Shown: piece after piece, positions 1-64,000 of the stretch
Layout: each line of letters starts with the position of its first letter
Position numbering within the stretch: the stretch's first letter is position 1
Origin: an uncultured bacterium
GTDB lineage: Bacteria > Oederibacteriota > JAAXVQ01 > JAUVAV01
Direction of reading: 5' to 3'
DNA length: 64,000 bases
Assembly (NCBI GenBank): GCA_964630235.1
Contig: CAZVUO010000001.1
Coordinates: 254,588 to 318,587, forward strand
The notes under the pieces: generated by a model
What the model was told of the DNA's origin: nothing
Databases searched by the model: none
What the model saw: the letters and a program-made list of their open reading frames with translations, nothing else
Position numbers and translations under genes: made by a program

Positions 1-3000
1 GATGTTCGTGGTCGCCAGGGCGTCGTCCATGTCCACCGTGTTCTTGGCACCCGTGGCGTCCACCTTGGCTTTGACGCCCCGGAGTTCTCCGCCCTTGAAA
101 TAGAAGCCGAACGCATCGTAATTCATATCGCCCTGCCACTGGCCGCCGCCCTTGTCCGTGAAGGTTTCGTGGGCTTTGGTCCAGTAGCCCTTGTTCTGGG
201 CCGTGCCGGTGTAGGTGTGCAGCACGCCCATGCTGTCGGTCCAGGTCTTGACGTTCCACCATTTATCCATGAGCAGCTTACCGTCGCGGGCTGAAGTGCC
301 TTCGATCTTGTCCACCCTGGCTCCGGCGTAGGTATAAGTAAAGGAACCGACACCGCCTGAACTGGTCAGCATCTTCTGCGTGGACTGGTTCCAGGTGGTG
401 ATGCCCTTGTCATCCTCGAAGGTCACGTACTCATTGACGCCGCCGAAAACATAATTGACGCTCTCGCCGTCTTCGCGCGTGCCAGTGCCCGTGGTCACGT
501 ACTGGCCGTCATTCTGGAAAGTGATCGTCTGGTTCATGGTGTCGGTGTTGTTCAGGACCCGCTGGGTCAAAACACCGGTGTCCGTATAGGTTTCGGTGCC
601 CGAGCCGTTGTGCAGGCCCATATAATCCGTGTAGGTGATATTGGCGGAGGTGTGGAAGCGTCCTTCCGGGCTGTCGGTATAGTTCCAGCTTATGGATGAA
701 CCGTCGTTATTCCGGCGGTTGCGGGTGAAGATGGCCGAATTTTCATAGCCCTCATCCATGGTCCAGGATTCCGTGCCCTGATTGTCCGTCACCGTGGCCG
801 CGATCGGACCGCGGGAGTTGAGGGTGTAGGAGAAAGTTGCGGTGGTGATGTACGTGGCCTGGGTGTAGGTGACCCGGGATACGGTCGGCAGATACATGTA
901 CTTGTCCGGATCCGGAGACGGGACAATGCCGGACATCTGCACGCTCATGGTATGCCGGTCGCCGCTGAACTCCTGCGTCCCGGCCGTGGGGTTGCCGTCC
1001 GCGTCGCGTCCGGTGTACTCGGTCACATGGATGACCTCGCCGGTCGGATATTTGTAGTCTTCGGTCCAGTTCTTGTATTCCACGCCGTGGACGTCGTAGT
1101 GGATGACTTTGTTTTCGGAATTCTGGACATTGGTCCGGGTTTCCGTCTGTTTGAAGCCTGTCCAGTCGTTATTGACAAAAGTACTGGTATAGATTTCCGT
1201 CTTTTTCTTCTTCCCGTCCTGCTTGTCACGCTGGGTGCGGGAGGCGGTCTTGCGCCCATGCATGTCATAGGCGGTGTTGTCTTCGCGGTACCCTCCCTCC
1301 CCTGTGCTGACCGTGCTCGTGGTCATGCCCGTGGCGGTATTGAATCCATAGGTGGTGTGCGTGACATTGCCGTCTTTGTCCGTGTCGTCGCTCTCCTTCA
1401 CCACGCCGTAAGTGGCGTCGTATTCATTCTTCGTGCTCCCGCGCCCGTTGCACTTGACCATGTTCGATGAGGTGTTCATGCCCGTCGAGGAATCCACGTT
1501 GTACGTGGATTCTGTATGCTGCATGCCATTGGCGCCGTAGATGCTGTCGGTCACGGAATTGGTGTTGAATCCGTCCGCATCGTAGTTCGTCATGGTCGTG
1601 GAATGGCCGGGGCTCAGGGAACGCGTCTGCGCCGCATTGCCGGTCCAGTGCACGGCTCCTGTGCGGTAGATCTCGGAATAGCGCGCGCCTGCCGCGGATC
1701 CATAGAAATTCTCGTTCTGCTTATGCAATCCGGCGGCCGGCAGGCCGTTTTCGTCCGAATACGTCCAAGTGCGGGACAGGCCGCTGGTGGTGTACTTGGA
1801 ACGGCGGATGCCCGTGTTCTGGTTCCAATCCTTGGTCCAGGTATAGCTGGTGCGGCCGGCAGTGGGGCCGATGGTGCCGTTGCTGACCGAATACATCTCC
1901 ACGCCCATCTGGTTATAATCCGAGGTGCTGTCGCCCAGGCCCGTGGTGGTGTACGTCTGCTTCTTCGATCCCGTGAAGTCGTAAATCGTGGAGACCGTGG
2001 TGGTGGAGGTGCGGGCGCGGGAAGCCCCGTAGGTCGTGTCGGTCGTCATGCTGCGGGCAATGCCGTTGATGTCGTGATTGGTGGTGGTGGTGGACAACAG
2101 CTGGCCGCCCAAACGCGAGTAGGACAGGGCCACGGACCGCTGGGTGAATCCGGTCGCGCTGTTGTAGGTCATGGTCGAGTTCGTGCGGGAAGCCAGTCCG
2201 TAAGAGGAAATATTCTCGCTGCGGATGGCCAGACCGTGCCCGTCGTAATTGGTCATGGTCGTGCCGTTGCTGTTGACGGAGGTGGATTGGATCAGTTTGC
2301 CGGTCGTCTGGTTCACCACGTAGGTAATGTTGTTGTTGACCGAATACCCCAGTGTCCAGGCCGCGTTCATGACCGTTATCGCATCGGTCTGCGTGCCAGT
2401 GTCCGAGGTGTAGTTGGTCCAGGTCTCGGACAGCGTGCCGCCTCCGCCGTAGGACCGGCTGTACGTTTCCATGTTGAGGCCGGTGTTGGTATTGGCGTCA
2501 ACATTTGTTTCCACGTTGCGATTGCCTTCGCCGGTGGCGTATTTATTATAGGTCAGCATGTGCTTGGCCACGCCGTACTTGGCGTCGAAGGCATCGGTGG
2601 TGGTGGTGGACAGGCCGTTGTCAGCCACCGTCCGGATATTCAAGCCCGTATCGTGGCTGGCGGTGATGGTCGTGTTGGTGGTCTGCGCCAGGGTGGGCAG
2701 GAAGTCCGTCACGCTGATGGAGCTGGTCGCCGTTCCATAACTGCCCTCGAAGAAGGTCGTGGTGGTGCGGTGCGATGTAACCGCGATGGTTTTTTCGTTC
2801 AGGCCGGTCTGGCGGTTGGCGGTGATGGTCGTGGTGATATCCCGCTCGCCCAGCACGCCCCACTGATTGTGCGCGACTGAGCGTTCGGCCACGCCGTAGG
2901 TGTCTCTGCTGTAATAGGTGTCGGTGGTCCCATACTGGTTGGTGGCGAAGGTGTGCTCGTTCAAACCGCTGTCGCGGTTGGCGGTAATGGTGGTGTTGGT

Positions 3001-6000
3001 ATCCATGGTGTAACCCAGCCCGAAATTGTTCACACTGTGCGAACGTTCCGCCACGCCATACCCGTCGCCCGAATACCAGGTTTCGGTCAGGCCATAGGTG
3101 TTCCTGCCCGAGGTAAACGTATTCAGACCGCTCCAATTATCGGCCGTGATCGTGGTGTTGGTGTCCCGCGTATACCCCAGGCCGTAGTTGTTGAGGGAGT
3201 GCGAACGCTGGGCCGTGCCATAGGTGTCCTGCTTGAACCAGGTTTCGGTGGTGCCATAGGCGTTGACTGAACTGGTGAAAGTGTTCAAGCCGCTCCACAG
3301 GTCCACCGTGATGGTGGTGTTGGTGTCGCGGGTCGCGCCCAGGCCGTAATTGTTCACGGCATGCGACCGCTGCGCCACGCCGTACGAGTCCCCGGTATAC
3401 CAGGTCTCGGACGTTCCATACCGGTTGACGGCGCTGGTGTAGGTGTTCAGGCCGCTCCACCGGTCCGCCGTGATCGTGGTGTTGGTGTCGCGGGTCGCGC
3501 CCAGGCCGTAATTGTTCACGGCATGCGACCGCTCCGCCACGCCGTAGCTGTCCCGCGAATACCAGGTTTCGTTGGTTCCGTAAGCATTCCGCGCGAACGT
3601 GTACTCATTGAGGCCGTTCCACCGGTTCGCCTGGATGGTGGGTGTGTCCGTGTCACGCGTCGCGCCCAAGCCGAAATTATTCACCGCGTGCGACCGCGTC
3701 GCCACGCCGTACGTGTCCTGCGCGTACCAGGTCTCGGTCCGGCCGTACGCACTGACTGCATGGGTATAGGTATTCAGGCCGTTCCACCGGTCCGCCGTAA
3801 TGGTCGTGTTGGAGTCCCGTCCGGCGCCCACGCCAAAATTGTTCACGGAGTGGGAGCGTTCCGCTACGCCGTACGTGTCCTGGGAGTACCAGGTTTCGGT
3901 GGTGCCATAGGCATTGGTCCCGGTCGTGTAAACGTTCAGGCCGCTCCAGGTGTCGGCGGTGATGGTGCTGTTGGTGTCCCGCGTGGCGCCCAGCCCGAAA
4001 TTGTTCATGCTGTGGGACCGTTGGGCCGTGCCATAGGTGTCCTGTGAATACCAGGTCTCCGTGGTGCTGTAGGCATTGACCGAACTGGTGAAGGTGTTCA
4101 AGCCGCTCCAGCGGTCCACGGTGACGGTGGTGTTGGAATCGCGCGTGGCGCCCAGACCAAAGTTGTTCACACTGTGCGAGCGTTCGGCCACGCCGTAGGA
4201 GTCCGATGCATACCACGTTTCGGTCCGGCCGTAGGCGTTGGTCGCGTTGGTGTAGGTGTTCAGACCGTTCCAGCGGTCCGCCGTAATCGTCGTGTTCGTG
4301 TCGCGGCTGGCGCCCAGCCCGTAGTTATTCACGCTGTGCGACCGTTCCGCCACGGCATACGTATCCTGGCTGTACCACGTTTCCGTCGTGCCATAGGCGT
4401 TGACGCCTACGGTAAACGTGTTCAGGCCGTTCCAGCGGTCCGCGGTGATGGTGGACGTGGTGTCGCGGGTCGCGCCCAGCCCGTAATGGTTGATGCTGTG
4501 CGACCGCTCCGCCACGGCATACGTATCCTGGCTGTACCACGTTTCCGTCGTGCCATACGCATTGCTGGCGATGGTGTAGTCATTGAGGCCGTCCCACCGG
4601 TCCGCGGTGACAGTCGTGTTCGTGTCGCGCGTCGCGCCCAGGCCAAAGTTGCTCAGACTGTGCGACCGTTCCGCCACGCCGTACGTGTCCTGCGAATACC
4701 AGGTCTCGGTCGTGCTATAGGCGTTGACGGCATTGGTGTAGGTGTTCAGGCCGTTCCAGCGGTCCGCCGTGATGGTCGTATTGGTGTCGCGCGTCGCGCC
4801 CAGCCCGAAGTTGTTCAGGCTGTGCGACCGTTCCGCCACGCCGTAGCTGTCCTGCGAATACCAGGTCTCGGTCCGGCCGTAGGCATTGGTCGCGTTGGTG
4901 TAGGTGTTCAGGCCGTTCCAGCGGTCCGCCGTGATCGTCGTATTGGTGTCGCGCGTCGCGCCCAGCCCGAAGTTGTTCAGGCTGTGCGACCGTTCCGCCA
5001 CGCCGTAGCTGTCCTGCGAATACCAGGTCTCGGTCCGGCCGTAGGCATTGGTCGCGTTGGTGTAGGTGTTCAGGCCGTTCCAGCGGTCCGCCGTGATCGT
5101 CGTATTGGTGTCGCGCGTCGCGCCCAGCCCGAAGTTGTTCAGGCTGTGCGACCGTTCCGCCACGCCGTAGCTGTCCTGCGAATACCAGGTCTCGGTCCGG
5201 CCGTAGGCATTGGTCGCGTTGGTGTAGGTGTTCAGGCCGTTCCAGCGGTCCGCCGTGATGGTCGTATTGGTGTCACGCGTCGCGCCCAGCCCGAAGTTGT
5301 TCAGACTGTGCGACCGTTCCGCCACGCCGTAGCTGTCCTGCGAATACCAGGTCTCGGTCACGCCATACGCATTCACGGCATTGGTGTAGGTATTCAGCCC
5401 GTTCCAATTGTCGGCCGTAATGGCCGTGGTGGTGTCGCGGCCGGCGCCGACGCCAAAGTTATTGACGGAATGCGACCGTTCAGCCGTGCCAAAGCTATCC
5501 TGCTTGTACCAGGTCTCGGTCCGTCCGTAGGCGTTGGTGGCCACGGTATAATCGTTCAGTCCGTTCCAGCGGTCCGCCGTGATCGTCGTATTGGTGTCGC
5601 GCGTCGCGCCCAGCCCGAAGTTGTTCAGGCTGTGCGACCGTTCCGCCACGCCGTAGCTGTCCTGGGTGTACCAGGTTTCCGTCGTGCCGTAGGCATTGGT
5701 GGCGAAGGTGTACGTGTTGAGCCCGCTCCAGCGATCCGCTTGGACCGTGGTGTTGGTGTCGCGCGTCGCGCCCAGCCCAAAGTTGTTCAGGCTGTGCGAC
5801 CGTTCCGCCACGCCGTAGCTGTCCTGTGTATACCAGGTTTCCGTCGTGCCATAGGCATTGGTGGCGAAGGTGTAGTCGTTCAAGCCGTTCCAGCGGTCCG
5901 CCGTGATGGTCGTGTTCGTGTCGCGCGTCGCGCCCAGCCCAAAGTTGTTCAGGCTGTGCGACCGCTCGGGAACGCCGTAGGTGTCGCGGGCATACCAGGT

Positions 6001-9000
6001 TTCGGTCATGCCATAGGCGTTGGTGGCCACGGAATATGTATTGAGGCCGTTCCAGGTGTCGGCGGTGACTTGGGTCGTGGTGTCGCGCGTCGCGCCCAGA
6101 CCATAATTATTGACCGTATGGGTGCGTTCCGTGACGCCATATGAATCTTGCGTAAACCAGGTCTCGGTCATGCCGTAGGCGTTGGTGCCGATGGAGTAGT
6201 CGTTCAACCCGTTCCAGCGATCCGCGGTGATGACCGTGTTCGTGTCCCGCGTGGCCCCGATGCCGAAATTGTTCAGGCTGTGGGACCGCTCCGCCACGCC
6301 ATACGTATCGTCCGTGTACCAGGTCTCGGTCATGCCGTACGCGTTCACGGCGTGGGTGTATTCATTCAGGCCGTCCCACCGGTCCGCCTGGATGGTGGTA
6401 TTCGTGTCACGGGATGCGCCGATGCCAAAATTGTTGAGGCTGTGCGACCGCTCCGCCACGCCGTACGTGTCCTCCGAATACCAGGTTTCCGTGATGCCGT
6501 ATGCATTGCTGGCAAAGGTATACTCATTCAGGCCGTCCCACCGGTCCGCCTGGATGGTGGTCGTGGTGTCGCGGGTCGCGCCCAGACCAAAGTTGTTCAA
6601 ACTGTGCGACTGCTCCGCCACGCCGTACGTGTCCTGCGAATACCAGGTCTCCGTCGTACCGTAGGCATTGGTGGCAAACGTGTACTCGTTTAAACCGTCC
6701 CACCGGTCCGCGGTGATGACCGTGTTCGTGTCCCGCGTGGCTCCGATGCCGAAATTGTTCACCGCATGCGACCGCTCCGCCACGCCGTACGTGTCCTGTG
6801 AATACCAGGTCTCGGTCATGCCGTAGACATTGGTCGCGATGGTGTAATCGTTCAGACCGTCCCACCGGTCCGCGGTAATGACCGTGTTGGTGTCCCGCGT
6901 GGCCCCGATGCCGTAGTTGTTCACCGCATGCGACCGCTCCGCCACGCCGTACGTGTCCTGCGAATACCAGGTCTCGGTCACACCGTAGGCGTTTTGAGAG
7001 ATCGTATAATCATTCAGGCCGTCCCACCGGTCCGCGGTAATGACCGTGTTGGTGTCCCGCGTCGCGCCCAATCCGTAGTTATTCATCGCGTGCGACCGTT
7101 CCGCCACGCCGTAGGTGTCGTCGGAGTACCAGGTTTCGGTCGTGCCGTAGGCATTGGTGCCGAAGGTGTATTCGTTCAGCCCGTCCCACCGGTCCGCCTG
7201 AATGGTCGTCAGGTTGTCGCGGGTCGCGCCCAGGCCAAAGTTGTTCAGGCTGTGCGACCGCTCCGCCACGCCGTACGTGTCCTGCGAATACCAGGTCTCC
7301 GTCGTACCGTAGGCATTGGTGGCAAACGTGTACTCGTTTAAACCGTCCCACCGGTCCGCCTGAATGGTGGTCATGGTATCCCGCGTCGCGCCCAAGCCGA
7401 AGTTATTCACCGCGTGGGACCGCTCCGCCACGCCATACGTGTCTTCCGAGAACCACGTCTCGGTCATCCCGTAGGCGTTGGTTGCCAGGGTGTACTCATT
7501 TAAACCATCCCACCGGTCTGCCTGAATGGTCGTAGCGGTATCCCGGGTCGCTCCAATGCCGAAATTGTTCACCGCGTGCGACCGCTCCGCCACGCCGTAG
7601 CTGTCCTGTGAATACCAGGTCTCGGTCACGCCATAGGCATTGGTCCCAATGGTGTAATCATTCAACCCATCCCAGCGGTCCGCCGTGATGATGGTGTTGG
7701 TGTCCCGCGTGGCGCCGATGCCGTAGTTGTTCACCGCATGCGACCGTTCCGCCACGCCGTAGGTGTCGTCCGAGTACCAGGTTTCCGTCATGCCGTACGC
7801 ATTCACGGCATGCGTGTAATTGTTCAACCCATCCCAGCGATCCGCGTCAATGGTCGTGTTCGTGTCCCGCGTCGCGCCCAACCCGAAATTGTTAAGGGAA
7901 TGCGAGCGCACCGCCACCCCGTAGGAATCTTCCGAGAACCAGGTTTCGGTGGTGCCATAGGCATTGGTGCCGAAGGTGTATTCGTTCAGGCCGTCCCACC
8001 GGTCCGCCTGAATCGTGGTTTGGTTGTCGCGGGTCGCACCCAAGCCGAAGTTGTTCACGGCGTGCGACCGTTCGGCCACGCCGTAGGTGTCTTCCGAGAA
8101 CCAGGTTTCGGTCATGCCATAGGCGTTTACGGCCATGGTATACTCGTTCAAACCGTCCCACCGGTCCGCCTGAATGTCCGTGGTGGTGTCCCGCGTCGCG
8201 CCAATACCGAAGTTGTTCATGGCGTGCGACCGTTCCGCCACGCCGTACGTATCCTGCGAGTACCAGGTCTCGGTCGTGCCATAGACGTTCACGGCATACG
8301 TGTAATCATTTAAGCCGTCCCACCGGTCGGCCGTAATGGTGGTATTCGTGTCCCGGGTGGCGCCGATGCCGAAGTTATTCAGGCTGTGAGAACGTTCGGC
8401 CACGCCGTACGTGTCGTCGGAATACCAGGTCTCGGTCGTGCCGTATGCATTGGTGGCCAGGGTATAGTCGTTCAAGCCGTCCCATTGTCCGGCCTGAATG
8501 ATGGTGTTGGTGTCCCGGGTGGCCCCCAGTCCATAGTTATTCACGCTATGGGAACGTTCGGCCACGCCGTAGCTGTCTTGTGTGAACCAGGTTTCAGTCA
8601 TGCCGTACGCATTGACGGCCCGGGTATATTCATTCAGGCCGTTCCAGGTATCCACCTGAATCGTCGTGTTGGTGTCGCGCGTCGCGCCCAGACCATAATT
8701 ATTCAAGCTGTGTGACCGTTCCGCCACGCCGTAGCTGTCCTGGGTATACCAAGTTTCCGTCATGCCATAGGCATTTTCGGCCAGCGTGTGCTCGGTCAAT
8801 CCATCCCACGTGTCGGTATCAATGTCCGTGGTCGTATCCCGCGTGGCGCCAATCCCGTAATTATTCAGGCTATGAGACCGGTCCGCGACGCCATAAGAGT
8901 CCTCCGTGTACCAGGTCTCCGTCATGCCGTAATCATTCGTGGCTTTGGTATAGATGTTCAGACCGTTCCAGCGGTTGGCATCAATCTGCGTCGTGGTATC

Positions 9001-12000
9001 CCGCGTGGCGCCAATGCCGAAGTTATTCAGGCTGTGCGAACGCTCGGCCACGCCGTAGCTGTCCGTGGAATACCAGGTCTCCACGGTGCCGTAGGCGCTC
9101 TCCGAGAACGTCCGGATGTTCAAGCCGTTGAAGGTGTTGACCTCCATATTGCCTTCTTTGATCCAGCTGTGCCGCGTCGCACCCAACCCGAAGTTGTTGT
9201 TCGTATCCGAGGACTTGGCCACGCCGTACGCGGCGTCGTCATACCACGTTTCCACGGTGCCGTACGCGCTTTCCGAGAACGTCCGGATGTTCAGGCCGTT
9301 CCAGGTATTGACCTCCATATTGCCCTTGGAAATCCAGCTGTGCCGCGTCGCGCCCAACCCGAAGAAGTTATTCGTATCCGAAGAGTGGGCCACACCGTAA
9401 TCCTTGTCATCGTACCAGGTTTCGACGGTGCCGTAGGCGCTCTCCGAGAACGTCCGGATGTTCAGGCCGTTCCAGGTGTTGACCTCCATATTGCCCTTGG
9501 AAATCCAGCTGTGCCGCGTCGCGCCCAACCCGTAATTATTGTTGGTGTCCGAGGACTGCGCCACGCCGTACTGCTGATCTTCATACCACGTCTCAACCGT
9601 GCCGTATTCGCTCTCCGAGAACGTCCGGATGTTCAAGCCGTTCCAGGTGTTGACCTCCAGATTGCCGTCGCTGATCCAGCTGTGCCGGGTCGCCCCCAGC
9701 CCGAAGTTGTTGTTCGTATCCGAGGAACGCGCCACGCCGTAAGACACGTCATCGTACCAAGTTTCGACCGTTCCGTACGCGCTCTCCGAGAAGGTGTGCT
9801 GGTTCAAGCCGTTCCAGGTATTGACTTCCATGTTGCCTTCTTCGATCCAGCTGTGCCGCGTCGCGCCCAACCCGAAGTTGTTGTTCGTATCCGAGGACTT
9901 GGCCACGCCATAGGTTTCGTTTTCATATTGGGTTTCCGTCGTGCCGTACGCGCTTTCGGAGAACGTGCGCTTGTTCAATCCGTTATACGGATCGACTTCC
10001 ATTTCCCCTTCCTTGATCCAGCTGTGCCGGGTCGCCCCCAGTCCGAAGTTGTTGACCGTATCCGAGGCCTTGGCAATGCCGTACTGCGCGTCGTCGTACC
10101 AGGTTTCCACCGTGCCGTACGCGCTCTCCGAGAACGTCCGGATGTTCAGGCCGTTCCAGGTGTTGATCTCCATTTTGCCTTCCTTGATCCAGCTGTGCCG
10201 GGTCGCCCCCAGCCCGAAGTTATTGTTCGTATCCGAAGCCTTGGCCACACCGTGCTGTTTATCTTCGTACCAGGTTTCCACCGTGCCGTACGCGCTCTCC
10301 GAGAAGGTGTGCTGGTTCAAGCCGTTCCAGGTATTGACCGCCATATTCCCGCGCTTAATCCAGCTGTGCTGGGTGGCGCCCAGGCCGAAATTATTATTGG
10401 TGTCCGACGCGACCGCCACGCCATATTGGGCGTCCTCATACCAAGTCTCCGTGGTTCCGTACTCACTCTCCGAGAACGTCCTCTGGTTCAGGCCGTTCCA
10501 GGTGTTGACCTGCATGTTGCCTTCTTTGATCCAGCTGTGCCGCGTGGCGATCAATCCGAAATTGTTGTTCGTGTCCGAAGCCTTGGCCACGCCGTACTGG
10601 CCGTCGTCGTACCAGGTCTCGGTCGTGCCGTACGCGCTCTCCGAGAACGTCCGGATATTCAATCCGTTGTAGGTGTTGACCTCCATATTGCCTTCTTTGA
10701 TCCAGCTGTGCCGCGTCGCACCCAGGCCGAAGTTGTTGTTCGTGTCCGAAGCCTTGGCCACGCCGTACTGGCCGTCGTCGTACCAGGTCTCGGTCGTGCC
10801 GTACGCGCTCTCCGAGAACGTCCGGATGTTCAAGCCGTTCCAGGTGTTGACCTGCATATTGCCTTCTTTGATCCAGCTGTGCCGCGTCGCGCCCAACCCG
10901 AAGTTGTTATTCGTGTCCGAGGCGACTGCCACGCCAAACTGGCCGTCTTCGTACCAGGTCTCGGTCGTGCCGTACGCGCTCTCCGAGAACGTCCGGATGT
11001 TCAAGCCGTTCCAGGTGTTGACCTGCATATTGCCTTCTTTGATCCAGCTGTGCCGCGTCGCGCCCAACCCGAAGTTGTTGTTCGTGTCCGAGGCGACTGC
11101 CACGCCGTACTGGCCGTCTTCGTACCAGGTCTCGGTCGTGCCGTACGCGCTCTCCGAGAACGTCCGGATGTTCAGGCCGTTCCAGGTGTTGACCTCCATG
11201 TTCCCGTTTTTGATCCAGCTGTGCCGCGTCGCGCCCAACCCGAAGTTGTTATTCGTGTCCGAGGCCCTGGCCACCCCGTACTGGCCGTCGTCGTACCAGG
11301 TCTCGGTCGTGCCGTACGCGCTCTCCGAGAACGTCCGGATATTGAGGCCGTTGTAGGTGTTGACCTCCATGTTGCCTTCTTTGATCCAGCTGTGCCGCGT
11401 CGCGCCCAACCCGAAGTTGTTGTTCGTGTCCGAGGATTTGGCCACGCCGTACTGGCCGTCTTCGTACCAGGTCTCGGTCGTGCCGTATGCGCTCTCCGAG
11501 AACGTCCGGATATTGAGGCCGTTGTAGGTGTTGACCTCCATGTTGCCTTCTTTGATCCAGCTGTGCCGCGTCGCGCCCAGGCCGAAGTTGTTCTTGGTAT
11601 CCGAGGATTTGGCGACGCCGTGTTCCTCATCGTCGTACCAGGTCTCGGTCGTGCCGTACGCGCTCTCCGAGAAGGTCCGGATATTCAAGCCGTTGAAAGT
11701 GTTGACCTCCATGTTGCCTTCGGAAATCCAGCTGTGCCGTGTCGCGCCCAACCCGAAGTTGTTCTTGGTATCCGAGGATTTGGCGACTCCGTGTTCCTTA
11801 TCGTCGTACCAGGTTTCGGTCGTGCCGTACGCGCTCTCCGAGAAGGTCCGGATGTTCAGGCCGTTCCAGGTGTTGACCTCCATGTCGCCGTCTTTGATCC
11901 AGCTGTGCCGCGTCGCGCCCAGGCCGAAGTTGTTGTTCGTATCCGAAGCCTTGGCCACGCCAAACTGGCCGTCTTCGTACCAGGTCTCGGTCGTGCCGTA

Positions 12001-15000
12001 CGCGCTTTCCGAGAAGGTCCGGATGTTCAAGCCGTTGAAGGTGTTAACTTCCATGTTCCCGTCTTTGATCCAGCTGTGCCGCGTCGCGCCCAGGCCGAAG
12101 TTGTTGTTCGTATCCGAAGCCTTGGCCACGCCAAACTGGCCGTCTTCGTACCAGGTCTCGGTCGTGCCGTACGCGCTTTCCGAGAAGGTCCGGATGTTCA
12201 AGCCGTTGAAGGTGTTAACTTCCATGTTCCCGTCTTTGATCCAGCTGTGCCGCGTCGCGCCCAGGCCGAAGTTGTTGTTCGTATCCGAAGCCTTGGCCAC
12301 GCCAAATTGGCTGTCGTCATACCAGGTTTCAGTCGTGCCGTACGCGCTCTCCGAAAGCGTCCGGATGTTCAGGCCATTGAAGGTGTTGACCTGCAAATTG
12401 CCCTCTGCGATCCAGCTGTGCCGCGTCGCGCCCAGGCCGAAGTTGTTTTTGGTATCCGAGGAGGTGGCCACGCCGTACTGACTGTCTTCGTACTTGGTTT
12501 CGGTCGTGCCGTAGGCGCTCTCGGAAAGGGTGCGCCGGGTCAGACCGTTCCAGGTGTTGACTTCCATATTGCCTTCACTGATCCAGGAATGGCGCGTCGC
12601 GCCCAACCCAAACTTGTTGTTGGTATCCGACCGCTTGGCCACGCCGTACGCCTCATCTTCATACCAGGTCTCGGTCGTGCCGTAGGCGCTTTCCGATAAT
12701 GTCCGCTTGTTCAGTCCGTTGTCGGTATTGACTTCCAGGTTGCCGTCGCCAATCCAGCTGTGCCGCGTCGCGCCCAGGCCGAAGTTGTTGTTCGTGTCCG
12801 AAGATTTGGCCACGCCAAATTGTTTGTCGTCATACTTTGTCTCGGTCGTGCCATAGGCACTCTCCGAGAACGTGCGGATGTTCAGGCCGTTGAAGGTGTT
12901 GACCTGCAGGTTGCCTTCCTTGATCCAGCTGTGCCGGGAAGCACCCAAACCAAAATTGTTCTTTGTGTCCGAGGCTTTGGCGACCCCGTACTGGCCGTCC
13001 TCGTACCAGGTCTCGGTGGTGCCGTATTCGCTGCGCGACAGCGTATGCTGATTCAGTCCATTCCAAAGGTTCACCGTGAGATCGCCCTTGCGGATCTGGC
13101 TCTGGCGGGTGGACCCCAGGCCGAAATAATTTTCGGTTATCGAACTGATGGCCACGCCATAGGTGCCGCCTGCGGTCGTGTCGAATTCAGTCATGGTCAT
13201 GCCGTACTTGTTCGCGGCCTTGGTGCGCTTGTTCAAGCCGGTATTGATATCCGCTTCAATCGCCGTGGCGGTGTCCCGCGTAAAGCCAAGACCGAAATTG
13301 GTCACCGCCCGGCTGGAAACCGCAATGCCGTACACCCCGCCCTGCTCCACGTCGTAGTGGGTCTCGGTCTTGCCGTACTCATTCTTGGCAAGGGTATGGC
13401 GCGTGAGACCGTGGCGGGTATCCATTTCCACTTCGTTTTCGGTATACCGGGTCGCCCCCAAACCGTAGTTGTTGCTGATCTGCTGCAGGCTTTCCAGACC
13501 GGTCACCGGGTCGAAATTGGTGCTGTGCGTGGTGCCATAGTTGCTCTTGGACAGACGGTCCGTGGTCATGCCCGTGTCGGAATTGTAGGTGGCCACCGTA
13601 AACGACTCGCGGGAGGCTCCCAACCCGATGGTCGCGATCCGCAGGCTCTCGACCGCATCGCCGTGAATGTCATAGGTGCTGGTGGTCTGTCCCAGACGGT
13701 CGGTGGTCACGTTGGTCTGCAGGCGGCCGTGGCCGTCGTAGGCGTAGTCCTCCGTCACTTTGTACCGTCCGAAAAGCACGCCATAATTGTCATTCTGCTT
13801 CTGCTCCTGCACCAGCGCGTCCCGGTCCATGGTTTTTTCGACCGTGGTCAGCAGATTTTTACTCTTAGAGACCGTCATAAAGCCCTGGTCGTCAAATTCG
13901 TTAACCGTGAGGGTTTCGCGCGAGAACTCGACGCCGTAGTGGTCGGTGCGGAAGGATTCGATCGGCAGACCATCAATATTAAATTTGGTGACCGTGGAGC
14001 CGCGCAGATCGGTCTCCTTGCTCATGGAAAGGAATCCGTCGTTGTCGTACTCGTTCACGGTCCACTGGTCGCGGGCATGGCCGTAGAGGTTGTGCCGGAA
14101 GGAAACCGCGACCAGTTCGTCAATGTTGAACCAGTTCTGGGTGGTCCCGTTCTCATCCTCGGTTTTGCTGTAGACCATGTACGCGTTGGCGTCGTACTCG
14201 TAGGTGGTGCGCTCTTCCCGCGGGAACCCGTATTTCTTCACGCGGCGGCTTTCCTTCATCAGGCCGTCTTTATCAAAGGTATTGTAGGTTGTGCCCCGAT
14301 CGTCGTCGGTAATGCTGCTGACCAGTTCGCCGTTCAGATAATCATAGGTGGTCTTCTTGCGTTTGGGATAACCGTGAATGTCAACCCGTTCGCTTTCCGT
14401 CATCAGACCGTCGTGGTCGAACTTGTTGATCGTGTAACCGCGGCTGTCCGTCTGCCGGCTCTCGGTGAGATCGCCGCCCGCATCGTAAATGTTCTCCACC
14501 CAGTGTTCCCGGGGGAATCCGTGTTTGTTGATGCGGTGGGTCTTCTTGGCTTGCTCGTTCTGGTCAAATTCAGTGATCGTTTCGCCCTTCACGTCCCGGG
14601 AAACGCTTTTAATTAGAATGCCGTCCTTGTAGGTCCGCTCCTCGTCCGACCGCCGGGGGAATCCGATGGTATTGATGCGCGTGATCTTTTCCGGATCGCC
14701 GTGGCTGTTATAGAAAGTGTGCGTCTCCCCTTTTTTGTCAATCATCAGTGATTGCGACAGCACGCCTTTTTCATACTGGAAATCCGTCTGCTGGGTGCGC
14801 CCCCACTTGTCCGTCTGCAGGGATTGCAGCGGCTTGCCGGCGGCGTTGTACAGGGTCTCGGTCACGCCCATGGGGCCTTCTTCGGTGCTCCTGACCAGGT
14901 GCTCGCCCGCATATTCATAATCCGTGGTGATGACCTTGCCGTTGTACTTGCTGTAAATGACCTTCTCCGGCTGGTCGCTCTGGGAATCCCGGTAAATGGT

Positions 15001-16524
15001 GGTCTTGATCCCGAAGGGGGTAACGGTATAGGACACCCGTTTCCCGTCCTGGGTGGCGCCGTAGGTGGTTACCTCCATCACCCCGCTGTTCTTGATCATG
15101 ACCTTGCGTTCGGCCAGCTTGGTTTTCTGGTCGTACTCGGTCAAGGTGCGGCTTTTGTAATCCCGGGTGACGCTGGAAACCATGTTGTTGTTGTCGTCAT
15201 ACGTATATTCCGTGACTTCGTCCCCAACTTGGCTGCGGATCCGGTTGCCCTTGCCGTCGTAGGCGTAGTCCGTCCGCTGCCCGTTGCTGTCGGTCTTGCT
15301 CAACAGGTGGCCTTTGCCGTCAAAGGTCTTCTTCACCGTATCCGTGAAGACTTTGCCGCCGAAGGAGTACGTGACGTATTCAATCGCCGAAACAACGTTT
15401 CCGTTTTCATCCAAGATATTGCTGATCTTGGTCTTGCGGCCTTCCTCCTCCAGCCCGACGACCCGGCCGGCCTCGTCGTAATACGTCACCTTCTCCTTGG
15501 TTTTTGATCCATCGGCCGGTTTGAGTAATTCACGCCGGGCGGTAATCCGCCCGTCCACGTTGACCTCGTAGGTATAATTGTGCTCGCCGTCCTTGTCCTG
15601 CACCCTGACCACGCGGCCCTGGTCGTCGTAATCCTTGACCGTGATGTCCTCGATCATGCCGCTAGCGGTGGCGACCTGCTTGATCTCCTTCTTTTGCGCC
15701 AGAACGCCCTTTTCGTTCAGGATGTTCTCATAGGTGGTCTTCTGGCCGTTCTCGATCTGTTCCACCATCTGGTCGTTCTCGTATTTCTTGATCGTGATAT
15801 TTCCCGCCGTGTCCCGTTCTGTGGTCTGGATCTTCTCCCCTTGCTGGTTGTACAGCGTTTCAATGTCCGTGCGGATGTTGTTCTCGTCAATGCGGGCGAC
15901 CACTTCGCCGTTCACGGGGTCCAGGATCATGCGGTTGGTTTTATTCGTGGCGAGATCGGTTTCGGTGTAGCCGACGGTCTTGCCCTTGTCGTTCTTGACG
16001 TAGTTGGTGAATATTTTGGTCCCCTGGGAATCCGTGGCTTGGACCGGATTGCCGTCGTCGTCAAAGATCTTCGTGACCACGCCGGCCGCGCTGCGTTTCA
16101 CCATTTTTTGCAGTTTCCCGTTGGCGCCGCGGAAATACTGGTAGCGCGCCAGGACACCGCCGGTGGCGTCCCGCTCCTCCGACGGCATCCCATCTTCGTA
16201 AAGGGTAACTTTGCCGTAGGGATCACGCACTTCCGTTAGCTGTCCCTTCTCGTTATACTTACGCACCTCGCCGCTCAACAGCACGACCGTGATTTGGGGT
16301 TGGCCGCTGACATCCATGACCGTCGTGCTTTTTACTTTTTTGCCTTGCTCATCCAACTGCTCCAGTATCTGAGGCAGGAGGCGCTCCTCGGCGCTACTGG
16401 CGGCAGAGGACATAGAAACCCCTACAAAGAGGAGCAGCGTCCCCAGTAGGGCGAGTGTCCCCAGCCAGGCGGTTTTATTCCACAGTCCAAAATGCATCCG
16501 TTCTTGACCAGTGATGGTAATCAT
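1..16524 (-). CDS. Giant RHS/YD-repeat family surface or secreted protein. The 3' end is cut by the window edge (at least 5508 codons present).
   Basis: Hand translation of the minus frame whose codon first bases fall on coordinates divisible by 3. ATG at 16524 is preceded by AAAGGGGG 8 nt upstream. The N-terminus MITITGQERMHFGLWNKTAWLGTLALLGTLLLFVGVSMSSAASSAEE is a hydrophobic signal/anchor. Classic YD motifs occur, e.g. TDYAYDGKGNRIRSQVGDEVTEYTYDDNNNMVSSV at about 15170-15280. The frame was re-checked at 13983, 11982, 4863 and 1-60 and stays open. No minus ORF in this frame appears in the track, as expected when the stop lies outside the window. Confidence 0.85.
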   Translation of the reverse strand, partial: MITITGQERMHFGLWNKTAWLGTLALLGTLLLFVGVSMSSAASSAEERLLPQILEQLDEQGKKVKSTTVMDVSGQPQITVVLLSGEVRKYNEKGQLTEVRDPYGKVTLYEDGMPSEERDATGGVLARYQYFRGANGKLQKMVKRSAAGVVTKIFDDDGNPVQATDSQGTKIFTNYVKNDKGKTVGYTETDLATNKTNRMILDPVNGEVVARIDENNIRTDIETLYNQQGEKIQTTERDTAGNITIKKYENDQMVEQIENGQKTTYENILNEKGVLAQKKEIKQVATASGMIEDITVKDYDDQGRVVRVQDKDGEHNYTYEVNVDGRITARRELLKPADGSKTKEKVTYYDEAGRVVGLEEEGRKTKISNILDENGNVVSAIEYVTYSFGGKVFTDTVKKTFDGKGHLLSKTDSNGQRTDYAYDGKGNRIRSQVGDEVTEYTYDDNNNMVSSVTRDYKSRTLTEYDQKTKLAERKVMIKNSGVMEVTTYGATQDGKRVSYTVTPFGIKTTIYRDSQSDQPEKVIYSKYNGKVITTDYEYAGEHLVRSTEEGPMGVTETLYNAAGKPLQSLQTDKWGRTQQTDFQYEKGVLSQSLMIDKKGETHTFYNSHGDPEKITRINTIGFPRRSDEERTYKDGILIKSVSRDVKGETITEFDQNEQAKKTHRINKHGFPREHWVENIYDAGGDLTESRQTDSRGYTINKFDHDGLMTESERVDIHGYPKRKKTTYDYLNGELVSSITDDDRGTTYNTFDKDGLMKESRRVKKYGFPREERTTYEYDANAYMVYSKTEDENGTTQNWFNIDELVAVSFRHNLYGHARDQWTVNEYDNDGFLSMSKETDLRGSTVTKFNIDGLPIESFRTDHYGVEFSRETLTVNEFDDQGFMTVSKSKNLLTTVEKTMDRDALVQEQKQNDNYGVLFGRYKVTEDYAYDGHGRLQTNVTTDRLGQTTSTYDIHGDAVESLRIATIGLGASRESFTVATYNSDTGMTTDRLSKSNYGTTHSTNFDPVTGLESLQQISNNYGLGATRYTENEVEMDTRHGLTRHTLAKNEYGKTETHYDVEQGGVYGIAVSSRAVTNFGLGFTRDTATAIEADINTGLNKRTKAANKYGMTMTEFDTTAGGTYGVAISSITENYFGLGSTRQSQIRKGDLTVNLWNGLNQHTLSRSEYGTTETWYEDGQYGVAKASDTKNNFGLGASRHSWIKEGNLQVNTFNGLNIRTFSESAYGTTETKYDDKQFGVAKSSDTNNNFGLGATRHSWIGDGNLEVNTDNGLNKRTLSESAYGTTETWYEDEAYGVAKRSDTNNKFGLGATRHSWISEGNMEVNTWNGLTRRTLSESAYGTTETKYEDSQYGVATSSDTKNNFGLGATRHSWIAEGNLQVNTFNGLNIRTLSESAYGTTETWYDDSQFGVAKASDTNNNFGLGATRHSWIKDGNMEVNTFNGLNIRTFSESAYGTTETWYEDGQFGVAKASDTNNNFGLGATRHSWIKDGNMEVNTFNGLNIRTFSESAYGTTETWYEDGQFGVAKASDTNNNFGLGATRHSWIKDGDMEVNTWNGLNIRTFSESAYGTTETWYDDKEHGVAKSSDTKNNFGLGATRHSWISEGNMEVNTFNGLNIRTFSESAYGTTETWYDDEEHGVAKSSDTKNNFGLGATRHSWIKEGNMEVNTYNGLNIRTFSESAYGTTETWYEDGQYGVAKSSDTNNNFGLGATRHSWIKEGNMEVNTYNGLNIRTFSESAYGTTETWYDDGQYGVARASDTNNNFGLGATRHSWIKNGNMEVNTWNGLNIRTFSESAYGTTETWYEDGQYGVAVASDTNNNFGLGATRHSWIKEGNMQVNTWNGLNIRTFSESAYGTTETWYEDGQFGVAVASDTNNNFGLGATRHSWIKEGNMQVNTWNGLNIRTFSESAYGTTETWYDDGQYGVAKASDTNNNFGLGATRHSWIKEGNMEVNTYNGLNIRTFSESAYGTTETWYDDGQYGVAKASDTNNNFGLIATRHSWIKEGNMQVNTWNGLNQRTFSESEYGTTETWYEDAQYGVAVASDTNNNFGLGATQHSWIKRGNMAVNTWNGLNQHTFSESAYGTVETWYEDKQHGVAKASDTNNNFGLGATRHSWIKEGKMEINTWNGLNIRTFSESAYGTVETWYDDAQYGIAKASDTVNNFGLGATRHSWIKEGEMEVDPYNGLNKRTFSESAYGTTETQYENETYGVAKSSDTNNNFGLGATRHSWIEEGNMEVNTWNGLNQHTFSESAYGTVETWYDDVSYGVARSSDTNNNFGLGATRHSWISDGNLEVNTWNGLNIRTFSESEYGTVETWYEDQQYGVAQSSDTNNNYGLGATRHSWISKGNMEVNTWNGLNIRTFSESAYGTVETWYDDKDYGVAHSSDTNNFFGLGATRHSWISKGNMEVNTWNGLNIRTFSESAYGTVETWYDDAAYGVAKSSDTNNNFGLGATRHSWIKEGNMEVNTFNGLNIRTFSESAYGTVETWYSTDSYGVAERSHSLNNFGIGATRDTTTQIDANRWNGLNIYTKATNDYGMTETWYTEDSYGVADRSHSLNNYGIGATRDTTTDIDTDTWDGLTEHTLAENAYGMTETWYTQDSYGVAERSHSLNNYGLGATRDTNTTIQVDTWNGLNEYTRAVNAYGMTETWFTQDSYGVAERSHSVNNYGLGATRDTNTIIQAGQWDGLNDYTLATNAYGTTETWYSDDTYGVAERSHSLNNFGIGATRDTNTTITADRWDGLNDYTYAVNVYGTTETWYSQDTYGVAERSHAMNNFGIGATRDTTTDIQADRWDGLNEYTMAVNAYGMTETWFSEDTYGVAERSHAVNNFGLGATRDNQTTIQADRWDGLNEYTFGTNAYGTTETWFSEDSYGVAVRSHSLNNFGLGATRDTNTTIDADRWDGLNNYTHAVNAYGMTETWYSDDTYGVAERSHAVNNYGIGATRDTNTIITADRWDGLNDYTIGTNAYGVTETWYSQDSYGVAERSHAVNNFGIGATRDTATTIQADRWDGLNEYTLATNAYGMTETWFSEDTYGVAERSHAVNNFGLGATRDTMTTIQADRWDGLNEYTFATNAYGTTETWYSQDTYGVAERSHSLNNFGLGATRDNLTTIQADRWDGLNEYTFGTNAYGTTETWYSDDTYGVAERSHAMNNYGLGATRDTNTVITADRWDGLNDYTISQNAYGVTETWYSQDTYGVAERSHAVNNYGIGATRDTNTVITADRWDGLNDYTIATNVYGMTETWYSQDTYGVAERSHAVNNFGIGATRDTNTVITADRWDGLNEYTFATNAYGTTETWYSQDTYGVAEQSHSLNNFGLGATRDTTTTIQADRWDGLNEYTFASNAYGITETWYSEDTYGVAERSHSLNNFGIGASRDTNTTIQADRWDGLNEYTHAVNAYGMTETWYTDDTYGVAERSHSLNNFGIGATRDTNTVITADRWNGLNDYSIGTNAYGMTETWFTQDSYGVTERTHTVNNYGLGATRDTTTQVTADTWNGLNTYSVATNAYGMTETWYARDTYGVPERSHSLNNFGLGATRDTNTTITADRWNGLNDYTFATNAYGTTETWYTQDSYGVAERSHSLNNFGLGATRDTNTTVQADRWSGLNTYTFATNAYGTTETWYTQDSYGVAERSHSLNNFGLGATRDTNTTITADRWNGLNDYTVATNAYGRTETWYKQDSFGTAERSHSVNNFGVGAGRDTTTAITADNWNGLNTYTNAVNAYGVTETWYSQDSYGVAERSHSLNNFGLGATRDTNTTITADRWNGLNTYTNATNAYGRTETWYSQDSYGVAERSHSLNNFGLGATRDTNTTITADRWNGLNTYTNATNAYGRTETWYSQDSYGVAERSHSLNNFGLGATRDTNTTITADRWNGLNTYTNATNAYGRTETWYSQDSYGVAERSHSLNNFGLGATRDTNTTITADRWNGLNTYTNAVNAYSTTETWYSQDTYGVAERSHSLSNFGLGATRDTNTTVTADRWDGLNDYTIASNAYGTTETWYSQDTYAVAERSHSINHYGLGATRDTTSTITADRWNGLNTFTVGVNAYGTTETWYSQDTYAVAERSHSVNNYGLGASRDTNTTITADRWNGLNTYTNATNAYGRTETWYASDSYGVAERSHSVNNFGLGATRDSNTTVTVDRWSGLNTFTSSVNAYSTTETWYSQDTYGTAQRSHSMNNFGLGATRDTNSTITADTWSGLNVYTTGTNAYGTTETWYSQDTYGVAERSHSVNNFGVGAGRDSNTTITADRWNGLNTYTHAVSAYGRTETWYAQDTYGVATRSHAVNNFGLGATRDTDTPTIQANRWNGLNEYTFARNAYGTNETWYSRDSYGVAERSHAVNNYGLGATRDTNTTITADRWSGLNTYTSAVNRYGTSETWYTGDSYGVAQRSHAVNNYGLGATRDTNTTITVDLWSGLNTFTSSVNAYGTTETWFKQDTYGTAQRSHSLNNYGLGYTRDTNTTITADNWSGLNTFTSGRNTYGLTETWYSGDGYGVAERSHSVNNFGLGYTMDTNTTITANRDSGLNEHTFATNQYGTTDTYYSRDTYGVAERSVAHNQWGVLGERDITTTITANRQTGLNEKTIAVTSHRTTTTFFEGSYGTATSSISVTDFLPTLAQTTNTTITASHDTGLNIRTVADNGLSTTTTDAFDAKYGVAKHMLTYNKYATGEGNRNVETNVDANTNTGLNMETYSRSYGGGGTLSETWTNYTSDTGTQTDAITVMNAAWTLGYSVNNNITYVVNQTTGKLIQSTSVNSNGTTMTNYDGHGLAIRSENISSYGLASRTNSTMTYNSATGFTQRSVALSYSRLGGQLLSTTTTNHDINGIARSMTTDTTYGASRARTSTTTVSTIYDFTGSKKQTYTTTGLGDSTSDYNQMGVEMYSVSNGTIGPTAGRTSYTWTKDWNQNTGIRRSKYTTSGLSRTWTYSDENGLPAAGLHKQNENFYGSAAGARYSEIYRTGAVHWTGNAAQTRSLSPGHSTTMTNYDADGFNTNSVTDSIYGANGMQHTESTYNVDSSTGMNTSSNMVKCNGRGSTKNEYDATYGVVKESDDTDKDGNVTHTTYGFNTATGMTTSTVSTGEGGYREDNTAYDMHGRKTASRTQRDKQDGKKKKTEIYTSTFVNNDWTGFKQTETRTNVQNSENKVIHYDVHGVEYKNWTEDYKYPTGEVIHVTEYTGRDADGNPTAGTQEFSGDRHTMSVQMSGIVPSPDPDKYMYLPTVSRVTYTQATYITTATFSYTLNSRGPIAATVTDNQGTESWTMDEGYENSAIFTRNRRNNDGSSISWNYTDSPEGRFHTSANITYTDYMGLHNGSGTETYTDTGVLTQRVLNNTDTMNQTITFQNDGQYVTTGTGTREDGESVNYVFGGVNEYVTFEDDKGITTWNQSTQKMLTSSGGVGSFTYTYAGARVDKIEGTSARDGKLLMDKWWNVKTWTDSMGVLHTYTGTAQNKGYWTKAHETFTDKGGGQWQGDMNYDAFGFYFKGGELRGVKAKVDATGAKNTVDMDDALATTNI
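2600..9075 (-). repeat. In-frame tandem array of 162-bp (54-aa) units inside giant gene 1, about 40 copies.
   Basis: The word ggtgtcgcgcgtcgcgcc recurs at 4783 and 4945 (162 bp apart). Unit consensus is YSQDSYGVAERSHSLNNFGLGATRDTNTTITADRWNGLNTYTNATNAYGRTETW. It shares the NNFGLGATR and AYG-TETW cores with the 57-aa unit. The switch between unit types is at about 9070-9080. Confidence 0.9.
9075..13650 (-). repeat. In-frame tandem array of 171-bp (57-aa) units inside giant gene 1. About 23 regular copies (9075-13090) plus degenerate copies up to about 13650.
   Basis: The word cttggccacgcc recurs at 11950 and 12121 (171 bp apart). Unit consensus is YEDGQFGVAKASDTNNNFGLGATRHSWIKDGNMEVNTFNGLNIRTFSESAYGTTETW. 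Older copies (NYGLGATRYTENEVEMDTRHGL...) are visible toward 13650. Confidence 0.9.
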
Positions 16525-16594
16525 GGCCAAAACCCCCTTTAACCAAAAAATATTGAGCAAGGCGCCATTAAGGCGTATTTTTCCGTTTGCCTAA

Positions 16595-16623
16595 AGTATA
16601 TCACACGAAAATAGGCATTACAA
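16595..16623 (-). promoter_or_regulatory. Sigma70-type promoter of giant gene 1 with an extended -10.
   Basis: Minus strand reads TTGTAA - 17 nt (TGCCTATTTTCGTGTGA) - TATACT. The TG of the extended -10 is present. The predicted TSS is about 64 nt upstream of the ATG at 16524. Confidence 0.55.
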
Positions 16624-16946
16624 ATAAGCGGCAGCGATAATAGCCTTATATTTAAAGCTTATTCTGGCCGCCTCCGCGCTAGTGGCCCGGTTGCAAAAAA
16701 CCGGAAGTTATAAATTCCCCTAAAAATGACCGTTCCGCCCCTTTTCCGGGCTGCCTAGGGCTGTTTTTTTTTGTTCTAAAAATCAAGGTTTTCAGCTCCT
16801 CTAGTTTGCAGGAAGAATTCGTTTTTTTACCCTGTGATTTTTGTGAGGAACTGTAAAAAATCCAGGACAGGCGGCGCTGGCCCACCCTCTTCCGGACGAG
16901 CATGCCTAACGCCGGGAGGATGTAAAACCCTGCAAGGGGCATGACC

Positions 16947-16957
16947 TGTGATATACT
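16947..16957 (+). promoter_or_regulatory. Extended -10 element (TGTGATATACT) upstream of lnt copy 1.
   Basis: The same GTGATATACT word as in both giant-gene promoters, here 28 nt upstream of the ATG at 16985. The -35 is weak (CTGCAA). Confidence 0.4.
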
Positions 16958-16984
16958 GAATCATCCTCGCAAAGAGATACGCGC

Positions 16985-18646
16985 ATGACTTACTCCGACA
17001 CTCCATTACAGCCGGGGTGGAGGCCGATTCACGGACTGGGATTGGCCGCCGGCGCCGGAATTCTGCAGGCCCTCTGTTTCCCCAATTTTCTTTATGCTGG
17101 ATATTCCCCCTGGCACAGCGTGCTGGCTTGGATAAGTTTCATACCATATATATATGTCTGGCGGCGTTGCCGCGCGGCCAGCGCTTTTGGGTACGGCTGG
17201 GTGATGGGATTCATCTATTTTACCGGCACGCTCACTTGGATCCGCCTGATCGGCCGCAACACCAACATTGACAATGCCGTTGCCTGGCTGTTTTTCGCTT
17301 TTTGCGGCGGGGTGTATTTCGGTCTCTTCGGCCTGTCAGCGCGGTGGGTGAAAGACCGTCTGCGCTGGCCGGATGCCGTCCTGCTACCCCTGTCATTCGT
17401 CGCCTGGGAATACCTGCGCGGTCATATTCTGACCGGCGGCTGGCCGTGGGGCAGTCTGGGCGCCACCCAATATGCCAGCTGGCCGGTTCGGCAATTGGCC
17501 TCCGTGGTTGGCGTCAGCGGCCTCTCTTTTTTGATTCTCGCGGGAAATGTCTGGCTCCTGGATGGCGGCCAAAGGCTCTGGCGCTTTCTGCGCCGGCGGG
17601 AGCCTCTCGTGCCGCGCGGGAGTTGGCGGGACGAATTGAAGCAGCGGCCTGCGGCAGCGGTCGCGGTCAGCGTACTGGCCCTGCTCTGGAGCGTCGCCGT
17701 GGCCATCGCGGTGATTGAAGCCGCGGCCTTCGCGCGCGTTCCCCGCGGCGAGGTGTCACTGGCGTTGTTGCAAGGCAATCTCAATACCCGCCAGCGGTGG
17801 GACCGCGTCTACCGCGAAGCGGCCATGGACCGCATGCGCGCGCTGCATCTGGAAGCTGCTGCCGGTCAGCCGGACCTGATCGTGTGGGCCGAATCCTGCT
17901 TTCCCGGCATCCTGGAGTACCCTCCCTTGCAGGAGTGGGAAGACCGCCTGCGCGCCTTGATCCGGGAGGCAGGCGTGCCCACGCTGCTCACCAGCAACGA
18001 GTACGCGCGCGAGCAAGACCTGGACAAACCCATGTCCTGGCACCATTACAACAGCGCCTTCTACTTCGGCGTTCAGGGACAGACCCTGGGCCGCTATCGC
18101 AAACTCCGCCTGGTGCCGTTCGGCGAATACATCCCGTACGCGTTCCTCAAGCGTTACCTGCAAACAGTGGTCCAACAGCCCATTCCGGTCGATTTCGAGC
18201 CGGGTGACGACTTTACGGTCTTCCCCTTGGGCGATTGGGGGTTCTCGGTATTGATTTGTTACGAGGACATGTTCGAAGAACTGGGGTACCAGCTGGCCAA
18301 GGCCGGCGCGGATTTCTTCCTGAGCGTCGCCAACAACAGCTGGTCCGGGCAATCGGAGATGAGTTACCAGCACAACGCCATGTCGGTCTTTCTGGCCGTT
18401 GAGCACCGCGCCTACATTGCCAAAGCCGACATGACCGGCCCCACGGTCGTGATCGATCCCTGGGGCCGAATCGGCGACGCCTCGCCGTTCTTCGTTCCGG
18501 CGGTCAAGCAGGAAACGATTTATCCAGCCAAATTCACAACTTTTTTCACGCGCTTCGGGAATGTTTTGCCTTTCGCCTTCACACTCTGGTTTTTCGGCCT
18601 CTGCGCCGCCTGTGTTCCGCGGCGCCGGCTTTCTTCCACAAAATAA
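16985..18646 (+). CDS. lnt: Apolipoprotein N-acyltransferase, copy 1.
   Basis: 553-aa ORF. It has an N-terminal polytopic membrane domain (WEYLRGHILTGGWPWGSLG) and a C-terminal CN-hydrolase domain with Glu/Lys/Cys triad contexts LIVWAESCF, YRKLRLVPFGEYIP and SVLICYED. Confidence 0.9.
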   Translation: MTYSDTPLQPGWRPIHGLGLAAGAGILQALCFPNFLYAGYSPWHSVLAWISFIPYIYVWRRCRAASAFGYGWVMGFIYFTGTLTWIRLIGRNTNIDNAVAWLFFAFCGGVYFGLFGLSARWVKDRLRWPDAVLLPLSFVAWEYLRGHILTGGWPWGSLGATQYASWPVRQLASVVGVSGLSFLILAGNVWLLDGGQRLWRFLRRREPLVPRGSWRDELKQRPAAAVAVSVLALLWSVAVAIAVIEAAAFARVPRGEVSLALLQGNLNTRQRWDRVYREAAMDRMRALHLEAAAGQPDLIVWAESCFPGILEYPPLQEWEDRLRALIREAGVPTLLTSNEYAREQDLDKPMSWHHYNSAFYFGVQGQTLGRYRKLRLVPFGEYIPYAFLKRYLQTVVQQPIPVDFEPGDDFTVFPLGDWGFSVLICYEDMFEELGYQLAKAGADFFLSVANNSWSGQSEMSYQHNAMSVFLAVEHRAYIAKADMTGPTVVIDPWGRIGDASPFFVPAVKQETIYPAKFTTFFTRFGNVLPFAFTLWFFGLCAACVPRRRLSSTK

Positions 18647-18650
18647 GAAA

Positions 18651-18678
18651 CCCGGCTTCCCGTTTCCGGGAAACCGGG
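18651..18678. terminator. GC-rich hairpin between the convergent lnt copy 1 and giant gene 2. It is a canonical intrinsic terminator when read on the minus strand.
   Basis: CCCGGCTTCCCG-TTTC-CGGGAAACCGGG forms an 11-bp stem with one mismatch. On the minus strand the hairpin is followed by TTTCTTATTTT. Confidence 0.6.
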
Positions 18679-18701
18679 CTCCTGTGTTCACTCCGTCCGT
18701 T

Positions 18702-21700
18702 CTAAGCCGCGCTGCCTGTGGTCTTCAGCTTGGGCTGTTTCTGGAGCGGCGTCACGTCCAGCTTAATGCCGATGCCCAGCCCTTCCAGCCGCTTGATGAT
18801 CCGGCCCAGCTTGTAGTCCTGGGTCAGCGCCCGCGGCACCACCTCGGGGGTCAGGGTCACGGCCAGCTCGTCCGCGTACCTTTTGTAGGTCAGACTGATG
18901 TTGAAGCCTAGGAAGCCCAGCACCTGGGCCAGGTCTTTGGTCAGCGCCAGTTTTTGATCCATGCTGGCATCCGATTCGGCCACGGTCAGCAGGTGTTCCA
19001 CCGTCGCCCGGATCGCCCGGTTCCGCATGGTCTCCGACACCATCTGCTCGGTGCCGGCGATCCTCAGCCCCTTGACCGCCTTGGTGAAATACGGATCCGA
19101 CAGCAGGGTGGGTAGCATGATCTTCCGGTAGGTCTCATAGCTGGTCCCATACTGCGCGGCGAAGCTCTTCCTCTGCTCGAACTCCCTGGTTCCCGAGAGC
19201 TGCGCGATCCGCCGCGCGTCCGCTTCCATCCGCGGGTTGGAAGACCCAAACGCGGCGTGCGCGATCTGCTCTTCCACCGCGGCAGACGGGTTCAGGTTGA
19301 ACGCGATGGCTCTGGCCCGCATCCAGGTGGCCGCGCCGGCCAGGGCCAGAATCACACCTGCCCCAATTGCCAGGGCGGGCAGCACGCCGCTGGAAAGACC
19401 GAAGACCAACCCCACGACCACTGCCATGGCGATCCCGGCTCCAACCATCTGCTGGGCCATACTGCGCACCGTGAGCAGCGGCCTCTCGGCCTGCCGCAGG
19501 CGGTCCTCGCCGGCGATCAGGCCCAGAAGTTGCTGCTGCACAGGGGTTTTCTGCAGTTTGCGGTACTCGGCGTAGGAGAGGCCGAACGTCGCCTCGAACG
19601 CCTCCTCCTGCAGCCGCCGCTCGTCCCCCGCCGGCAGGCGCTGGATGTCCACGGCTTTGGCTTTCATCAATCCGAAGCCCGTGTTCTCCAGCTCCCCGGC
19701 CGCTTCAGTCAGGTCCCGCAAATCCCGCTCGCCGTATTCGCGTCCCATAACCCCGCGCACCTGCTGGTAAATAGCACGCAACTTTTCGTCCTGGCTCGCC
19801 AGCGCCTTGAGGTTCTCGCCGTCGGCCACGAATTGACGGAGGAATTCCGTCAGTGCGTTGCTGCCAAATTCCTTGAACAGACGGTGCTGGCTCAAGGACT
19901 CGGTCAGTGAACGCGCGTGCGTATCGTCAAACAAACGCATGGACACCGCCTGCAGCGTTTGCTTCAGCAGGGTGTCGCTGAATTTCTGGTCCAAGAACTG
20001 TATAGATCCCCGATCCACCTTCAATCCCGCTTTATCGGAAACCGTGGGTTTGGCGGCGGTCTGGCCCAATTCCACCCGGTCCATGCTTTCCGTGGCCTTC
20101 GGCACCAGGCTCAGGATCGCGGCCAGCATGTGCATATAGCCGTAGTACCCGGCTGACTTGTCCGCGGCCAGCTCGATCTGGCGCTCGGCCAGCAGATCTT
20201 TCAGCTCGGCCACGGCCTTGGTGTCGTCCAGAGAGCCGGCCATGCGCCCTTTCCACTCCTCCACCAGCGTTCTGCCGGCCCGCACGGCCTGGCTCGCCAC
20301 TTCCGCCTCCCGGGCCTCGGGTTCGTTCACCACCACCCGCTGCTCCAGCGGCACCCGGACGCGCAGCACGTGCGGCACCACCTCGCTGTTGACCATGCCG
20401 ATCGCGCTGCCCACGCCCCCGGCCAGCCCTGCCACCAGGAAGGTCGGCAGCAGGCCCAGCGCCGCGCCGGCCACTTTGCCCAGAGAGGACCTGCCCGGCG
20501 TTTGCGCCTGCACGCGCTCCGCGTTCCCTCTGGCCAGTGCCAGAGGCCCTAGCTTCGTCAGCACGGGCGCCAGGACGGTTCCCAGCACCATGGTCCCCAT
20601 CATGGCGGCCAAGGGCAGACCGGCCAGGCTCATCGCCCCGACCAGGGCCGCGCCCAGCACCAGTTTGGTCGCCGTGGCGGGCACCAGCCAGCCGTTCTCC
20701 ACCTTGAAGAAGGCCACCAGCGCCGACGATCTTTCAATGGTTTGCAGCAGATTTTGCCATCCCCGGCCCATGGATACACCCAGCCGGTGCAAGGGGGTCT
20801 GCTGGCTCAGCTCGGCGCCGGCCATCTGCTTGATCGCGGCAGCCTGCGCGGCGATCTCCGTCCGGGCCAGGGTCTCGGCCGGCATGGCCTGCAGGGCCTT
20901 GAAGCTTTCGCCCGTGACCAGACCATAACGGCTGGCCAGGGACTGCGCGGCCGCCACGTTCTCCTGGATATAAGTCCTCGCCTGTTCCAGATTCATCGTG
21001 CGATCCTGATAGGTGATGGTTTTGGCTTCGTCGGCCGCCAGTTCCGGCAGATAGGCGCTAACGCGTTCCGCGTTCTGCAGGGCCTGGTAGTACTGGGTTT
21101 GGGCCTGAGCTGGCTGACGCCAGATCAAAGCGGCTTTTTGTATTGAGGTGCTGGCCTGATCATACGCCTGCAGGAAGGTGACATCGGGTCCAAAGGTCGC
21201 GGCCAGGGCTGGTTGTACCCAGTTATCCCCATATTGTTTAATATAGCCGGACACTTGCTCCGTGTGGACTTGACGCCAGGCCTCACTGTTGAAGTTGGCC
21301 TGCATTTCCCGCAGATTCATAACCGCCTGCTGGGTCAGCATGGACCTGGCGTCGAACTGCGACCACACCGGAATTTGGCGCAGGAAAGCGCTGCCCGCGT
21401 TCAGACCCGCCAGTTGGATCGGCTTCGAGACCTGGGGCAGCTGGTCCGTGGCGAACACGACACCGCTCCCGGCCGCAACGTTGTTCTGGCTGGGCATGAA
21501 CGCCAGGTTGTATTGCAGTAATTTAACAGCTTCCGTGTAGGTGGGCGCCATAGCGATCCGCGCCGTAGCCTGATCCACGCCCAGGTTAGAGGCCGCCATG
21601 GCCATTGCCGCGGTGTCATAGGATTTTATTTCGCCCAGGAAGCGGTGGCTTTCCTGCCAGGCCTGCTGGAAGGACTTGACCTCGGCCCGGCTGGGCACGC

Positions 21701-24700
21701 GGTTGTTCACCACCGCTTCCTGGATCGCGACCGCCTGGTTTTGCAGCTTGGCCGCCTCGATGCCGCCAGGATTCTGGGACAGCACATTTTCCATTAGGTG
21801 CAGGCCCACGGAGTACATCTGTTTATACTTCAGGGTCCCGCCTTGGGTGATATCGGCAAAACTGTAATTTTCCATGGCCACGGGGCTGGCTCGCACCACA
21901 CTGGAGGCCCGCGCGAGTTCATAGTAGTTCCCCATGCTTTGCAGGACGAGCCGGAACCCTCCCCGGAAGAAATTCTGCGGCAGGATGGATTGCATCAGCA
22001 CGCCGCGCCACACGCTCCGCGCCTGGCTCAAACTGCTCAGGAAAGTGCTCTGCACGTAATTCCGGTTGACGATTTGTGGATCCAGGGTGCTCTGGAGCTT
22101 CAGCGCCAGATCCACATTGCCGCTGTGGTCATTTAGAATTCGGCTGAGTTGCCCGTCCAGGATGCGTTGGACGATTTTGTTATCAAACCGCGGGTCCTGC
22201 ATCATGTTTTTCAGGGGCTCAATCACGATTTTGTCCTTGAAGGTGTCCTGCACGGCGAAGCGCGTGGAATTGCCCACCAGTTCGGACTGCCGGTATTCAC
22301 CGTTCAGTTTGAGGGCGAGACCGAGCTGGTGCTGTTGCGTCAAATCCAGCTTGGACAGATCGAGGGAGGATAAAATCTTGGTCAAGTTCCCGAGGTCTGC
22401 GCGGCCGTTGGCTGCGGCTTCCCGGCCCCACAAGGTGGTGACTTCGTTAGCACGCGCCGGGTTTTTCATGGTTTCCAAAGTCGCTTTCACCGCGCTCAAG
22501 TCCACCACCGCATACCGCTGGGTGGCCCAGGTGCCCTGAGGACCACCCGGCCTTCCGGAGCGGAGCAGGAGCTGGGTGAACATATCAGCCGTGAGGCGGT
22601 GCGCGCCCCGGGCCACCAGGGTCAGATCAGCCTGGAAATTCTTGCCCACCGCGGCCTGCTCGTTGAAAATGCAGACCTGCCCCCGGATCTTGCCGATGCT
22701 CTCCACGATGGTCTGAATACCGGCTTTGTCAATCTGCACGTAATCCAGGCCCCTGACCCTGCCATTGAAGGTCTCGGAGGGCATGATCCTGGCGCTCACG
22801 GGAGTGCTGCGGCCGCTGTTGAGCAGCTTGATGAATTCCGCGCCCATGTTCTTCGGCACGAAATAGCCCGCACTGCTGGCGCTGATTACGCTGACCGTGG
22901 GGATGCCGCTCACCTTGCCGGTCATGGCTTTTATATACTGCGATACAAGCTGCATCTGGGCCGTGGGGTCGGCTTCAAAGACCAGAGCGTTGCGCCTCAT
23001 CTCGATCACGGACTTCAGGACCACGGCGTCGGCCGCGGCGAGGTCGGTCAGGATCTTTCCGCCCGTGTTGTAGATATCGCGCTGCAGGTCCAGAAGCGAG
23101 GTGCTGAGGTGGCGGGACCCGGACCCCACCTTGCTCTTCATGAGGTTTTCCAGGCCCGCGATGGTACCCGAAGCGCCCACAATCTGCGCCCCGAAGTTGC
23201 CGGCATACATGGCCGAGAGCGAGGTCTGCATGGTGGTCTGGTTGACCCGCACCGCGGCGTAGGGATCCAGGCCGGCCTTGCGCGCGGCCACCACCTGGCC
23301 CACGATGTCATTGCTGATCTGGTCGAATTGGATTTTGCCCAGATGGTCCACCGGATAGATGTAGTCGCCCTTGACCGCATAGGCGTTGAGCTCCCCGGCC
23401 TTGCCTTGCTGGCTAAAGAGGGTTTTAATGGCCGACGACACGTCCGCACCCTTGAACGTCTTGAACGCCCGCTGCGCCGCGCTGTTTAAGAACACCCCCT
23501 GCTCCGTGATCACGATGGTCTTGGCGGCGCGGAGATTGAGTTCGGTCACGCGGGCATTGCTCAGGTCGTTGACGCGCACCACATCAAACTCACCCAGCCG
23601 GGCTTTACCGGTCTGGCGGAAGGTTTCCGCGATTTGCCGGAACCCAGCCTGGTCGAATTTCAGGGTCTTGAGAATCCCATCCACGGACTTGACCTGGGCC
23701 TCGGTAACCGCTGAAATCTTGCCGCCATGGATGGCATTGGTCTGGCTGGTGGTGGGCATATGCACCTCATCAATGCCCACCAGATTGGAGCGCTTCAGCG
23801 CCAGGTTCAGGTCCGCGTTACGGATGGCATCGTTGCGCAAATGAGCGCGCGTGGTATGGTCAAAGACCAGGGTCCTGCCGGGGTCGTTCAAGGCTTTGAT
23901 CAGTTCGCCGAAATTTCCGGTTTTTTTAGCCTGCGAGTAGAGTGTGTTGCCGTCTACCAATTCCATGCCCATGGCTTTGGCCAGATCCTGATGCGTCATC
24001 TTGGTCTTAAAGGCTTCGTTTAAATATTTATTAATGGCCGGACCATCGTCCACCAGCAGTTCGGCGCGCATGGACTGGCCTTTCAGGATATTCATCATTC
24101 CCGGGAAAAGAATGAAGGCCAGGGTTTTTCCGCCGCCGGCCCTCAAGCCCACGTTGTTGCCCTGCAGGAACTCGGCGATCATCATTTTTTGCGAGAGCCG
24201 CAGGTCCGAGTAGCCGGTCACCCGCTCCACGACCTGTTTCATGTAGCGTTCCACCAGGGTGATGTCCGCGGCTGAGCCCTTGACGAGCTTGCCATCGCTG
24301 ACCAGGCTTTCCCGCAACTTCATGAAAGCGTCAAAGAGCGCCTTGCCGCCCTGCCGGGTCAGGTCGGCTTTGGGAATTTGATCCAGAACCGACTTCAGCT
24401 GGCCGTCATATTGTTTCGCCAGGTTGTTGTATTCAGCCAGCCTGCCGTTTTTGGCCGCGTCGTTGTACACTTTCTCGTAATGCTCCTTCCAAGCCTGTTC
24501 GATGGTCTGCGTCAGGTCCGCGTTGCCCAAGGCCCGCTCGTAACGCTGCAAGTTCTGCACGTCACTGGCGTTGAGCTTCAGCTGCTGCAGCTTGGCCTGG
24601 TAGGAGGCCTCGGCCTGGCGGGCGTGGGTCCCCGCCTCGGTTACGGCCCGACCGCTGGCTTTGAGCTGGGTTTCGGAAGCCCCCTGGCGTTTGAGCAAAG

Positions 24701-27700
24701 TATGGTTGTTACGAAGTTCGATCTGCACGTCCCTCAACTTCAGCATGTTTTCGCGCAGGGTCAGCAGGTTGTTGACCTCCTGCTTCGCGGACTCGGCATC
24801 GAGCCGGTTGTTTTCCCGCACCTTGTTCTCCACCCGTTGTTTCAAATCCATGATCTGTTTAATGTCCTGCGCCCGGCCGATCTCGATCTGCTGGCTGGTC
24901 TCGGCTAGGCCTTTCCTCAGAAGAATGGTTTCGGGCAGCATGGAGGTGACCAGACCCTTGACTCCGCCGCGAGCCTGCCAGCGGGCCGCCAATTCGCCCA
25001 CCCCGCGGCTAGCCGCGGGTTTGATCTCAGCCAAGCGTTCCACCCGCGCCAGTCGGTTGGTTGCCGCCTCCAGAGCCCGGGCCGCGGAACGCTGGGCACG
25101 CAGGGACGTGGCCTCGTTGTACTTGACCACTGCCTGGCTATGGGCCTGTTTGGCCGTCAGGAGCTGATGGGTGCGCTGGAGCAAGGCCTTGACATTAGCC
25201 ACGGACCCCTGGGACAGTTGCTCGCTCAAGGCGAGGGGCTTGGCTGGGGTTTCCGCACCGGATGCGGTCTTGGCCTGGCCCTGAATCTCGGCGAGCGGCT
25301 GGCCGGCCTTGGCCTTGCGCAGGTTCAAGAGCATCTCGGCCGGGTTTTGGGATGTCAAAAGCTGCTGCAGTTCCTGTAATGATAAATTCCGGGACAACTC
25401 ACGGAAGGTTTGGTTCCGTGCGCGGCCGTCGCGCATGCCGCCGTCCCGCAGGGCCTGATCAAAACGTTCGCGCAGTAGGGATTCCAAACCCTTTGCGACA
25501 TCCTGGCTCGACCGTCCCTGCAGTTCAGCGACCTTGTTCAAGGTGCGTTGATTGGCCTGGTATTCGGCCTGGGCCCCCTGACGATTCAACAGCTTGCTGC
25601 TGCCGCCGCGCTGCAGGTCAAATATCGTATCCAGGGCCGTTTCCAATTGGCCGGGTGTTATCTTTCCGGAAATCGGCTGGACCTGGCCTTTCAAGCCCAA
25701 CCGCTCGGCCACCGCATTGTGCATCTCCTTGCCGAGGTTGATGCCGTTGTGCTCGGCCAATTGATTGAAGAATTTTTGCGCCTGCGCCTGCATGCCGTTC
25801 TTGGCCAGTGACTGCAGGCGTTTCATGCCCTTTTCTCCCTGGAAGAGTTGGCGTACCAATTCGATGGCCGGCGCCTTGCTGGTCATGGCATCCACAATGG
25901 CCTGCTTGAGCATGGCCCGGTCGCCCCTGCCCGCCATTTCTTTCAGCGCTCTGTTCAAATTCCGCTCCAGGGTTCCGCTCCCATCCTCTTTGAGCAGGAG
26001 GTCTTTAATCCTGGCCTGGGTTTCCTGATTCCTGGCTTTTGCCAGGCTTTCCTGGGCCTGTTTGAAGCTCTCCTCCGCTGCCGCCATGCGGCGCTGGACC
26101 AAGCCCTTATTCCGAAGCATGCTGCGCACATCGCCGTCCGAGGTCAGCTTCTCGATCTGCGCGTCCAGATCCGCCAGCTCCCGTTGCGCCCGGACAGCGT
26201 CCACCCTGGCGTCCACCTGCCGCAATTGCTGTTCCAAACGTTCGGCCCGGGCTTTCAGCTCGGCGCGCTGGGGCTTGTTCAGGGTTTTTCGGGCCAGGGC
26301 TTCGGTGGTCTGGGCCAGTTCGGCTCGCACATTCACGCCTTCCAGTTCGGCCTTGGCAATCATGGCTTCAGCCCGCAGGTTGCGGGCCTCGGCCTGGAGG
26401 GACTCCAATTTGCTATCCAAAGCCTTGCGCAGGTCTGCGTTGGCCTTGGTCTTGGCCAAATCTTTGATGGCTTGCCGGGTTTCGGCCATTTGTCCCCGGT
26501 TTTGCTGGGTCCGTGTCTGGGTGTCCTGAATTTTAGCCTCTGCTTTCAAGCGCGCCACCTCGGCCTCGGCCTGTAAGCGGCCAGGCTGCGTCGTCTGGGC
26601 GCTCGCTTTTTGCACGGCGAGTTGAACTCGTACTTCGGCCAAGGAGACGCCCAGGTTCTGGGCCAGGGCCTGCTGGGCTTTGGTGACTTCGCCTCTCAGC
26701 GCGGAAATCGAGCCGCGCGTGGCCTTGGGATTGTTCATTGCCTGCTGCAATTTCGCCTCGGCTTGTGCCACCCGGCTCTCTAAATTCCTGACCGCGGCGT
26801 CTTTTCCGCCCACAGTCCGGCTTTCCGCGCTCCGCGGCACACCTTGGCGCGTTTGCGGCCTCGCCTCGCTTTGCGGCGCTCGAGAAGATTCTGCCGCGGA
26901 CCGTTGCGCGGTCTCGGGCTTGGCAACCGCCGTCTCTCCCATGCCGGTCCGGTAGGCGCCTTCCATCGCCGGCCTGCCGATCACCGCTGAAGTCGTGAAC
27001 CTGGCCGTGGTTGTGCCGGTCAGAACAGTTTTTACCGTCTGCACAGCGCCTTTCACGAATTCGCTGGTGGCTTTAAACACCCGGGTGTTACGAATGTCCG
27101 CGGTCTTAGCCACCCCGGCCTTGGTGGTGTAGTGCACCCGTCCCTGCGCTAAATTAAGCATGGCTTTTCCCGCGTTCCGGAAAATATCAATCTGGTGGAT
27201 GAAGAAGGCCTTGGCAAAAGCCAGGGCAAAGGTGGCCGCGCGAGCGGCCATACTGGACATGACCTTGCCGGGCTGAATGGCCTTATTGAGCGTCTGGGTC
27301 GGGACTTGGCCCGAACCTCTGGCGGTTAAATCGCTGAGGCGGAACTGCCTGGATTGCAGGAGATTCGCGACCTTGGCTGCGCCGCCTGTTTGGCGCAGCA
27401 TGCTATTGAGCGTGCCGTGGTGATTCTGGAATTTAAGTTCCCCGAATTTCATATTATTGATATGCTGTCCCAGTTCCCGCGCCGTGAAACCCGGCTTATT
27501 CAGCGCCGCATCAATGACATCCCCAATCTTCTGTTTGGCTAATTCGCGGGGATTGGCCGCCTGCCGCTGGATATGCTCCGTGATCTTCTTGAACACCATG
27601 TCCTCGAAGAACCGCTGGGCCTTGGCCCACATAGAGCGCATCATCTGGAAAGCAAAGACCACGCCGATCACGCCGCCCGCGATCACGGACACGTTCTCCA

Positions 27701-30700
27701 CCACCACCCGGGTGCGCGAAATGTCCGCATCCAGACTGCTGATGTTCGCCAGACGGTTGATGCCGTCCGCGATCTTGTTGAAGGGTTCAATGAAGAATGT
27801 ACGGAACATGTTGCCCAGGCCGTTGAGGATGGCGTCCTTGGCCAGGAGCACCATGCCAAAGACCGCGAAAGCCGGGCAGACGGCCGTAAGGGCAACCAGC
27901 ACCACCAAAGCCAGATTTTCGCCCAGGGTCTTGAACAGGACGGCATACCCTATGGCCAGGCCGCCCATGATCCGGCCGAAGGTGCTGTCCAGGGCGAAAT
28001 AGTCCTCTGCCATCTGGGTGTATTGTTCGGCTAGCCACAAAATGCCCATGCTGGCGTATTTCAATATGAAGTCCACCGGGATAAATATTTTTTCCACCAC
28101 CCATTTAAACCCGGCCAGGGCCTGTTCGCCGATGGACTCCCCATTGTACAAGTAGAGCCCGACCGCGGCCGGCCAGACCAGGTAATTGACGGACCAGACA
28201 AAAATAAATTCCACGGCCTGCCAAGCTGCGGTCAGGATAAATTCCGCCGCGTAGACCACGGTCTGGATCACCGCCCAAGCGGCCAAGACCAGCGCGCCCA
28301 CCGAATAGACCATGCCCTTAAATTCATTCCACAGCTGGTTTAATAAGCCGCCGGTATAGTGAATATTCATGGCATCGTAAAGGCCGTTTTGGGTGTCCCA
28401 GAAAGAGACCCAGGCTGTGGCCACGCTGTCCGTGAACTTGTGCCAGCCGTTCTTGACCTGTTGCCAGCGTCCAGTCTCGCGCTCACCGGCCGGTGTGTAA
28501 ATTTCCTTCACACCCCGGCTGTCCAGCATGACCACTTTTCCGTCCACCAAACTCACCTGGACATCCTTGCCCAACTGCACTTGGCTCGCGCCGACCACCA
28601 CCGTATTGTTTCCCTCCAGCCGGCCGCCGGCCGTGACCACGGTGGAGATGTTCACGTTGACCTCTTCGCTCAATGCTTTCGTCCGCGTATAGGTATACAC
28701 GCCCGTGTCCGTGCGGCTGAGGGAAACGTTCTCGCCGGCCGCGTTTTTACCCTGCAAGGTGAAGTTCCGCTCGCTCTGCGCCACAGTGAAGACGCCGCCC
28801 TCGCCGGGCTGAATGCGGTTGCCGGCGTCGAGTTGCCGATTTTGGGCGTTGAGGTACTGCTCCTTCATACCCAGTTCGTTCAACTGCCGTGGCGTACCCG
28901 TGGCTACAAAAGTAAAGTTGTTGTCCTTGTCCAGCGTGGCCACGCCCATGGCGCCGTTGCGGGTCTTGCCCTGCATAGACATAACGCCATTACTCTCAAC
29001 AACTGTATATTTCCCATCCGAACCCATAATCTCCTTGCTGGCCGAAGCTCCTTGGTTGTAGCGCTCTGTCAGGTTGTGCTCGCGGATAACCGTGGCCTTG
29101 AGCCCGAGCGCGTCCAGTTTTTTTAGATCCGCCGTGGCCCCGAAGCTGTAGCTCCCGTCTTGGGCCAGGGTGGCAAAAGCCGTGACACCGTCATTTAGCA
29201 CGCCCTGAAGCGTGCGGGAACCGTCCGCGCCCTCCACAATCGTATAGGTATTCCCCTCCCCGGCCTGGATGGTCCGGTCGCTGCCGGGCGCCGGCCCCTG
29301 ATCGGCGCCAAAGAGCCGGGCCAGGAATCCGGGCGTGGCCTCTTCCTTCCAGCGCGCCGCGTCTTTTTGGTTCTGCTCCGTGAGCTTGGTGCCGTCCAGC
29401 CCCAGGGCATCCAACTGAACCTTGGTCCCCGTCGCACCGTAAGTGACCTTGCCATCATTGGACAAGGTCACAAAGGCCGAGGCGCCGTTGGCAGTGGCGC
29501 CCTGTAGGGTCATGGCATCGGTGCTTTCTACCACCGTGTATTCGTTGTCCTTGGCCAGGATGGTGCGCCGGCCGTCATATCCTTGACGCGAATGATTGCG
29601 CAACTCGGTGGCATGCAGACCCAGACGGTCCAGCTTGACCAGACTGGCCGTGGCGCCGAAACTGAACTTGCCGGCCGCGTCCAGGCTGGCGAAAGCCACA
29701 GTGCCGTCAGCCAGCTTACCCTGGAGTGTATCCGCGCCGTCGCTCTCCACCACGGTATAGCGCCCCTCGCTGTCTGCCTGGATCCGACGGGAGTCGGTCC
29801 CGGCCCGGTCATTGCGGTTGGTGGTCACCAGTTCGGTTCCCCGCAGGCCCAGCCGGTCCAGCTTGCCTTCCTGAGCCGTGGCGCCAAAGCTGTATTTGCC
29901 TGTCTTCTTGTCCACCGTGGCGAAGGCCGCGGTGCCATCGTCAAGCATTCCTTGCAGCACGAGGGATTGGCCGCTGTCCACGACGGTCCATTTTCCCTGC
30001 CGCCCCTGAATGGCCCGCGAATCCGTGCCGGCCCGGTCCGCGGCGTTGGTGTTCACCAGGTAACTGCCCCGCAGCCCCAGGGCATCGAGCTGGGCCCTGG
30101 TGCCCGTGGCGCCGAAGGTATATTTGCCGTCCGCGCCCAGGGAGACGAAGGCGTCCGCGCCGTTGGCTGTCTTCCCCTGCAGGGTATACGTCCCATCGCT
30201 GTGGATGACCGTGTATTTACCGTCAACCGTGGATTGGATCCGGCGCGAAACCGTGGCCCCGCCCCGGTCCGCGCTGTTTTGGCGGACCAGCTCTCCTGCC
30301 CTCAAGCCGAGCTCGTTCAGTTGCGAGACAGTGCCCGTGGCGCCATAGGTCAGGCGTCCCTCGGCCGAGAGGGTGGCGAAGGCATCTGCGCCGTTAGCCG
30401 TCCTGCCCTGCAGGGTGTAGACGTCCTGGCTCTCCACGGCCGTGTACTTGCCGTCCTTATCCTGGATGAGACGCGCCCCGGCCTGGCCCTCGGCTGTACT
30501 GTTCCGGAGGTCCGTAGCCCGCAATCCCAGGGCGTCCAGTTTCTCCAGGGAGGCTGTGGCGCCGAAGGTAAAGTGCCCCTCGTTGTTCAGGGTCAGGAAG
30601 GCTAGCGTACCGTCGGCCAGCTTGCCCTGGAGCGTCCGGGTTTCACCCGTATCCAGCACAGTATATTTGCCCTGGTCCGCGGCGATGAGCCGGGAATCAG

Positions 30701-33700
30701 AGCCTTTCCGATCGCTCTGGTTGTAGCGGATCAATCGCGTGGCATCCAGCCCTAAGGCGTCCAGGGTGGCTGCGTCGGCCGTGGCGCCGAAAGTGAATCG
30801 GCTGTCGCTCAAGCTCAAGAAAGCCACCGTGCCGTCCGCCAGTTTTCCCTGCAGGGTCTGGGTGTCGCCGCTATCCACCACCGTATATTTGCCCTCCACG
30901 GGCAAGATTACGCGGGACAAAGTGCCCTTGCGGTCCGCCTGGTTGTGGGCCACCAACTGGCTGGCATTCAGTCCCAGCGCGTCAAGCTGTGCCTGTGTAC
31001 CCGTGGCGCCGTAGGTAAATTTTCCGTCAGGTCCAAAGGTGGCGAAGGCCTCGGCGCCGTTGGCTGTCTTGCCGCGCAGGGTGTGAGCGCCGTCGCTTTC
31101 GATGGCCGTGTAGGCACCGTCCTTACCCGGCTGAATCGCGCGCTGGCCCAGGTGGCCTTTCTGGGTCTCCGTACGCAGTCGGGAAGCATTCAGGCCCAAC
31201 TGGTCCAGTTGCGCCAGGGTGCCGGCGGCGCCGAAACTAAATTTTCCCTCCTGGCCCAGGGTAACGAAGGCCGCGGCGCCGTTGGCCGTCTTGCCCTGTA
31301 GCGTCAGCGTCTCCTCGCCGTGAACCACGGTAAAGAGCATGCCCTGCTCGCTCTCCTTGCCCAGAATCTGCCGCACTGGGCTGTCCTGTTGGTTCTGTTC
31401 CAGAAGATCCTGACAGCGCAGGCCCAGCTGGTCCAATTGCTCAACCGTGCCCGTGGCGCCAAAAGTGAATTTGCCGTCCCTGCCCTGGGTCACGAAGCCC
31501 ATCGCCTCGTTGGCGGTCTTGCCTTGCAGCGTAAAGCTGCCATCGCTATCAACTACCGTGTAGTTCCCCTCGGCATTGGCCTGGATAGTCCGCTGGCCGT
31601 TGTACCCTTGCCGGGACTGGGCCAGCAGGGCCTCGGCCCGCAAGCCAAGCGCGTTGAGCTGAGCCACTGTTCCCGTGGCACCGAAAATCATCTGATTATC
31701 CTGACCCAGGGTGGCAAAAGCGGTGGCGCCGTTGGCGGTCTTGCCCTGCAGTGTGAAGCTGCCATCGCTGGACACAATGGTATACTTGCCGTCCGGACTG
31801 AGAATGCGGCGCGCTGACTCGTCGGCCTGATTGAACTGTATCATCTTGGTTGCCTGAAGCCCGAGTTGGTTGAGTTGTCCTTCCGTGCCCGTGGCCCCAT
31901 AACTGAACTTGCCTTCCTCGTTGAGGGTCGCAAAAGCCGTGGCGCCATTGGCCGTCTTGCCCTGCAGCGTCAAACTGCCCTTGGTCTCCACCACCGTGTA
32001 CTTGTCATCTTTTCCGGGCTGGATGGTCCGCTGAGCGTCATACCCCAGCTGGGTTTGGCGCAGTAAACCGGAGGCCTGCAAGCCCAGCTCATCCAATTGG
32101 GCGAGCGTGCCCGTGGCACCAAAGAGGAAGTCACCGTCCTTCCCCAGGGTGACGAAAGCCGTGGCGCCATTGGCCGTGAGCCCCTGAAGCGTATAGCTGC
32201 CCTCGGACAGCACGACCGTGAATTGCTCTCCCTCCTTGGCCAGGATCTCCTTAACCGCGGCCTGGGATTGGTTCCAGGTTCTTAGTTCTCCGGCCCGCAA
32301 TCCGAGCTGGTTTAATTGCTGTACCGTGCCGGTGGCGCCGTAGCTGAATTTTCCTTCCGCCGAGATGGTGGCGAAGGCCTTGGCGCCGTTGGCGGTTTCG
32401 CCCTGCAAGGTTAAGTTGCCGGCACTGTCCACGGCCGTGTAATTCCCTTCGTCGGCCAGAATGAGCTGTGCGGGGTTGTTGCCGGCCTTGTTCTGGTCCA
32501 ATAAATCGCTGGCCCGCAAGCCCAGAGCGTCAAGCTGAATCAAGGATCCTGAGGCGCCGAAGGAATAGGCCCCCTCCTTGTCCAGCGTGGCGAAGGCCTT
32601 CGCGCCGTTGGCGGTATTACCCTGAAGCGTAAAGCTGTCCTCCGCCTGCACTGCCGTGAATTTTCCTTTCACGGTCTGGATTTCACGCGATACGGTCAAG
32701 CCGCCGTTATCGGCGAGGTTCTGTGTGCGGATCTCAGTGGCCCGCAGGCCCAGGGCGTCCAACTGCTCAACCGTTCCCGTGGCACCAAAGCTGTACTTGT
32801 CTCCATTGAGACTGGCAAAAGCCTGGGCCCCATTGGCTGTATATCCCTGTAAAGTGAAGGTTGTGCCGCTTTGGACGACAGTAAACTTCCCGTCCTTGCC
32901 GTAGATGTTCCGGTCCGCCGTAACACCATCCGCATCGCTATAATTCCGGGCGATGAGCGTATCCACCCTTAACGCCAGAGGCCGCAATTGCTCCTGCGTA
33001 CCCGTGGCGCCGAAGGTGAAGGCACCCTTTGCGCTCCTCGTCAGGAATGCGTCCGCGCCGCTCTCGGTCTTGCCCTGCAGCGTCCAAGCCATTTCGGATT
33101 CAATGATGGTGTATTGATCGCCGTTCACGGGCTGTATCAAGCGCCCCGCCGCATCCCGCGCATTCTGCCGGAGAAGTTCGCTGCCAAACAGGCCGAGCTG
33201 GTTGAGCTGGACCTCGGTGCCCGTGGCGCCAAAGGTGTACTTACCGTCCGCGCCCAGGGTGAGAAAAGCCTTGGCGCCATTGGCCGTATAGCCCTGAAGA
33301 GTTAGTGCCCCCTCGGATTGAATGACCGTGTATTGGTTTTGGTCAACGGCCAGAATCGTCCGATCGGCCAGATCCGCCCGGTTGTGACTCTGCAGCTCGG
33401 AAGCCCGGAGATGGATTTCATCCAGTTGTTCCCGAGTACCCGTGGCGCCGTAAGTGTACTTGCCGTCCCGTCCGAGCGTGGCAAACGCCTGTGCGCCGTT
33501 GGCTGTCCTGCCCTGCAGGGTCCGGGCGCCTTCGCTCTCGACGGCTGTAAATTTTCCATCCTTAGGCTGGATCGCCTGTTTCCCGTCGCCCGCCTGCGTC
33601 TTGGTCAGGATCTCGGTCGCGGCCAATCCCAGAGCGTCAAGTTTTTCCAAAGTTCCGGTGGCGCCGAAAGCATATTTCCCTTCAGCGTCCAAGCTGGCAA

Positions 33701-36700
33701 AGGCCTGGGTTTTGCCATCGTCCAGCAACCCCTGGAGCGTATCCGTGGTGCCGGACTCGACGACCGTATAATTCCCTTCTTTTTCCTGGATCTGCCGCGA
33801 ATCCTGGCCTGTCTGGTCCTGGCGGTTCAATCTGACCAATTCCGATGCCCGCAACCCCAGCGCATCCAGCTTTTCCGCCCTGCCGGTGGCGCCGAACGAA
33901 AACTTGCCGTCCTTGTCGCGGGTCACAAAAGCCTGGGTGGTTCCGTCGTCCAATTTTCCCTGGAGGGTATACGACCCGTCGCTTTCGATCACGGTATAAT
34001 TGCCTTTGGCGTCCTGGATCTGGCGCGAATCCGTTCCGGCCTGGTCCGCGCGGTTGTGGTCGAGCAGCTCACTGGCTTTCAGTTTAAGTTCGTTAAGCTG
34101 GGCTTCAGTCCCCGTCGCACCGAAGGAACCCTTTCCGTTCTCGTCAAGGCGCACGAACGCCTGCGCGCCGTTGGCGGTTTTGCCTTGCAGGGTATAAGAG
34201 CCGTCCGACATGACGACCGTATACTTCCCGCGTTCCGCCAAAATCTCGCGGGCCGGATCGCCCGCGACGTTCTCCTTGCGCAACTGGTCAATTTTCATGC
34301 CCAGTTCCCGAAGCTGGGCCTCGGTGCCCGTCGCCCCGTAGGTGTAGATGCCTTGCTGATCCACGCTGGCGAACGCCTGCGCGCCGTTGGCGGTTTTGCC
34401 GATCAAGGTCAAGCCCTCGGGTTTCACGCCTACGGTATAAAGCCCGAAACGATCCGCGAGGATTAACCGGGCCTGGTTGGCATCCTGCTGGTTCCGGGCG
34501 TACGCGTCAGCCGCCCAATATCCGCGTGCCTGCAGCACTTCCTGGGTGGCCCGGATCTGCTGCAGGTTCCAGGTAGAATGATTCGTGGCTGGATCTGTAA
34601 CATAATTCTCAATTGTTTGGACTAAATGCTGCTTCTGCATCAGCAAATCGCTGGTCGTGACCGTCCTGGAGATTTCGCCCTCCACCCGCCGCATCACGAC
34701 ATTCCAGTGTACGGCTGACTGAATCCTGACGCCGATCCCGGCAGGTTTATCATAAGCCGCGATCTTGAGGTTCAGCTCCTGAACCACATCGAAATCCATG
34801 TTTTCCATCAGCCCGGTGCTCTTTTCTTTGTCCTGCTCCGGCGTGGACCGGTCGTCCGTGTCGCTGGTCAGGAGCACCCGTCCGTTCATGCTGAACCGTT
34901 CTTCCTTGCCGGTCTGCTTGTCGGTCAGGCTGAATCCCTGCCCGGGTAAAAGCTTGAACACGACGTTCGGGAACTTCCCTTCCTGCAGGGCGCGCAATGA
35001 CTCGGGCTTCAGGTTGCCCTGATGGTCGTACAGCAGTGCCGCCCCGCCTGTGTCCTTGAAGATCACCTTGGTGCCGGTCAGCTTTCCATCCTGATAAAGC
35101 GACACGCTGACGCGTTCGCCGGTTTCGCTGTACTGGGTGAGGGAGTAGTTCTGAGCCTTTTCATCCAGGAAGGTGACAATGCGGTCATCCGACAGGTCCA
35201 CCCGCCGCAAGACACTGTCCTGGTACTGTGCAAAATAGCCCAGGGTTTCACCGCCGGCCTGGAACTGGTTCCTGCCGATCACGCTGTAGTTGCCGCTTTG
35301 GAAGTCCGCCTCTCTTCCCACGAACACCGTGCCATCCGGGGCAATATAGGCGGATTTTCCGGCCAGGAGGTCCGCGATGACCTGCGCGGTTTGGGGATTC
35401 ATGCCCAGATTGGTCAGGGTCTCCAACTTCACCGCAGGCAGAAGTTCGGCCGCGATCATGACGCCATCCTGCTTGATAAAGGCCTGTCCCTGCTGGAACA
35501 CCAGGGTAACCACCGGCAGAGCGAACTGCGCCGCTGGATCCCCGGGACGGCTGAAGAGGGTTTCCTGATCCAGCCCGCGCGTGCTGAGATCCAGGTCCAC
35601 TTTGTACAGCACGCCATTTTCCTGGTGGAAGGCCACGGCCTTGTTGTCCGCCGTGATCTGGTCCGACTGAACCATAACGCTCCGCAAGCCCTTCTGGCCG
35701 CCGATCTCCATCTGCACGGTCACGCGCTGATGGAAGCGGGAAAAATTATCCTCTCGCGTGAAAGTGGACAGCAGGCCTTGTTTGTCAGAAACCGCGAGCT
35801 GGTCCAGGGTGATCGCGCCGTCCGGCCGGTTTTCGTCCGCCGGTTTAAAGGAAAGCGTGACCGTCACGTCGCCTTCCTTCTGCTGCACGGTCACCCGGCC
35901 ATCCAGACCGCGGGACACCGTGCCCACACCCTCCAGGTACAGCGTCTGACCGGACCGCAGTTTGCCCAGGCGGTCATTGATTTTGGCGGTCAGGTTTTCG
36001 CTCAGTTGGTTGACCGCCGCGGCGTTGATCATCCCCTGTTCCACGGCATTCAGCCGCACCAAGAGGGCGAGATTAGCGGTTGAAACCGCGGCCACGCTGG
36101 CATAACTCAAGGCAATGGCAAAGGCTTTCGTTGTCAGCGCTTTGTCGGTCGCGCCGCTGGTTTGCAGGATCTCGAGCACCCGCAAAGCAGTTTCCATTTT
36201 CACGGGCCCGTCGGGAAGTTTTCCCAACGCATCCATGCTCAAGGCCAGGGTTTGCAGGCCGCCATCCGTGGCGCCAAGCGCCAGTTGATAATCAGCGGCC
36301 CGCACCATGACCGGCGCGTCCTGGCTGAGCCGCGCGTGTGCAACCGCACTGTCGAGGCTGGCTTTGGATTGATCGAGATTAAAGACGTTGAGTTCGGCCG
36401 TGGCCAATGTCTTATAGGCCAGTTCGATCACGGTGGCGGATTCGCCCTTGGCGGTGACTACGTTGACATAGGCTTGCGCCTGCTGCATCGCGGTCAGGCC
36501 GAGGTTCAGGGCGAGCTCTTTCAGTTTGGCCTCGTAGGCAGGCGTGCCGGCAACCAGGCCCATCCCGGTGAGATAGTCCTGGTAGCTGCGGTTTTGGGCC
36601 AGGACCGAGGGATCGGCATTTTCAGCCATTATCCGGATCTTGAGTTGCTCTCCGCTCAACTGCGCGGATTCCTTCACGTCAAACAGGAAGCCGATGACCC

Positions 36701-39700
36701 GCCCGGCGGCGTCCTTGGTGTAGCGGCTTTCCTTGGTCAGGGTCCACTGCCCATCCGAACCCTTGGTATACACACCGCCCAGTTCGCCCAAGCGGTTGAA
36801 AACAAAAGCCTCATTGCTACCGGCCGGCCGCAGGGCAATGATGCTGTTCCAGAAATTGCCGACCTGCACGTACTCCATAGCACCCGTCACCTGACCGTCC
36901 TTGGACAAGGTGACCTGATAGGTCTTCCCGTCGCTGCCCTTGACATCCATCGTGGTGACCGGGCGGCCCAGGTCGTCTGTTTGAATCGGAGCCTGCAACG
37001 TCACGGTTTTGCCGTCAACCTCAAAGGAATAGGTTGCGGCCGCGGTTTTGCCCGGTTCAAAGGCGCCGAGCGTCATGATTTTCGTCAGCAACGTCGAGAC
37101 TTTCGGAATTTCCGCGCCGGGTTCATACGCCCCCAGCGAGAATAGTTCCGCCAGAATGGTCTGGAAAAGATTGTGCTTGATCGGCACCTCCACCTTGCCG
37201 CCGGAGGCGTCCTTGGTCTGGTCGGGAGTCAGTCCGCGCGGCTGGCCTTGGTCAGCTGCTTCCTCAACCGCGCGCTGGGTGGGATCCACGTTTTGGCTGG
37301 GGCTGATCAGGCTGGTGCCCTCCCCAACTTGTTTATCGCTGTAGTCTTCGGGAGGGACGTCCAGTTTCCCGGTGGGATCGGTCACCGTGCTCTTGCCGGC
37401 CTGCTGGTTGGACGCACTTGGCCGGAATGACCCCAAATCCAATTGGTTTTGATTTCCCACGGCCCGCTCCAACGCTTCGGGCGTTCCGGTAATTTCCACG
37501 CCCTCCGGGCCCTGCAACTTCACCATGCCGTCGGGCATGGTCTGCTCTTTAAACTGCTTCAGGTCGAGCTGGCCGGCGGCGTCGGTCAGTTTTTCCAAAG
37601 CTTGCGGGCTTCCACGGATGGATAAGCCTTCGCCGTTCGTCTGGGTAACTGGAAGCTGGTCGCCCTCGACTGCCTGCAAGCGGCTCACGTCCAAGTTGTT
37701 GCCGCCGGCCATTGCCTCGCTCAGACCCGCAGGCGTCGCCGTGATCTGCACGCCCGGCGCTTCATAGGTCACTGTGCCGTCCGCATTCTGCCGGGCGGAC
37801 ATTTTACCCAGATCCACCTGACCGTTGGCGTCCATGACCTGGTTCAGGGCGGCCATGGTACCCTTGACTTCGATCCCGCCGTTCTCCCCTTTATATAATG
37901 TAGCGTCTTGGCCACCGAACGGGTCCCCGCCCTGGCCGGTGCCGTCGTCCGCTGCGCCCGCCGCCACATCGTCCTTATTTCTATCCTGCCCGGTTTGGCT
38001 GCCCGCCTCTCCCTCGGTCACCGTCTTCCCGTCCTCATTCAGTTCCAGACGGTCGCCCTCCTTTAAGGCCTCCGCGCCGCTCCGTGTTTTTCCGTCCAGT
38101 CCACCGGCCTTGCTCAGTCCCTCGAACCCCTTGCTGATATCAAGGTCCGGGATGCTGAAATCGCCGGCCATCAGTGCATCGCCCATTTGGTCGCCAGCGT
38201 AAATGTTGGCCGTGACCCCATCCCCAGCTGGATTATCCCGGAAGGTCGTGGTGATATGCTCGTTCCCGATCTGTTCGGTCACGGCCAGCATCTGGGTTTG
38301 TCCGGTTTGCGGATCAACCACTTGGCTCACAGCCATAACCTGGTTGCCGTCCAGGTTTTGGAAGGTTTCCACTTTTAACTCATAATCCCCACCCGCCGGC
38401 AGACTGCCTTCACGGGTCAGATTCTCAACGGTTTTGCCCAGGAGTGACTCCGCGGGGATCATATCCGCTTTTACCGTTGTGCCCCTAACCGCCGATCCTT
38501 CAGCCGGCGTATACTTGTCCGGCAACGCGCCGGTTTGTTTCATTTCCTCGATCTGCTGGCGGTGTTCGGCCAGGTTCATGCCGATCTCCTCGGACAACCC
38601 TTGGAAATCCGACATGGCGCCTTCCCCCGCGCCGCCGCCCTGGCCTTCGCCGCCCTCTCCGCCTTCGCCTTCGCCGCCGCCTTGCCCGCCGCTTCCAGCC
38701 GAAGCGTCCTTGCTTTCGATTTTAATCTCGTCATCCCTGCGTTCGATCTGCGTGCCCTCCTTGCGCAAGCCTTCCTGCGAAATGGTGGTGCCCGGCAGCC
38801 CCAGGTCCTTGACCGCGGCGTCCTGGGGTTGGTCCGGCACCTCCATTTCGTTGTCCCGGTTCTGGTTGTCCAGGCTGGGGCTGCCCAGATCTTCGCGCAC
38901 GGTGTCGGACTGGACTAGCGGTTCGTTTTGCACGTCCGGCATCTGGTCCGGAAGCATCAGGTTGTCGGGCTGCTTCTCCGGCTGGGGTATGGGCTGTTTG
39001 TTGTCCGGCCTGACCTGCTGGTCAGTCCGCGCCGGCGACTCGTTTTTCTGCTCTTCGGTTCTGCTGGGAATGCCGCTGGCCGTCCTTCTTTGTTCCTGGT
39101 TGGATTGCTGTTGATTCTGCTGGTTGGGATTCTGCACCGAGGACTGGCCCGCATCCAACTGTTGATCCAATTCAGAGGTTGGCGATTCAGTCTTGGTCAT
39201 TTCGGTCTCTTCATTGATCTGAGCGCTCTGATCCGTGGTCATGGCGAGAAGCGCTTCGCCGCGAGCCGGAGACTCGGTTTTGGATTGGCCGGTAGCCGGA
39301 CCCAGCTTTGGGGCCTCGATCAGTCCTTCAAGCCCGCGGACATTCCCTGCTGCCGCGCCCAGCACATCCTTGGCCTGGGCCAAATTGTTCACGGTCACGA
39401 GCGACTTGCCGCCGGGAACGGTGACGCCACCGGTGGGAGAGATCGCGGTCGTGAATTCCGATGGCAGCCAGGTCCACTGCCCGCTCTCCAGGGAGAATCC
39501 CGGAACCATCTTTTCCGCGAATGTGCCCCACGTGTTGGCCACGTGGTATTTTTGCATGTCGCCCCATTCCTTGCCGCTCTTGGTCTCGGCCGGAGCGTAC
39601 TGCATGACTACCGTGGAAACGGTCTTGGCCACCACCGGCCGCACGAAGGTCATCATAAAGAGTCCCACATTGTCCATGGGGGTCATCAGGTCGCGGATGG

Positions 39701-42700
39701 AATTGTCGTTGAGCACCTGGTTCACGGCCCCGAGCCAACCAACCAGACCGCTGGCCATGGCCCCCCAAATGGCCCCGGCCCGGCGGTCCTGCGCAGCCTT
39801 GTACCCGTTTTCTTCCTTGCTGTTGATGAACAGGGACTGCACCAGAAAAGCGAGACCGGCACGCATGGCGGTCGAGGTCATAAACTGCACCAAGCCGAAC
39901 CCCTTGGCCACCCCAAAGGACTCCTTCACGGAATCCCAGAGACCCCCGAAAAACCCTTTTTTATTATCTCCCATGATCATTTCCGTGAGGCCAGCGGCCA
40001 GCCAGTCCGCCACAATGCCGATCAGCGGCATGTAGAACAAGAGATCCTCGGGCAGGATTTCGTTCAAGACCTGTATGATGCTTTCCCGCAGAACCGCCTT
40101 GAGAATCGCTTTGAGCACGTTGGTGGTCAGGCTTTTAATTAGATCTGATATGGTGGTAATCACCAACTTGACGCCTTGTTTGATCAATTCCTTGGCCACG
40201 TCCTTGATGGCGCTCGCCCAGCCGCCCAGCGCGGCCTTGACAATAGAAAATAAGACGTCGAGCGCCGGTGGCAGGGGGAGGAAGGTTTGGATGAGTTCGA
40301 TCAGGATGATGATAGCCAGCAAAATTGGCGCGGCCGAACCGAAGCTCACGATGGTGAGCACGATGGAGATGATGAACATGAAGATCTTGCCGAAGGTGGA
40401 ATTGGCCAGTTCGCCGTACTCCTGCATGGTGTCCCAGCTGAAATTCAGCAGCGCGTCCACGATCTTGTAAATATAATAGGCGGGGTTGGCGAAAATCATG
40501 AACATTTCCATGAAGCTTTCCAGGCTGGGGTTCTCGAAGAAATCCAGGATGGCCTGCGGTCCCTGGAAAATGAACATGACGATGGCCAGGCTCAGGTAGT
40601 CCGTGCACTCCGGGTCCGGCGGCTCCTGTTCCGGCGGTTCGGGGTGGCCGTACATGCGCGCGATGTCCCAGGCCGAGCCGGAAGCGACGTAGTCCGGCGT
40701 CCGGTCTCCGCCTTCCTGGCTGATCTCCACTTCCGGCATGGCAGGCACGCGCGACTCCTCGGCCGGCAGTTCCAGCAAGGCCGCGAGCGAGCCGAGGCGG
40801 GTGCCGCGGACTTGATCCATTTGGGCTTTGAGCCCCTCTCTTTCTAACTGGACGGCGGGAACAGCCTGGTTCGCGCTGATCTGTTCGGGCATGACCAGCG
40901 GCACTGAGCCGATATCCGCCGGCAAAGCCACGTCCGCCAGCCCGGCCGGCTGCAGCCCGTTGTCCGGCAGGCTCAGGGAATCCGGCAGTTCCGCGTCCGG
41001 TCCCACAATCATCGCCAGGCCGCGTTTGAACGCTTCGCTCAATTCGCCGGCGAGATTCGTTTCGCGCGCCGGGGACGCATCCGTACCTGGCAGCACATTC
41101 ACCAGGAGGGCTTCCTGGCGCAGCTGCGTCACATCCGGCAGCGTCCGCACGCCGGCCGCTTCCACCCCGCCGGTCTCGTCCGCTTCGTTGGCGTCCGGTG
41201 CGGCGGTCTCGGTCTCCTTCGGTTCTGCATCCTCCTCCACCATCCCCGCTTCCGGGCCGACCAGGGCGATTTCAGCATCCTCCGTCAGCACGGTGTCCGT
41301 GTTTTCCACCGGCCGTTCGCCTTCCGGCAGAAGCTCCGTCTCAGGCCCCTCGGTCTGGGGCTGTTCAATCAAGTCCGTCAAGATCACCGAAGGGGTTTCG
41401 ATCTCCTCCGGCGTTTCCACTCCCGCGTTATGGAGCACGTCCAGGAGCGCCGACACGTCCACGTCCTCTTCTTCCACCGCTCCGCTTTCGCCCGCATCCT
41501 CCCGGTCCTCACCCAGCAGCGCGAAGAAGTCCTCCAGGCTGGGGCCTTCGGCCTCCGCCCCTTGGTCGGTCTCTTTCTCCTGGTCACCCAGCCCCAGCAG
41601 CCGCAGTACTTGCTCTGGCAGCTCGACCGTGCTCTCGTCCCCCTCGTTGGCTGTTTCCTCAACCGCCTGCTCGCCGCCTTCCTCAGGCTCCTCTGTGACC
41701 ACTGTCTCCCCGCCCTCAGGCTCTTCTTCCTCGGGTTGAATCCCTTCCGGCGGTTCTATGGCCTCTTCCCCGGCCACCTGCGTCTCGGTCGCGTCCGTCC
41801 CGGGCCGGGCGTCCTCCGGCAACGCCGTCTCCCCGGGTTCCGGTTGGGCCGCCGCTTCTCTCGGCAACTCTGTCTCGCCGGTCTTCGCGGTGGTTTCCTC
41901 CTTCAACTGCTCATTCATCCCCAGCAGGGCCAGAAATTGCTTGGTCAGGTCAGCCAGCGTGGTCTCGGCGTTGCTTTTGCGGTCCGCCTGCTCCGCGTCC
42001 TGGACCTGTGTCTCCCCGCCCTGCTCCGCGGGCTGTTCCACCGGCTGCGTCTCGGGCAGCCTGCTTTCCGCCGGCTGTTCCGGCGGGGTCACGCCTTCGG
42101 CGCCCGGTTCCACTTCAGTCTCCGCCGGCTGCGCGTCTGGCATGGTCTCCTGCGCCACCACTGTCGTTTCCGCGGTCTCGGGCTGCTGCGCGGGCGCGAT
42201 TTCCCTGGGCAGCATTTCCGCCGGGATCGGCAGGCGGGCCAAGTCCGCCGTTTCCGTCAAGCGGCCTTTGCCGCTCAAACCATCCAGACTCAAGCTCAGA
42301 CTCAACGGCCCCTGGCTGCTGGTGGCCACGTCGGCCAGCAGGCTGGGATCAGCGGCCGGCTGGTCGGCGGACTGTTCCTCGGGCTGGGTGCCGGCCGGTT
42401 GCCCGCCTTGCGGCAAGGCAACGTCCACCCACTGCAGGGCGGTTTCCACGCCCACGCCGGACATGGTTTTTTCGGCAATGGTTTGCAGCGAAACCGTGGA
42501 CAGCAGATCGCCGTATTCCGCCTTGAGCACATTCAGGCGGGTGGTCGCCACATCGGTTTTCAGGCTTTCAGGCGAAGCGACGGGCAGGAACGCATCCGGC
42601 TGATTTTGATCCAGGGGATTGGCGGGCCGCAGCAGATCGTTCTGCTGGTTGTAAATGTCCTGGCGGTTGTTGTCAAAACCGTAAGCCAGGATGGTGTCCA

Positions 42701-42839
42701 TGCCGGTCATCGTGAAGACGAAAAGCACGGCCAGCACCAGGGAAATGACTTTGCGGTGCTGTTCTCTTACCAGCCGCCAGGCTTTCCGGCTCAGGATGAC
42801 TGCTTGCGACCACGCTTGGATGGGGTTCATATGCCTCAC
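18702..42839 (-). CDS. Giant (8045-aa) multi-domain membrane protein with an embedded SecA-like ATPase.
   Basis: A single uninterrupted ORF of 24138 nt in the supplied track. The track start is GTG at 42839. ATG at 42830 (M4) lies behind AGAGGTGAGG and is the more likely start. Domain evidence is given in the findings. Confidence 0.9.
   Translation of the reverse strand: [8045 protein letters not shown]
22500..24230 (-). other. SecA-like motor domain (NBD1, PPXD-like insert, NBD2) inside giant gene 2 (aa ~6204-6780).
   Basis: [17 protein letters not shown] (Walker A) compares with SecA [30 protein letters not shown] compares with SecA [42 protein letters not shown]...[22 protein letters not shown] compares with SecA YIVKDGEVIIVDEHTGR...[39 protein letters not shown] compares with SecA NQLRGRSGRQGDPG. 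Confidence 0.75.
28690..34470 (-). repeat. 26 in-frame tandem ~74-aa (about 222-bp) units inside giant gene 2 (aa ~2791-4717).
   Basis: I counted 26 occurrences of the core x-[22 protein letters not shown][ST]-F-G-A-T-G-T-x-x-Q-L-[DN]-x-L-G-L in the translation. Spacing measured on one unit is 75 aa. Units are diverged, roughly half of positions being conserved. Confidence 0.9.
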
Positions 42840-42990
42840 CTCTGAACCAAGCAGCCCGTTTGGCCTGCTCGGTTATGATAAAAACTTTCCAACCGCAGTC
42901 AGCGGGCCGCGGCATTTCGCGCGCGCACAAATATATGAAATAATGCGATATTCGGGCGCGTGGTTATCCAGCATAATAAATTTCAGCTTA

Positions 42991-43019
42991 AGTATATCAC
43001 TGGTTTTTAGCCGAGTCAA
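42991..43019 (-). promoter_or_regulatory. Sigma70-type promoter of giant gene 2 with an extended -10.
   Basis: Minus strand reads TTGACT - 17 nt (CGGCTAAAAACCAGTGA) - TATACT. The predicted 5' UTR to the ATG at 42830 is about 150 nt. Confidence 0.6.
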
Positions 43020-43182
43020 AAAACGGACTTGGTTTTTATGCTTTTTTTACAAGGGTTTTCCGCGAGAGTCAGGAGGTTGTGCAAAAAACCGTTTCCTGCC
43101 GGACCCGGTTCGTTAAAATCCCTTTGAAAATAGTATTAATTCCTGCGGAAGGCGTTTTGCGGTGAATTTTTCCATGCGGCGA

Positions 43183-44802
43183 TTAATTTTTTACCAGCAG
43201 ATGCTTGGGCAGCAAGCAGGCCGCGAGCATCGAAGCAAACATCAGCAGCATCAAATAAGGCACCACATTTCCATGGCAGGTAAAAAACGTCTTGAAATCG
43301 GATGGATAGATCGTGGCAAATTTCACGCCCGGTTCAAAGTAAGGCAGCGCCTCGCTCAACCTGCCCCAAGGGTCAATGACCAGCGTTGGACCGGTCATGG
43401 ATGCCTTGGGCATGTACGCCCGATGCTCAATGGCCAGGAAAACCGCCATGGCCGTATGCTGGCTGCTCATGGCTGATCGGCCGGCCCAGCCGTCGTTGGA
43501 CACGGAGGCGAAAAAACGCGCTCCGTTCTTCGCGAGCATGAATCCCAGTTCCTCGAAATGGTCCTCATAGCAGATCAGCGGAGCGAACAGCCTGCCGTTC
43601 AGCGCCAGCGGCGTATAATCGGTCCCGGGCTCGAAGTCCACGGGAATGGGTTCGCGCACCACGGATTGCATGAAGCGTTTCATCCATTCCCAGGGAATAT
43701 ATTCGCCGCCCGGCACCAGCTTGATTTTGCGGTAACGCCCCAGGGTTTCTCCCTGGCCGCCGAGGAGGAACGCGCTGTTGTAGTGATGGTAGCGGGCGCC
43801 TTCGAGCAGATAGGTCGGCTGGTACTCATTGCTGGTCAGAAGGGTCGGTACGCCGCTGGTCCGGATCAGGAAACGCAGGCGTTCTTCCCAGGCGGACTCC
43901 GGCTCATATTCCAAAATGCCCGGAAAACAAGACTCGGCCCAGAGGATCAGGTCCGGATCGCCGGCCGCCGCCTGCTGGTGCAGCGGTTCCATGCGTTCGA
44001 AGGCCTTCCGCTTGTAGGTCTCGTCCCAGCGCTGATCCGTGTTGAGGTTTCCCTGCACGAGGGCCAGCCGCAGCGGCGAACCCGTCTGCCGGGCGAACGC
44101 CCGCGCCTCTGCGGCGCACCGGCCCAGCAGATAGAGCCATCCCGCGGCGAGCAGAAGAACCACTGCCAGCCGGACCGGCCGCCGCGTGGCCGCGCGCAGG
44201 TCGAAGCGCAGGGACGCGTTCCAGTCCCGGGACCAGGCCGCGGCCAGGACCGCGCCGGCTGTCATGATCCAATACGACACCCCGCCCACGCCCGCCACCG
44301 CGGCCACCTGCCGGACCACCGCGTTGGCATACTGCGTATGCCCCAGGCTCGCCCAAGGCCAGCCGCCGGTGATGAAATGGCCCCGGACATATTCCCAGGC
44401 TGCCCAGGCCAGGGGCAGCACCAGCACCGAAGGCCACCTCAGGCGGTCGCACACCACACGGGCCGTGAAGCTGAAGAGGCCGAAGTACACGCCTCCCAAA
44501 AAGGAATAGATCACCCAGCCGATGGCGTTGTCCACGTTGGTGTCCTTGTTGATCAGGCGGAGCCAGGAAAGGACCACGAGGAAATACACGAACCCGAACA
44601 TCCAGCCGAACCCGAAGCTGCGCGGCCAGTTCGCGGCGCGCCAAGCGAGCAGAAACGGCACGAGCGCCAGCCATGCCAGCCAGCCCGGCGCCTGCTCCAG
44701 GCGGGGCATCCAGCCGTTGGGAAAAGACAGAGCCAGCAGGCCGCCCGCGGCCGCGGACGCAGCCAGACCGGACCAAAAACTTCGGGGCACGGGAAGAACC
44801 AT
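43183..44802 (-). CDS. lnt: Apolipoprotein N-acyltransferase, copy 2 (paralog of 16985..18646).
   Basis: Start chosen at ATG 44802 (MVLPVPRSFWSGLAASAAAGGLLALSFPNGW...). Motifs are WEYVRGHFITGGWPWASLG, LILWAESCF, YRKIKLVPGGEYIP and APLICYED. The track ORF 43183..47034 extends 744 further codons that are antisense to the transketolase genes, and I treat that extension as spurious. Confidence 0.88.
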   Translation of the reverse strand: MVLPVPRSFWSGLAASAAAGGLLALSFPNGWMPRLEQAPGWLAWLALVPFLLAWRAANWPRSFGFGWMFGFVYFLVVLSWLRLINKDTNVDNAIGWVIYSFLGGVYFGLFSFTARVVCDRLRWPSVLVLPLAWAAWEYVRGHFITGGWPWASLGHTQYANAVVRQVAAVAGVGGVSYWIMTAGAVLAAAWSRDWNASLRFDLRAATRRPVRLAVVLLLAAGWLYLLGRCAAEARAFARQTGSPLRLALVQGNLNTDQRWDETYKRKAFERMEPLHQQAAAGDPDLILWAESCFPGILEYEPESAWEERLRFLIRTSGVPTLLTSNEYQPTYLLEGARYHHYNSAFLLGGQGETLGRYRKIKLVPGGEYIPWEWMKRFMQSVVREPIPVDFEPGTDYTPLALNGRLFAPLICYEDHFEELGFMLAKNGARFFASVSNDGWAGRSAMSSQHTAMAVFLAIEHRAYMPKASMTGPTLVIDPWGRLSEALPYFEPGVKFATIYPSDFKTFFTCHGNVVPYLMLLMFASMLAACLLPKHLLVKN

Positions 44803-44872
44803 GGGAGAATTATAGCACAAGGGTCCGTGTTTGGTGGAGGCCGACCCGGACTTAAGTTCCTCCCAGGGGCCC

Positions 44873-44995
44873 CATGGAGCCCCCCGGGCAAAGCCCGGGG
44901 TACCAACTGCACCTCTCGTTACCTCCTCTGGGCGACATCCCCGGAGCAACCATTCCGCATTCACCCCCAAGGCAAGGGGTGCCCTGCGGAGAGGA
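44873..44995. repeat. Conserved intergenic element, copy A (paired with 50014..50119).
   Basis: 83 of 94 aligned nt are identical to copy B. It contains the hairpin CCCCGGGC-AAA-GCCCGGGG. It lies between the divergent lnt copy 2 and the transketolase N-subunit gene. Confidence 0.7.
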
Positions 44996-45210
44996 TGGCC
45001 GGGGTTCCCTCCCGCAGCAAAAATCATATCCCGCAATTCCATCCCTGGAGCGGTCTTTGGGGTCGCTGAAGCCCGGGGAATTGTGCGGTGGGATCGTTTT
45101 TGGACTCCCTCCGCTTTTCGTTGGGGCGTCCCCGGCCAGGGGCTTTTAACGCTTGACAAAGCCCGGAGGGGTCTAGTACGATTCTCCGCATATTTTCCGG
45201 AGGTTTTTCC

Positions 45211-46044
45211 TTGGCTTTTTCCCTGCAACGCAACCCCGCGCATATCGCCAAACAGGCCATGGTCCTGCGCCGCGACATCGTGTCCATGCTGGGCGCGGCC
45301 GGATCCGGCCATACCGGCGGCTCGCTGTCGTGCGTGGACATCCTCGCCACCCTGTACCTGGCCGAATTGCGGCATGACCCCGCCAATCCCAAATGGCCCG
45401 GGCGCGACCGCTTCATCCTGTCCAAGGGGCATGCCGCGCCGGCTCTGTATTCCGTCCTGGCGCGCACCGGCTATTTTTCGGCTGACCACCTCCCCACGCT
45501 GCGCAGGCTCAACTCCATTTTGCAGGGGCATCCGGACATGAACAAGACGCCGGGCGTGGAAATGTCCACCGGCTCCCTGGGACAGGGCCTCTCCGTGGGC
45601 TGCGGCATGGCGGCCATGGCCTTCGACGCCGCGCGCCGTCCGGCGTACCGGGTGTACGTGCTCCTGGGTGACGGCGAGCTTGAAGAAGGCCAGGTCTGGG
45701 AAGCGGCCATGAGCGCCGCTCATTACCAGCTGGGAAACCTCTGCGCCGTCGTGGACAAGAACGGTCTGCAGATTGACGGCGCGACCTGTTCGGTGATGAA
45801 CTCGGACCCGGTGGATGACAAATGGCGCGCGTTCGGCTGGAACGTGATCGCCGCGAACGGGCATGACTACGGGCAACTGCTGGAAGCCCTGGCCGGCGCC
45901 CGCGCGGAGACCCGGCGCCCCACCGTGATCATCGCGCACACGGTGAAAGGGAAAGGCGTCTCGTTCACGGAGAACCAAGTATGCTGGCATGGCATCGCCC
46001 CGGACAGCGAACAGGTCTGCCAGATGCTGGACGAATTGAAATAA
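45211..46044 (+). CDS. Transketolase, N-terminal (thiamine-diphosphate-binding) subunit.
   Basis: TTG start with GGAGG 7 nt upstream. Motifs are SKGHAAPALY, GSLGQGLSVGCGMA and LLGDGELEEGQVWEA. Confidence 0.9.
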   Translation: MAFSLQRNPAHIAKQAMVLRRDIVSMLGAAGSGHTGGSLSCVDILATLYLAELRHDPANPKWPGRDRFILSKGHAAPALYSVLARTGYFSADHLPTLRRLNSILQGHPDMNKTPGVEMSTGSLGQGLSVGCGMAAMAFDAARRPAYRVYVLLGDGELEEGQVWEAAMSAAHYQLGNLCAVVDKNGLQIDGATCSVMNSDPVDDKWRAFGWNVIAANGHDYGQLLEALAGARAETRRPTVIIAHTVKGKGVSFTENQVCWHGIAPDSEQVCQMLDELK

Positions 46045-46065
46045 TTTTCGGCGAGGAATTGTTCC

Positions 46066-47001
46066 ATGGGTGAGAAGATCGCGACGCGCGAAGCTTACGG
46101 GAAGGCGCTGGTTGAGCTGGGCGCCCAGCACGACGACCTGATCGTGCTGGACGCGGACCTCTCCTGCTCGACCAAAACCAACCTGTTCGCGGCTCAATAT
46201 CCCGAACGTTTCTATAACCTGGGCGTGGCCGAGCAGAACCTCATCGGCTGGGCGGCCGGCATGGCCACCTGCGGAAAAAAGCCCTTCGCCTCCTCCTTCG
46301 CGGTGTTCGCCACGGCCCGGACCTATGACCAGATCCGGAGTTCCGTCGCCTTCCCCAACCTCAACGTCAAAATCGCGGCCAGCCACGCCGGCCTGTCGGT
46401 GGGCGCGGACGGCGCTTCCCACCAGGCGATCGAGGACATGGCGCTGATGCGCATCATGCCCAATTTCATCGTGGTGGTGCCGGCTGACGGCCCCCAGACC
46501 ATCGCCGCGACCAAGGCCCTGTACGAACACGTGGGTCCAGCCTATTTGCGCCTGGGCCGCCCCAAGGTGGACACCATCGTCCACGACCAGCCCTTCGTGC
46601 TCGGCCGCGCCCAAGTGCTGCGGCCCGGCCGCGACGCGGCCGTCATCGCCTGCGGTACCACGGTCAGGGAAGCCCTGCTCGCGGCTGACCTGCTGGCCAA
46701 GGAAGGCGTGTCCACGCGGGTCATCAATCTGCACACGGTCAAGCCCGTGGACCGCGACGCCGTGCTGGCCGCGGCCAGGGAGACCCGGGCGCTGGTCACG
46801 GTCGAGGAGCACACCGTCATCGGCGGCCTGGGCAGCGCCGTGGCCGAGGTCCTGGCCGAAGCCGGGGCGGCGGTGCCCTTCCGCCGGCTCGGCGTGCAGG
46901 ATGTGTTCGGGGAATCGGGCGAACCGGAAGAATTGTTCGCCAAGTACGGTCTGGACGCGGCCAGCGTGGCCTCCACGCTCCGCGGCCTGCTGAAACGGTA
47001 G
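46066..47001 (+). CDS. Transketolase, C-terminal (pyrimidine-binding) subunit.
   Basis: Motifs are FYNLGVAEQNLIGWAAGMA, SHAGLSVGADGASHQAIEDMALMR and VTVEEHTVIGGLGSAV. It starts 21 nt after the N-subunit gene. Confidence 0.9.
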   Translation: MGEKIATREAYGKALVELGAQHDDLIVLDADLSCSTKTNLFAAQYPERFYNLGVAEQNLIGWAAGMATCGKKPFASSFAVFATARTYDQIRSSVAFPNLNVKIAASHAGLSVGADGASHQAIEDMALMRIMPNFIVVVPADGPQTIAATKALYEHVGPAYLRLGRPKVDTIVHDQPFVLGRAQVLRPGRDAAVIACGTTVREALLAADLLAKEGVSTRVINLHTVKPVDRDAVLAAARETRALVTVEEHTVIGGLGSAVAEVLAEAGAAVPFRRLGVQDVFGESGEPEELFAKYGLDAASVASTLRGLLKR

Positions 47002-47040
47002 GATTTTCCAGCCTGCTGCTTTCCTGCTAAACACCCGCCA

Positions 47041-48606
47041 TCATTTTTCGCCACGTCCCAAGCGCGCGCGCAGCTGCGCGTTCTGGATCACCACCGCGAC
47101 CTCCGAAGCCAGGGTCCTGAACAGGCGCACGTCGTTGCCGTCAAAAAGCGTCTCGCCCCGTTTATTGGCGGCGAGAAACACGCCCAGGTTGGCATCCTGG
47201 TGGCGCATCCCCACGGCCAGTAAATTTCGCACGGCGAACGTCCGGCCGAACTCCGCCTGAACCAAGGCTTCCTCCTGGGCGGTATTGAAAACCGCGGTCT
47301 GTCCCGAACGGTAGACCTGGGCGGAGACCCCCGGCGCCTCGGGCGCCAGGCGCAGGCCAGCGAGCTGCTCCTCGTCCAAGCCGACCGCGGCGGGGTGGGC
47401 CACCAGCGCTCCAGCCGCTTCGTCCCAGAGCAGGAACCAGCATTTTTCCACGTTCAGGACTTCGCTCGCCCGCTCCACGATCTGCCCCATCGCTTCCCCG
47501 ACATCAGTATGCTCGCTCAGCGCCTGGGCCACATCGTACAGAACCAGCAGTTCCTGGGCGCGGCGTTTCGTCTCCTCGAACAGGCGCGCGTTCTCGATGG
47601 CCAGCGCGGCCTGGCTGCTCAGCGTCTTGATCAGCTGGCGTTCGGCCGGGATGAAATACCGCTGCTGCCGGGCGAAAAGATGCAGAATGCCGATGACCTT
47701 GCTCTTCACTTTCAGGGGAATCACGGCCAGGCTCGCGACCCCCTCCTGCCGGAGCAGGTCCCGGTTCAGGTCCGAACGTCCGGAAGCGTCCTCGATCCAG
47801 ACTGGCTCGCCGGTCTCGATCGCCTGCTGGGTATACCGCCCGGCCAGGAGCTGTTCCCGGCCCGCGGGGCTTATTCCCAATCCCGTGCGGAATACCGGAT
47901 GCGGCTGTTTGTCCGGCTTGAGCCAAATGTCGCCGGCCTGGCACTGCAGGGCTTTGGTGATCTCCAAGATGATCAACCGCAACAGGATGCTCAGCTCCAG
48001 CGTGGCTCCCAAGTTCTGGGCGATCTCGGAAACAGCCGCGGTCTGGTGCCAGTGCTGCTCGAGCTGGCGCCGGCGCTCCAGCATCACCCAGGCCAGGCGC
48101 CCCAGCTTCAGCGCGGGCTCCAATGCGGCCAGGTCGGCGTCCGTCCACGCGCTCCGGCACAGCAGCAGCAGCGCGTTCGGGGCCACGGGCAGCCAGAGCA
48201 GCGCTTGGGAGCGGCAGACCGGCCCCATCCAGGCCAGGTCCTGTTGCAGGCGCCTCTGGCACTGGGAAAGCGAACGGCAGACGCGAAAGGCCGGCCGCGG
48301 GCGCCGGGTGTATTCCCAAAATGCCTGTTTGGACCGGGGCTGATACCTCAAGCTCAGTTGTTTCTCCAGGACCCAGGCCGCGATGCCAGCCGGCAGGATT
48401 GGCGGCGTCTCCAGCTTGCGGGGACCGCCGACGATCACCGGCGTGGGATCGTTCTCCGGAAGGAAAACGCACCAGGCGCCCCGGGCGCGCGCGGCACGGC
48501 GGCATTCTCCGGCCAGCACCCACCCGATCTGCGGAAGTTCCGAGGCCGCCTGCAAAGCTTGGGTGAATGACTGGCGGCGCGGGGAGGAAGCGGGACGGAA
48601 TGTCAC
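47041..48606 (-). CDS. Multi-GAF-domain protein with no recognisable output domain.
   Basis: Repeated GAF-like segments occur, e.g. SLAVIPLKVKSKVIGILHLFARQQRYFIPAERQLIKTLSSQAALAIENARLFEE and LLAVGMRHQDANLGVFLAANKRGETLFDGNDVRLFRTLASEVAVVIQNAQL. Start set at GTG 48606, which overlaps the cutA stop as GTGA. The track start at 48651 would overlap cutA by 49 nt. Confidence 0.72.
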   Translation of the reverse strand: MTFRPASSPRRQSFTQALQAASELPQIGWVLAGECRRAARARGAWCVFLPENDPTPVIVGGPRKLETPPILPAGIAAWVLEKQLSLRYQPRSKQAFWEYTRRPRPAFRVCRSLSQCQRRLQQDLAWMGPVCRSQALLWLPVAPNALLLLCRSAWTDADLAALEPALKLGRLAWVMLERRRQLEQHWHQTAAVSEIAQNLGATLELSILLRLIILEITKALQCQAGDIWLKPDKQPHPVFRTGLGISPAGREQLLAGRYTQQAIETGEPVWIEDASGRSDLNRDLLRQEGVASLAVIPLKVKSKVIGILHLFARQQRYFIPAERQLIKTLSSQAALAIENARLFEETKRRAQELLVLYDVAQALSEHTDVGEAMGQIVERASEVLNVEKCWFLLWDEAAGALVAHPAAVGLDEEQLAGLRLAPEAPGVSAQVYRSGQTAVFNTAQEEALVQAEFGRTFAVRNLLAVGMRHQDANLGVFLAANKRGETLFDGNDVRLFRTLASEVAVVIQNAQLRARLGRGEK

Positions 48607-48941
48607 GCGGTTTCCTTTCCGCCGCCGGCGCGGGTCTCGGCCCCCACCCATTCCAAATAGTCCGGGATGCCGTCCACGATCGGCAAGGCAATGACTTCAG
48701 GCACTTGGTAAGGATGGAGGGTTTTCACGCGCGCCGCCACCGCCGGCACCAGCGCCCGCCGGGTCTTGACGATCAGCAGTTCCTCGGGATCGCGTTCGAC
48801 TTTTCCCTGCCAGCGGTAAATGGAGGTCAGCCCGGGAACGCGGTTGACGCACGCCGCAAGCTGTTCCTCGACCAGGACGCGGGCCAGGTGTTCCCCGGTC
48901 TCGGCAGTGGGCACGGTGATCAAGATCACGCACAGTTCCAT
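48603..48941 (-). CDS. cutA: CutA1 divalent-cation tolerance family protein.
   Basis: 112 aa. Motifs are SIYRWQGKVERDPEELLIVKT and HPYQVPEVIALPI. AGGAGG lies 5 nt upstream of the ATG. Confidence 0.85.
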   Translation of the reverse strand: MELCVILITVPTAETGEHLARVLVEEQLAACVNRVPGLTSIYRWQGKVERDPEELLIVKTRRALVPAVAARVKTLHPYQVPEVIALPIVDGIPDYLEWVGAETRAGGGKETA

Positions 48942-49047
48942 AACCGCCTCCTAACAGGCTGCTGAATGCCCCTGATTGATTCATTTAGCAGTCCGTACTG
49001 GCCCTCTAGATCAGAACACCCGACGGGTTCCCCTTGAAAAGCTCTGC

Positions 49048-49076
49048 GGAAAAAGGCCGCTCAGCGGACTTTTTCC
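49048..49076 (-). terminator. Intrinsic terminator downstream of the MEMO-family gene.
   Basis: GGAAAAAGGCCGC-TCA-GCGGACTTTTTCC forms a 12-position stem with one mismatch. The T-tract forms the 3' side on both strands. Confidence 0.6.
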
Positions 49077-49084
49077 TGAGCCTA

Positions 49085-49891
49085 CTAGCTGACGATGACA
49101 CCCGCGTATCCCACCACCCGCCGCGTGTCCCCGGAGGTTTCCGCGGAGGTCGTGTGGTCCACCAGTTCGGAGCGGGTGGCGCCCAGTTCCCCGGCGGCCA
49201 CCAGCATGGCCGCCGCCGCCACCGCGCCGCACATCGAGATTCTCTCCTGTTCCACGGTTTCCAGGAGGCTGCGCGGATTGCGGTCCAGAACCTGCCGCAG
49301 CGCCTTCTGGTCCTGTTCCTGGGTTTGCGCGAGATCCGCGAAATGGTTCATGTCCGAGGAAGCCAGCAGCAGACAGCGCTTGGGCGTGGACCGGATCAAC
49401 CCGGCCAGGGCCAGCCCCACTTCCCGGAGCAAGTCGAACGCGTCGGTGCTCAGGGATAAGGCCACGATCGAGAAGGGCGGGAACGCATACTGCAAAAACG
49501 GCAATTGGACCTCCAGCGCGTGCTCGCGCTCATGCGCGGTCGCGTCGGCCCGCACCAGCCGAAGGTCCCGGAGCAGGGCCCGGGTCAGTTCCTGGTCAAC
49601 CGGCACCCTCCCGAGCGGCGTCACCCAGGCCTCGGCGTCCGAGACCGCGACCGGCCAGCCCCGGCCGGTGTGGTTTGGCCCCAGCAGGAACACCACCTCG
49701 GCCGGTTCCAGCCGGGCGTACACCTTGGCCGCCGTGCGGCCGGAATAAATATATCCCGCGTGCGGCACCATCGCGCCTTTGGCGCTGATCCGGTCAGGTT
49801 CCGGCGAAGGCCACAGCTCTTGGAGGCTGGCGCGCAGCATTTCCGGATTCTTCTCGTAAAACAAACCCGCCACCGCAGGCTGTCTGAGCAT
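49085..49891 (-). CDS. AmmeMemoRadiSam system protein B (MEMO1 family).
   Basis: Motifs are MLRQPAVAGLFYEKNPEML, VPHAGYIYSG, LLGPNHTG and EHALEVQLPFLQ. Confidence 0.85.
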   Translation of the reverse strand: MLRQPAVAGLFYEKNPEMLRASLQELWPSPEPDRISAKGAMVPHAGYIYSGRTAAKVYARLEPAEVVFLLGPNHTGRGWPVAVSDAEAWVTPLGRVPVDQELTRALLRDLRLVRADATAHEREHALEVQLPFLQYAFPPFSIVALSLSTDAFDLLREVGLALAGLIRSTPKRCLLLASSDMNHFADLAQTQEQDQKALRQVLDRNPRSLLETVEQERISMCGAVAAAAMLVAAGELGATRSELVDHTTSAETSGDTRRVVGYAGVIVS

Positions 49892-50013
49892 CGTCCTCGC
49901 CTCCTACCGGCCTATCACCCTTAGCGCGCGTCACAACACTCTCGTCATCAAGATCATATATCCTTTACCCCTCCCCCGCACGAACGGGGCGAGGGGACAA
50001 AGACTGGCAAGCG

Positions 50014-50119
50014 CATGGAGCCCCCCGGCCAAAGCCCGGGGTACCAACTTCAGTCCTCGCTACCCCCTCGTGGCGACATCCCCGGAGCAGCGATTCCGCA
50101 TTCACCCCTGCGGAGGGGA
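50014..50119. repeat. Conserved intergenic element, copy B (paired with 44873..44995).
   Basis: See copy A. It lies between the divergent MEMO-family and NHL-repeat genes, directly followed by a TTGACA -35 box. Confidence 0.7.
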
Positions 50120-50148
50120 TTGACAGCCGTGGAGCCGCGTGATACCAA
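50120..50148 (+). promoter_or_regulatory. Candidate promoter of the NHL-repeat gene.
   Basis: TTGACA - 17 nt ending in GTGA - TACCAA. The -10 ends only 6 nt before the ATG at 50155, which could give a leaderless or very short-leader mRNA. Confidence 0.35.
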
Positions 50149-50154
50149 GGAAAC

Positions 50155-51507
50155 ATGCGTCCCTGGTTCCGGTTTGCCCTGCTGTGCTGTCTTTGCCCTG
50201 GTCTGGCCGCGGCGGAACCGGAGTTGATCGACAACCGGCCCACCACCCTGGTGTATCCGCCCTTCTGGCACACCCCGTTCGGCATTCACCGCGGCACGCC
50301 CGAATTGCTGGCCTTGTTTATCGGCCAGCGAACCACCCTGGATGCCCCCGAAGACTTGGCGTGTCATCTCCTGCTCACGCGCGGTTCGGACGCGGAAGCC
50401 GGGCCGGAGTTTCTGCTCTCCGTGGTCGGCGCCAACACCGGCCGCGGCAATCTCATTTATAATCCCGACCTCCTGCGTCTGGACGTCGTAGGCGACCCGC
50501 GCCCCCTGGGCGCTCCCACGGGCGTGGCCATGCGTCTGGATGGCCTGGTGCTGGCCGCGGACCCGTCCCGGGGCCAGGTATTCTTGTTTTCCGCGAGCAA
50601 CCGCCGCCTGATCCCGGCGGGCCAGCTTTCACCTCCGCCCGGCGGCTGGGGCCGGCCCTGGGGCCTGGCTCTCGATTCCCAAGATCGGCTGTACGTGACC
50701 GACCGCGGGCTGGACCGGATCGCGGTCTATGCTCCGGAGGGGCACTGGCTGCGAACCATCGGCCCGGAACTTCCCGGCGGCGAGCGCCTGCAAGACCCAA
50801 CCACCGTGGCTGTGGCGGACAGCCGGGAACCCTGGTCGTTCTACCGCGATGATTTTCTTTTTGTCTGCGACCGCACGGGCACGCGCCTGCTGCGCCTGGA
50901 CCCTTCTTCCGGCCGCGTCCAGCGTTCGCTCGCGCTCGACCAGCTGCCGCCGGAAACCCGGCCGGTTGCCCTGGCCTGGATGGACCTGGACTTTTACGAG
51001 AACCTCTGGGCCACTGACCCGGCCGGTTCCCAGGTACACAAATTCGACCGCCACCTGCGCTACCTGACGGCGTTCGGACAACCGGGTCGGGGCGACGGCC
51101 GCTTCACCCGCCCCACGGGCATCGCGATCCACCGCCACTTCGGCCAGGTCTTCATCGCCGAAGCGGGCGGCGCGCATTATTTTTGGATCGGAGCGGATAT
51201 CCAGCGGGCGCAGGCCTGGCGCCCCCCCGCGTTTCCGGAGCAGGTGGAGGTGTCCTTCTGGTTGACCGAACCGGCGTGGATGACCATCACCGCCCAGCCG
51301 GAACGCGCCGCCAAACCCACGGACCTGTGCCGGCGGCAATGGTTTGATTCGGGAGCGCACCAAATTTCCTGGAGATCTCCGGACGCAGGCGCCGGCCTCC
51401 GGCTGGAATTGACCGCCGAAGCCACGTACTCCTCGGCCACTTACTTCGCCAAGCGGACGCGCCTGGATGTGCCGCCGCTGGATCCACCCGCTACTTCCGC
51501 CCCCTGA
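50155..51507 (+). CDS. Secreted NHL-repeat (beta-propeller) protein.
   Basis: Signal peptide MRPWFRFALLCCLCPGLAAAEPE. NHL-like blades include PWGLALDSQDRLYVTDRGLDRIAVYAPEG and PTGIAIHRHFGQVFIAEAGG. Confidence 0.7.
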   Translation: MRPWFRFALLCCLCPGLAAAEPELIDNRPTTLVYPPFWHTPFGIHRGTPELLALFIGQRTTLDAPEDLACHLLLTRGSDAEAGPEFLLSVVGANTGRGNLIYNPDLLRLDVVGDPRPLGAPTGVAMRLDGLVLAADPSRGQVFLFSASNRRLIPAGQLSPPPGGWGRPWGLALDSQDRLYVTDRGLDRIAVYAPEGHWLRTIGPELPGGERLQDPTTVAVADSREPWSFYRDDFLFVCDRTGTRLLRLDPSSGRVQRSLALDQLPPETRPVALAWMDLDFYENLWATDPAGSQVHKFDRHLRYLTAFGQPGRGDGRFTRPTGIAIHRHFGQVFIAEAGGAHYFWIGADIQRAQAWRPPAFPEQVEVSFWLTEPAWMTITAQPERAAKPTDLCRRQWFDSGAHQISWRSPDAGAGLRLELTAEATYSSATYFAKRTRLDVPPLDPPATSAP

Positions 51508-53320
51508 CCGTGATCACCACCCGCCGGTTGCGGTAGCGCTCGTCCGGATTGAGGCTGTCGGCCTCGGGGTCCTTGTCGCCCCGTCCGCGGACCAGGATCT
51601 GGGAGATGGGCACTTTATGATAGGCCGTCAGGTAGCGCGCCACGGCTTCTGCCCGGTTCTTGGACAGCAGAAGTTTCTGCTGGCCTTCGTCCACGGTATC
51701 CGCGTACCCGGCGATGAAGACCTTGCTGCTCGGGTGCGCTTTGATGAATTTGGCCGCCTCGGTGATGAGCTTCGAGGCGGAGCCGGAAATTTCCGACCGG
51801 CCGCGTTCGAACAGGATCGGCCCGAACTCGCGGGTTTCCACCAGGTCTTCGCTGGCCGGCGCCTTGCCCTTGGCCACCGGCAGCGTGCCCTCGGAACTCA
51901 CGCCGATGCGCCCGCTCTGCGTCTCCCGCTGGTTGTTCACGTCCGTCAGGAGAAGTTCGTAGCGGACGCCCTTGAGGTCCTCGACGGGCTGGTCCTTGTC
52001 GTTCTTGCAGTCCCATCCGATTTTTTCCGGCAGGCCTTCCCCGCCCAGGCTCCGGAGGGGTTTGCCGCCCGAGTCGGAAAGCGTGAGCGTCCATTTAAGA
52101 ATGCGCGGTCCGGACGCGCGCCGCACGACGAAGGTGACTTCCCGCTGGGTATCCTTCCCGCCGGGCACCCGCACGATCTTGGCTTCCACGCGCAGATTTT
52201 CCTTCAGCAGGGACCGCATGGCCGCCTCTTCCTGGGTCAGCGAGGTTTCCTGGCGGGGGGTGAAGGAGGGCATCACCGGATAGTTCATATCCGGGGCTGT
52301 CAAGGTTCGCTCGCCGGGTTCGGCTTTGCGCGTTTTGGATTTGGCCTTGGCTTTGGAAGGCTCTGGGCCGCCGGTAAATCGCAGGCCGATGGACAGGCGG
52401 TGGGATAATCCCAAATCGCCCTGCGGCGCGGCGGTATAGCCCAGGGACCAGGTGCCGAGCTCGAGGCCTAAGCCCGCGGTCAGTCCGGTCAATCCGGAAG
52501 GTCCCGGCGCAGCCGTGAACTGATAACCGAGGCGCACGAGGAACACCTCATACATTTGGTATTCCAGGCCCGCATGCACCCACGACTGCTCGGGCGCGGC
52601 CAGCAACAGTTCGAGATCGAAGGCAGGACGCAGCAGGTGGTCTTTCTGCAGCTTCCAGGCGTACGCACCGCCCAGGCGCACGGTGGTGGGCAGCGCGTAG
52701 CCGGCGACGCCCAGGCCGAGCTGGGAAGCGGTCAACCCCAGGGTGAGCTCGGGCGACACCTCATAGACGCCGCCCAGATCCGCCAAAACGGTCATGGGCT
52801 GGGCATCGCCCAATTCCTGCATGCAGAAGCGCAGCACCGCGCCCGCGGCCACTTGAGGCGTGATCCGCCAGCCCGACCCCAGGCTCACGCTGAACAGGCT
52901 CAGGGCGATCTGCCCGCTTTCCTGGACCAACTCGCCGGCCGCGGTCATGCCGGTGGGTTCGAGCGTTCCCAGTCCGAGGTAATTGATCCCCGCGGCCAGA
53001 CCCAGTTGCTTGGAGAGCGGCAGGCCGAAAAGCAAGCTTTCCTGGTTGATCTCCTGGATCCAGCTGTTGTGAATGAATTCCGCTTGGGCCACGGTCAGGT
53101 ACCCCAGGCCGGCCGGGTTGCCGTGCAAGCTCTCCACGCCCGAGAACAGCGCGGCGGTTGCGCCGCCCAAGGCTGGGCCCCGGGTGCCGACCCCGATCTG
53201 CAGTTCTGGCAGGGCGAACTGGGCGTAGGGATAGACTTCCTCCACTTCGGCCGCGCGCAGCCCCGCGGGCAGAAGGCAGAGGGCAAGACCGGCGATCCTC
53301 GCAATGCGTTTCAATTGCAT
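51491..53320 (-). CDS. Outer-membrane protein that fuses a PorV-like beta-barrel to a C-terminal OmpA peptidoglycan-binding domain.
   Basis: Signal peptide MQLKRIARIAGLALCLLPAGLRAAE. PorV-family signature GTRGPALGGATAALFSGVESLHGNPAGLG. C-terminal OmpA-like KVFIAGYADTVDEGQQKLLLSKNRAEAVARYL...RYRNRRVVITV. Confidence 0.72.
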   Translation of the reverse strand: MQLKRIARIAGLALCLLPAGLRAAEVEEVYPYAQFALPELQIGVGTRGPALGGATAALFSGVESLHGNPAGLGYLTVAQAEFIHNSWIQEINQESLLFGLPLSKQLGLAAGINYLGLGTLEPTGMTAAGELVQESGQIALSLFSVSLGSGWRITPQVAAGAVLRFCMQELGDAQPMTVLADLGGVYEVSPELTLGLTASQLGLGVAGYALPTTVRLGGAYAWKLQKDHLLRPAFDLELLLAAPEQSWVHAGLEYQMYEVFLVRLGYQFTAAPGPSGLTGLTAGLGLELGTWSLGYTAAPQGDLGLSHRLSIGLRFTGGPEPSKAKAKSKTRKAEPGERTLTAPDMNYPVMPSFTPRQETSLTQEEAAMRSLLKENLRVEAKIVRVPGGKDTQREVTFVVRRASGPRILKWTLTLSDSGGKPLRSLGGEGLPEKIGWDCKNDKDQPVEDLKGVRYELLLTDVNNQRETQSGRIGVSSEGTLPVAKGKAPASEDLVETREFGPILFERGRSEISGSASKLITEAAKFIKAHPSSKVFIAGYADTVDEGQQKLLLSKNRAEAVARYLTAYHKVPISQILVRGRGDKDPEADSLNPDERYRNRRVVITVRGRK

Positions 53321-53335
53321 ATCCTTGGGTGTGCG

Positions 53336-54361
53336 TTATTTGGTGATGACCAGGCGTTTCATCTTCAGCCGGGTCATCTGGCCGCTCAGGGTTTTGATGG
53401 TGACCTGGTATAGATAAACGCCTGGCGCCACGCCGCTGATATCCCAGGTGGTCCGGCGGTTGATCAGGCCGGCCTGGTTCTTGTCCTCCAGATGGGCCAC
53501 TTTCCGGCCCAGCACGTTATAGACGTCCACGTCAATGTCCGCGGGCTCGCCCAGGGAATACATGAAGGTCACGCTGTCGCCGGCCGCGGGATTGGGGAAC
53601 GCCACGGCCTCGCCGCCCGGCACCGCGTAGGGCGTGATCGTGGGCGTGGGCGAGATCGTGGGCGAGATCGTGGAGGTCATCGTGATGGTGGGGGAAATGG
53701 TGCGCGTGGGCGTGATGGTGGGCGTCCGCGTGACCGTGCGGGTGGGGGTAATGGTCGGCGTCGCGGTCTTGGTGGCCGTGATCACGTTCAGCGTCACGTC
53801 GTCCAGGCGGATGAACGTGGCATCGGAAATGCCGTCGTCCGTGGCGCGGAACACCAGCTGCACGTTCTGGCCGCCGAACGTGCTGAGCTCGAGGTACTTG
53901 TCCACGCGCGTCCAGCCCGGCGTGGGCGTGGGCTGGATCAACATACCGTTCCCTTGCTCCCGGAACAGCTGGATGCCGCCGAAGGTCCCTTCGGCGTAGA
54001 GTTGACTCCCAAATATATAGGAGATATACCAGTCATAATAGACCGTGAGCGTGGCGCCCAGCGCGTCGCGCGGAACCGCCACGCTCTGGGAGATCACGGA
54101 ATTGTTGTACCCGCCCAGACTGTTCCCAGGCGCGACCACGACCACGCCCGTGCCGCCGCCGTGCTGCAGCACGCCGGAGTGCTGGGTCGGGTTGTAAGGG
54201 GAGGGATTGGCGCTGGTGACCCAGGCCGGGATGTGGCCGGCGCCCGTGGTCTCGAAGTTGCCGTTGACGATCAGCTCCAGGGCGGACGCTGATCCGGCAC
54301 AGAAACAACCCAACAGGAGTCCGGCGAAAATGAAACGGCAACGACAACGCCAAGCGGCCAT
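53336..54361 (-). CDS. Secreted protein with a T9SS-type C-terminal sorting domain and a Thr/Pro-rich linker.
   Basis: Signal peptide. N-terminal LELIVNGNFE, resembling carbohydrate-binding modules. Linker TPTITPTRTVTRTPTITPTRTISPTITMTSTISPTISPTPTITP. C-terminus VAFPNPAAGDSVTFMYSL...IDVDVYNVLGRKV...GVYLYQVTIKT, resembling the Por/T9SS type A sorting domain. Confidence 0.72.
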   Translation of the reverse strand: MAAWRCRCRFIFAGLLLGCFCAGSASALELIVNGNFETTGAGHIPAWVTSANPSPYNPTQHSGVLQHGGGTGVVVVAPGNSLGGYNNSVISQSVAVPRDALGATLTVYYDWYISYIFGSQLYAEGTFGGIQLFREQGNGMLIQPTPTPGWTRVDKYLELSTFGGQNVQLVFRATDDGISDATFIRLDDVTLNVITATKTATPTITPTRTVTRTPTITPTRTISPTITMTSTISPTISPTPTITPYAVPGGEAVAFPNPAAGDSVTFMYSLGEPADIDVDVYNVLGRKVAHLEDKNQAGLINRRTTWDISGVAPGVYLYQVTIKTLSGQMTRLKMKRLVITK

Positions 54362-54456
54362 GCAGCGCCTCGGTGAGGGTGAATGGCCATAGTATAGCTC
54401 ATTTTTCAGGCAGGCTCAAGGTCAATAGCCCCCAGGACGGCGGGGGGAAAGAAAAG

Positions 54457-55395
54457 TCATTTGAACCGCAACATTAACGTAACGCGGTGCTGGTGGCGGC
54501 TCATTTCGGAGAGGTCGTAGAGGAAGGCGTAGTCCACTTCGTAGTATTCCGGCCGGTAGGAGGCGCCGAAGCTGACCTCCTGGCCCGAGAACCCAGCCCG
54601 CAGGCCCAGGCTGGCCTGGTACCAGTACTCCGCGCCCAGGCGGTAACCGAGCCGGTAGTATTCGCTGAACTCCAGGTCCACGGCCGTGATCAGGTGGTTG
54701 AAATAGACCTCCTGCTGGGAGGGGAAGAATTTCAGCGCCACGCCCACTTTGCCGTTCACCAAGGAGGGGTCCAGGGTTCCTTCGCCGGTCTGCCAGTATA
54801 CGCGCTGAAAGAGGTTCTGCACGTTGAGACCGATGGTGTGGTCCCACTGCAGGAAAGGCTGCCACAGCACGCCCACGTCCAGTCCGTGGCCCACGGCCTG
54901 ATACTCGCCCACGCCCTGGTGCAGGAACTTGAGGCTGGCGCCCAGGGACAAACCCTTCACCCATTCGTACATTTTGCGTCCGTAACTCACCCAGATCGTA
55001 TTCTCGCTGCTGCCGAAATTTTGGGTGACCAGCCCCAGGTCGTCACGTCCCTCGAGGCCGGCAATGGAGAAATTGATCCACGAGACCGAGAAGGCGCCGA
55101 TCTCCGGCAGCTGGAAGGAATAGGAGAGGTAGCTGGAACTCATTTGGTCTTGCAGGAAGACATACTGCAAGGCCGCTTGGTAGAGGTAGAGGTCCATCTG
55201 CCCGAGGCCGGCCGGGTTCCAGTACCCGGCCGTGGCGTCGTCCGCCAGGGCCACGAACGCGCCGCCCATGCCGGCCGCCCGGCTGCCCGCGCCCTGGGTC
55301 CAGTACGCGGCCGAGCCGTAGTTGTTGCCGTCCGCTTGCGCGAGGGCGGCAGTGATCAAGGTGATTCCAACAACCAACCAAGTTTTGCGAATCAT
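54457..55395 (-). CDS. PorV/PorQ-family outer-membrane beta-barrel protein.
   Basis: Signal peptide MIRKTWLVVGITLITAALAQA. Signature GAGSRAAGMGGAFVALADDATAGYWNPAGLG. Alternating beta-strand pattern ending in ...HRVTLMLRFK. Confidence 0.75.
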   Translation of the reverse strand: MIRKTWLVVGITLITAALAQADGNNYGSAAYWTQGAGSRAAGMGGAFVALADDATAGYWNPAGLGQMDLYLYQAALQYVFLQDQMSSSYLSYSFQLPEIGAFSVSWINFSIAGLEGRDDLGLVTQNFGSSENTIWVSYGRKMYEWVKGLSLGASLKFLHQGVGEYQAVGHGLDVGVLWQPFLQWDHTIGLNVQNLFQRVYWQTGEGTLDPSLVNGKVGVALKFFPSQQEVYFNHLITAVDLEFSEYYRLGYRLGAEYWYQASLGLRAGFSGQEVSFGASYRPEYYEVDYAFLYDLSEMSRHQHRVTLMLRFK

Positions 55396-55470
55396 GTCAG
55401 GTACCCCTCTCTCCTGAAGTGGTTAACCTATTAGACCATGTGCCGCGGATTTTCATGCGCCTATTTTAAT

Positions 55471-56196
55471 TCATTCCACTTCCCCGGGTTTGACCGCGCG
55501 GTGGAGCGTGGCCACCCCGCCGCCCAGACGCTGGTATTCCACGCTGTCGAAGCCCGCCCGGACCAGCATGCGGCTCAACTTGTCCGGATCCGGATAATGC
55601 CGGAGGCTGTCGTGCAGGGGATGCAGCAGCGCTTTCGGGGCCTTGGTCCGCCATCGCCCCAGCAGGGGGAACAGGTATTCACGGTAGAACTGGACCGGCC
55701 ACCGCAGGGGATGGCGCGGCACGGCCAGCTCCAGGATCACGAGCGGATGGCGCCGGCGCAGCACGCGCTGGCATTCCCTCAGCACCGTGCGAATGTCGGA
55801 AACAAACCGCAGGCCGAAGGTAATAAACACCGCGTCAAAGAATTCATCCGGAAAGGGCATGATCTCGACGTTCTCGGTCTTGAATTCCACGCGGCGGTGC
55901 AGGTGCTGGACGCGCAGTTTTTGCTTGGCCACGGCCACCATGGCCGGGCAGAAATCCGCGGCCACGATGTGGGTCTGGGGGCCGTAACTGTTGGCCAGCT
56001 GTTGCGACAGGTGCCCGATCCCCGAACAGGCGTCCAAAATCCGGTGCGGCTTGGCGAGCAGGGTCTGCTGGACCGCCCGCCTGCGCCAGACCTCGCCCCG
56101 GCCGAAGGTCAGGGCCGGCTCGACCTGGTCATAGACTTCGGCCAGCTGGGTGAAAATGTTCCGTACCAGGCGGTTCTTGGAAATGGAACGGACCAT
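55471..56196 (-). CDS. Class I SAM-dependent methyltransferase, UbiE/MenG-like.
   Basis: YDQVEPALTFGRGEVWRR (UbiE-like N-terminus), SAM motif ILDACSGIGHLS, FDAVFITFGLRFVSD. Confidence 0.78.
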   Translation of the reverse strand: MVRSISKNRLVRNIFTQLAEVYDQVEPALTFGRGEVWRRRAVQQTLLAKPHRILDACSGIGHLSQQLANSYGPQTHIVAADFCPAMVAVAKQKLRVQHLHRRVEFKTENVEIMPFPDEFFDAVFITFGLRFVSDIRTVLRECQRVLRRRHPLVILELAVPRHPLRWPVQFYREYLFPLLGRWRTKAPKALLHPLHDSLRHYPDPDKLSRMLVRAGFDSVEYQRLGGGVATLHRAVKPGEVE

Positions 56197-56216
56197 GGCT
56201 GTTCCTCGGATCTCCT

Positions 56217-56942
56217 CTATGTCAGCTCGCGGTACAGTTTGAACAGTTCGCGGAACGCGCGGGCGATCACGCCGAGCTTGGCCCCGGTCTGGGTGCCGGC
56301 CGTGCGGGGGTAGTGGTGCACGCCCACCTGGGCGAAGCGGTATCCCGCTTTTTTCGCGCGCGCCAGCAGCTCGGTGGAGATCATGGCGCCGCTGGCCTTG
56401 AATTCACACTGGTCCACCACGCGCCGCCGGAACAGCTTGAACGCGCAGTCAATGTCGCGGATGGACAGCCCGAAGAGAAAACGCACCAGGGTCCCCCACG
56501 CCCAGGCGTTGAGCAGGCGGACCAGCGGGTCGCGCCGCTTCAGGCGGAAACCGGCCACGAAATCCGCCGCCGCAGCGGCCGGAAGCAGCAGTTCCAGCTC
56601 CCGGGTGTCGAACTGGCCGTCCCCGTCCGTGAAAAAGATCCATTCGAGCTTGGCCTCCCGCAGCCCGGTCTTGACCGCGCCGCCGTAGCCCTGATTGCGT
56701 TCGTGGCGGATGTAGCGAACCTGCGGGATCTCCCGGGCCAGCTGGCGGGCCACTTCGGGCGTGCGGTCGCGCGAGCCGTCGTCCACGATGATGATCTCCC
56801 ACTTGGCGGCCAGCCGGGCCAGCGTCTCGGCCGTGCGGCGGGTCAGGCGGTCCAAGTTGTCGGCCTCGTTGTAGGCCGGAAAGAAAGCGGAGATCTCCAG
56901 CCGCGGCAAAGGCATCGGCGTTTTAGCGCTTGCGGTCTGCAC
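56217..56942 (-). CDS. Family 2 glycosyltransferase (polyprenol-phosphate glycosyltransferase-like).
   Basis: ISAFFPAYNEADNL, IIIVDDGSRDRT, NQGYGGAVKTG, FFTDGDGQFD. The alternative start M10 at 56915 would remove the 20-nt overlap with the upstream gene. Confidence 0.85.
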   Translation of the reverse strand: MQTASAKTPMPLPRLEISAFFPAYNEADNLDRLTRRTAETLARLAAKWEIIIVDDGSRDRTPEVARQLAREIPQVRYIRHERNQGYGGAVKTGLREAKLEWIFFTDGDGQFDTRELELLLPAAAAADFVAGFRLKRRDPLVRLLNAWAWGTLVRFLFGLSIRDIDCAFKLFRRRVVDQCEFKASGAMISTELLARAKKAGYRFAQVGVHHYPRTAGTQTGAKLGVIARAFRELFKLYRELT

Positions 56943-58320
56943 GGACGTTTCCTCCTCGGGATCTCAGATTGATCTGGATGCGCGCCGGACGGGCCCTCCG
57001 GCGAGCGGGCGCGGGCGGCTGGTATTCCAGTACGGCCTGCGCCGCCTGGCGGCCGAGGCGCAGGCTGTAGCTCATGCCCCGGTCCTCGGGATAAATTTGG
57101 GCCATGTTGGCCAAGAACAGGCCGGCCAGCGGCGCCGGGTGCGGCACCAGCCGCGCGCCATAGCCGGTCCGGATCACGGGCTGGGCATACGGCGCGCGGA
57201 ACACGCGGGTCTCGGCGACGTCGGAGGGGTCGAACCCCGGCGCCACGCGGGACAAGTAGGCGTAGAACTCGTGCAGCACGGCCGTGTCGTTCGCCCGGTA
57301 GCGCGGGTGGCGGGTCGGCACATAGCTGGACAGATAGAGCGTGTGGCGGCCGCCGTAGGTTTCGGGCGGCACGAAATTGGTATGCTCGATCACCGCGATG
57401 AAGGGGCTGGCCAGGTCCGGAACGTTCATCCAGTAGATGGGCGAGAGCGAGCGCTTCAGGGTCAGGACCGCGCAGACATTGCCCAGGTATTCCACCTGGC
57501 GCAGGCGGTCCCAGTATTCGCCCCCGAGGTTCGGGGGGAGCATGGCCCACAGCGCCGGCGGCGCCTGGGTGGCCAGCACCGCGTCCAGCCGCTCCCGGCG
57601 CCGGGAGGTACGCCAGCCCGCGACCCGGCCCTGCTCGAGGATCAGGCCGCGCACGGTTTCCCCGCAGCGGACGCGGCCGCCCAGGGCCGTGATCCGCGCC
57701 GCGAGCGCGTCGTGCAGGACCTGGAAACTTCCGTTCAGATAACCCAGGCTCTCCTTCAGCATGCCCCGCTCCCGGCTCCCGGCCCGGGTGTGGATGCGCG
57801 AATAGAACCAGGGCATGCCGATGTCGTCGGCGTACTCGCCGAACTTGCCGTGTAGCAGGGGCCCCCAGACCGCGTCCCAGGCCTGCCGGCCGAAGGCTTT
57901 CAGCATCCAGTCCTTGGCGCGCACCTGCTCGTACTTCTGCCAGCGCTTCACGCGGGAGAGGTAGAGGATGCAGAGGCCGAACCGGATGCGGTTGGGAAAG
58001 GACAACGGGGTAAACCGCAGGAGGTCCAGGGGCGTGGCGAATTTTTGCAGGCGCCCGCCGGAATAGATGCCCATGGGCGTTTCGCGCCACACCAGCCGGT
58101 CCGCAAGACCCAGGTCGCGGATGGTCTGGATGGTCTCCAGGTCCGTCGTGAAGATGTGGTGGTAGAACATTTCCAGCCGCGTGCCGCCGTAGGCGAAGGT
58201 CCCGGCCAGCCCGCCGGGCTGCGGCGCCTGCTCCGCCACCACCACTTCGTGCCCGGCTTGCGCCAGGGCCTGCCCCGCTGCCAGTCCCGCCAGCCCGGCG
58301 CCCACGATGCCGACGCGCAT
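56923..58320 (-). CDS. FAD/NAD(P)-binding oxidoreductase (amine oxidase / phytoene desaturase superfamily).
   Basis: N-terminal Rossmann motif MRVGIVGAGLAGLAAGQALAQAGHEVVVAEQAPQPGG. The ATG directly abuts the upstream stop (TAGATG). Confidence 0.8.
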   Translation of the reverse strand: MRVGIVGAGLAGLAAGQALAQAGHEVVVAEQAPQPGGLAGTFAYGGTRLEMFYHHIFTTDLETIQTIRDLGLADRLVWRETPMGIYSGGRLQKFATPLDLLRFTPLSFPNRIRFGLCILYLSRVKRWQKYEQVRAKDWMLKAFGRQAWDAVWGPLLHGKFGEYADDIGMPWFYSRIHTRAGSRERGMLKESLGYLNGSFQVLHDALAARITALGGRVRCGETVRGLILEQGRVAGWRTSRRRERLDAVLATQAPPALWAMLPPNLGGEYWDRLRQVEYLGNVCAVLTLKRSLSPIYWMNVPDLASPFIAVIEHTNFVPPETYGGRHTLYLSSYVPTRHPRYRANDTAVLHEFYAYLSRVAPGFDPSDVAETRVFRAPYAQPVIRTGYGARLVPHPAPLAGLFLANMAQIYPEDRGMSYSLRLGRQAAQAVLEYQPPAPARRRARPARIQINLRSRGGNVRADRKR

Positions 58321-59361
58321 CTAGTTGGCCCCCGTCTCGGGCGCGGTCTGCGTCGCGGCCGTGTCTTCGATCTCGTGGAAGCTGAGCTTCCAGGTCCACA
58401 TGTAATACAGGCCCCAGAGCGTGATGGGCAGCCAGATCAGGGCGTGGATCACCAGCACGCACGGGAGGGAGACGCTCTTCTCCACGCCGAAGAAGCGCAG
58501 GGTGCTCACCCCGAAGAATTCGAACGGCCCGACATAACCGGGCGAGGACGGCAGCATGATGCCCAGGTTGACCACGGCCATGAGCATCACGGCCGCATAC
58601 ACGGGCAGCTGCAGGCCGAAGGCCAGCAGCACGAAGTAATAGGCCGCGCTCTCGCACAGCCACGCGAGCAGCGAGAAGCAGAAGGCCAGCAAGCTGTCCT
58701 TGCGGTTCCGGAGGCCGGCCAGGCCGGAGATGAACGAATCCACGAGCCGGGCCGCTTTCGGCCGCAGGCCCTCGGGCAGGATCCGCATGAGCGTGGTGAG
58801 CACGGCCTTGGCCCGCTCCTTCCAGGTAATGAGCGCGAACAGGACCGCGAACAGCACGATGAACAGCAGGGTGGTGAGGTCCACCACGGTGTTGACCAGG
58901 TCCACGAAGTGGGCGTTGGCGGCCGTGCGCGGCACCTGGAACAGGGCCAGGACCACGCCGGCGAGGAGCACCATGACCAGGCCGTCGAACGCGCGCTGCA
59001 TGATCATGGTCGCGAACACCGCGGCCTTGGACACGCCTTCGCGCTTGCCCACCACGTAGGCCGGAACGAACTCGCCCGCGCGGGCGGGCAGCACGTTGTT
59101 GGCCATGAAGCCCAGGATCAGCGGCGGGAACAGGCTCTGCCAGGGCAGGGGCTTGACCGCGTTGAGCAGATAGCTCCAGCGCACGGCCCGCAGCCAGTAG
59201 CCGAGCAGGTAGACGGCCAGCGCGGGGACCATCCAGCCGTACTGCGCGCCCAGCAAGGCCTGGATCAGCTCGGCCCAGTCCACCTGGCGGAACACCAGGT
59301 AGAGCAGGACCGCGGTGACCGCCAGCCCCAGCCAAAATCTTTTCTTTTTGATCAGGCTCAT
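58321..59361 (-). CDS. Flippase-like membrane protein (UPF0104 / lysylphosphatidylglycerol-synthase transmembrane-region family).
   Basis: Polytopic 346-aa protein. Motifs are LRAVRWSYLL and GFMANNVLPARAGEFVPAYVVGKREG. Confidence 0.72.
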   Translation of the reverse strand: MSLIKKKRFWLGLAVTAVLLYLVFRQVDWAELIQALLGAQYGWMVPALAVYLLGYWLRAVRWSYLLNAVKPLPWQSLFPPLILGFMANNVLPARAGEFVPAYVVGKREGVSKAAVFATMIMQRAFDGLVMVLLAGVVLALFQVPRTAANAHFVDLVNTVVDLTTLLFIVLFAVLFALITWKERAKAVLTTLMRILPEGLRPKAARLVDSFISGLAGLRNRKDSLLAFCFSLLAWLCESAAYYFVLLAFGLQLPVYAAVMLMAVVNLGIMLPSSPGYVGPFEFFGVSTLRFFGVEKSVSLPCVLVIHALIWLPITLWGLYYMWTWKLSFHEIEDTAATQTAPETGAN

Positions 59362-59403
59362 CCGAATGATCCCCTTCTATCCACTTGCCGGACTCGACTA
59401 GAG

Positions 59404-59485
59404 GTCATTGCGAGCGATTTTCCGCGAAGCAATCTCGTTCTGGCTGTCTCCCAGATTGCTTCGTCCCTCTGGTCCTCGCAATGAC
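59404..59485. repeat. Nested perfect inverted repeats (palindromic, REP/MITE-like element).
   Basis: The outer arms GTCATTGCGAG (59404-59414) and CTCGCAATGAC (59475-59485) are perfect complements. So are the inner arms CGAAGCAATCT (59425-59435) and AGATTGCTTCG (59453-59463). Confidence 0.85.
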
Positions 59486-59518
59486 TGCCAATACCAGACC
59501 ATAAAGCACCTGTTGCCG

Positions 59519-60238
59519 CTACAGCTTGAACCCCGCGGCTTTGGCGTCTTGGTCGAACATCTTCACCGTATCCAGGGAAACATTCTCCAGGTCCCGTCCC
59601 ACGAGGCCCAGTTTCTTCTGGATGTCCGGGGTCAGGGTGATAATATCGCAACCGCACGCCTCGGCCTGGAAAATATTGAGCACTTCCCGCGGACTCGCCC
59701 ACAACAGCCGGCAGGCAGGGCGGGCGCGCAGGGCCTGCTTGGCCGCGCGCATGACCGGCTCGGGGTCGCGGCCCGTGTCCGCGATCCGGCCGGCGAAGAC
59801 CGACACGATGCACTTGGTGCCCGGGGCCAGACACGGCGCCACGGCCTTGACCTGTTCCAGGGAGGCGCAGGCCGTGACATTGACGCTCACGCCGTCCCCC
59901 GTCAGCCGGCTCAGCAGGGGCCCGGAAAATCCGCCCCGCGTGTCGGTGACCGGAATCTTCACGTTGACGTTCGGCCCCCAGCCCGCGATGAGGCGCGCCT
60001 GGCGCTCCATGTCCGCAAAGTCGTCGGAAAAAACCTCGAAGGAAATCGGCAGGTCCGGGATCAGGGCCAGGACCTGGCGAGCGAACTCCATGTAATCCGT
60101 CACCCCGGCCTTGCGCATGAGCGTCGGGTTGGTGGTGAATCCCCGGATCAGGCCCGACCGGTACGCCTCGGCCATGGCCGCAAGCTCCGCGCCGTCCGCG
60201 AAGAGCTGGATGCGGAGCTTCCGCAGGTCTGGGATCAT
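59519..60238 (-). CDS. Transaldolase / fructose-6-phosphate aldolase family protein (short form).
   Basis: MIPDLRKLRIQLFADGAELAAMAEAYRSGLIRGFTTNPTLMRKAG, NVNVKIPVT, VNVTACASLEQ. Start at ATG 60238 overlaps the upstream stop as ATGA. The 81-codon N-terminal extension in the track is rejected. Confidence 0.85.
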   Translation of the reverse strand: MIPDLRKLRIQLFADGAELAAMAEAYRSGLIRGFTTNPTLMRKAGVTDYMEFARQVLALIPDLPISFEVFSDDFADMERQARLIAGWGPNVNVKIPVTDTRGGFSGPLLSRLTGDGVSVNVTACASLEQVKAVAPCLAPGTKCIVSVFAGRIADTGRDPEPVMRAAKQALRARPACRLLWASPREVLNIFQAEACGCDIITLTPDIQKKLGLVGRDLENVSLDTVKMFDQDAKAAGFKL

Positions 60239-60837
60239 GGTTTGCCTCCGGCTCCGAGGATCAGGTCCACGGCCTGGCGCAGGTTCGGAACGCGAAAGTC
60301 CGGCCGGCTCCCGCCCCGCCGCCCGGCGGACGCGGGCTCGTCCACCAGAATGGTTCTGACCCCCGCGGCCAGGCCGCAGAAGATGTCCGAATCCTGATCG
60401 CCGATCAGCCAGGACCGGGCGAGGTCCAGTTGGAACGCGTCCCGCGCTTTCAGAAGGAAATAAGGTTTGGGCTTGCGGCATTCACACTCTCCCGTGTAAT
60501 CCGGCACCACGCCCTCTGGATGGTGGAAGCAGTAATAGTACTCCGTGAACTGGACGCCCTGGAGCTGGAAGGCCGCGTCCAGCTGCTGGTGGATGGCGCG
60601 GATGTTCTCCAGGCTGGTCTTGCCCAGCGCGTAGCTGGGCTGGTTGGAGACCAGGAACAGCAGAAACCCCGCGGCCTGCAGGCGCAGAAGTTCCTGGGAG
60701 ACTCCGGGCAGGAGCGCGAAATCGCCAGGCAGGTGCGGGGACTCGTGCTGCCGGGTCTCGGGATTGTAGACCAGCCGGTTCAACACGCCATCGCGGTCGA
60801 GAAAAACTGCCGTGGCCATCAGTGCAGGGACTCCCAT
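60235..60837 (-). CDS. gmhB: D-glycero-D-manno-heptose 1,7-bisphosphate phosphatase (HAD-IIIA).
   Basis: AVFLDRDGVLN, FLVSNQPSYALG, CECRKPKPY, WLIGDQDSDIFCG. The alternative start M7 at 60819 overlaps the gmhA stop as TGATG. Confidence 0.8.
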   Translation of the reverse strand: MGVPALMATAVFLDRDGVLNRLVYNPETRQHESPHLPGDFALLPGVSQELLRLQAAGFLLFLVSNQPSYALGKTSLENIRAIHQQLDAAFQLQGVQFTEYYYCFHHPEGVVPDYTGECECRKPKPYFLLKARDAFQLDLARSWLIGDQDSDIFCGLAAGVRTILVDEPASAGRRGGSRPDFRVPNLRQAVDLILGAGGKP

Positions 60838-61424
60838 TTCATTTCGTGGGCCTTGAGGTCCGGGTGCGAGACCAGCAGGTGCCAGACCACGGCCTGCATG
60901 GCCTCGGTATGCGGCGTGACGGTGTCCGCGTTCACGGTGGGGATGAGGATGACCGCATCCGCCGCTTCGGCGGTAAAACCGCCGTCCCGGCCCACGATGC
61001 CGAGAATGCGCGCGCCCCGCACCTGGGCCAGGCGCAGGGCTTGAACAAGATTCGTGCTCACGTGCCGCTCGAGGCTGCCGCCGCCCACGGAAAACACCAG
61101 GATCGCGTCCTGGGGCCCCAGCCGGCTGCCCTCCAGCCAGCGCAGGAACACATTCTCCCAGCCTTCGTCGTTGATGCGGGCGGTCAGCTCGGAAACATTG
61201 TCCGTCGGCGTATAGGCCTCGATGCCGGCGATCTTGCGGAAATCGTTGACCGCGTGCGAGGCATGCCCCGCACCGCCGCCCACGCCCAGGATGAACAGCC
61301 GCCCCTGGCGCTGCTTCAGCTGGACCAGCAGGTCCAAGGCCCGGCGCACGGCCTTGCGGTCGAGCCGGATGATGATCTCCTGCGCGTCCTGGAGATACTG
61401 GTCCACATAGTCATGGTTTTCCAC
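60819..61424 (-). CDS. gmhA: Phosphoheptose (sedoheptulose-7-phosphate) isomerase, SIS domain.
   Basis: RLFILGVGGGAGHASHAVNDF, AILVFSVGGGS, ILGIVGRDGG, TPHTEAMQAVVWHLL. Confidence 0.85.
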   Translation of the reverse strand: MENHDYVDQYLQDAQEIIIRLDRKAVRRALDLLVQLKQRQGRLFILGVGGGAGHASHAVNDFRKIAGIEAYTPTDNVSELTARINDEGWENVFLRWLEGSRLGPQDAILVFSVGGGSLERHVSTNLVQALRLAQVRGARILGIVGRDGGFTAEAADAVILIPTVNADTVTPHTEAMQAVVWHLLVSHPDLKAHEMKWESLH

Positions 61425-62145
61425 CGGACACCTCCTCCGGACCCTTCCGGCCTTCCAGGTACGCGCGGGTTTCAGCCAGTCCCTGGGGCGATCCGATCTC
61501 GTAAAAACGCTTCTTCACGGCGTATCCCAGAAGCTCTCCCCGCGCGACCAGACGCCGGAACACGTCGGTCAGATCTTCGCTGCCCTGCTCCGGCACCTCG
61601 GCCAGGGCCTCCCGCTTGAGCAGACTCAGTCCGTAATCAATATAGGTCATCTCCGGATCGGGGTTCTGCTTGTCGTAGCGGATCACAAACCCGACCCGGA
61701 CCACCGCATTGCTGCGGTCCCAGCGGTTCTGGTTCTCGTGGACGGTCATCAGGCCCAGCTTGTTCTGCGCCTGAAAAAAATGGTGCGCCGCGGACAGGTC
61801 CACGTCGAGATAGGAGTCGCCGTAGAGCACAAAAAATTGCCTGCCCAGCAGGGGCAGGGCTTTGCGCAGCGCGCCGGCCGTTCCCAGCAGGCGTTCCCCG
61901 TCCCGCGAGTACGTCACGGACAGGCCGAACGCGCTGCCGTCGCCCACATGGCGTTCAATGGCCTCGCCCAGATGCCCCGTGCACAGCACCACCTGTTCCA
62001 CGCCCTGGCCGCGCAGGCTCTCGAGCTGGTGATCAATGAAGGGGCGCCCCGCGACCAGAAGCATGGATTTCGGAGTCTGCCGGGTTTCGTCCTGCAGGCG
62101 GGTGGCCAGGCCTCCGGCCAGGATCGCGAGCGGCGGCAGGGTCAT
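61411..62145 (-). CDS. Sugar-phosphate nucleotidyltransferase (heptose-1-phosphate guanylyl/cytidylyl-transferase-like).
   Basis: N-terminal LAILAGGLATRL, PKSMLLVAGRPFIDHQLESL, GTAGALRKA, VLYGDSY. Confidence 0.78.
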   Translation of the reverse strand: MTLPPLAILAGGLATRLQDETRQTPKSMLLVAGRPFIDHQLESLRGQGVEQVVLCTGHLGEAIERHVGDGSAFGLSVTYSRDGERLLGTAGALRKALPLLGRQFFVLYGDSYLDVDLSAAHHFFQAQNKLGLMTVHENQNRWDRSNAVVRVGFVIRYDKQNPDPEMTYIDYGLSLLKREALAEVPEQGSEDLTDVFRRLVARGELLGYAVKKRFYEIGSPQGLAETRAYLEGRKGPEEVSGGKP

Positions 62146-63314
62146 GACCGTTTCCCCGCGGCCGGAGGCGAAAGCTTGGCGGCCAGGAGCTGCAACACCA
62201 GGGTGAACGTGAAGGTCTGGAACCCCAGGATCAAACTCAGCAGCCCGACCAGCGCGCTCTTGGAGATCGCCTGGAGCGTGAAGCCGGCCTCGACGTACTG
62301 CCAGCTGAACCCCACGAGCAGGGCCAGGCCCACGGCCAGCAGCAACAGGCCGGCCACCACGCCGCGGTCATACGCGAACCGGCGCACGTAGCGCCGGGTG
62401 CGTTCGGGATCCACTTGCAGGATCATTTCCGCCAGCACGCTCATTTGAAAGGCCGCGTACCCCACCACCCCCAGCGTAATGCCCAGAAACATGGCGTGCA
62501 CGGACAAAGCCAGGGGGCCCAGGCGCAGGGGATCCGGGCCCAGGGCGAGCAGCAGCACCAGCAGCAGTCCCAGGGCCATGGCCGCGATGCCCGGCCGCTT
62601 TAAAAAGAACCCCGGGAAATACAGGAACATCACCTTCACGTTGATCCATCCGGCCAGCCACGGCGACAGCCAGCCCGCGCGTTTATGGTGGCTGGCCCGC
62701 CCCTGCCGGTCCTTGTAGAACGCGATCGGGATCTCGGCGATCCGGAGCTTGAGCTGGGCCGCCTTGAGCACCATTTCCGAGGCGTATTCCCACGAGCTGG
62801 ATTCGAGATGCAGGCGCCGCAGGGCGTCGGTCCGGATCGCCCGCATGCCGCAGTGAATGTCGCTGTAGCGCGAACCGTACATATAGTTGAGGATCCAGGT
62901 GGTCAGCGGCGTGCCGAAATAGCGGTGCAGACCCGGCATGGCGCCGGGTTCAATGCGGCCGCGCAGGCGGCTGCCGATCACGAAGTCATGGCCCTCATCC
63001 AGCTTGCGGACAAACGCGCCAAGCTCGCGGAAGTCGTAGGTCAGGTCGGCGTCGCCCATGATCACGTACTCGCCGCGGATGTGCGGCAGGGCGTCAATGT
63101 ACGCCTGTCCCAGCCCGCGCTTGGGCACCTTGATGACCCTGGCGCCGTGCGCGGCGGCGATGCGCGGCGTGCGGTCCGTGGAGCTGTCCACGATCAGGAT
63201 CTCGCCCGTCACCCGGGCGCGGCGCAGGCCCTCCCGGCACCAGTCAACGAACTCGCCGATGGTGATCTCCTCGTTCAGGGCCGGCACCACGATGGACACG
63301 CGGGGTTTGCTCAT
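62142..63314 (-). CDS. Family 2 glycosyltransferase with a C-terminal multi-pass membrane domain.
   Basis: VSIVVPALNEE, ILIVDSSTDRT, GLGQAYIDA, IMGDADLTYD, followed by four or more hydrophobic helices. ATGA overlap with the downstream gene. Confidence 0.8.
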   Translation of the reverse strand: MSKPRVSIVVPALNEEITIGEFVDWCREGLRRARVTGEILIVDSSTDRTPRIAAAHGARVIKVPKRGLGQAYIDALPHIRGEYVIMGDADLTYDFRELGAFVRKLDEGHDFVIGSRLRGRIEPGAMPGLHRYFGTPLTTWILNYMYGSRYSDIHCGMRAIRTDALRRLHLESSSWEYASEMVLKAAQLKLRIAEIPIAFYKDRQGRASHHKRAGWLSPWLAGWINVKVMFLYFPGFFLKRPGIAAMALGLLLVLLLALGPDPLRLGPLALSVHAMFLGITLGVVGYAAFQMSVLAEMILQVDPERTRRYVRRFAYDRGVVAGLLLLAVGLALLVGFSWQYVEAGFTLQAISKSALVGLLSLILGFQTFTFTLVLQLLAAKLSPPAAGKRS

Positions 63315-63425
63315 GCAATCATCCTATCTTTGGTAATCACAAAGATTATCATCGTCTCCAGCGGCAGAGCGCACTCACCCTGTCACATCACGGGTCTGTT
63401 TGGTGCCGTTTGTTAATTTGCCGTC

Positions 63426-63520
63426 ATACCGGCCCAGTCCTGGCGGACTTGGGCCAGGGCGAAGGCCGGTATCCAGGAAGGTACCTTCGCGTTCTTTCTG
63501 GACCCCGGCTTTCGCCGGGG
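63426..63520. repeat. Two palindromic elements in the 235-bp gap between the methyltransferase and GT2 genes.
   Basis: ATACCGGCC (63426-63434) pairs with GGCCGGTAT (63464-63472) and has an inner imperfect stem. CCCCGGC-TTTC-GCCGGGG lies at 63503-63520. Confidence 0.7.
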
Positions 63521-63549
63521 TGACGAAAAATCAAAATATTCTGAAACAC

Positions 63550-64000
63550 CTACCCGCCTTCACTTGCGGCTCTTTTTTCTCTCTCGGCGAGCAGCAGCAA
63601 CTGCTGCCCCCAGGGGAACAGGTCGTTCACGAAGAACAGCCCGTACAACAACTGCGACGCGGCCTTCTGCGCCCAGCCGTAGCGGGACGCGCCGAAGCTT
63701 TGGTACATGCGCTCCGGCGCCACGCTGTTGATCAGCCGTTTGTACAGCGAGTGCAGGGGAAAACCCCAGCGCCGCAGGCGCTTCACCTGGAAACCGCGGC
63801 GCGCGAGTTCCGCCGCCAGCTCCGTCCCGGCGAAATGCCGCTGGTGCCCCACCATCCGGTCAATGGCGTAGCGCGGCCCGCACGGCACGGTGACAACCAC
63901 ATAGCGCCGCGCGGAGGCGCAGCAATGGCGCAGGCCCGCGCGCCAGTCGTTCAGGTGCTCCAGCACTTCGCTCGCCACCACCAGATCGAATTGACGGCCG
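63550..64000 (-). CDS. Class I SAM-dependent methyltransferase. The 5' end lies outside the window.
   Basis: The frame stays open to the window edge. The edge codons read ...FDLVVASEVLEHL, a typical methyltransferase post-II motif. The stop is at 63550. Confidence 0.7.
   Translation of the reverse strand, partial: GRQFDLVVASEVLEHLNDWRAGLRHCCASARRYVVVTVPCGPRYAIDRMVGHQRHFAGTELAAELARRGFQVKRLRRWGFPLHSLYKRLINSVAPERMYQSFGASRYGWAQKAASQLLYGLFFVNDLFPWGQQLLLLAEREKRAASEGG

Follow-up and report, generated by a model that had tools for sequence, protein, structure and literature searches.

A giant YD-repeat gene from an uncultured bacterium, with an array of more than 60 repeat units, may encode an exported fibre of the envelope or surface and not a toxin container

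When YD/RHS repeats are met in a protein, they are nearly always taken for the wall of a toxin container. The 64,000 nt stretch of DNA that was analysed here (the window), from an uncultured bacterium of the candidate phylum FCPU426, carries at its left end a gene that starts with such repeats and is cut by the window edge, which raises the question of whether its product is a container of this kind or something else. The first-pass annotation described a signal or anchor peptide, canonical YD repeats, a long array of 57- and 54-aa units and further YD-like sequence, and placed a toxin tip, if one exists, beyond the window.

The minus frame from 16524 to 1 was translated into 5,508 codons without a stop, starting at the ATG at 16524-16522, which is preceded by an in-frame stop codon. 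Re-inspection by software found neither stop nor frameshift in the 16.5 kb, so the frame is open to base 1 as annotated. The GC content at codon positions 1, 2 and 3 was 0.48, 0.48 and 0.82, the last of these matching the 0.75-0.84 of the real genes in the window. Seven long plus-strand ORFs (1516-16239) were tested; they share a single frame offset relative to the giant gene and have GC1 of 0.78-0.86 and GC3 of 0.43-0.57, and they are therefore antisense shadows, as had been proposed. The gene and its putative start signals are:

1..16524, minus strand: partial coding sequence, codons 1-5508 of an estimated 6,150 (open frame, GC3 and collinear homologues)
16623-16595, minus strand: putative promoter TTGTAA-17-TATACT (consensus match only)
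16540-16533, minus strand: putative ribosome-binding site AAAGGGGG (consensus match only)

Both putative signals (16533..16623) lie within a 460-bp AT-rich spacer shared with a divergent lnt gene. That the gene runs off the window agrees with relative P0014, which has 646 aa beyond the residue matching window base 1; the gene's own stop is estimated to lie to the left of the window, giving a total of about 6,150 codons. An exact 50-mer from the left end of the window had no match in the genome or metagenome contig collections, and what is said below of the last 650 or so residues is inferred from relatives that are 68-81 % identical.

Four partial N-terminal homologues (48-56 % identity) were found, one of them named 'RHS repeat protein, partial [candidate division FCPU426 bacterium]'. 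Word-indexed searches returned no match with the C-terminal 908 aa and a single 302-aa fragment with the unit profile. An exhaustive phmmer search was needed because words rich in Thr, Asn and Gly saturate the candidate list of a word-indexed search; with the C-terminal 900 aa as query, it recovered 21 cluster representatives among 1.84 billion. Nine loci were located in GTDB genomes, mostly FCPU426 metagenome-assembled genomes (MAGs) with one Goldiibacteriota MAG. On these matches the family is small and has so far been met only in candidate division FCPU426, Candidatus Goldiibacteriota and unnamed MAGs; no description of it was found in the literature on FCPU426, Goldbacteria, giant proteins or YD proteins. 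Distant matches were ordinary RHS proteins with PF05593 and PF25023. Full-length relatives (4,547-6,209 aa, from FCPU426 and Goldbacteria MAGs) have a collinear architecture, in which an N-terminal signal or anchor is followed by ~520 aa of canonical YD repeats, ~480 aa of proto-units, an array of 33-64 copies of a 53-63-aa unit (24 × 57 plus 38 × 54 in the window gene), ~550 aa of decayed units and a conserved region. The identity of P0014 to the window protein is 89.5 % across the N-terminal 1,130 aa and falls to 67.8 % across the last 954 aa. The window protein divides as follows:

16396..16524, minus strand: N-terminal Sec-type signal or signal-anchor, aa 1-43 (predicted from sequence and family conservation)
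14593..16167, minus strand: canonical YD/RHS-repeat region, about aa 120-644 (Pfam, TIGR01643 and the family YD profile)
13135..14592, minus strand: proto-units, aa 645-1130, divergent 54-57-aa copies with HGFPRE, YGHARD or IGLGASRE motifs (unit HMM and blastp)
9031..13134, minus strand: 24 units of 57 aa, aa 1131-2498 (Tandem Repeats Finder and protein register)
2872..9030, minus strand: 38 units of 54 aa (one of 55 aa), aa 2499-4551 (Tandem Repeats Finder and protein register)
1225..2871, minus strand: decaying units, aa 4552-5100, rich in Thr, Ser and Asn (unit HMM)
1..1224, minus strand: start of a conserved C-terminal domain without repeats, aa 5101-5508, truncated at the window edge (homologues)

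The predicted signal or anchor has its hydrophobic core at aa 19-38 (AWLGTLALLGTLLLFVGVSM), followed by SSA/AS. It is kept across the family, with W20, L21, A25, G28, L30, L32, F33, G35, V36, S37, S39 and A41 invariant in family alignment A2, in line with the initial reading of this segment.

The YD repeats behind it are genuine. Within aa 1-1100, profile scans gave 53.1 bits for Pfam RHS_repeat PF05593 (cut-off 22, E 3.8e-14) and 31.5 bits for TIGR01643 (cut-off 15.8, E 1.7e-7); both curated cut-offs were exceeded, which places the protein among the RHS/YD-repeat proteins, and the best stretch for the two models lay at about aa 401-430. Searched against PDB sequences, the family profile gave weak matches to the Rhs protein 7q97, Tse5 and Tre23. 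A profile of the family's C-terminal YD module matched aa 120-644 and nothing significant further on. The canonical repeats that had been put at about 900 aa are thus present, but span only about aa 120-640.

Most of the protein is built from a different unit. Tandem Repeats Finder reported 23.1 copies of 171 nt at 9071-13026 and 37.5 copies of 162 nt at 3014-9096. The consensus of the 57-aa unit is NNNFGLGATRHSWIKEGNMEVNTWNGLNIRTFSESAYGTTETWYEDGQYGVAKASDT and that of the 54-aa unit LNNFGLGATRDTNTTITADRWNGLNxYTxATNAYGxTETWYSQDxYGVAERSHS. The strict units come to about 3,420 aa. Two looser 57-aa units (aa 1017-1130) raise this to about 3,540 aa and the decayed units beyond aa 4551 add slightly more, so that the total is close to the earlier figure of about 3700 aa. 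On the N-terminal side, the unit HMM scored 34 bits on aa 620-1020, and aa 717-1130 aligned with the 57-aa array by blastp (E 1e-23). On the other side, aa 4560-5100 scored 47 bits over four stretches, and the decaying units at aa 4552-5100 had no match to a Pfam or NCBIfam family. About 4,400 aa in total are built from the 54-57-aa unit. DNA divergence between units was 16-23 %, and the mean pairwise differences at codon positions 1, 2 and 3 were 0.13, 0.10 and 0.34 among the 57-aa units and 0.17, 0.15 and 0.43 among the 54-aa units; the excess at third positions indicates purifying selection on the units.

By sequence, the units are not recognisably YD repeats. The unit HMM gave 0 bits on the canonical YD region and at most 4 bits on nine ordinary RHS proteins, equal to shuffled sequences; comparison of unit with YD by hhalign gave probabilities of 5.7 % and 0.1 %, against 97.8 % for a YD versus YD positive control. 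The idea that a 54-aa unit consists of three degenerate YD repeats had no support from either the HMM or the HMM-HMM comparison and was rejected. Matches of the repeat body to DUF1120, ULD, SinI, Cullin_binding and other Pfam and NCBIfam models were rejected as spurious, since each adds up very small scores from many repeats and no individual stretch passes. PDB sequence searches with the unit profile or with the single N-terminal sequence returned nothing useful.

Any likeness of the units to YD proteins lies in their predicted fold. An AlphaFold2 (AF2) model of five 54-aa units, made from an alignment of paralogous repeats, reached pLDDT 81.8 and pTM 0.67 in the one confident model of five (the others were at about 47-55), and shows each unit as four strands with a single short helical turn. 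When it was searched against the PDB with Foldseek, the top 25 matches were all Rhs, teneurin or Tc proteins (E 6e-8 to 1e-4), with probabilities of 0.99-1.0 but low TM-scores (0.15-0.38); OspA single-layer sheets and SGS1 followed. A first AF2 run on ten 57-aa units with a shallow alignment (pLDDT 50) gave the same Foldseek picture and serves as a consistency check only. If the model holds, the array would fold as a single continuous antiparallel β-hairpin sheet resembling the wall of Rhs, teneurin and Tc shells, and such a sheet could form a long rod, ribbon or tube. At 4.8 Å per strand and about 250-330 strands, its length would be about 35 nm as an Rhs-shell-like coil and at least about 120 nm when extended.

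The C-terminal part is conserved and is not made of repeats. The 408 aa inside the window (aa 5101-5508) belong to a conserved region of roughly 650-700 aa and are 40-72 % identical to those of 10 family members, with 47 invariant columns. Further YD-like sequence had been suggested here; profile comparison found no relation of aa 5101-5508 to YD repeats or to the unit. Against PDB sequences there were only weak matches to designed WD40-like propellers (E 2e-5, no single stretch passing), and with signals that were weak or absent, both a WD40-like and a YD-like origin of this head domain were rejected. In the relatives, the conserved region is followed by a variable region, a low-complexity Ala/Pro/Glu linker and a helical domain; after these come canonical YD repeats of about 200 aa and, at the end, a conserved tail (...LFGDPRMDxMRLD...).

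Taken together, the protein seems best explained as an exported structural or adhesive fibre of the envelope or surface, specific to this lineage, and not as a toxin container. It would be exported by the Sec pathway and stay attached to or associated with the envelope, with the conserved C-terminal domains as the interacting part at the far end, and it would probably act together with the giant membrane proteins encoded next to it. The proposed role as a surface fibre parallels that of the RTX adhesins LapA, MpIBP and SiiE, which are alike in their size of several thousand residues, their stalk of regular repeats and their distinct terminal domains. The giant protein differs from them in having a predicted N-terminal Sec signal instead of a type I secretion (T1SS) architecture. 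No T1SS gene was present among the neighbouring genes scanned, the RTX nonapeptide GGxGxDxUx did not occur in six full-length relatives (regular expression), and the window protein and the relatives' C-termini had no Ig-like or RTX match in Pfam; the pieces scanned with NCBIfam gave no Ig-like repeat domain either. Teneurins and bacterial teneurin-like proteins (6fb3, 8r54 and 9ifo) and mosquito SGS1 (8fjp) were among the top structural matches of the unit model. These are type II or otherwise anchored proteins with a YD-shell β-sheet and adhesive rather than purely toxic roles, as proposed for the giant protein. Teneurins, however, form one closed shell with a β-propeller, an FN-plug and either a Tox-GHH or an ABD domain, and none of these proteins has a regular array of 60 units.

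The genomic surroundings agree with an envelope setting, the nearby genes being either housekeeping genes or further giants. The window also encodes OmpA, Lnt, a FadL-like protein (weak, below the Pfam cut-off) and a protein with a type IX secretion (T9SS) tail (53336-54361, PF18962), which together indicate a diderm envelope. lnt genes are conserved neighbours of the family, and ispD-ispF lie upstream in L007 and L008. Giant membrane proteins of 7-8 kaa are encoded beside the giant YD gene here and in three related genomes; those flanking it are multi-pass membrane proteins without any Pfam domain, and giant2 matched none of the Pfam families. At least one other giant gene is clustered with the giant YD gene in the window, the order on the contig of P0014 is giant, lnt, giant YD gene, giant, and by synteny with the relatives the cluster probably comprises three giant genes in all, with about 21,000 codons.

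In a bolder reading, the array coils into a long, hollow tube. Its wall would be of the Rhs type, the N- and C-terminal YD modules would cap it, and it would act as a container or conduit within a contact apparatus that also includes the neighbouring giant membrane proteins. The fold matches are to shell-forming proteins, YD modules stand at both ends, and linkage with giant2-type genes is conserved. The one short helical turn per unit recalls the giant proteins of Omnitrophota, which have been predicted to form 'antiparallel beta-helix tubules' with Rhs-like sheets and regularly interspaced exterior alpha helices (West-Roberts et al., bioRxiv 10.1101/2023.11.21.568195). By description the likeness extends to uncultured hosts, long unannotated all-β repeats with short spaced helices, and giant neighbours; however, the Omnitrophota proteins belong to another phylum, are at least five times longer (over 30,000 aa) and come with numerous transmembrane segments and with T2SS-like loci, and neither structure is more than a prediction. 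Against a tube stand the low TM-scores to closed shells and the matches to flat, OspA-type single-layer sheets, and no cargo candidate is known, which leaves this reading rather improbable. The same low standing applies to its widest form, a speculative new envelope-spanning apparatus for contact or delivery, specific to FCPU426/Goldbacteria, made of the two flanking giants and the 60-plus units as a continuous hollow tube, tens of nanometres long and closed at both ends by canonical YD modules.

Equally doubtful is a scaffold or spacer that never reaches the surface, held in the periplasm or within the envelope by an uncleaved N-terminal helix in the inner membrane. It would suit the unusually long (about 20 residues), conserved N-terminal hydrophobic segment and the conserved lnt neighbours. 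No outer-membrane secretion signal was recognised either: Pfam scans of the window protein and the relatives' C-termini found no autotransporter or TPS domain, and the C-termini did not match Por_Secre_tail PF18962. The same absences, that of RTX repeats included, also weigh against the fibre reading, in which a protein of about 6,000 aa would have to cross the outer membrane of a diderm. On the other hand, a rod of 35 nm or more exceeds a typical periplasm unless it runs parallel to the membrane, and the C-terminal tail shows the conservation expected of a sorting signal.

The reading that the YD repeats first suggest, a canonical polymorphic toxin with a YD cage, a C-terminal toxin just beyond the window and then an immunity gene, now appears very unlikely. 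In its favour are the genuine N-terminal YD repeats, the ordinary RHS proteins among the distant matches and the Rhs-like fold predicted for the unit. The Rhs-associated core with its autoproteolysis motif PxxxxDPxG[LWF] has been defined previously (bioRxiv 10.1101/2024.02.26.582050); this motif and the shorter DPxG[LWF] were absent from 11 family sequences (the window's 5,508 aa and 10 relatives, nine of them with complete C-termini), whereas the core motif was present in six of nine ordinary RHS proteins. PVxxxxGE, the cleavage motif of the N-terminal plug, was absent from the window protein and all relatives. The relatives' C-termini gave no match to TIGR03696 and 38 bits for NF041261 (cut-off 2,000), and a Pfam scan of four of them found no toxin domain. 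Their last 250 aa are conserved family-wide and not polymorphic. No immunity-like gene follows in the relatives; downstream lie a giant gene (a paralogue in L009, L011 and on the contig of P0014), aroA-hisD-hisC (L012 and L014), aroA (L013) or same-strand ORFs of corresponding size (L015 and L016). Neither PAAR, VgrG nor TcA/TcB was found in the window protein or the neighbouring genes scanned, PF25023 (TEN_YD-shell) was not reported for any piece of the window protein, and the ~520 aa of canonical YD sequence cannot make up a closed shell, which takes roughly 1,000 aa or more. Thus no RHS core, autoproteolysis motif, known toxin domain or immunity gene accompanies the relatives of this family, and the suggestion of a tip beyond the window finds no counterpart in any relative whose C-terminus is known.

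Set beside the Rhs and Tc containers (RhsA 7q97, Tse5 8cp6, Tre23 7pq5 and Tc BC 4igl), the giant protein likewise has canonical YD repeats, and its unit is likened to the Rhs shell wall in predicted fold. In contrast to them, its family lacks the autocleavage motifs, core, toxin, immunity gene and PAAR, VgrG or TcA partner, and it has ~4,400 aa of a unit that YD profiles do not recognise and a conserved C-terminus. WapA of Bacillus subtilis is exported to the cell envelope without a type VI secretion system by a Sec signal that precedes its YD repeats; with a length of about 2,300 aa, it carries at its end an RHS core and a tRNase toxin with an immunity partner. The giant protein resembles it in its YD repeats and in the N-terminal Sec signal predicted before them, and WapA is without the 54-aa unit array.

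An assembly artefact or decaying pseudogene of collapsed or mis-joined repeats, which might be suspected because all 17 Logan short-read contigs with the neighbouring lnt end inside the repeats where near-identical units begin, can practically be dismissed in view of the uninterrupted 16.5 kb, the divergence of the units with its third-position excess, and the arrays of L009 and P0014, which were assembled independently and are collinear and similar in size. The organism is carried by the samples DRR358088, SRR29900433, SRR29900435, SRR29900438, SRR29900440 and SRR29900444. L009, from a closely related MAG, is 81 % identical over the aligned aa 1764-5508 and has the same composite array of 57-aa and then 54-aa units, and hence the array is not a product of assembly.

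The exported fibre remains the preferred explanation, and it bears on how YD proteins are understood. This family keeps YD modules at both ends without a core protease, toxin or immunity gene, and if the predicted fold holds, the YD-type β-sheet would serve not only for closed cages but also as an open-ended material from which very long tubes or fibres could be made. Neither Pfam nor NCBIfam has a model for the 54-aa unit, public annotation names fragments of such genes 'RHS repeat protein' or 'hypothetical', and short-read assemblies break at the repeats. We know of no cultured member of the host phylum, and the giant-gene cluster provides a concrete target for the study of giant bacterial proteins outside Omnitrophota.

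The minus-strand gene that starts at ATG 16524 and is cut by the left edge of the window (giant1) is a real gene. Translation gave 5,508 sense codons and no stops down to base 1, as the first-pass annotation had described; a stop in this frame, which it had named as refuting, was not found by software. An in-frame stop was present upstream of the ATG, a candidate ribosome-binding sequence (AAAGGGGG) lay 8 bases upstream of the start, and a -35/-10-like pair was found within the 460-bp AT-rich spacer shared with the divergent lnt gene. GC content by codon position (0.48, 0.48 and 0.82 for positions 1, 2 and 3) resembled that of confirmed genes in the window. The long plus-strand ORFs over giant1 (7/7 tested) occupied a single fixed frame relative to it with mirrored codon GC (GC1 ~0.8, GC3 ~0.5), and are therefore its antisense shadows, as proposed.

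The regular 57/54-aa units reported in the protein body were delimited by Tandem Repeats Finder and direct parsing as two arrays:

giant1 aa 1131-2498, 24 units of 57 aa
giant1 aa 2499-4551, 38 units of 54/55 aa

Differences between units amounted to 0.34-0.43 at third codon positions versus 0.10-0.17 at first and second positions, a two- to threefold excess which identifies the units as protein modules under selection and rules out recent assembly duplicates. A relative from an independent assembly (L009, 81 % identical) likewise carried a 57-aa array followed by a 54-aa array. Units 49-51 (aa 3744-3905, window ~4810-5295), three adjacent 54-aa units, had the same amino-acid sequence, which points to a recent local duplication within an array that has otherwise diverged.

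Profile matches place giant1 in the YD-repeat superfamily. Matches to Pfam RHS_repeat (E 3.8e-14) and TIGR01643 were confined to the N-terminal 1,100 aa, and a profile of the family's C-terminal YD module matched aa 120-644 with nothing significant beyond; canonical YD repeats are thus present at the N-terminus as annotated, over this shorter extent rather than ~900 aa. A family N-terminal profile gave weak matches to the solved Rhs proteins 7q97, Tse5 and Tre23. An HMM of the 54-aa unit, built from 292 units of seven family members, scored 34 and 47 bits on the array flanks (aa 620-1020 and 4560-5100, respectively), but its scores for the canonical YD region, for nine ordinary RHS proteins and for the C-terminal YD module were no higher than for shuffled sequences. 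HMM-HMM probabilities for unit versus YD were 5.7 % and 0.1 %, compared with 97.8 % for a YD-versus-YD control. The 408 aa nearest the window edge, previously read as further YD-like sequence, proved to be part of a conserved non-repeat domain for which profiles gave no link to the unit or to YD repeats; a PDB sequence search with this domain returned weak matches to designed propellers and nothing else.

Relatives were retrieved by exhaustive phmmer with the last 900 aa of giant1 as query, word-indexed searches being unproductive on such composition. It returned 21 representatives, some of them complete proteins (4,547-6,209 aa), which showed at the sequence level a family with collinear architecture. 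P0014, a full-length protein of 6,209 aa, is a near-orthologue (89.5 % identity at the N-terminus, 67.8 % at the C-terminus). Array make-up varied among close relatives (58 x 57 + 3 x 54 in P0014, ~24 x 57 + 38 x 54 in giant1). Beyond the residue matching window base 1, P0014 continued for 646 aa and other relatives for 521-899 aa. In all of them the conserved domain was completed first and then followed by a linker rich in Ala, Pro and Glu, a helical domain, canonical YD repeats over ~200 aa (TIGR01643) and a tail that is again conserved. The missing end of giant1 probably has the same layout. GTDB genomes with the gene included MAGs of the candidate phylum FCPU426 and one Candidatus Goldiibacteriota MAG; fragments are publicly named 'RHS repeat protein, partial', 'YD repeat-containing protein' or 'hypothetical protein'.

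At loci of the more distant family members, the giant1 homologue was preceded by ispD-ispF (loci L007, L008) or followed by aroA-hisD-hisC (L012, L014) or aroA (L013), with downstream ORFs in L015 and L016 matching aroA-region genes by size alone; these loci occupied a stable chromosomal position, with no genes for secretion or immunity and no mobile genes. A paralogue of giant2, the other giant gene of the window, followed on the same strand in the closest FCPU426 relatives (L009 13332-21077; L011 3861-8498; 34-39 % identity within the N-terminal part that could be aligned). The P0014 contig carried, in this order, a giant (7,316 aa), lnt on the opposite strand, P0014 and a further giant (7,124 aa). 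Its first three genes match giant2, lnt and giant1; by this comparison, there is probably a third giant gene outside the window, beginning some hundreds of bases past the giant1 stop. Relevant window features were:

16985-18646, plus, lnt, normal 553-aa gene with Lnt domain, wedged between giant1 and giant2
17756-18691, minus, 311-aa ORF without Pfam match, wholly inside lnt and most likely its shadow ORF
18702-42839, minus, giant2, open reading frame of 8,045 aa
43183-47034, minus, 1,283-aa ORF just upstream of giant2, C-terminal half an Lnt domain
51491-53320, minus, OmpA-family protein
53336-54361, minus, T9SS C-terminal sorting-domain protein, adjoining the genes on either side
54457-55395, minus, weakly FadL/UPF0164-like outer-membrane protein
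56843-59335, minus, 830-aa ORF without Pfam match, among glycosyltransferase, SIS, HAD and nucleotidyl-transferase genes

The OmpA, weakly FadL-like and T9SS-tail proteins and the two Lnt domains indicate a diderm envelope, and gene content suggests that this candidate-phylum host has T9SS-type cargo; the 56-63 kb region is likely a heptose or LPS sugar cluster. Neither giant1 nor giant2 had an N-terminal lipobox cysteine. A Pfam scan of both halves of giant2 (E <= 1e-3) found no family. By eye, giant2 showed hydrophobic clusters (~aa 760-1080, 4800-5060, 7380-7480 and 7800-7850), ~18 repeats of ~98 aa between aa 2780 and 4700, extended segments resembling coiled coils, and two helicase- or SecA-like motifs, AGGGKT near aa 6236 and DEVH near aa 6349. 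Every contig found with the giant1 locus (n=17) came from Logan and spanned ~5-50 kb. Six of ~21 kb each (L001-L006, from DRR358088, SRR29900433, SRR29900435, SRR29900438, SRR29900440 and SRR29900444) broke at ~aa 1250 of giant1, where near-identical repeats start, and ~5,050-5,160 aa from the end of giant2, also at near-identical repeats; public protein sets consequently carry only shortened versions.

A structure model of five 54-aa units, based on aligned windows of units both paralogous and orthologous, reached pLDDT 81.8 (~50 for the remaining four models) and pTM 0.67, and predicted that each unit contains four beta-strands plus a single short helical turn. The top 25 Foldseek matches in the PDB were all Rhs, teneurin and Tc-BC shells (E 6e-8 to 1e-4), followed by OspA single-layer sheets and SGS1, and the same set of matches came from a previous 10-unit model of low confidence. 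TM-scores were low (0.15-0.38), so the likeness is to a local sheet, not a closed shell. The units look like YD-shell wall in predicted fold, yet are not recognisable YD repeats. Nearest in predicted fold, comparing one prediction with another by description, are the Rhs-like 'antiparallel beta-helix tubules' predicted for giant Omnitrophota proteins (bioRxiv 10.1101/2023.11.21.568195).

On balance, giant1 seems to be a structural or adhesive fibre. It would be exported via Sec through its conserved N-terminal hydrophobic segment, a predicted signal, and its units may supply ~250-330 strands to one continuous antiparallel sheet, which would form a rod, ribbon or tube with an estimated length from ~35 nm to 120 nm or more (at 4.8 Å per strand, the lower figure assuming Rhs-like coiling). 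A hollow tubule or conduit variant of this arrangement is unlikely, and a purely periplasmic scaffold is equally so. The fibre reading is weakest on secretion, as the protein has no apparent way across the outer membrane.

A canonical Rhs toxin, whose core motif, toxin tip and immunity gene would lie beyond the window, can be dismissed almost entirely: with motif definitions from bioRxiv 10.1101/2024.02.26.582050 (PxxxxDPxG[LWF] core, PVxxxxGE), neither these nor DPxG[LWF] occurred in any of 11 family sequences (core motif in 6/9 ordinary RHS proteins as control), Pfam/NCBIfam found no toxin or Rhs-associated core domain in relatives, and a giant2-like gene or aroA-hisD-hisC stood at relatives' loci in place of an immunity gene.

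The family, for which no description was found in the literature searched, belongs to the known YD-repeat superfamily; giant1 shares YD repeats with Rhs toxin containers by profile but lacks every defining feature tested. By analogy, its closest functional counterparts may be teneurin-like or WapA-like anchored YD proteins, giant repetitive adhesins and the predicted Omnitrophota tubules. In such a fibre, the conserved C-terminal domains would be the interacting part, at the far end, and giant1 may cooperate with the neighbouring giant membrane proteins.

Follow-up and report, generated by a model that had tools for sequence, protein, structure and literature searches.

A putatively secreted giant protein with 57- and 54-residue units related to YD repeats

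What kind of protein is encoded by about 11 kb of in-frame tandem repeats that change their period abruptly, and what might such a protein do? The question is raised by one gene, here called ORF A, in the window, which is the whole 64,000-nucleotide stretch of bacterial DNA that was analysed.

The gene and its repeat array

The minus-strand frame that holds the repeats is open from 16590 to position 1 (5530 codons) and continues beyond the window. A related protein, P0003 (6209 aa), has the same MITITGQ start as ORF A, and the ortholog in MAG080 runs ~655 aa further past the point matching the window edge. From the orthologs, the full length of ORF A is predicted to be ~6,160-6,210 aa, of which the last ~655 aa lie off-window and are taken from these orthologs. 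The features of the gene and its neighbourhood are as follows.

1..16524, minus strand: ORF A (partial), Met start at 16524, running off the left window edge, 5508 codons visible
1..1299, minus strand: start of the family-specific conserved C-terminal region, Ser/Thr/Asn-rich, 33-42% identity across family members; no known domain in Pfam or NCBIfam
1300..2772, minus strand: degenerate C-terminal units, frame aa 4607-5097, by iterated HMM matches
2773..9093, minus strand: 54-aa units (162 bp), n=39, one of them 55 aa; consensus YGTTETWYSQDTYGVAERSHSLNNFGLGATRDTNTTITADRWDGLNTYTFATNA
9094..13026, minus strand: 57-aa units (171 bp), n=23; consensus YGTTETWYEDGQYGVAKASDTNNNFGLGATRHSWIKEGNMEVNTWNGLNIRTFSESA
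13027..14670, minus strand: transitional super-units of ~48-58 aa, by direct sequence reading and the iterated unit HMM
14671..16293, minus strand: canonical YD repeats, frame aa 100-640, by Pfam RHS_repeat and TIGR01643
16390..16524, minus strand: signal-peptide-like N-terminus, MITITGQERMHFGLWNKTAWLGTLALLGTLLLFVGVSMSSAASS, without a lipobox Cys; cleavage site putative
16595..16623, minus strand: promoter-like site upstream of ORF A, by consensus scan only
16985..18646, plus strand: Lnt paralog (apolipoprotein N-acyltransferase), 553 aa, between ORF A and ORF B; LNT_N E 8e-27, CN_hydrolase E 7e-25
18702..42839, minus strand: ORF B, polytopic membrane giant of 8045 aa with several clusters of hydrophobic segments
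43183..47034, minus strand: 1283-aa protein, a 760-aa N-terminal part without assignment fused to Lnt (LNT_N and CN_hydrolase matches)

Tandem Repeats Finder, a check proposed by the first-pass annotation, recovered a 171-bp array (23.1 copies, 9071-13026, score 4589) and a 162-bp array (37.5 copies, 3014-9096, score 4555) in one minus-strand frame, which bears out its description of about 11 kb of in-frame repeats in two period classes. Intervals anchored on YG.TETW are 23 x 57 aa, then 38 x 54 aa plus 1 x 55 aa, all in frame. The switch is as abrupt as had been described, but it falls between nt 9094 and 9093 rather than at ~9075. Likewise, repeats do fill the range of ~2600-13650 given earlier, but these limits were too narrow, as the iterated profile follows degenerate units from frame aa 766 (nt ~14295) to aa 5097 (nt ~1300). 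The array counts 62 well-formed super-units, or 77-79 with the degenerate ones. Long plus-strand ORFs across the array (e.g. 8788-12699, 1303 aa) were rejected as antisense artefacts.

Both classes keep the four cores that had been quoted for them (Y-x-x-[DG]-x-[YF]-G-V-A-x-x-S, N-N-F-G-L-G-A-T-R, [WF]-N-G-L-N and A-Y-G-x-T-E-T-W). They align over their full length except for one 3-residue indel (RHSWIKEGNMEVN versus RDT---NTTITAD), which lies in the strand after the connector, and the earlier claim of a single module family agrees with these results. Mean unit identity is 84% within the 57-aa class, 75% within the 54-aa class and 47% between the classes.

Relation of the unit to YD repeats

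N-terminal to the array, Pfam RHS_repeat matches at frame aa 100-480 (E 9.5e-8 and 4.6e-15), and TIGR01643 YD_repeat_2x also matches in this region (E 2.3e-7). The RHS_repeat signal fades to E 0.4-1.9 in the transitional units and is gone from the 54- and 57-aa array units, which have no match even at E<=10. For the array unit, NCBIfam, including TIGR01643, gave nothing meaningful, the PDB sequence search gave no match at E<=10, and MORN_2 reached E = 3, which is no sequence relation. It had been considered earlier that three ordinary RHS_repeat matches per unit might explain the whole profile; this is not what was found, because the array unit is recognised neither by RHS_repeat nor by NCBIfam nor by PDB sequences.

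The transitional super-units, which consist of YGFPRE... followed by a YxYD hairpin and an FDxDGL hairpin, grade into the array unit, and in the HMM alignment their YxYD and FDxDGL land on EVNTWNGLN and TETWYEDGQYG of the array unit, respectively. A direct hhalign comparison of the unit profile with the canonical YD region was not significant (E 0.16). At the other end, the C-terminus of the MAG080 ortholog matches RHS_repeat (E 1.2e-11) and solved Rhs proteins in the PDB (E 3e-10), where it matches Tse15 and RhsA by sequence. Rather than three YD repeats, each unit comprises a pair of YD-type hairpins and the conserved connector NNFGLGATR. The evidence supports derivation of the super-unit from YD/Rhs repeats, yet it is unannotated in Pfam, NCBIfam and PDB sequences, in line with the first-pass annotation, which had not recognised it.

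Structure prediction of several units had also been proposed, and we modelled eight 54-aa units (units 24-31) by AlphaFold2 with an alignment that included blocks from the family members P0005, P0006 and P0012. The mean pLDDT was 93.3 and pTM 0.86 (all five models 92-93), although the alignment consists in part of other registers of the same array and this may inflate the confidence; with an alignment from this protein alone, pLDDT was 58. The predicted unit has four strands in two hairpins and a one-turn helical connector. In a Foldseek search against the PDB, ranks 1-33 were all Rhs, teneurin or Tc proteins (E 9e-12 to 2e-6), in accord with the earlier suggestion of beta-hairpin repeats related to YD. 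The top matches to YD shells are local (probability 1.00, TM 0.15-0.23, rmsd ~20 A); engineered flat OspA sheets also match, ranked after the YD proteins. In a viral fold search, MORN proteins had come first for the initial model, which was of low confidence. Since the predicted unit comprises four antiparallel strands in two hairpins, successive units would extend one continuous sheet, and the model predicts with high confidence that the units add up to one continuous antiparallel beta-sheet, as in the shell walls of Rhs proteins, Tc toxins and teneurins. In such a sheet the super-unit would be a doubled YD repeat with hairpin turns at W-Y-x-x-D-x-Y-G and W-N-G-L-N, and the N-N-F-G-L-G-A-T-R connector would supply one helical turn per unit.

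Conservation and age of the array

The profile search that had been proposed for the unit retrieved 31 representatives among 1.84 billion proteins. Their unit pattern is YGxTxTxYD..GVAxxS..NNFGLGAxR..NGLN, and P0003-P0007, P0009, P0011 and P0033 share a common architecture. This family layout comprises a signal peptide, a conserved N-terminal region of ~950 aa, the unit array and a conserved C-terminal region of ~1,500 aa (33-68% across the family) ending in YD repeats. The N-terminus is kept across the family, and in the full-length members P0003, P0005 and P0006 the N-terminal signal is the sole hydrophobic segment. At JGI, family members carry the label 'YD repeat-containing protein'.

An ortholog in a candidate division FCPU426 genome has the same 23/38 split. 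Between the window and MAG080, units correspond position by position (0.845 on-diagonal versus 0.745 off-diagonal, p = 2e-4), and positional orthology with P0003 holds for units 1-23. Between fixed landmarks, three orthologs count 62, 61 and 61 units, though the composition may differ: the P0003 array, as assembled, has ~60 x 57 aa plus 2 x 54 aa, against 23 x 57 plus 39 x 54 in the window. The array units are under strong purifying selection (dN/dS ~0.15, dS ~1), with dN/dS 0.15 and dS 0.80 for the 57-aa units and dN/dS 0.17 and dS 1.17 for the 54-aa units. The 57- and 54-aa classes each represent an old block of the same array that has been homogenised internally. The earlier statement that one family had been 'amplified twice' thus holds for the two classes, with the qualification that the events are old, as is evident from the near-saturated synonymous divergence and from positional orthologs between species.

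These data also bear on the idea that the array stems from misassembly or is an expansion without function that drifts neutrally, which we consider hardly credible. Short-read assemblies are indeed interrupted at both edges of the array (3343 and 12774), and because of these breaks the copy number cannot be confirmed with short reads. Against the idea, the 23 + 38/39 structure with unit-by-unit orthology occurs in two independent genomes, dN/dS is low while dS is near saturation, and word depth in the array is just ~1-2.8 times that of the flanks. Moreover, the flanks recur at at least 99% identity in four independent metagenomes (four runs), each with a contig crossing the switch (8716-9122). 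The sequence is present in at least 20 digester or sludge metagenomes. The 'metatranscriptome' contigs show even coverage of genes and intergenic DNA, and they probably contain DNA.

Possible role and comparison with known systems

With a probability of roughly 0.55, ORF A is a giant secreted YD-like beta-sheet protein that forms a structural ribbon or tube of the cell envelope or surface; we infer the envelope role from the absence of catalytic and toxin domains and from synteny. In its host, an uncultivated bacterium of anaerobic digesters and bioreactor sludge that is related to candidate division FCPU426, one minus-strand gene would give a Sec-exported protein of ~6,200 aa, and its sheet, as an open ribbon or a tube, would serve as a structural element of the envelope or surface. 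The number of units would then set the length of this ribbon or tube and so the size of the structure. ORF A possibly acts together with ORF B (8,045 aa) and the Lnt paralogs.

With the same fold, the primary task of ORF A could be to bind and not to scaffold; it would then be an adhesin or aggregation factor whose Thr/Asn/aromatic-rich sheet faces bind partner cells, polysaccharide or granule particles while the array acts as an extender. Giant bacterial proteins other than NRPS/PKS have mostly been classed as surface or attachment proteins (PMC11573180), a signal peptide is present in ORF A but no membrane anchor, its array contains 15.6% Thr and 10.5% Asn, and the habitat is sludge and biofilm. 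On the other hand, Pfam and NCBIfam found no lectin, Ig-like or other adhesion domain, and the 'core' orthologs lie among envelope-biogenesis genes and not in accessory regions: three of them occupy one slot between mlaEFD-radA-ispD-ispF and a murA-like gene. We regard a primary binding role as rather unlikely. A two-gene system, in which ORF B exports, anchors or assembles the sheet and Lnt-like acyltransferases modify one component, is suggested by an ORF B-type giant directly upstream of the ORF A-type gene at three loci, namely the window, L008 and L010; the C-terminal 2000 aa of ORF B are 36-40% identical to the giants upstream of P0012 and P0005. In two of these loci, the window and L008, Lnt or CN_hydrolase paralogs adjoin the pair, and ORF B combines several transmembrane clusters with a GGGKT...DEVH motif. 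This NTPase-like motif is, however, not significant (E 0.5 to a DEAD-box helicase), and the Pfam scan of ORF B gave no match at all. Moreover, no ORF B-type gene lies within 10 kb of P0006, P0033 or P0007. ORF A is preceded by a promoter-like site of its own, a separate terminator-like hairpin belongs to ORF B, and the ORF A-type signal peptides are without a lipobox. Such a partnership is unlikely on this balance.

The likeness to Rhs proteins raises a further reading, namely a polymorphic toxin of the Rhs type, or else a closed cocoon of excessive size that encloses a cargo. At either end of the protein, the YD repeats have sequence matches to Tse15, RhsA and Tse5, the top structural matches are all Rhs, Tc or teneurin shells, and the JGI name points the same way. 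Rhs proteins carry an aspartyl autoproteolysis motif, DP(I/L)GXXGGX5YX8D(P/S)XG(L/W), that separates the Rhs domain from the C-terminal domain (PMC11461821); in no family member, the window protein, MAG080 and P0003 included, did a regular-expression search find the full motif or its first half. NF041261 RHS_core stayed at 24 bits, far below its cut-off of 2000, no toxin family of Pfam or NCBIfam was found in ORF A or its ortholog, and no PAAR, VgrG or TcA partner was found among the Pfam-scanned window genes or in the related loci L006-L011. Downstream in MAG080 there is no small immunity-like gene but another giant ORF (>2,582 aa), and family members share a conserved, non-variable C-terminal region of ~1,500 aa. 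As cleavage motif, toxin domain and polymorphic C-terminus are all absent, ORF A would not be a toxin container. In addition, its sheet is several times what a cocoon requires, and TM to cocoons is ~0.2. We judge this reading very unlikely, and a structural sheet of the envelope or surface remains the preferred one.

Among known systems, the Rhs/YD shells (RhsA, Tse15, Tse5 and RhsP; TcB-TcC; teneurins) share with ORF A-type proteins the canonical YD repeats, found here at both ends, and the kind of antiparallel beta-hairpin sheet predicted for the array unit. ORF A differs from them in its fixed double hairpin of 54-57 aa with the NNFGLGATR connector, in a sheet of ~4,300 aa versus roughly 700-1,500 aa in a Rhs-type cocoon, and in the toxin-related features discussed above. 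Giant proteins of Omnitrophota contain predicted antiparallel beta-helix tubules, which were compared with Rhs repeats; these are hollow, longer than 1000 aa, have alpha-helices or paired sheets spaced regularly along their exterior, and sit inside giants with TM and SecA_DEAD domains (West-Roberts et al., 2023, 10.1101/2023.11.21.568195). In both cases giants of uncultivated bacteria are predicted to contain a very long, repetitive antiparallel beta structure, but ORF A has no TM segments besides its signal peptide, and the helix predicted for each unit is a single turn. It is ORF B that resembles their theme of many TM segments plus a divergent NTPase, although Pfam found a SecA_DEAD domain in neither protein. 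MORN-repeat and engineered OspA single-layer sheets are extended beta-hairpin sheets like the ORF A array, but with different repeat lengths, no sequence relation and TM of ~0.2-0.26. Giant extender adhesins (SiiE and the RTX adhesins LapA and MpIBP) are built of Ig-like domains of ~100 aa with a C-terminal T1SS signal. Neither Big/Ig-like repeats nor an RTX/T1SS signal was found by Pfam or NCBIfam in ORF A or its ortholog, and ORF A has an N-terminal Sec signal instead; nevertheless, ORF A and these adhesins would both be secreted giants in which an array sets the length between conserved ends.

A giant gene with a two-period array

Tandem Repeats Finder, a check proposed in the first-pass annotation, recovered two adjoining arrays, one with a 171-bp period (9071-13026, 23.1 copies, score 4589) and the other with a 162-bp period (3014-9096, 37.5 copies, score 4555). 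A six-frame scan places both in a single minus-strand frame that is open from 16590 to position 1 (5530 codons). The mechanical ORF list is fragmentary over the array because the real gene, here called ORF A, runs out of the window. Translated from Met 16524, it has a hydrophobic signal-like stretch at its N-terminus, then YD-like repeats, and after these strict periodicity. With YG.TETW as anchor, 23 intervals measure 57 aa; of those after the 57-to-54 switch at nt 9094/9093, 38 measure 54 aa and a single one 55 aa. The cores listed at first pass are present in both consensus units, and the two classes are separated by the 3-residue indel already noticed there, which falls after NNFGLGATR. 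Units of the 57 class are on average 84% identical to each other and those of the 54 class 75%, and the mean across the two classes is 47%. The first-pass description and placing of a two-period array were therefore correct. A unit profile iterated over the family extended the array through degenerate units to frame aa 766-5097 (nt ~14295 to ~1300), giving 77-79 units altogether with the degenerate ones included. The most fitting view of the period classes is that a single array consists of two homogenised blocks, with a boundary that can shift between lineages.

Antisense ORFs also cross the array on the plus strand (8788-12699, 1303 aa; 4174-6144, 656 aa; 12760-14616, 618 aa). We regard them not as genes but as artefacts of the codon pattern of the repeat, which could mislead gene callers. 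A unit profile in annotation pipelines would make the array recognisable and put an end to 1,300-aa antisense ORF calls across it.

The flanks of the array were found at 99% identity or higher in four metagenomes of different studies. Short-read contigs in these metagenomes end at 3343 and 12774, where the repeats would be expected to break them, and the 57-to-54 switch is crossed by a contig in all four. Among the units of the window, dN/dS is 0.15-0.17 at dS of 0.8-1.2, and recent copies (at least 95% DNA identity) are limited to units 5-7, 12-13 and 47-50. It follows that the array is old and that every unit is under purifying selection. At 0.78-0.85, the GC3 of ORF A is in agreement with the housekeeping genes (0.82-0.89), and there is thus no sign of a foreign origin of the giant genes; their lower total GC is due to amino-acid composition. 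Contigs of a strain with ~1.5% divergence join distant units (7156/12872 and 5604/11533) with a few extra letters between them, which hints at another arrangement of units in that strain. A single giant gene with a Sec-type signal, carrying an old array under selection, is established or strongly predicted.

A rare family and its unit number

A word-based homolog search with seven units returned only 2 proteins, and an exhaustive profile search was needed to reveal the family, which comprises 31 proteins among 1.84 billion representatives. They are named 'YD repeat-containing protein' by JGI and 'hypothetical protein' by NCBI. Full-length members have in common a signal peptide, a conserved N-terminal region of ~950 aa (42-55% identity) and a conserved C-terminal region of ~1,500 aa (33-42% identity) with canonical YD repeats at its end, while the period of the central array varies by lineage. 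The family-wide unit consensus is YGTTxTxYDxDxYGxAxxSxxxNxxGLxxxRxTxTxIxxNxxTGLNxxTxAxN, in which two Gly are conserved at 96%. That the family is very rare, lineage-restricted and conserved in architecture can be regarded as shown or strongly predicted.

Array period (aa) in family proteins
54: P0006
57: P0003, P0004
63/70/56: P0007
71-72: P0010/P0033, P0011

Small secreted proteins of 376-413 aa that look like miniatures of the giant also occur (P0002, at L001 10001-11233; P0022; P0023); each is made up of a signal peptide, a few transitional units of YD-like kind and 3-4 units of array type.

A genome scan detected an ortholog of ORF A on a 1.13-Mb contig of 'MAG: candidate division FCPU426 bacterium isolate MAG080', with 76% identity in the best segment. 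Its array has the same architecture as that of the window, 23 units of 57 aa and then 38 of 54 aa. For the 54 class, identity between the two arrays is 0.845 on the diagonal and 0.745 off it (permutation p = 2e-4), and the units are positional orthologs. The family protein P0003 (6209 aa) is 90% identical to the window protein in its N-terminal region and is therefore a third ortholog. Between equal landmarks its array, as assembled, consists of 61 units, of which ~60 belong to the 57-aa class and only ~2 to the other. Positional orthology with the window array extends over units 1-23 of P0003 (p = 2e-4), and the positional signal is absent from units 24-59 (p = 0.30). Thus, taking the P0003 array as assembled, one lineage exchanged ~37 units of one class for the other with the total kept. 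We considered whole-unit gene conversion as an account of P0003, but this would be indistinguishable from replacement where units 24-59 carry no positional signal. The three orthologs hold an equal number of units (61-62) despite the different class mix in one of them.

Origin and predicted fold of the unit

The first-pass annotation proposed that the unit is a beta-hairpin repeat distantly related to YD repeats, leaving the alternative that each unit is nothing more than three ordinary RHS_repeat matches. Pfam RHS_repeat matches the canonical YD region of ORF A (frame aa 100-480) at E 4.6e-15 and 9.5e-8, its signal falls to E 0.4-1.9 in the transitional units that follow, and in the array proper there is no match even at E<=10, which speaks against that alternative. 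NCBIfam does not recognise the array unit either, and the unit profile found nothing among PDB sequences at E<=10. The transitional unit has the pattern YGFPRE - TTYEYD.. - ..TFDKDGLMKES. In the profile alignment, its two YD-type hairpins align with EVNTWNGLN... and TETWYEDGQYGVAKAS of the array unit, and YGFPRE aligns with NNFGLGATR. By this register the super-unit is a YD repeat that has been doubled and given a specialised connector, and does not consist of three YD repeats. When hhalign set the unit directly against the canonical YD region, the expected register came out at a non-significant E of 0.16, and the sequence link between them therefore rests on the gradient inside the ORF A protein.

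AlphaFold2 prediction for six 57-aa units, with an alignment from the ORF A protein only, gave a pLDDT of 57.8 and five models that disagreed. It is superseded by a run on eight 54-aa units (7798-9093), for which blocks from P0005, P0006 and P0012 were added to the alignment: mean pLDDT was 93.3 and pTM 0.86, with all five models at 92-93. In this model each unit has four strands (e.g., residues 2-8, 16-23, 32-39 and 46-52) and a short helical turn in the connector. The multi-unit prediction, which had been called for at first pass, thus locally gives a continuous antiparallel hairpin sheet. In a Foldseek search against PDB, ranks 1-33 are occupied by Rhs effectors (Tse5, RhsA, Tse15, RhsP, VgrG-Rhs), teneurins or a teneurin-like protein and Tc-toxin BC components, in line with the proposed kinship as regards the local sheet architecture; their E values are 9e-12 to 2e-6, yet the TM-scores are 0.15-0.23 and the rmsd is ~20 A. 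Engineered single-layer OspA sheets come next. With the six-unit low-confidence model as query against a viral library, MORN-repeat proteins came on top. Locally, then, the prediction of a YD-type sheet of continuous antiparallel hairpins is well supported, and the model does not fix the overall form as an open spiral tube or an extended ribbon. We regard the array unit as a strongly predicted double-YD super-unit forming a continuous beta-sheet. By an estimate from general beta-sheet geometry and the known Rhs shells, 62 units would measure ~120 nm if the sheet is a flat ribbon and ~20 nm if it winds into a spiral of Rhs-like radius.

Gene neighbourhood, possible role and comparison with Rhs proteins

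The region upstream of the ORF A start contains the following features, Lnt being apolipoprotein N-acyltransferase.

16595-16623, minus strand: promoter-like site in front of ORF A
16985-18646, plus strand: Lnt paralog between ORF A and ORF B
18646-18683, minus strand: terminator-like hairpin (17 pairs, GC-rich) directly after the ORF B stop codon
18702-42839, minus strand: ORF B, a giant of 8045 aa with several transmembrane clusters
43183-47034, minus strand: Lnt fusion protein upstream of ORF B, with an unknown 760-aa N-terminal region

A 311-aa minus-strand ORF at 17756-18691 was rejected as a gene, having no record and no domain and overlapping the ORF B terminator; the plus-strand Lnt gene is real. 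ORF B has no Pfam match, and a word-based search found only 5 homologs among 5.8 billion proteins. Over its C-terminal 2000 aa it shares 36-40% identity with the giant genes that lie immediately upstream of those for the family proteins P0012 and P0005. ORF B also contains ~19 diverged repeats of ~100 aa (aa ~2800-4700), a GGGKT...DEVH motif and long stretches that resemble coiled coils. Pfam gave no match and a DEAD-box helicase appeared at E 0.5 only, and a SecA-like motor of the kind in the Omnitrophota giants is therefore not supported. The P0005 gene, too, has a CN_hydrolase gene and an Lnt gene as its flanking genes. Lnt or CN_hydrolase paralogs flank the giant-gene pairs in the window and also at an independent locus, L008 (8073-9728 and 23662-25356). 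A lipobox Cys is absent from the ORF A-type signal peptides. P0006, P0033 and P0007 occupy one syntenic slot in three genomes, between mlaEFD-radA-ispD-ispF and murA-like-his genes; the position of the family's giant among envelope-biogenesis genes is thus fixed in several genomes.

Other genes of the window code for OmpA-family, T9SS-tail, GAF, Memo and GT2 proteins. Two Logan contigs (L003 and L004), compared with window 43183-48651, encode an identical Memo protein along with its CutA1 and GAF neighbours and continue into a transketolase gene, not into the Lnt fusion and ORF B; the giant-gene block may therefore vary between close strains. At least 20 metagenomes from bioreactors, sludge or digesters contain the organism. 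The 'RNA' runs considered as evidence of transcription show even coverage of intergenic DNA and have contigs of ~100 kb among them, and thus probably contain DNA.

From these results we infer a structural role of the ORF A protein in the envelope or on the surface, with its length set by the number of units. ORF B and the Lnt paralogs may be its partners. A more specific reading, to which we give only a rough 15% chance, is that an open-ended ribbon or nanotube of YD sheet would serve as a counted ruler in the FCPU426 envelope, that 61-62 units would be selected and kept despite the class swap of ~37 units, and that ORF B and the Lnt paralogs would form a dedicated partner set for export, anchoring or lipid modification of the sheet. 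If true, the counted ruler would mean that bacteria use the Rhs fold outside toxins, and it would add a novel kind of cell-surface architecture. The structural reading, if right, would provide a testable case of repeat count setting protein length, an initial functional entry point to the cell surface in a candidate phylum for which only sequence is known, and a well-behaved natural beta-sheet repeat for protein engineering. The family should be of relevance to research on repeat proteins, Rhs proteins and giant proteins.

The definition of Rhs proteins in PMC11461821 has three elements: an N-terminal domain, the YD repeats, and a toxic C-terminal domain that varies and comes after the motif DP(I/L)GXXGGX5YX8D(P/S)XG(L/W). 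This motif, in full or as its first half only, is absent from every family member, and domain searches found no toxin, PAAR, VgrG or TcA-like domain in the ORF A protein or its neighbours. Whereas the C-terminus of Rhs proteins is variable, that of the ORF A family is conserved and not polymorphic. The gene downstream of the MAG080 ortholog is not an immunity gene but another giant ORF. This third giant (L005 15981-23726, >2582 aa) shows 35% identity to ORF B between the N-termini over ~330 aa; in the window's own genome, the matching stretch falls outside the window. We take the lack of the Rhs toxin apparatus in the ORF A family as shown or strongly predicted.

To our knowledge, YD/Rhs repeats occur almost only as closed toxin-carrying shells (Rhs effectors, Tc toxins) or as the animal teneurin shell. 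What is new here is a regular super-repeat, as yet unannotated, that gives a YD-derived sheet in a protein with no toxin, for which we infer the function. In comparison with the known shells, the ORF A protein is without toxin machinery, has a regular double-hairpin unit of 54-57 residues that is described in no database, and is predicted to form a sheet ~4,300 residues long.

Follow-up and report, generated by a model that had tools for sequence, protein, structure and literature searches.

A giant-gene island in an uncultured bacterium: a candidate cassette of a SecA-like motor giant and a YD-repeat giant

Two giant genes on the same strand occupy most of the first 44.8 kb of the window, the 64,000-nucleotide stretch of an uncultured Oederibacteriota genome that was analysed here. 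Giant B is a putative polytopic membrane protein with a predicted, very diverged SecA-like ATPase, and giant A, downstream of it, is a YD-repeat protein. Judging from the gene order around relatives of B, the combination of a motor giant with a partner giant appears to be a real cassette. In our favoured explanation, to which we give about an even chance, the island is such a two-gene cassette for a cell-envelope or surface structure.

Layout of the island and its assembly support

A stop-to-stop scan found a minus-strand open frame from 16590 to base 1 (ATG 16524, 5,508 codons), which continues past the window, and a second minus-strand frame at 42872-18705, which starts at ATG 42830 or GTG 42839, stops at 18702-18704 and encodes 8,042 aa. 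Together they amount to 40,653 nt (16,524 + 24,129), in agreement with the initial annotation, in which two giants filled 40.6 kb of the first 44.8 kb. The genes and putative control signals of the island are:

1..16524, minus strand: giant A, a YD-repeat protein of 5,508 aa or more, whose C-terminus falls outside the window (open frame; RHS_repeat and YD_repeat_2x matches)
16595..16623, minus strand: promoter-like site upstream of A, TTGTAA-17-TATACT with TG (sequence inspection)
16985..18646, plus strand: lnt1, an apolipoprotein N-acyltransferase paralog of 553 aa between the giants, on the opposite strand (LNT_N and CN_hydrolase; TIGR00546)
18646..18683, minus strand: terminator-like 17-bp hairpin with a T-run behind it, in the gap where the stops of B and lnt1 face each other (sequence)
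18702..42830, minus strand: giant B, a polytopic membrane giant of 8,042 aa with a SecA-like ATPase (open frame, hydrophobic segments, orthologs)
42991..43019, minus strand: promoter-like site upstream of B, TTGACT-17-TATACT with TG (sequence inspection)
43183..44802, minus strand: lnt2, a second apolipoprotein N-acyltransferase paralog, 539 aa long and located upstream of B in the same orientation (Pfam; TIGR00546)

The lnt paralogs reported between and beside the giants are genuine: both have Pfam matches to the LNT_N membrane domain and the CN_hydrolase domain, both pass the TIGR00546 equivalog cut-off of 133 bits (lnt1 with 268, lnt2 with 280), and they are 54% identical to each other. None of the other loci examined has lnt, and the two paralogs are probably incidental housekeeping neighbours. 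The claim of an own strong promoter for each giant fits the extended -10 promoter-like sites (TGnTATACT) upstream of both. The 11-mer GTGATATACTT, which comprises the extended -10, is common to the upstream regions of A and B, and a copy with one mismatch lies at 16948-16958, near lnt1. Between A and B lie lnt1, on the opposite strand, and a strong hairpin of terminator type, and each giant has a separate promoter-like site; A and B therefore do not form one operon. OmpA and a T9SS-type sorting domain occur among the window genes and mark the host as a diderm; secY, SecY2, Asp1-3, glycosyltransferase, T6SS and PAAR genes are absent from the window.

Independent short-read assemblies from at least 6 samples match window positions 12772-28646 at 99.96-100%, and these 15.9 kb cover the N-terminal part of A, lnt1 and the C-terminal part of B. 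These matches indicate that the array flanks are no assembly artefact; the repeat copy numbers rest on one assembly. It is extremely improbable that the giant frames themselves were created by mis-assembled repeats. The short-read contigs do end at the arrays, and the repeat units are 77-84% identical in DNA, but the 16.5-kb and 24.1-kb frames remain open, colinear orthologs exist in other genomes, and the matches from the independent samples speak against an artefact as well.

Architecture of the two giants

Giant B, whose orthologs are P0001/P0067, L007 and L008, has the following parts:

42684..42740, minus strand: N-terminal transmembrane anchor, aa 31-49, with a basic stretch before it (hydropathy)
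28671..34460, minus strand: repeat array, aa 2791-4720, ~26 units of ~74 aa with ~50% identity (repeat comparison)
27651..28322, minus strand: central cluster of hydrophobic segments, aa ~4837-5060 (hydropathy; kept in the L008 ortholog)
22131..24290, minus strand: SecA-like ATPase module, aa 6181-6900 (motifs, AF2, Foldseek, hhalign)
19329..20687, minus strand: C-terminal cluster of hydrophobic segments, aa ~7382-7834 (hydropathy; kept in orthologs)

The hydropathy scan gives B ten or more hydrophobic segments in total, the transmembrane counts of this crude scan being unstable. No Pfam or NCBIfam domain matches anywhere in the 8,042 aa, enzymatic domains, glycosyl hydrolases, dockerin and TSP3 included. 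B would be embedded in the inner membrane, and its long, poorly conserved repeat regions presumably lie outside the cytoplasm.

SecA is a DEAD-type motor with two RecA-like domains and SF2 motifs, which translocates polypeptides through SecYEG by ATP. Its preprotein-binding domain sits on a two-strand stem and interrupts NBD1 between motifs II and III; SecA further contains a helical scaffold domain with a long helix, a wing domain and a C-terminal tail. In the module of B, a Q motif, GGGKT and DEVH precede an insertion of 197 aa, after which come SGT, a stretch resembling motif V (AAVGKNFQA in B versus TGxDxQG in the family consensus), RSGRP and long helices, and the core residues of the SF2 motifs are invariant in an 18-sequence family alignment. 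The spacing of 197 aa from motif II to motif III is like that of SecA; long strands (model residues 185-194 and 348-357) accompany the insertion between them, which, like the TxAIIGG strand, is kept across the family. The AF2 model of the module (pLDDT 81, pTM 0.72) contains two alpha/beta, RecA-like domains, followed after NBD2 by helices at 598-642 and a 46-residue helix at 653-698; a wing domain and a C-terminal tail were not identified in it.

For this model, we ran Foldseek against PDB, and it turned out that the top 25 matches were all SecA or SecA2 (E 3.7e-16 to 1.8e-7, alignments spanning ~690-1,000 columns). The first helicases appeared at rank 26 (E ~1e-6), and the best SecA leads every one of them by ~10 orders of magnitude. 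Besides, hhalign against the validated E. coli SecA sequence gave a probability of 80% and an E of 1.4e-5 in the NBD1 region, pairing GGGKT with GEGKT and TxAIIGG with TPLIISG. Fold search, hhalign and motif architecture all uphold the SecA-like motor that had been assigned to B, which, on the model, carries a very diverged SecA-like motor fold and is a predicted ATPase that would hydrolyse ATP.

Giant A has an N-terminal segment and two arrays:

16390..16524, minus strand: Sec-type signal peptide or anchor, MITITGQERMHFGLWNKTAWLGTLALLGTLLLFVGVSMSSAAS (hydropathy peak)
9071..13026, minus strand: array 1, 23 tandem units of 57 aa (171 nt) each, as assembled (TRF, 84% matches, score 4589)
3014..9096, minus strand: array 2, 37.5 tandem units of 54 aa (162 nt) each, as assembled (TRF, 77% matches, score 4555)

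The hydrophobic segment covers aa 24-42, with the small residues SSAAS after the peak, and similar Sec-type signal peptides are found in the A-like partners of L013 and L016. The N-terminal anchors and huge repeat arrays that the initial annotation attributed to the two giants have counterparts in each (hydrophobic segments at aa 24-42 of A and aa 31-49 of B; ~60 near-identical 54/57-aa units in A and ~26 units in B). The region aa 401-430 of A matches RHS_repeat (PF05593; 36.4 bits, cut-off 22) and the NCBIfam model TIGR01643 (YD_repeat_2x; 22.8 bits, cut-off 15.8), and the arrays are weakly homologous to this N-terminal YD region. The composition is beta-rich, with abundant Tyr, Asp, Gly and Thr, and there is one Cys among the 5,508 visible aa. 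Twelve repeat units modelled by AF2 came out all-beta, with four strands in each, but at pLDDT 36 the model is unusable. The sources of homologs P0054-P0057 call them RHS or YD repeat proteins; the distant homologs P0058-P0066 carry RHS_repeat and PF25023, three of them PF20148 too, and some are source-named “RHS repeat-associated core domain-containing protein”. From these features A is predicted to be a Sec-signal-bearing, almost Cys-free, all-beta YD-repeat protein. The RHS/YD-like label given to it holds for the repeats and for the names of its homologs, but motif scan, Pfam and NCBIfam revealed no RHS core, DPxGL-type autoproteolysis motif or toxin in the 5,508 visible aa.

Recurrence of the pairing and its explanation

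Relatives of the motor module number 53 among 1.84 billion cluster representatives. The long ones have 2-7 kaa, the short ones resemble contig fragments, and most full-length members are giants, so the family is rare and restricted largely to giant proteins. Among the loci with a visible 3' flank, 8 of 9 have a large same-strand gene 3' of the motor gene (L020 has no large downstream partner), and the genomes of these motor-partner loci range in GC from 0.46 to 0.61. The partner is YD-like in 3 of the 8 (the window, L013-L015 and L016) and belongs to an unannotated family, g2, in the other 5. For instance, L016_d matches A over 2,000 aa (tblastn E 3e-76), and this A-like protein, with 3,167 of 3,196 aa present, has no match to an RHS core or toxin. 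Three proteins (P0016, P0027 and P0028) carry motor and g2 module in one fused chain, which argues for a functional link between the motor and the downstream partner; in the crude hydropathy scan these fused-type giants show a single hydrophobic segment, N-terminal and before the motor. The recurrent large downstream gene suggests, as far as gene order can tell, a dedicated two-gene system for surface display of giant proteins.

The pairing of the two giants, proposed by the initial annotation as pure hypothesis, therefore receives a mixed answer. A co-occurrence check on homologs, the comparison by which it could have been refuted, found a YD-like giant after B orthologs in two other genomes (L013-L015 and L016), and the pairing survives, but the partner is more often g2. 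From the side of A the pairing does not hold: the closest orthologs P0054, P0056 and P0057 (47-55% identical) have no B-like gene upstream, and ispD/ispF, radA, mla or histidine-kinase genes are located there instead.

In the favoured explanation, B would be a giant embedded in the inner membrane. The only part of it that is conserved widely is the very diverged ATPase of SecA type, which combines two RecA-like domains with a scaffold-like helical tail and with an insertion where SecA has its preprotein-binding domain; clusters of membrane helices lie on either side of this core. The tethered motor would drive a very long repetitive polypeptide through the inner membrane, powered by ATP. It would act on the extracytoplasmic segments of B itself and probably also on the partner encoded downstream, much as accessory SecA2 systems serve giant serine-rich adhesins. 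The ~60 units of A could build a long fibre or shell, and the exported product may serve attachment or attack. We infer both the deployment of A by the motor and the exported substrate and surface function of the cassette. The Sec-type signal peptides of A-family partners and the -10 11-mer common to A and B speak for the cassette; the position of the motor, C-terminal to the segments it would export, the closest A orthologs lacking B upstream and the other partner family at most loci speak against it. In a wider and rather unlikely version, the B family would be the core of an unrecognised, self-contained export apparatus, with a SecA-derived tethered motor, possibly channel-forming, and an interchangeable client that is co-encoded or fused. 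If so, the client would be the YD-like giant here and the g2 family elsewhere.

There is a real, if minority, chance that A and B are independent neighbours, the module of B serving only its own insertion and export, as has been suggested for the Omnitrophota giants, and A using housekeeping Sec, so that adjacency only reflects a shared surface-protein or variable island. The A orthologs without B upstream would fit this, as would the separate promoter-like sites, the terminator and opposite-strand lnt between the genes and the normal-looking Sec signal peptide of A, and self-export is among the published proposals (10.1101/2023.11.21.568195). It accounts poorly for the large same-strand gene at 8 of 9 loci, the three g2-motor fusions and the B-then-YD-giant order recurring across genomes of very different GC. 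It is improbable that A is a polymorphic RHS toxin, with core and toxin beyond the window and another delivery route, and that B is unrelated to it. A does have YD repeats, its C-terminus lies outside the window, and some of the distant homologs with RHS_repeat and PF25023 are named RHS core proteins, but neither DPxGL nor an RHS core was matched in the 5,508 visible residues, the near-complete L016_d has no core or toxin match, ~60 near-identical tandem units differ from the degenerate repeats of RHS shells, and T6SS and PAAR genes are missing from the window.

Also quite improbable is a role other than translocation for the SF2 module of B, as the helicase-like, mechanical or signalling ATPase of a giant envelope-associated scaffold. 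SecA_DEAD (PF07517), SecA_PP_bind and SecA_SW do not match the module of B even at E up to 10, and weak Pfam matches among 18 family members are to DEAD (5/18), Helicase_C (3/18) and ResIII (2/18), with SecA_DEAD in 0/18; what's more, a profile search of PDB sequences with the module put Hel308 on top, non-significantly. Against this stand the lead of SecA over any helicase in the fold search, the conserved SecA-like motif II-III insertion and TxAIIGG strand, and the setting of the module, which lies between membrane helices in proteins whose huge repeats do not look cytoplasmic.

Comparison with known systems

With RHS/YD proteins (T6SS Rhs effectors, TcB/TcC, teneurins, WapA), A shares a beta-rich composition and YD repeats above curated cut-offs. 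It differs from them in the lack of a visible RHS core or toxin and in its ~60 near-identical 54/57-aa units in place of degenerate repeats, and its length of at least 5.5 kaa far exceeds a single RHS cocoon. Like canonical SecA and SecA2, B has two RecA-like domains, and its model resembles theirs in an insertion of ~190 aa between motifs II and III, with a putative stem of two strands, and in a long helix that follows NBD2. Its module is only ~10-15% identical to them, leaves the Pfam SecA families unmatched and forms residues ~6180-6900 of an 8,042-aa membrane protein, whereas SecA is a soluble protein of ~900 aa.

Accessory Sec systems (SecA2/SecY2/Asp) export giant serine-rich repeat adhesins in Gram-positive bacteria. 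As there, a SecA-type motor gene here adjoins the gene of a very large, repetitive surface protein with a signal peptide. Unlike there, no SecY2, Asp or glycosyltransferase genes are present, the motor belongs to a membrane giant, the host is a diderm, and A is YD-like rather than a serine-rich adhesin. In the Gram-positive Apilactobacillus kunkeei, five consecutive genes encode the giant surface proteins Giant1-5 (PMC12863079); giant extracellular-protein genes likewise stand side by side and take a large share of the locus, and no embedded ATPase is mentioned in the abstract of that source.

The giants of Omnitrophota (“Archaeovorin”, dockerin-type) span the membrane many times and carry divergent SecA_DEAD domains (West-Roberts et al. 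2023, bioRxiv 10.1101/2023.11.21.568195). SecA-like domains are described there as their hallmark, with self-export or export of accessory proteins proposed, and a PF07517 cluster of giants appears also in bioRxiv 10.64898/2026.06.07.730766. The remark of the initial annotation on Omnitrophota giants was thus correct, but the named relatives are Firestonebacteria, FCPU426 and Endomicrobia, none of them Omnitrophota. A recurrent downstream partner giant did not appear in the passages of the 2023 preprint reached by term searches. B differs in its size (8 kaa versus >30 kaa), in a module invisible to Pfam SecA_DEAD and SecA_PP_bind, in lacking glycosyl hydrolase/transferase, dockerin, TSP3 and C39 peptidase domains, and in the helical scaffold-like tail of its model, which the Omnitrophota domains reportedly do not have. 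It shares with them a giant polytopic build, long repeats and a SecA-like ATPase that evolves fast and is embedded close to membrane helices at the C-terminus, and by these sequence features B appears to be kin of the SecA-bearing Omnitrophota-type giants, with differences of its own.

Giant genes, lnt paralogs and promoter-like elements

Stop-to-stop scanning located two giant genes on the minus strand, giant A (a YD-repeat protein) and giant B (a membrane protein with a SecA-like module), which together account for 40,653 of the first 44,802 bases. This bears out the giant-gene island proposed in the initial annotation, as well as its two apolipoprotein N-acyltransferase (lnt) paralogs between and beside the giants.

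Main features of the window (coordinates, strand, description)
16590 to base 1, minus: frame of giant A, ATG at 16524, 5,508 codons, continuing beyond the window
16985-18646, plus: lnt1, with LNT_N and CN_hydrolase, above the TIGR00546 equivalog cut-off
42872 to 18705, minus: frame of giant B, ATG at 42830 and GTG at 42839, 8,042 codons, stop at 18702-18704
43183-44802, minus: lnt2, with LNT_N and CN_hydrolase, above the TIGR00546 equivalog cut-off
45211-46998, plus: split transketolase (N-terminal and C-terminal subunits)
51494-53320, minus: OmpA-family protein
53339-54361, minus: protein with T9SS-type C-terminal sorting domain
54457-55395, minus: FadL/UPF0164-like outer-membrane protein

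Short-read assemblies made independently from several samples match positions 12772-28646 of the window at 99.96-100%, with breaks at the repeat arrays, and the giant genes are therefore real; the organism is present in samples DRR358088 and SRR29900433-444; the repeat copy numbers are those of this assembly, and the short-read contigs end at the arrays. The GC content is 59-61% in the island (1-44802) versus 65.5% in the housekeeping flank (44803-64000), a shift that could come from acquisition from elsewhere or from the Thr/Asn-rich composition of the repeats. A 744-codon frame (44803-47034, minus) continuous with lnt2 lies antisense to the transketolase genes, which are the real genes there, and was dismissed as noise. 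The remaining genes are ordinary for a diderm (OmpA, FadL-like, Memo, GAF protein, transaldolase, sugar-nucleotide genes and the T9SS-type sorting-domain protein), and no tRNA or Rfam match was found within the window. The organism is diderm and may have a T9SS-type route; the C-terminus of A, where a sorting domain of this type would be sought, lies outside the window.

The initial annotation had also given each giant its own promoter, and both are indeed preceded by the same predicted element, GTGATATACTT, an extended -10 11-mer (TGnTATACT) which occurs exactly upstream of A (16594-16604, minus) and B (42990-43000, minus). A one-mismatch copy lies upstream of lnt1 (16948-16958, plus), so that three copies are observed versus 0.15 expected, and the region upstream of lnt2 is without the element. 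B and A are separated by a 17-bp terminator-like hairpin and the opposite-strand lnt1 gene. In the intergenic region between A and lnt1, gene finders run on short-read contigs called an 87-aa ORF (16679-16942, minus), which is basic and of low complexity, extends over the promoter region and is probably not a real gene.

The two lnt proteins are 54% identical, and a look-up of lnt2 found no record. A lipoprotein reading of the giants was rejected: neither has a lipobox Cys near its N-terminus, and because of this the lnt paralogs are unlikely to act on A or B. No lnt gene was present in any other locus examined, and the paralogs are most likely incidental.

Giant A starts with a Sec signal peptide-like segment (hydrophobic core at aa 24-42, then SSAAS), and its residues 401-430 score above the cut-offs of Pfam RHS_repeat and NCBIfam YD_repeat_2x. 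The nearest homologs (P0054-P0057, one of them from a candidate division FCPU426 MAG) are 47-55% identical across the first 1,166 aa and carry the name YD or RHS repeat protein in their source records. Remoter homologs contain RHS_repeat and PF25023, some also PF20148, and some are named “RHS repeat-associated core domain-containing protein”. Two tandem arrays make up the bulk of A, one with 23 repeats of 57 aa and the other with 37.5 repeats of 54 aa; the repeats are 77-84% identical in DNA and show weak homology to the YD region near the N-terminus. The composition is rich in Thr, Gly, Asn, Ser and Tyr, with a single cysteine at aa 5025. An AlphaFold2 model of 12 units, built on a pseudo-alignment of shifted repeat windows, was all-beta and unusable (pLDDT 36). 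The DPxGL motif and RHS core are absent from the 5,508 visible residues of A and from the almost complete A-like protein of another genome (locus L016). A is thus YD-like; of the earlier RHS/YD-like description the YD repeats stand, and the visible evidence does not allow A to be classed as a canonical RHS toxin.

The SecA-like module of giant B

Pfam and NCBIfam searches with both halves of B found no family match, and its layout was obtained from hydropathy, repeat and motif analysis.

Layout of giant B (minus strand)
aa 31-49: N-terminal anchor, a hydrophobic segment
aa 50-825 (window 40356-42683): acidic low-complexity region of ~780 aa following the anchor, rich in Glu, Pro, Ala, Thr and Gln
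near aa 826-948, 4837-5060 and 7382-7834: clusters of hydrophobic segments
aa 2791-4720: repeat array, ~26 units of ~74 aa
aa ~6180-6900: SF2 ATPase motifs (Q motif, AGGGKT, DEVH, SGT, a motif V-like stretch and RSGRPGG)

The acidic region is not conserved among orthologs, and cysteines occur at aa 742, 3806, 4985 and 6720. For the ATPase module alone, neither Pfam (E up to 10) nor a phmmer search of the PDB gave a significant match; word-indexed homology searches with the module and with its family alignment (A1) gave none; and the family profile found only weak SF2 and SecA matches among PDB sequences (E 0.015-2). When 1.84 billion cluster representatives were searched exhaustively with HMMER, just 53 relatives came up, the full-length ones mostly of 2,000-7,200 aa and the short ones looking like contig fragments. 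Family members match Pfam DEAD, Helicase_C and ResIII weakly, and none matches SecA_DEAD.

The core residues of the SF2 motifs are invariant in the 18-sequence family alignment, and 197 residues separate motif II from motif III. Such a spacing is typical of SecA, in which the preprotein-binding domain is inserted between these motifs, and is not known from ordinary helicases. An AlphaFold2 model on the 18-sequence alignment was confident (pLDDT 81, pTM 0.72), and the best 25 Foldseek matches in the PDB were all SecA or SecA2 (E 3.7e-16 to 1.8e-7, ~690-1,000 columns aligned), the first helicase appearing at rank 26 (E ~1e-6). Besides, hhalign of the family profile with E. coli SecA (SecA sequence checked against 2fsf, 1,889 bits) gave a probability of 80% (E 1.4e-5), pairing GGGKT with GEGKT and the TxAIIGG strand with TPLIISG. 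The earlier suggestion of a SecA-like motor is thus supported in fold and architecture; judged by sequence, the module falls outside the SecA families.

Genes that follow the B family

A genome scan with a 5-sequence alignment gave B orthologs in three MAGs, one of Candidatus Firestonebacteria (L007) and those of L008 and L009; the same alignment had no match in metagenome contigs, and cluster look-ups added P0011, a protein of an Endomicrobia MAG. B and the L008 ortholog are colinear over B aa 2301 to the end of the protein, with conservation highest in the SecA-like region and on either side of it. We inspected the 3' flank of nine B-family genes, window included; a large same-strand partner is present in 8 of the 9 loci and is YD-like in 3.

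Genes 3' of nine B-family genes (partners on the same strand)
Window: opposite-strand lnt1, then A
L013-L015 (ortholog P0067, 49% identical): YD-like giant 197 bp downstream
L016 (P0005, GC 0.46): YD-like giant of 3,196 aa, tblastn match to A over 2,000 residues (E 3e-76)
L008, 15903-22373: large g2-family protein
L017, 7933-9825: g2-family protein
L018, 8132-11515: g2-family protein
L019, g2 at 23731-25503 and 26797 onward: short ORFs, then an 11,468-aa giant beginning with a g2 module
L021, 13651 onward: short ORF, then a 10,281-aa giant beginning with a g2 module
L020: no large partner

L013 is unlikely to be a same-genome paralog (flank GC 0.589 versus 0.655, tetranucleotide r = 0.90), and its compositional profile suggests that L013-L015 probably come from a different genome than the window.

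The g2 module, an unannotated region of ~500 aa, has an anchor at its N-terminus, and its DLHxN ... GGFH residues are invariant; no Pfam family matches it, and a profile search of PDB sequences gave chance azurin matches only. It is encoded after B-family genes in five loci (L008, L017, L018, L019 and L021) and is fused to the N-terminus of the SecA-like-module protein in three family members (P0016, P0027 and P0028), a Rosetta-stone type link of motor and partner. In these fused giants, a crude hydropathy scan placed no more than one N-terminal hydrophobic segment ahead of the SecA-like module, and it is hard to see how an exported N-terminal region would then go with a motor in the cytoplasm. 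The anchor of B, RKVISLVLAVLFVFTM (window 42684-42760, aa ~24-49), closely resembles that of the g2 partners, SKIISVLIAVMFVFPY (L017 7933 onward, L008 15999 onward), and this likeness could reflect a shared sorting or anchoring motif; A-family partners carry ordinary signal peptides, unlike B and the g2 partners.

A proposed export route and its relation to known systems

The analysis shows how the two giant genes are built, that the module has a SecA-like fold, that its family is found mostly in giants, and that a partner recurs downstream or is fused to the motor. The most economical reading would be a tethered SecA-like motor that drives translocation of a very long repetitive polypeptide. 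The B ATPase would face the cytoplasm, with which the basic N-terminus and the six strong hydrophobic segments before the ATPase (a threshold-dependent hydropathy count) are compatible. The substrate would comprise the segments of B that lie outside and, probably, the partner encoded downstream. The functional coupling of motor and partner is offered as a hypothesis, and its synteny support is mixed.

B might instead export only itself, its adjacency to A being coincidental. Upstream of the nearest A orthologs there are ispD/ispF, radA, mla genes and dnaB in two genomes and histidine-kinase genes in one, and no B-like gene; these neighbourhoods, the lnt1 gene and hairpin between B and A, and the absence of lnt elsewhere count against strict A-B pairing. 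With the partners in eight loci and the g2 fusions on the other side, we regard self-export alone as rather unlikely, if a real possibility. That A is an RHS toxin with its business end outside the window would suit its YD repeats and RHS-named homologs; with no core visible in A or in the L016 protein, it is improbable. Weak helicase-family matches are what a non-translocating SF2 ATPase in B would give, and the SecA ranking in Foldseek and the motif spacing make this slightly less probable again. An assembly artefact, to which the contig breaks at the arrays might point, is scarcely credible beside the matching short-read assemblies.

SecA-like domains within giant proteins have been noted before. 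Giant polytopic proteins with divergent SecA_DEAD domains, mostly of Omnitrophota, are already described (10.1101/2023.11.21.568195), so B does not stand for a new protein kind. Two features appear to be new: a SecA-type module diverged beyond the sight of Pfam, in a small family whose full-length members are mostly giants and whose named members come from outside Omnitrophota; and a motor giant regularly paired or fused with a second large protein from one of two families, which in the window is a YD-repeat giant with ~60 near-identical units.

The locus bears on the question of how proteins of 5,000 to more than 100,000 residues are made, exported and displayed by bacteria. Together with its relatives it makes a compact, testable case of a SecA-type fold missed by sequence libraries, in a module family of ~50 cluster representatives that occurs outside Omnitrophota and pairs or fuses with a second large protein, and Pfam-negative giants of this sort can be annotated through structure prediction on family alignments. 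If the motor exports its partner, giant surface proteins would have a route of their own, built on a modular machine-plus-cargo principle as in other secretion systems, and the clustering of such genes would be explained.

Accessory SecA2 systems for giant adhesins offer a parallel to the proposed B motor and its giant client. For Omnitrophota giants, self-export or export of accessory proteins has been proposed (10.1101/2023.11.21.568195), and the mechanism suggested for B fits that proposal. Besides, a distant B-family gene (P0006; L019, 1-9336) adjoins Tad/type II secretion-like genes (T2SSE ATPase, secretin, RcpC and TadE), a neighbourhood that resembles the reported closeness of type II secretion system homologs to giant genes in Omnitrophota.

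Follow-up and report, generated by a model that had tools for sequence, protein, structure and literature searches.

An intact 24-kb bacterial gene encodes a mosaic membrane protein with a predicted SecA-type ATPase

Can a single bacterial gene run for 24 kb without a stop and, if so, what might its product do? The question is raised by a minus-strand ORF in the 64-kb stretch of DNA analysed here, which we call the window (Table 1) and which comes from an uncultured, soil-type relative of candidate division FCPU426 and Candidatus Firestonebacteria, in a phylum without cultured members. A preliminary description made from the letters of the DNA had judged this ORF far too long to have arisen by chance, and our analysis agrees. 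The stop-free frame comprises 8,056 codons, and the translation of the ORF contains one stop among 8,046 codons, the terminal one, whereas shuffling these bases 200 times gave longest stop-free runs of 260 codons on average and 460 at most. GC content by codon position (0.63/0.43/0.77) is even along the full length, and GC3 ranges from 0.74 to 0.87, similar to the adjoining genes. The lower GC content of positions 1-43 kb of the window is due to amino-acid composition, which acts at codon positions 1 and 2, and with GC3 equal to that of the neighbours we rejected the idea of a horizontally acquired island. A "1,283-aa Lnt fusion" and ten plus-strand ORFs at 952-16239 were likewise discarded as frame artefacts.

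The GTG-started ORF of 8,045 codons stands as it had been listed, but the true start is likely to be an ATG at 42830 (M4 in the original numbering), which has GAGGTGAGG 5′ of it and would give a product of 8,042 aa. A promoter-like site was read from an AT-rich intergenic stretch of 340 bp, and a terminator-like hairpin follows the stop codon (Table 1).

It is highly improbable that the ORF is instead a chimera produced during assembly or a pseudogene. The 3′ ~15.5 kb (the last ~5,150 codons) was found in 17 Logan contigs from other sequencing runs at 99.96-100% identity; samples DRR358088 and SRR29900433-444 carry the locus. These short-read contigs end within the repeat array, at about window position 34183, a break inside repeats that speaks for a chimera, and because of it contiguity over residues ~1-2885 is that of the source assembly alone. 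However, the repeat copies share just 60-75% identity at the DNA level, and repeat collapse or mis-joining is therefore unlikely. Codon bias is even throughout, all 24 kb are free of internal stops and frameshifts, and orthologs keep the same order of parts at 25-48% identity. Two sets of orthologs, P0001/P0053 (6,942 aa) and P0177 (6,679 aa), are co-linear with the giant protein from the N-terminal anchor through the C-terminal ...TGSAA, and P0177 could be aligned over residues 22-1605 at 30% identity. Contigs CAZSAP010000002.1 and CAVQBK010000004.1 also carry orthologs. The ATPase module described below recurs at 42-45% identity in four GTDB species; in three of them it lies within stop-free frames with lengths of at least 4,268-5,250 aa, and in the fourth its frame spans an entire 5.3-kb contig (at least 1,773 aa). 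Orthologs retain the unit and part of it was assembled independently, and the preliminary description was right to see here a single genuine gene with a mosaic membrane protein as its product. We conclude that the ORF is an intact, conserved and probably separately transcribed gene.

Table 1 Features of the giant gene and its product. Residues are numbered from the GTG; positions are those of the window.
Feature	Residues (aa)	Position	Strand	Remark
Giant ORF		18702..42839	minus	8,045 codons from GTG; stop codon 18702-18704
Promoter-like site, TTGACT-17 nt-TATACT with TG 5′ of the -10 hexamer		42991..43019	minus	Read from sequence
Shine-Dalgarno-like AGAGGTGAGG		42834..42843	minus	3 nt 5′ of ATG 42830
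Terminator-like hairpin, 17-bp stem and T-run		18646..18683	minus	19 nt past stop codon
N-terminal tail, basic (net +5), followed by one hydrophobic anchor helix (aa 31-53)	1-53	42681..42839	minus	Kept in P0177
Acidic E/A/L/P/T-rich low-complexity tract	60-740	40620..42662	minus	Net charge -115
Hydrophobic block 1, several hydrophobic helices	745-1080	39600..40607	minus	Inside P0177 alignment
G/Q/E/S/P-rich linker with GGEGEGGEGGEGQGGG run	1110-1420	38580..39512	minus	Composition
Conserved domain of unassigned fold	2148-2781	34497..36398	minus	26-35% identity to P0001, P0177, L007, L008
~74-aa repeats, 25 clear and one degenerate	2796-4760	28560..34454	minus	Four beta strands and two helices per unit
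Hydrophobic block 2, with roughly 5-6 hydrophobic helices	4840-5070	27630..28322	minus	Conserved in L007, L008
Basic Ala/Leu/Gln/Arg-rich helical stalk	5080-6150	24390..27602	minus	Net charge about +59; composition
Divergent SecA-type ATPase (predicted)	6190-6960	21960..24272	minus	AlphaFold, Foldseek, hhalign, motifs
Helical region	6960-7370	20730..21962	minus	Conserved in close orthologs
Hydrophobic block 3	7385-7475	20415..20687	minus	Hydropathy
Soluble segment separating blocks 3 and 4	7480-7790	19470..20402	minus	Conserved
Hydrophobic block 4 (hairpin)	7798-7850	19290..19448	minus	Hydropathy
Conserved C-terminal domain ending ...TGSAA	7850-8045	18705..19292	minus	27-37% identity to P0002-4, P0016, P0034/P0177, L007, L010

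What kind of protein does the gene encode? The N-terminal anchor (VISLVLAVLFVFTMTGMDTILAY), the acidic tract, the GGEGEGGEGGEGQGGG run (at about residue 1388) and the hydrophobic blocks, four in number, were all found as had been claimed. Glutamate makes up 15% of the acidic tract, alanine 12%, and leucine and proline 10% each. Residues 1420-2780, where no motif had been recognised, contain a domain that is conserved in orthologs; Pfam and PDB sequence searches with it gave no match. The repeat array that follows, put at 26 copies of 74 aa, has, between residues ~2796 and ~4760, 25 clear copies and a degenerate one, at intervals of 72-78 aa except for a single gap of 99. A model of the repeat (pLDDT 91.2, pTM 0.84) predicts a beta-beta-beta-beta-alpha-alpha module, and Foldseek searches with this model against PDB and BFVD returned nothing significant, PUR-alpha and OspA reaching E 0.03 only. 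The repeat is thus a confidently predicted module without a solved structural relative. Pfam detected no RHS/YD, BIg, cadherin-like or RTX repeats in the giant protein, which also has no lipobox. Searches of Pfam with both halves and seven tiles at E up to 10 yielded only sub-threshold noise (DUF6897, GAD-like, Hydant_A_N), and neither NCBIfam nor a PDB phmmer search with the whole protein gave a match.

Hydrophobic block 2 marks the boundary between two halves of opposite charge. The N-terminal ~4,700 aa are acidic and the C-terminal ~3,000 aa basic, with a net charge of about -229 over residues 60-4720 versus +79 over residues 5080-6800. Part of the basic half had been described as an ~800-aa coiled coil. 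Residues ~5350-5600 and ~5900-6110 of the stalk are Pro/Gly-poor and highly charged and resemble a coiled coil or single charged helix; the likeness is limited to these two stretches, and a strong heptad signal is lacking. By Kyte-Doolittle hydropathy, the anchor and the four blocks together amount to about 15-20 hydrophobic helices. From the positive-inside charge asymmetry, and because the motor needs ATP, we infer that the ATPase and stalk would be cytoplasmic and that the acidic repeat half would lie beyond the cytoplasmic membrane, the basis of this predicted topology being hydropathy and charge alone.

The preliminary description had also placed a SecA-like motor in the basic half, and it was structure and profile methods (Foldseek and hhalign) that solely confirmed it. 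The Pfam models SecA_DEAD, SecA_PP_bind and SecA_SW (E up to 10) and the NCBIfam SecA models failed to match the motor; HMMER against Pfam alone could not have confirmed it, because curated domain models miss it. A PDB phmmer search with the motor tile gave DDX18 alone (E 0.73), and a PDB profile search with an 18-sequence alignment gave only weak SF2 helicases (E 0.4-0.9); taken together, these sequence-only searches matched DDX18, Dicer, DinG and DDX17. By contrast, when an AlphaFold2 model of the module (two alpha/beta domains, pLDDT 73.7) was compared with PDB by Foldseek, ranks 1-11 were all SecA or SecA2 (E 7.7e-14 to 2.3e-9), with 752 columns aligned of the 772-residue 1tf2; DEAD-box helicases came next, from E 4.8e-8. 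An hhalign comparison of the family profile with E. coli SecA matched tile residues 157-589 to SecA 206-588 (83% probability, E 9e-6), and a weaker co-linear match joined tile residues 41-105 to SecA 100-154. An insertion of ~197 aa between motifs II and III occupies the position of the PPXD of SecA and is included in hhalign alignments to E. coli SecA 200-395 (E 5e-5) and 206-588.

The motifs of such a motor are in place: Q6217, Walker A (GGGKT, 6235-6239), Walker B (DEVH, 6357-6360), SGT (6557-6559) and Q6756/R6760/R6763. Of the 33 family members, 30-33 retain Q6217, G6237/K6238/T6239, D6357/E6358/H6360, T6559, Q6756, R6760 and R6763, and 24-26 retain the other glycines and S6557. The motor shares with canonical SecA (B. 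subtilis 1tf2, E. coli b0098) two RecA-like domains, the Q, Walker A, Walker B, III and VI motifs, and a PPXD-sized insertion between motifs II and III. However, it is only about 13-15% identical, has DEVH rather than DEVD as Walker B, and is embedded in a membrane protein of 8 kaa, whereas canonical SecA is a soluble protein of ~900 aa. The AlphaFold model places a 49-residue helix C-terminal to NBD2 with low confidence (pLDDT about 50-79); the scaffold, two-helix-finger, wing and C-terminal domains of SecA were not demonstrable, and the hhalign alignment stops at SecA 588. Fold and profile alignment support a motor of the SecA type, for which translocase activity is predicted.

The motor has a wide family. 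An exhaustive representative search recovered 52 relatives; a word-indexed homology search, run with residues 4720-8045 and with the motor alone, gave no match, and in view of the 52 relatives such nulls are not evidence of absence. Motor homologs sit in proteins of 2-7 kaa, mostly with hydrophobic segments flanking the motor on one or both sides, and those that could be named come from Omnitrophota, Elusimicrobiota/Endomicrobiia, Chlamydiota and Deltaproteobacteria. Four Candidatus Omnitrophota proteins of 4-6 kaa (P0017, P0021, P0025 and P0031) matched the motor with phmmer E values of 1e-13 to 1e-20. Pfam SecA_DEAD was absent from the homologs scanned, including two Omnitrophota proteins (E up to 0.01-0.1), and P0017 and P0025 gave no match to PF07517.

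Giant multi-TM proteins with a divergent SecA DEAD/preprotein-binding domain have been described from Omnitrophota and some Actinobacteriota by West-Roberts et al., who proposed that their SecA domains mediate self-export and who tied giant proteins to predation and prey adhesion (bioRxiv 10.1101/2023.11.21.568195); a further source on such proteins is Nielsen & Lui 2026 (bioRxiv 10.64898/2026.06.07.730766). The preliminary description knew of no characterised protein with the present combination of parts. None has been studied experimentally, but the combination is in the 2023 preprint, and with size, TM regions and a divergent SecA already described the finding is less unprecedented. On the strength of its distant motor relatives in giants of Omnitrophota, Elusimicrobiota and Chlamydiota, we place the protein with the class of West-Roberts et al. 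2023. Like the Omnitrophota giants, it is encoded by one uninterrupted ORF of great length, lacks recognisable domains in its N-terminal region, has many hydrophobic segments and contains a fast-evolving motor of the SecA type that has a preprotein-binding insertion and no demonstrable wing/scaffold domain. Unlike them, it comes from an FCPU426/Firestonebacteria-like lineage and, at 8,042-8,045 aa, falls below the authors' length classes of "large" (>10,000 aa) and "giant" (at least 30,000 aa). It has its own 74-aa repeat type and no glycosidase, peptidase C39/S8, dockerin or TSP3 domains; by Pfam, it contains neither the Archaeovorin-type set (GT/GH/peptidase/methylase/NUDIX) nor the Dockerin-type set (dockerin and TSP3). 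Moreover, this motor and the homologs scanned escape the Pfam model SecA_DEAD, whereas the published set is PF07517-positive.

What might such a protein do? Our tentative reading, to which we give somewhat less than an even chance, is a membrane-tethered export motor fused to its cargo and bearing a long acidic surface fibre. The protein would act as an accessory SecA permanently joined to its own cargo: the tethered motor would clamp unfolded polypeptide in its PPXD, spend ATP, and push very long segments over the inner membrane, with either SecYEG or the hydrophobic blocks of the protein itself as the route. As cargo, the motor could take stretches of its own chain or of further giant proteins of the envelope. 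Strict co-translational self-export in cis is impossible, since the presumed cargo is N-terminal to the motor and is translated first; export of own segments would most plausibly take place between copies of the protein. Once exported, the acidic tract and the 26-module array would form a long surface fibre with which the cell may touch or stick to particles or other cells. This role is argued from architecture only, since Pfam, NCBIfam and PDB sequence searches of the whole protein found no adhesin, enzyme or carbohydrate-binding domain. The RTX/T1SS adhesins LapA, SiiE and MpIBP likewise have thousands of residues, tandem modules of ~70-100 aa, a rod form and an acidic character; in contrast, their modules are Ig-like (BIg) and differ from the repeat fold predicted here, and they carry a C-terminal T1SS signal and neither an ATPase nor internal transmembrane blocks. 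The SecA2/SecY2 systems of Gram-positive bacteria, which export giant serine-rich-repeat adhesins, resemble the proposed system in devoting a specialised SecA paralog to one very large repetitive surface protein, and SecA2 (4uaq) is the second-best structural match of the motor. In those systems, however, motor and cargo are separate and are accompanied by a dedicated SecY2 channel and glycosylation genes, whereas the presumed cargo here belongs to the same chain as the motor. The 64-kb window showed no SecY2-like gene, and the genome's secA and secY lie outside it.

Accessory SecA2 systems each serve a single huge adhesin, and together with the high structural rank of SecA2 this favours another possibility, that the motor is a dedicated exporter in trans for other giant envelope proteins, such as the adjoining repeat protein, which is secreted and at least 5,500 aa long, and that the rest of the chain is an anchor or scaffold. 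A second giant gene (giant 2), on the same strand and some 2 kb further downstream, has a signal peptide and carries RHS/YD-like and 54-57-aa repeats; the RHS repeat match belongs to this gene and not to the giant ORF. In L007 a large ORF (at least 2,213 aa) lies directly 3′ of the ortholog, and in L010 its homolog is the second gene downstream. Yet these downstream proteins have no homolog in the 64-kb window and giant 2 has no match at the L007 and L010 loci, and we regard export purely in trans as unlikely. A functional tie to the flanking lnt genes was rejected, the 10 kb downstream of the L007 and L010 orthologs that were compared being free of lnt and the giant protein lacking a lipobox.

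The motor could also be a helicase acting on nucleic acids, or a remodelling ATPase of another SF2 kind, that only resembles SecA, which would turn the protein into a tethered RNA/DNA-handling or signalling scaffold. We consider this improbable: the weak SF2 matches of the sequence-only searches, a weak Helicase_C match in one homolog and a Walker B of the DExH form common among helicases speak for it, but Foldseek ranks SecA 5-6 orders of magnitude above any helicase over nearly the full length and the profile alignment with SecA passes through the PPXD insertion. Among established SecA and SF2 structures, a domain of PPXD size between motifs II and III is known from SecA only. Just as small a chance attaches to a delivered toxin or contact-dependent weapon whose hydrophobic blocks would be pore-forming or translocation domains in a target membrane. 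Such a weapon would fit the several internal hydrophobic blocks, the adjoining RHS-repeat giant gene and the connection of giant proteins with predation made by West-Roberts et al. Against it, Pfam, NCBIfam and PDB searches found no toxin, peptidase, glycosidase or RHS-core domain in the protein, and the N-terminal anchor and conserved C-terminal hydrophobic hairpins suggest a stable stay in the producer's own membrane.

The cargo-fused export motor that we favour has a bolder form, in which cargo (the acidic tract and the 26-module fibre), conduit (the hydrophobic blocks) and engine (the SecA-type ATPase on its helical stalk) make up a secretion machine in one polypeptide that works independently of SecYEG. 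We think this doubtful; if true, the protein would represent a family of "auto-translocating" envelope giants that Pfam does not see and that is widespread, spanning Omnitrophota, Elusimicrobiota, Chlamydiota, Firestonebacteria and FCPU426. Motors of this kind can escape Pfam and NCBIfam entirely, and HMM-based counts of SecA_DEAD-containing giants therefore underestimate the class. At 8 kaa the present protein is a comparatively small example, fully assembled and with its 3′ part re-assembled independently, and its well-delimited motor module, with catalytic residues intact, could be expressed and assayed alone. The locus bears on the question of how proteins with thousands to tens of thousands of residues are produced, exported and put to use by bacteria.

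The preliminary description had claimed a single reading frame of 8,045 codons, and this giant gene is real: counted from a GTG in the ORF listing, its translation contains only the terminal stop and lies within a stop-free frame of 8,056 codons. When the same 24 kb was shuffled (n = 200), the longest run without a stop had a mean of 260 codons and was at most 460. GC content at codon positions 1, 2 and 3 was 0.63, 0.43 and 0.77, steady across every 800-codon slice, and GC3 (0.74-0.87) was like that of neighbouring genes (0.75-0.89), indicating a single frame under coding constraint over the entire length of the gene. We rejected foreign origin as the reason why overall GC is lower in 1-43 kb, since amino-acid composition accounts for it. 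AGAGGTGAGG sits 3 bases 5′ of an ATG at 42830, and inspection of the upstream sequence revealed no comparable site ahead of the GTG; the protein therefore probably begins at M4 (numbered from the GTG, as throughout) and has 8,042 aa. With promoter-like and terminator-like elements (see table), the gene looks, from its sequence, like its own transcription unit.

Positions of features in the window and in two fetched loci that carry relatives (L007, L010)
Feature	Position	Strand	Remarks
Giant gene	18702-42839	minus	8,045 aa from GTG
Promoter-like TTGACT-17-TATACT, extended -10	43019-42991	minus	in 340-bp AT-rich spacer; read by eye
Terminator-like hairpin	3′ of giant gene stop codon	minus	17-bp stem and T-run; from sequence
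lnt paralogs (apolipoprotein N-acyltransferase)	16985-18646; 43183-44802	plus; minus	flank giant gene in inverted orientation
Transketolase B subunit	46066-47001	plus	from protein comparison
Second giant gene	1-16590	minus	no stop over at least 5,530 codons; likely start ~16524
Large conserved protein beyond giant-gene ortholog	L007 15891-22529; L010 19281-22280		L007 part at least 2,213 aa

A frame of this size could instead be an assembly chimera or a pseudogene. Lookup of the adjacent Lnt protein yielded 17 independent contigs from other sequencing runs, of which six were compared (DRR358088 and five of SRR29900433-444). All six matched the window from 12772 to ~28650 at 99.96-100% identity and, judged by length, continue to ~34180, so that the last ~5,150 codons are covered. 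The independent contigs break off in the repetitive parts of both giant genes, which is normal for assemblies of short reads. Over the 5′ ~8.6 kb, where most of the giant gene's repeats lie, contiguity is supported by the source assembly together with ortholog co-linearity. An exhaustive HMMER search of representative proteins with aa 6150-7349 found 52 relatives, some 43-49% identical, whereas a word-indexed protein search with two giant-gene queries found none, making indexed nulls unreliable for this family. The related P0001/P0053 (6,942 aa) is laid out in the same way, beginning with an N-terminal anchor and a low-complexity tract. A conserved middle domain, ~75-aa repeats and a hydrophobic block come next, then the helical stalk, the motor and hydrophobic segments, and its C-terminus ends ...TGSSA. 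A second relative, MCK5240840.1 (P0177; NCBI 'hypothetical protein', 6,679 aa), aligned to aa 22-1605 (30%), 1918-2135, 2276-2752 (35%) and 7120-8045 (36%). The motor is also encoded, at 42-45% identity, in the genomes of four GTDB species, one of which bears the label Candidatus Firestonebacteria. In three of these it lies in frames without a stop that extend past the ends of the fetched loci (at least 4,268, 5,211 and 5,250 aa), and in the fourth the frame occupies the whole of a 5.3-kb contig (at least 1,773 aa). Loci L007, L008 and L010 additionally match the middle domain, repeats, hydrophobic block 2 and C-terminus. We therefore rejected a chimera or pseudogene, given the near-identical independent contigs over the 3′ part and the co-linear orthologs; because the same arrangement recurs at 25-48% identity in different lineages, the gene is not a misassembled fusion.

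Most of the parts previously listed were recovered in the translation: an N-terminal anchor at aa 31-53, an acidic tract with a net charge of -115 at aa 60-740, a Gly/Glu run near aa 1388 and all four hydrophobic blocks. Of the 26 repeats claimed, 25 are clear and the remaining one is degenerate, with a spacing of 72-78 aa from aa ~2796 to ~4760. At the DNA level the copies share only 60-75% identity and Tandem Repeats Finder did not detect the array, arguing that the array is ancient and an artefact of assembly improbable. A high-confidence three-unit model (pLDDT 91.2, pTM 0.84) predicts a four-stranded meander followed by two helices, and its comparison with PDB and BFVD structures returned nothing significant. 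On the N-terminal side of this array, at aa 1640-1810 (window ~37410-37922), four ~42-aa repeats that appear beta-beta-alpha-like (e.g. ...GVEITGTPEALERAVGNQNQLDL...) were seen by eye only. The ~800-aa coiled coil found partial support: just aa ~5350-5600 and ~5900-6110 are Pro/Gly-poor and highly charged, and a strong 3.5-residue periodicity was looked for in the claimed region and not found. Searches of Pfam, NCBIfam and PDB sequences gave nothing for the other 5,000+ residues, outside the repeats and the motor.

The SecA-like motor (aa 6190-6960) matched nothing in Pfam (E up to 10) or NCBIfam, and PDB sequence and profile searches returned weak SF2 helicases only; motifs, predicted structure and a profile alignment all point to SecA. 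An AlphaFold2 model with 18 family members as input (mean pLDDT 73.7; low confidence in a long helix past the second nucleotide-binding domain, NBD2) had SecA or SecA2 as its best 11 Foldseek matches in the PDB. The best entry, 1tf2 (772 residues), aligned over 752 columns (E 7.7e-14), with DEAD-box and other helicases following from E 4.8e-8. Similarly, hhalign matched the family alignment to E. coli SecA residues 206-588 (67-83% probability, E 5e-5 to 9e-6), co-linearly from Walker B through the preprotein cross-linking domain (PPXD) and motif III to NBD2, with a weaker co-linear match at the Walker A region (residues 100-154). In a 33-sequence alignment, Q6217, G6237-K6238-T6239, D6357-E6358-x-H6360, T6559, Q6756, R6760 and R6763 are near-invariant, and ~197 aa are inserted between motifs II and III. 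The agreement of motif, modelled-structure and profile evidence indicates that the module is a motor of the SecA type whose catalytic residues are intact and which carries a PPXD-like clamp. It may also have a scaffold, two-helix finger or wing domain, although the model gives the long helix past NBD2 low confidence.

More remote homologs of the motor (phmmer E 1e-13 to 1e-47) belong to proteins of 2-7 kaa, which in most cases have hydrophobic segments on one or both sides of it; the ones with names are from Candidatus Omnitrophota, Elusimicrobiota/Endomicrobiia, Chlamydiota and Deltaproteobacteria. These homologs tie the giant protein to the class described by West-Roberts et al. (bioRxiv 10.1101/2023.11.21.568195) and met again in bioRxiv 10.64898/2026.06.07.730766. 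It is therefore not categorically new, but differs from the West-Roberts class in being smaller (8 kaa), in coming from an FCPU426/Firestonebacteria-like lineage, in lacking any of the enzyme or dockerin domain sets, and in having a motor undetected by PF07517 (SecA_DEAD), as in the homologs scanned.

The transketolase B subunit shares 88% and 76% identity with 'candidate division FCPU426 bacterium' proteins and 69% with one from Candidatus Firestonebacteria; its own protein cluster maps to a 1.19-Mb contig. To the right of the giant gene the window is ordinary chromosome, with lnt, split transketolase, GAF, Memo, NHL, OmpA-domain, Por_Secre_tail, UbiE, GT2, LPG-synthase and transaldolase genes. 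The two lnt paralogs are 54% identical to each other; in L007 and L010, the 10 kb fetched on the downstream side of the ortholog contain no lnt, and the giant protein lacks a lipobox. A '1,283-aa' ORF (43183-47034, minus) is an over-extension: only its last ~539 aa (from M745) are Lnt, and its first ~744 codons look antisense to the plus-strand split transketolase genes (the other at 45211-46044). The Por_Secre_tail (type IX secretion sorting) protein has as neighbours the OmpA-domain protein and a protein with only weak, sub-threshold outer-membrane-family matches (Toluene_X, UPF0164, PorV); the three genes lie at 53336-54361, 54457-55395 and 51491-53320, all minus. Sequence content here suggests a T9SS-type secretion route in the FCPU426-like organism.

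The second giant gene was missing from the ORF listing because its frame runs off the window's left end. It encodes a signal peptide (MITITGQERMHFGLWNKTAWLGTLALLGTLLLFVGVSMSSAASS), RHS/YD-like repeats and then ~24 repeats of 57 aa and ~38 of 54 aa; ten plus-strand ORFs (952-16239) were rejected as antisense artefacts of it. The large conserved protein lies directly downstream of the ortholog in L007 and is the second gene downstream in L010. It combines an N-terminal hydrophobic helix with the motif ...VYVHDLHCNYEVQ..., and no homolog was found in the 64,000-nt window.

Charge is distributed very unevenly in the giant protein, with a net value of about -229 between aa 60 and 4720 and of +79 between aa 5080 and 6800, and the switch coincides with hydrophobic block 2. 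Because an ATPase must face the cytoplasm, the positive-inside rule would put aa ~5080-7380 on the cytoplasmic side, and the acidic ~3,700-4,700 aa with the repeats would lie outside the inner membrane. While we hold the architecture and family assignment with high confidence, the export mechanism is tentative, and we rate it at somewhat below even chances. In the simplest reading, a surface fibre or contact protein would carry, as a fused part, its own dedicated SecA-like motor, permanently tethered to the membrane, which may pass very long stretches of polypeptide across it. The same export role was proposed for SecA domains in giant Omnitrophota proteins (West-Roberts et al.), and SecA2 systems dedicated to giant adhesins are a functional analogue of the proposed arrangement. 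Since the motor is synthesised after its cargo, it could act in cis only post-translationally; alternatively, it may serve other copies or other giant proteins.
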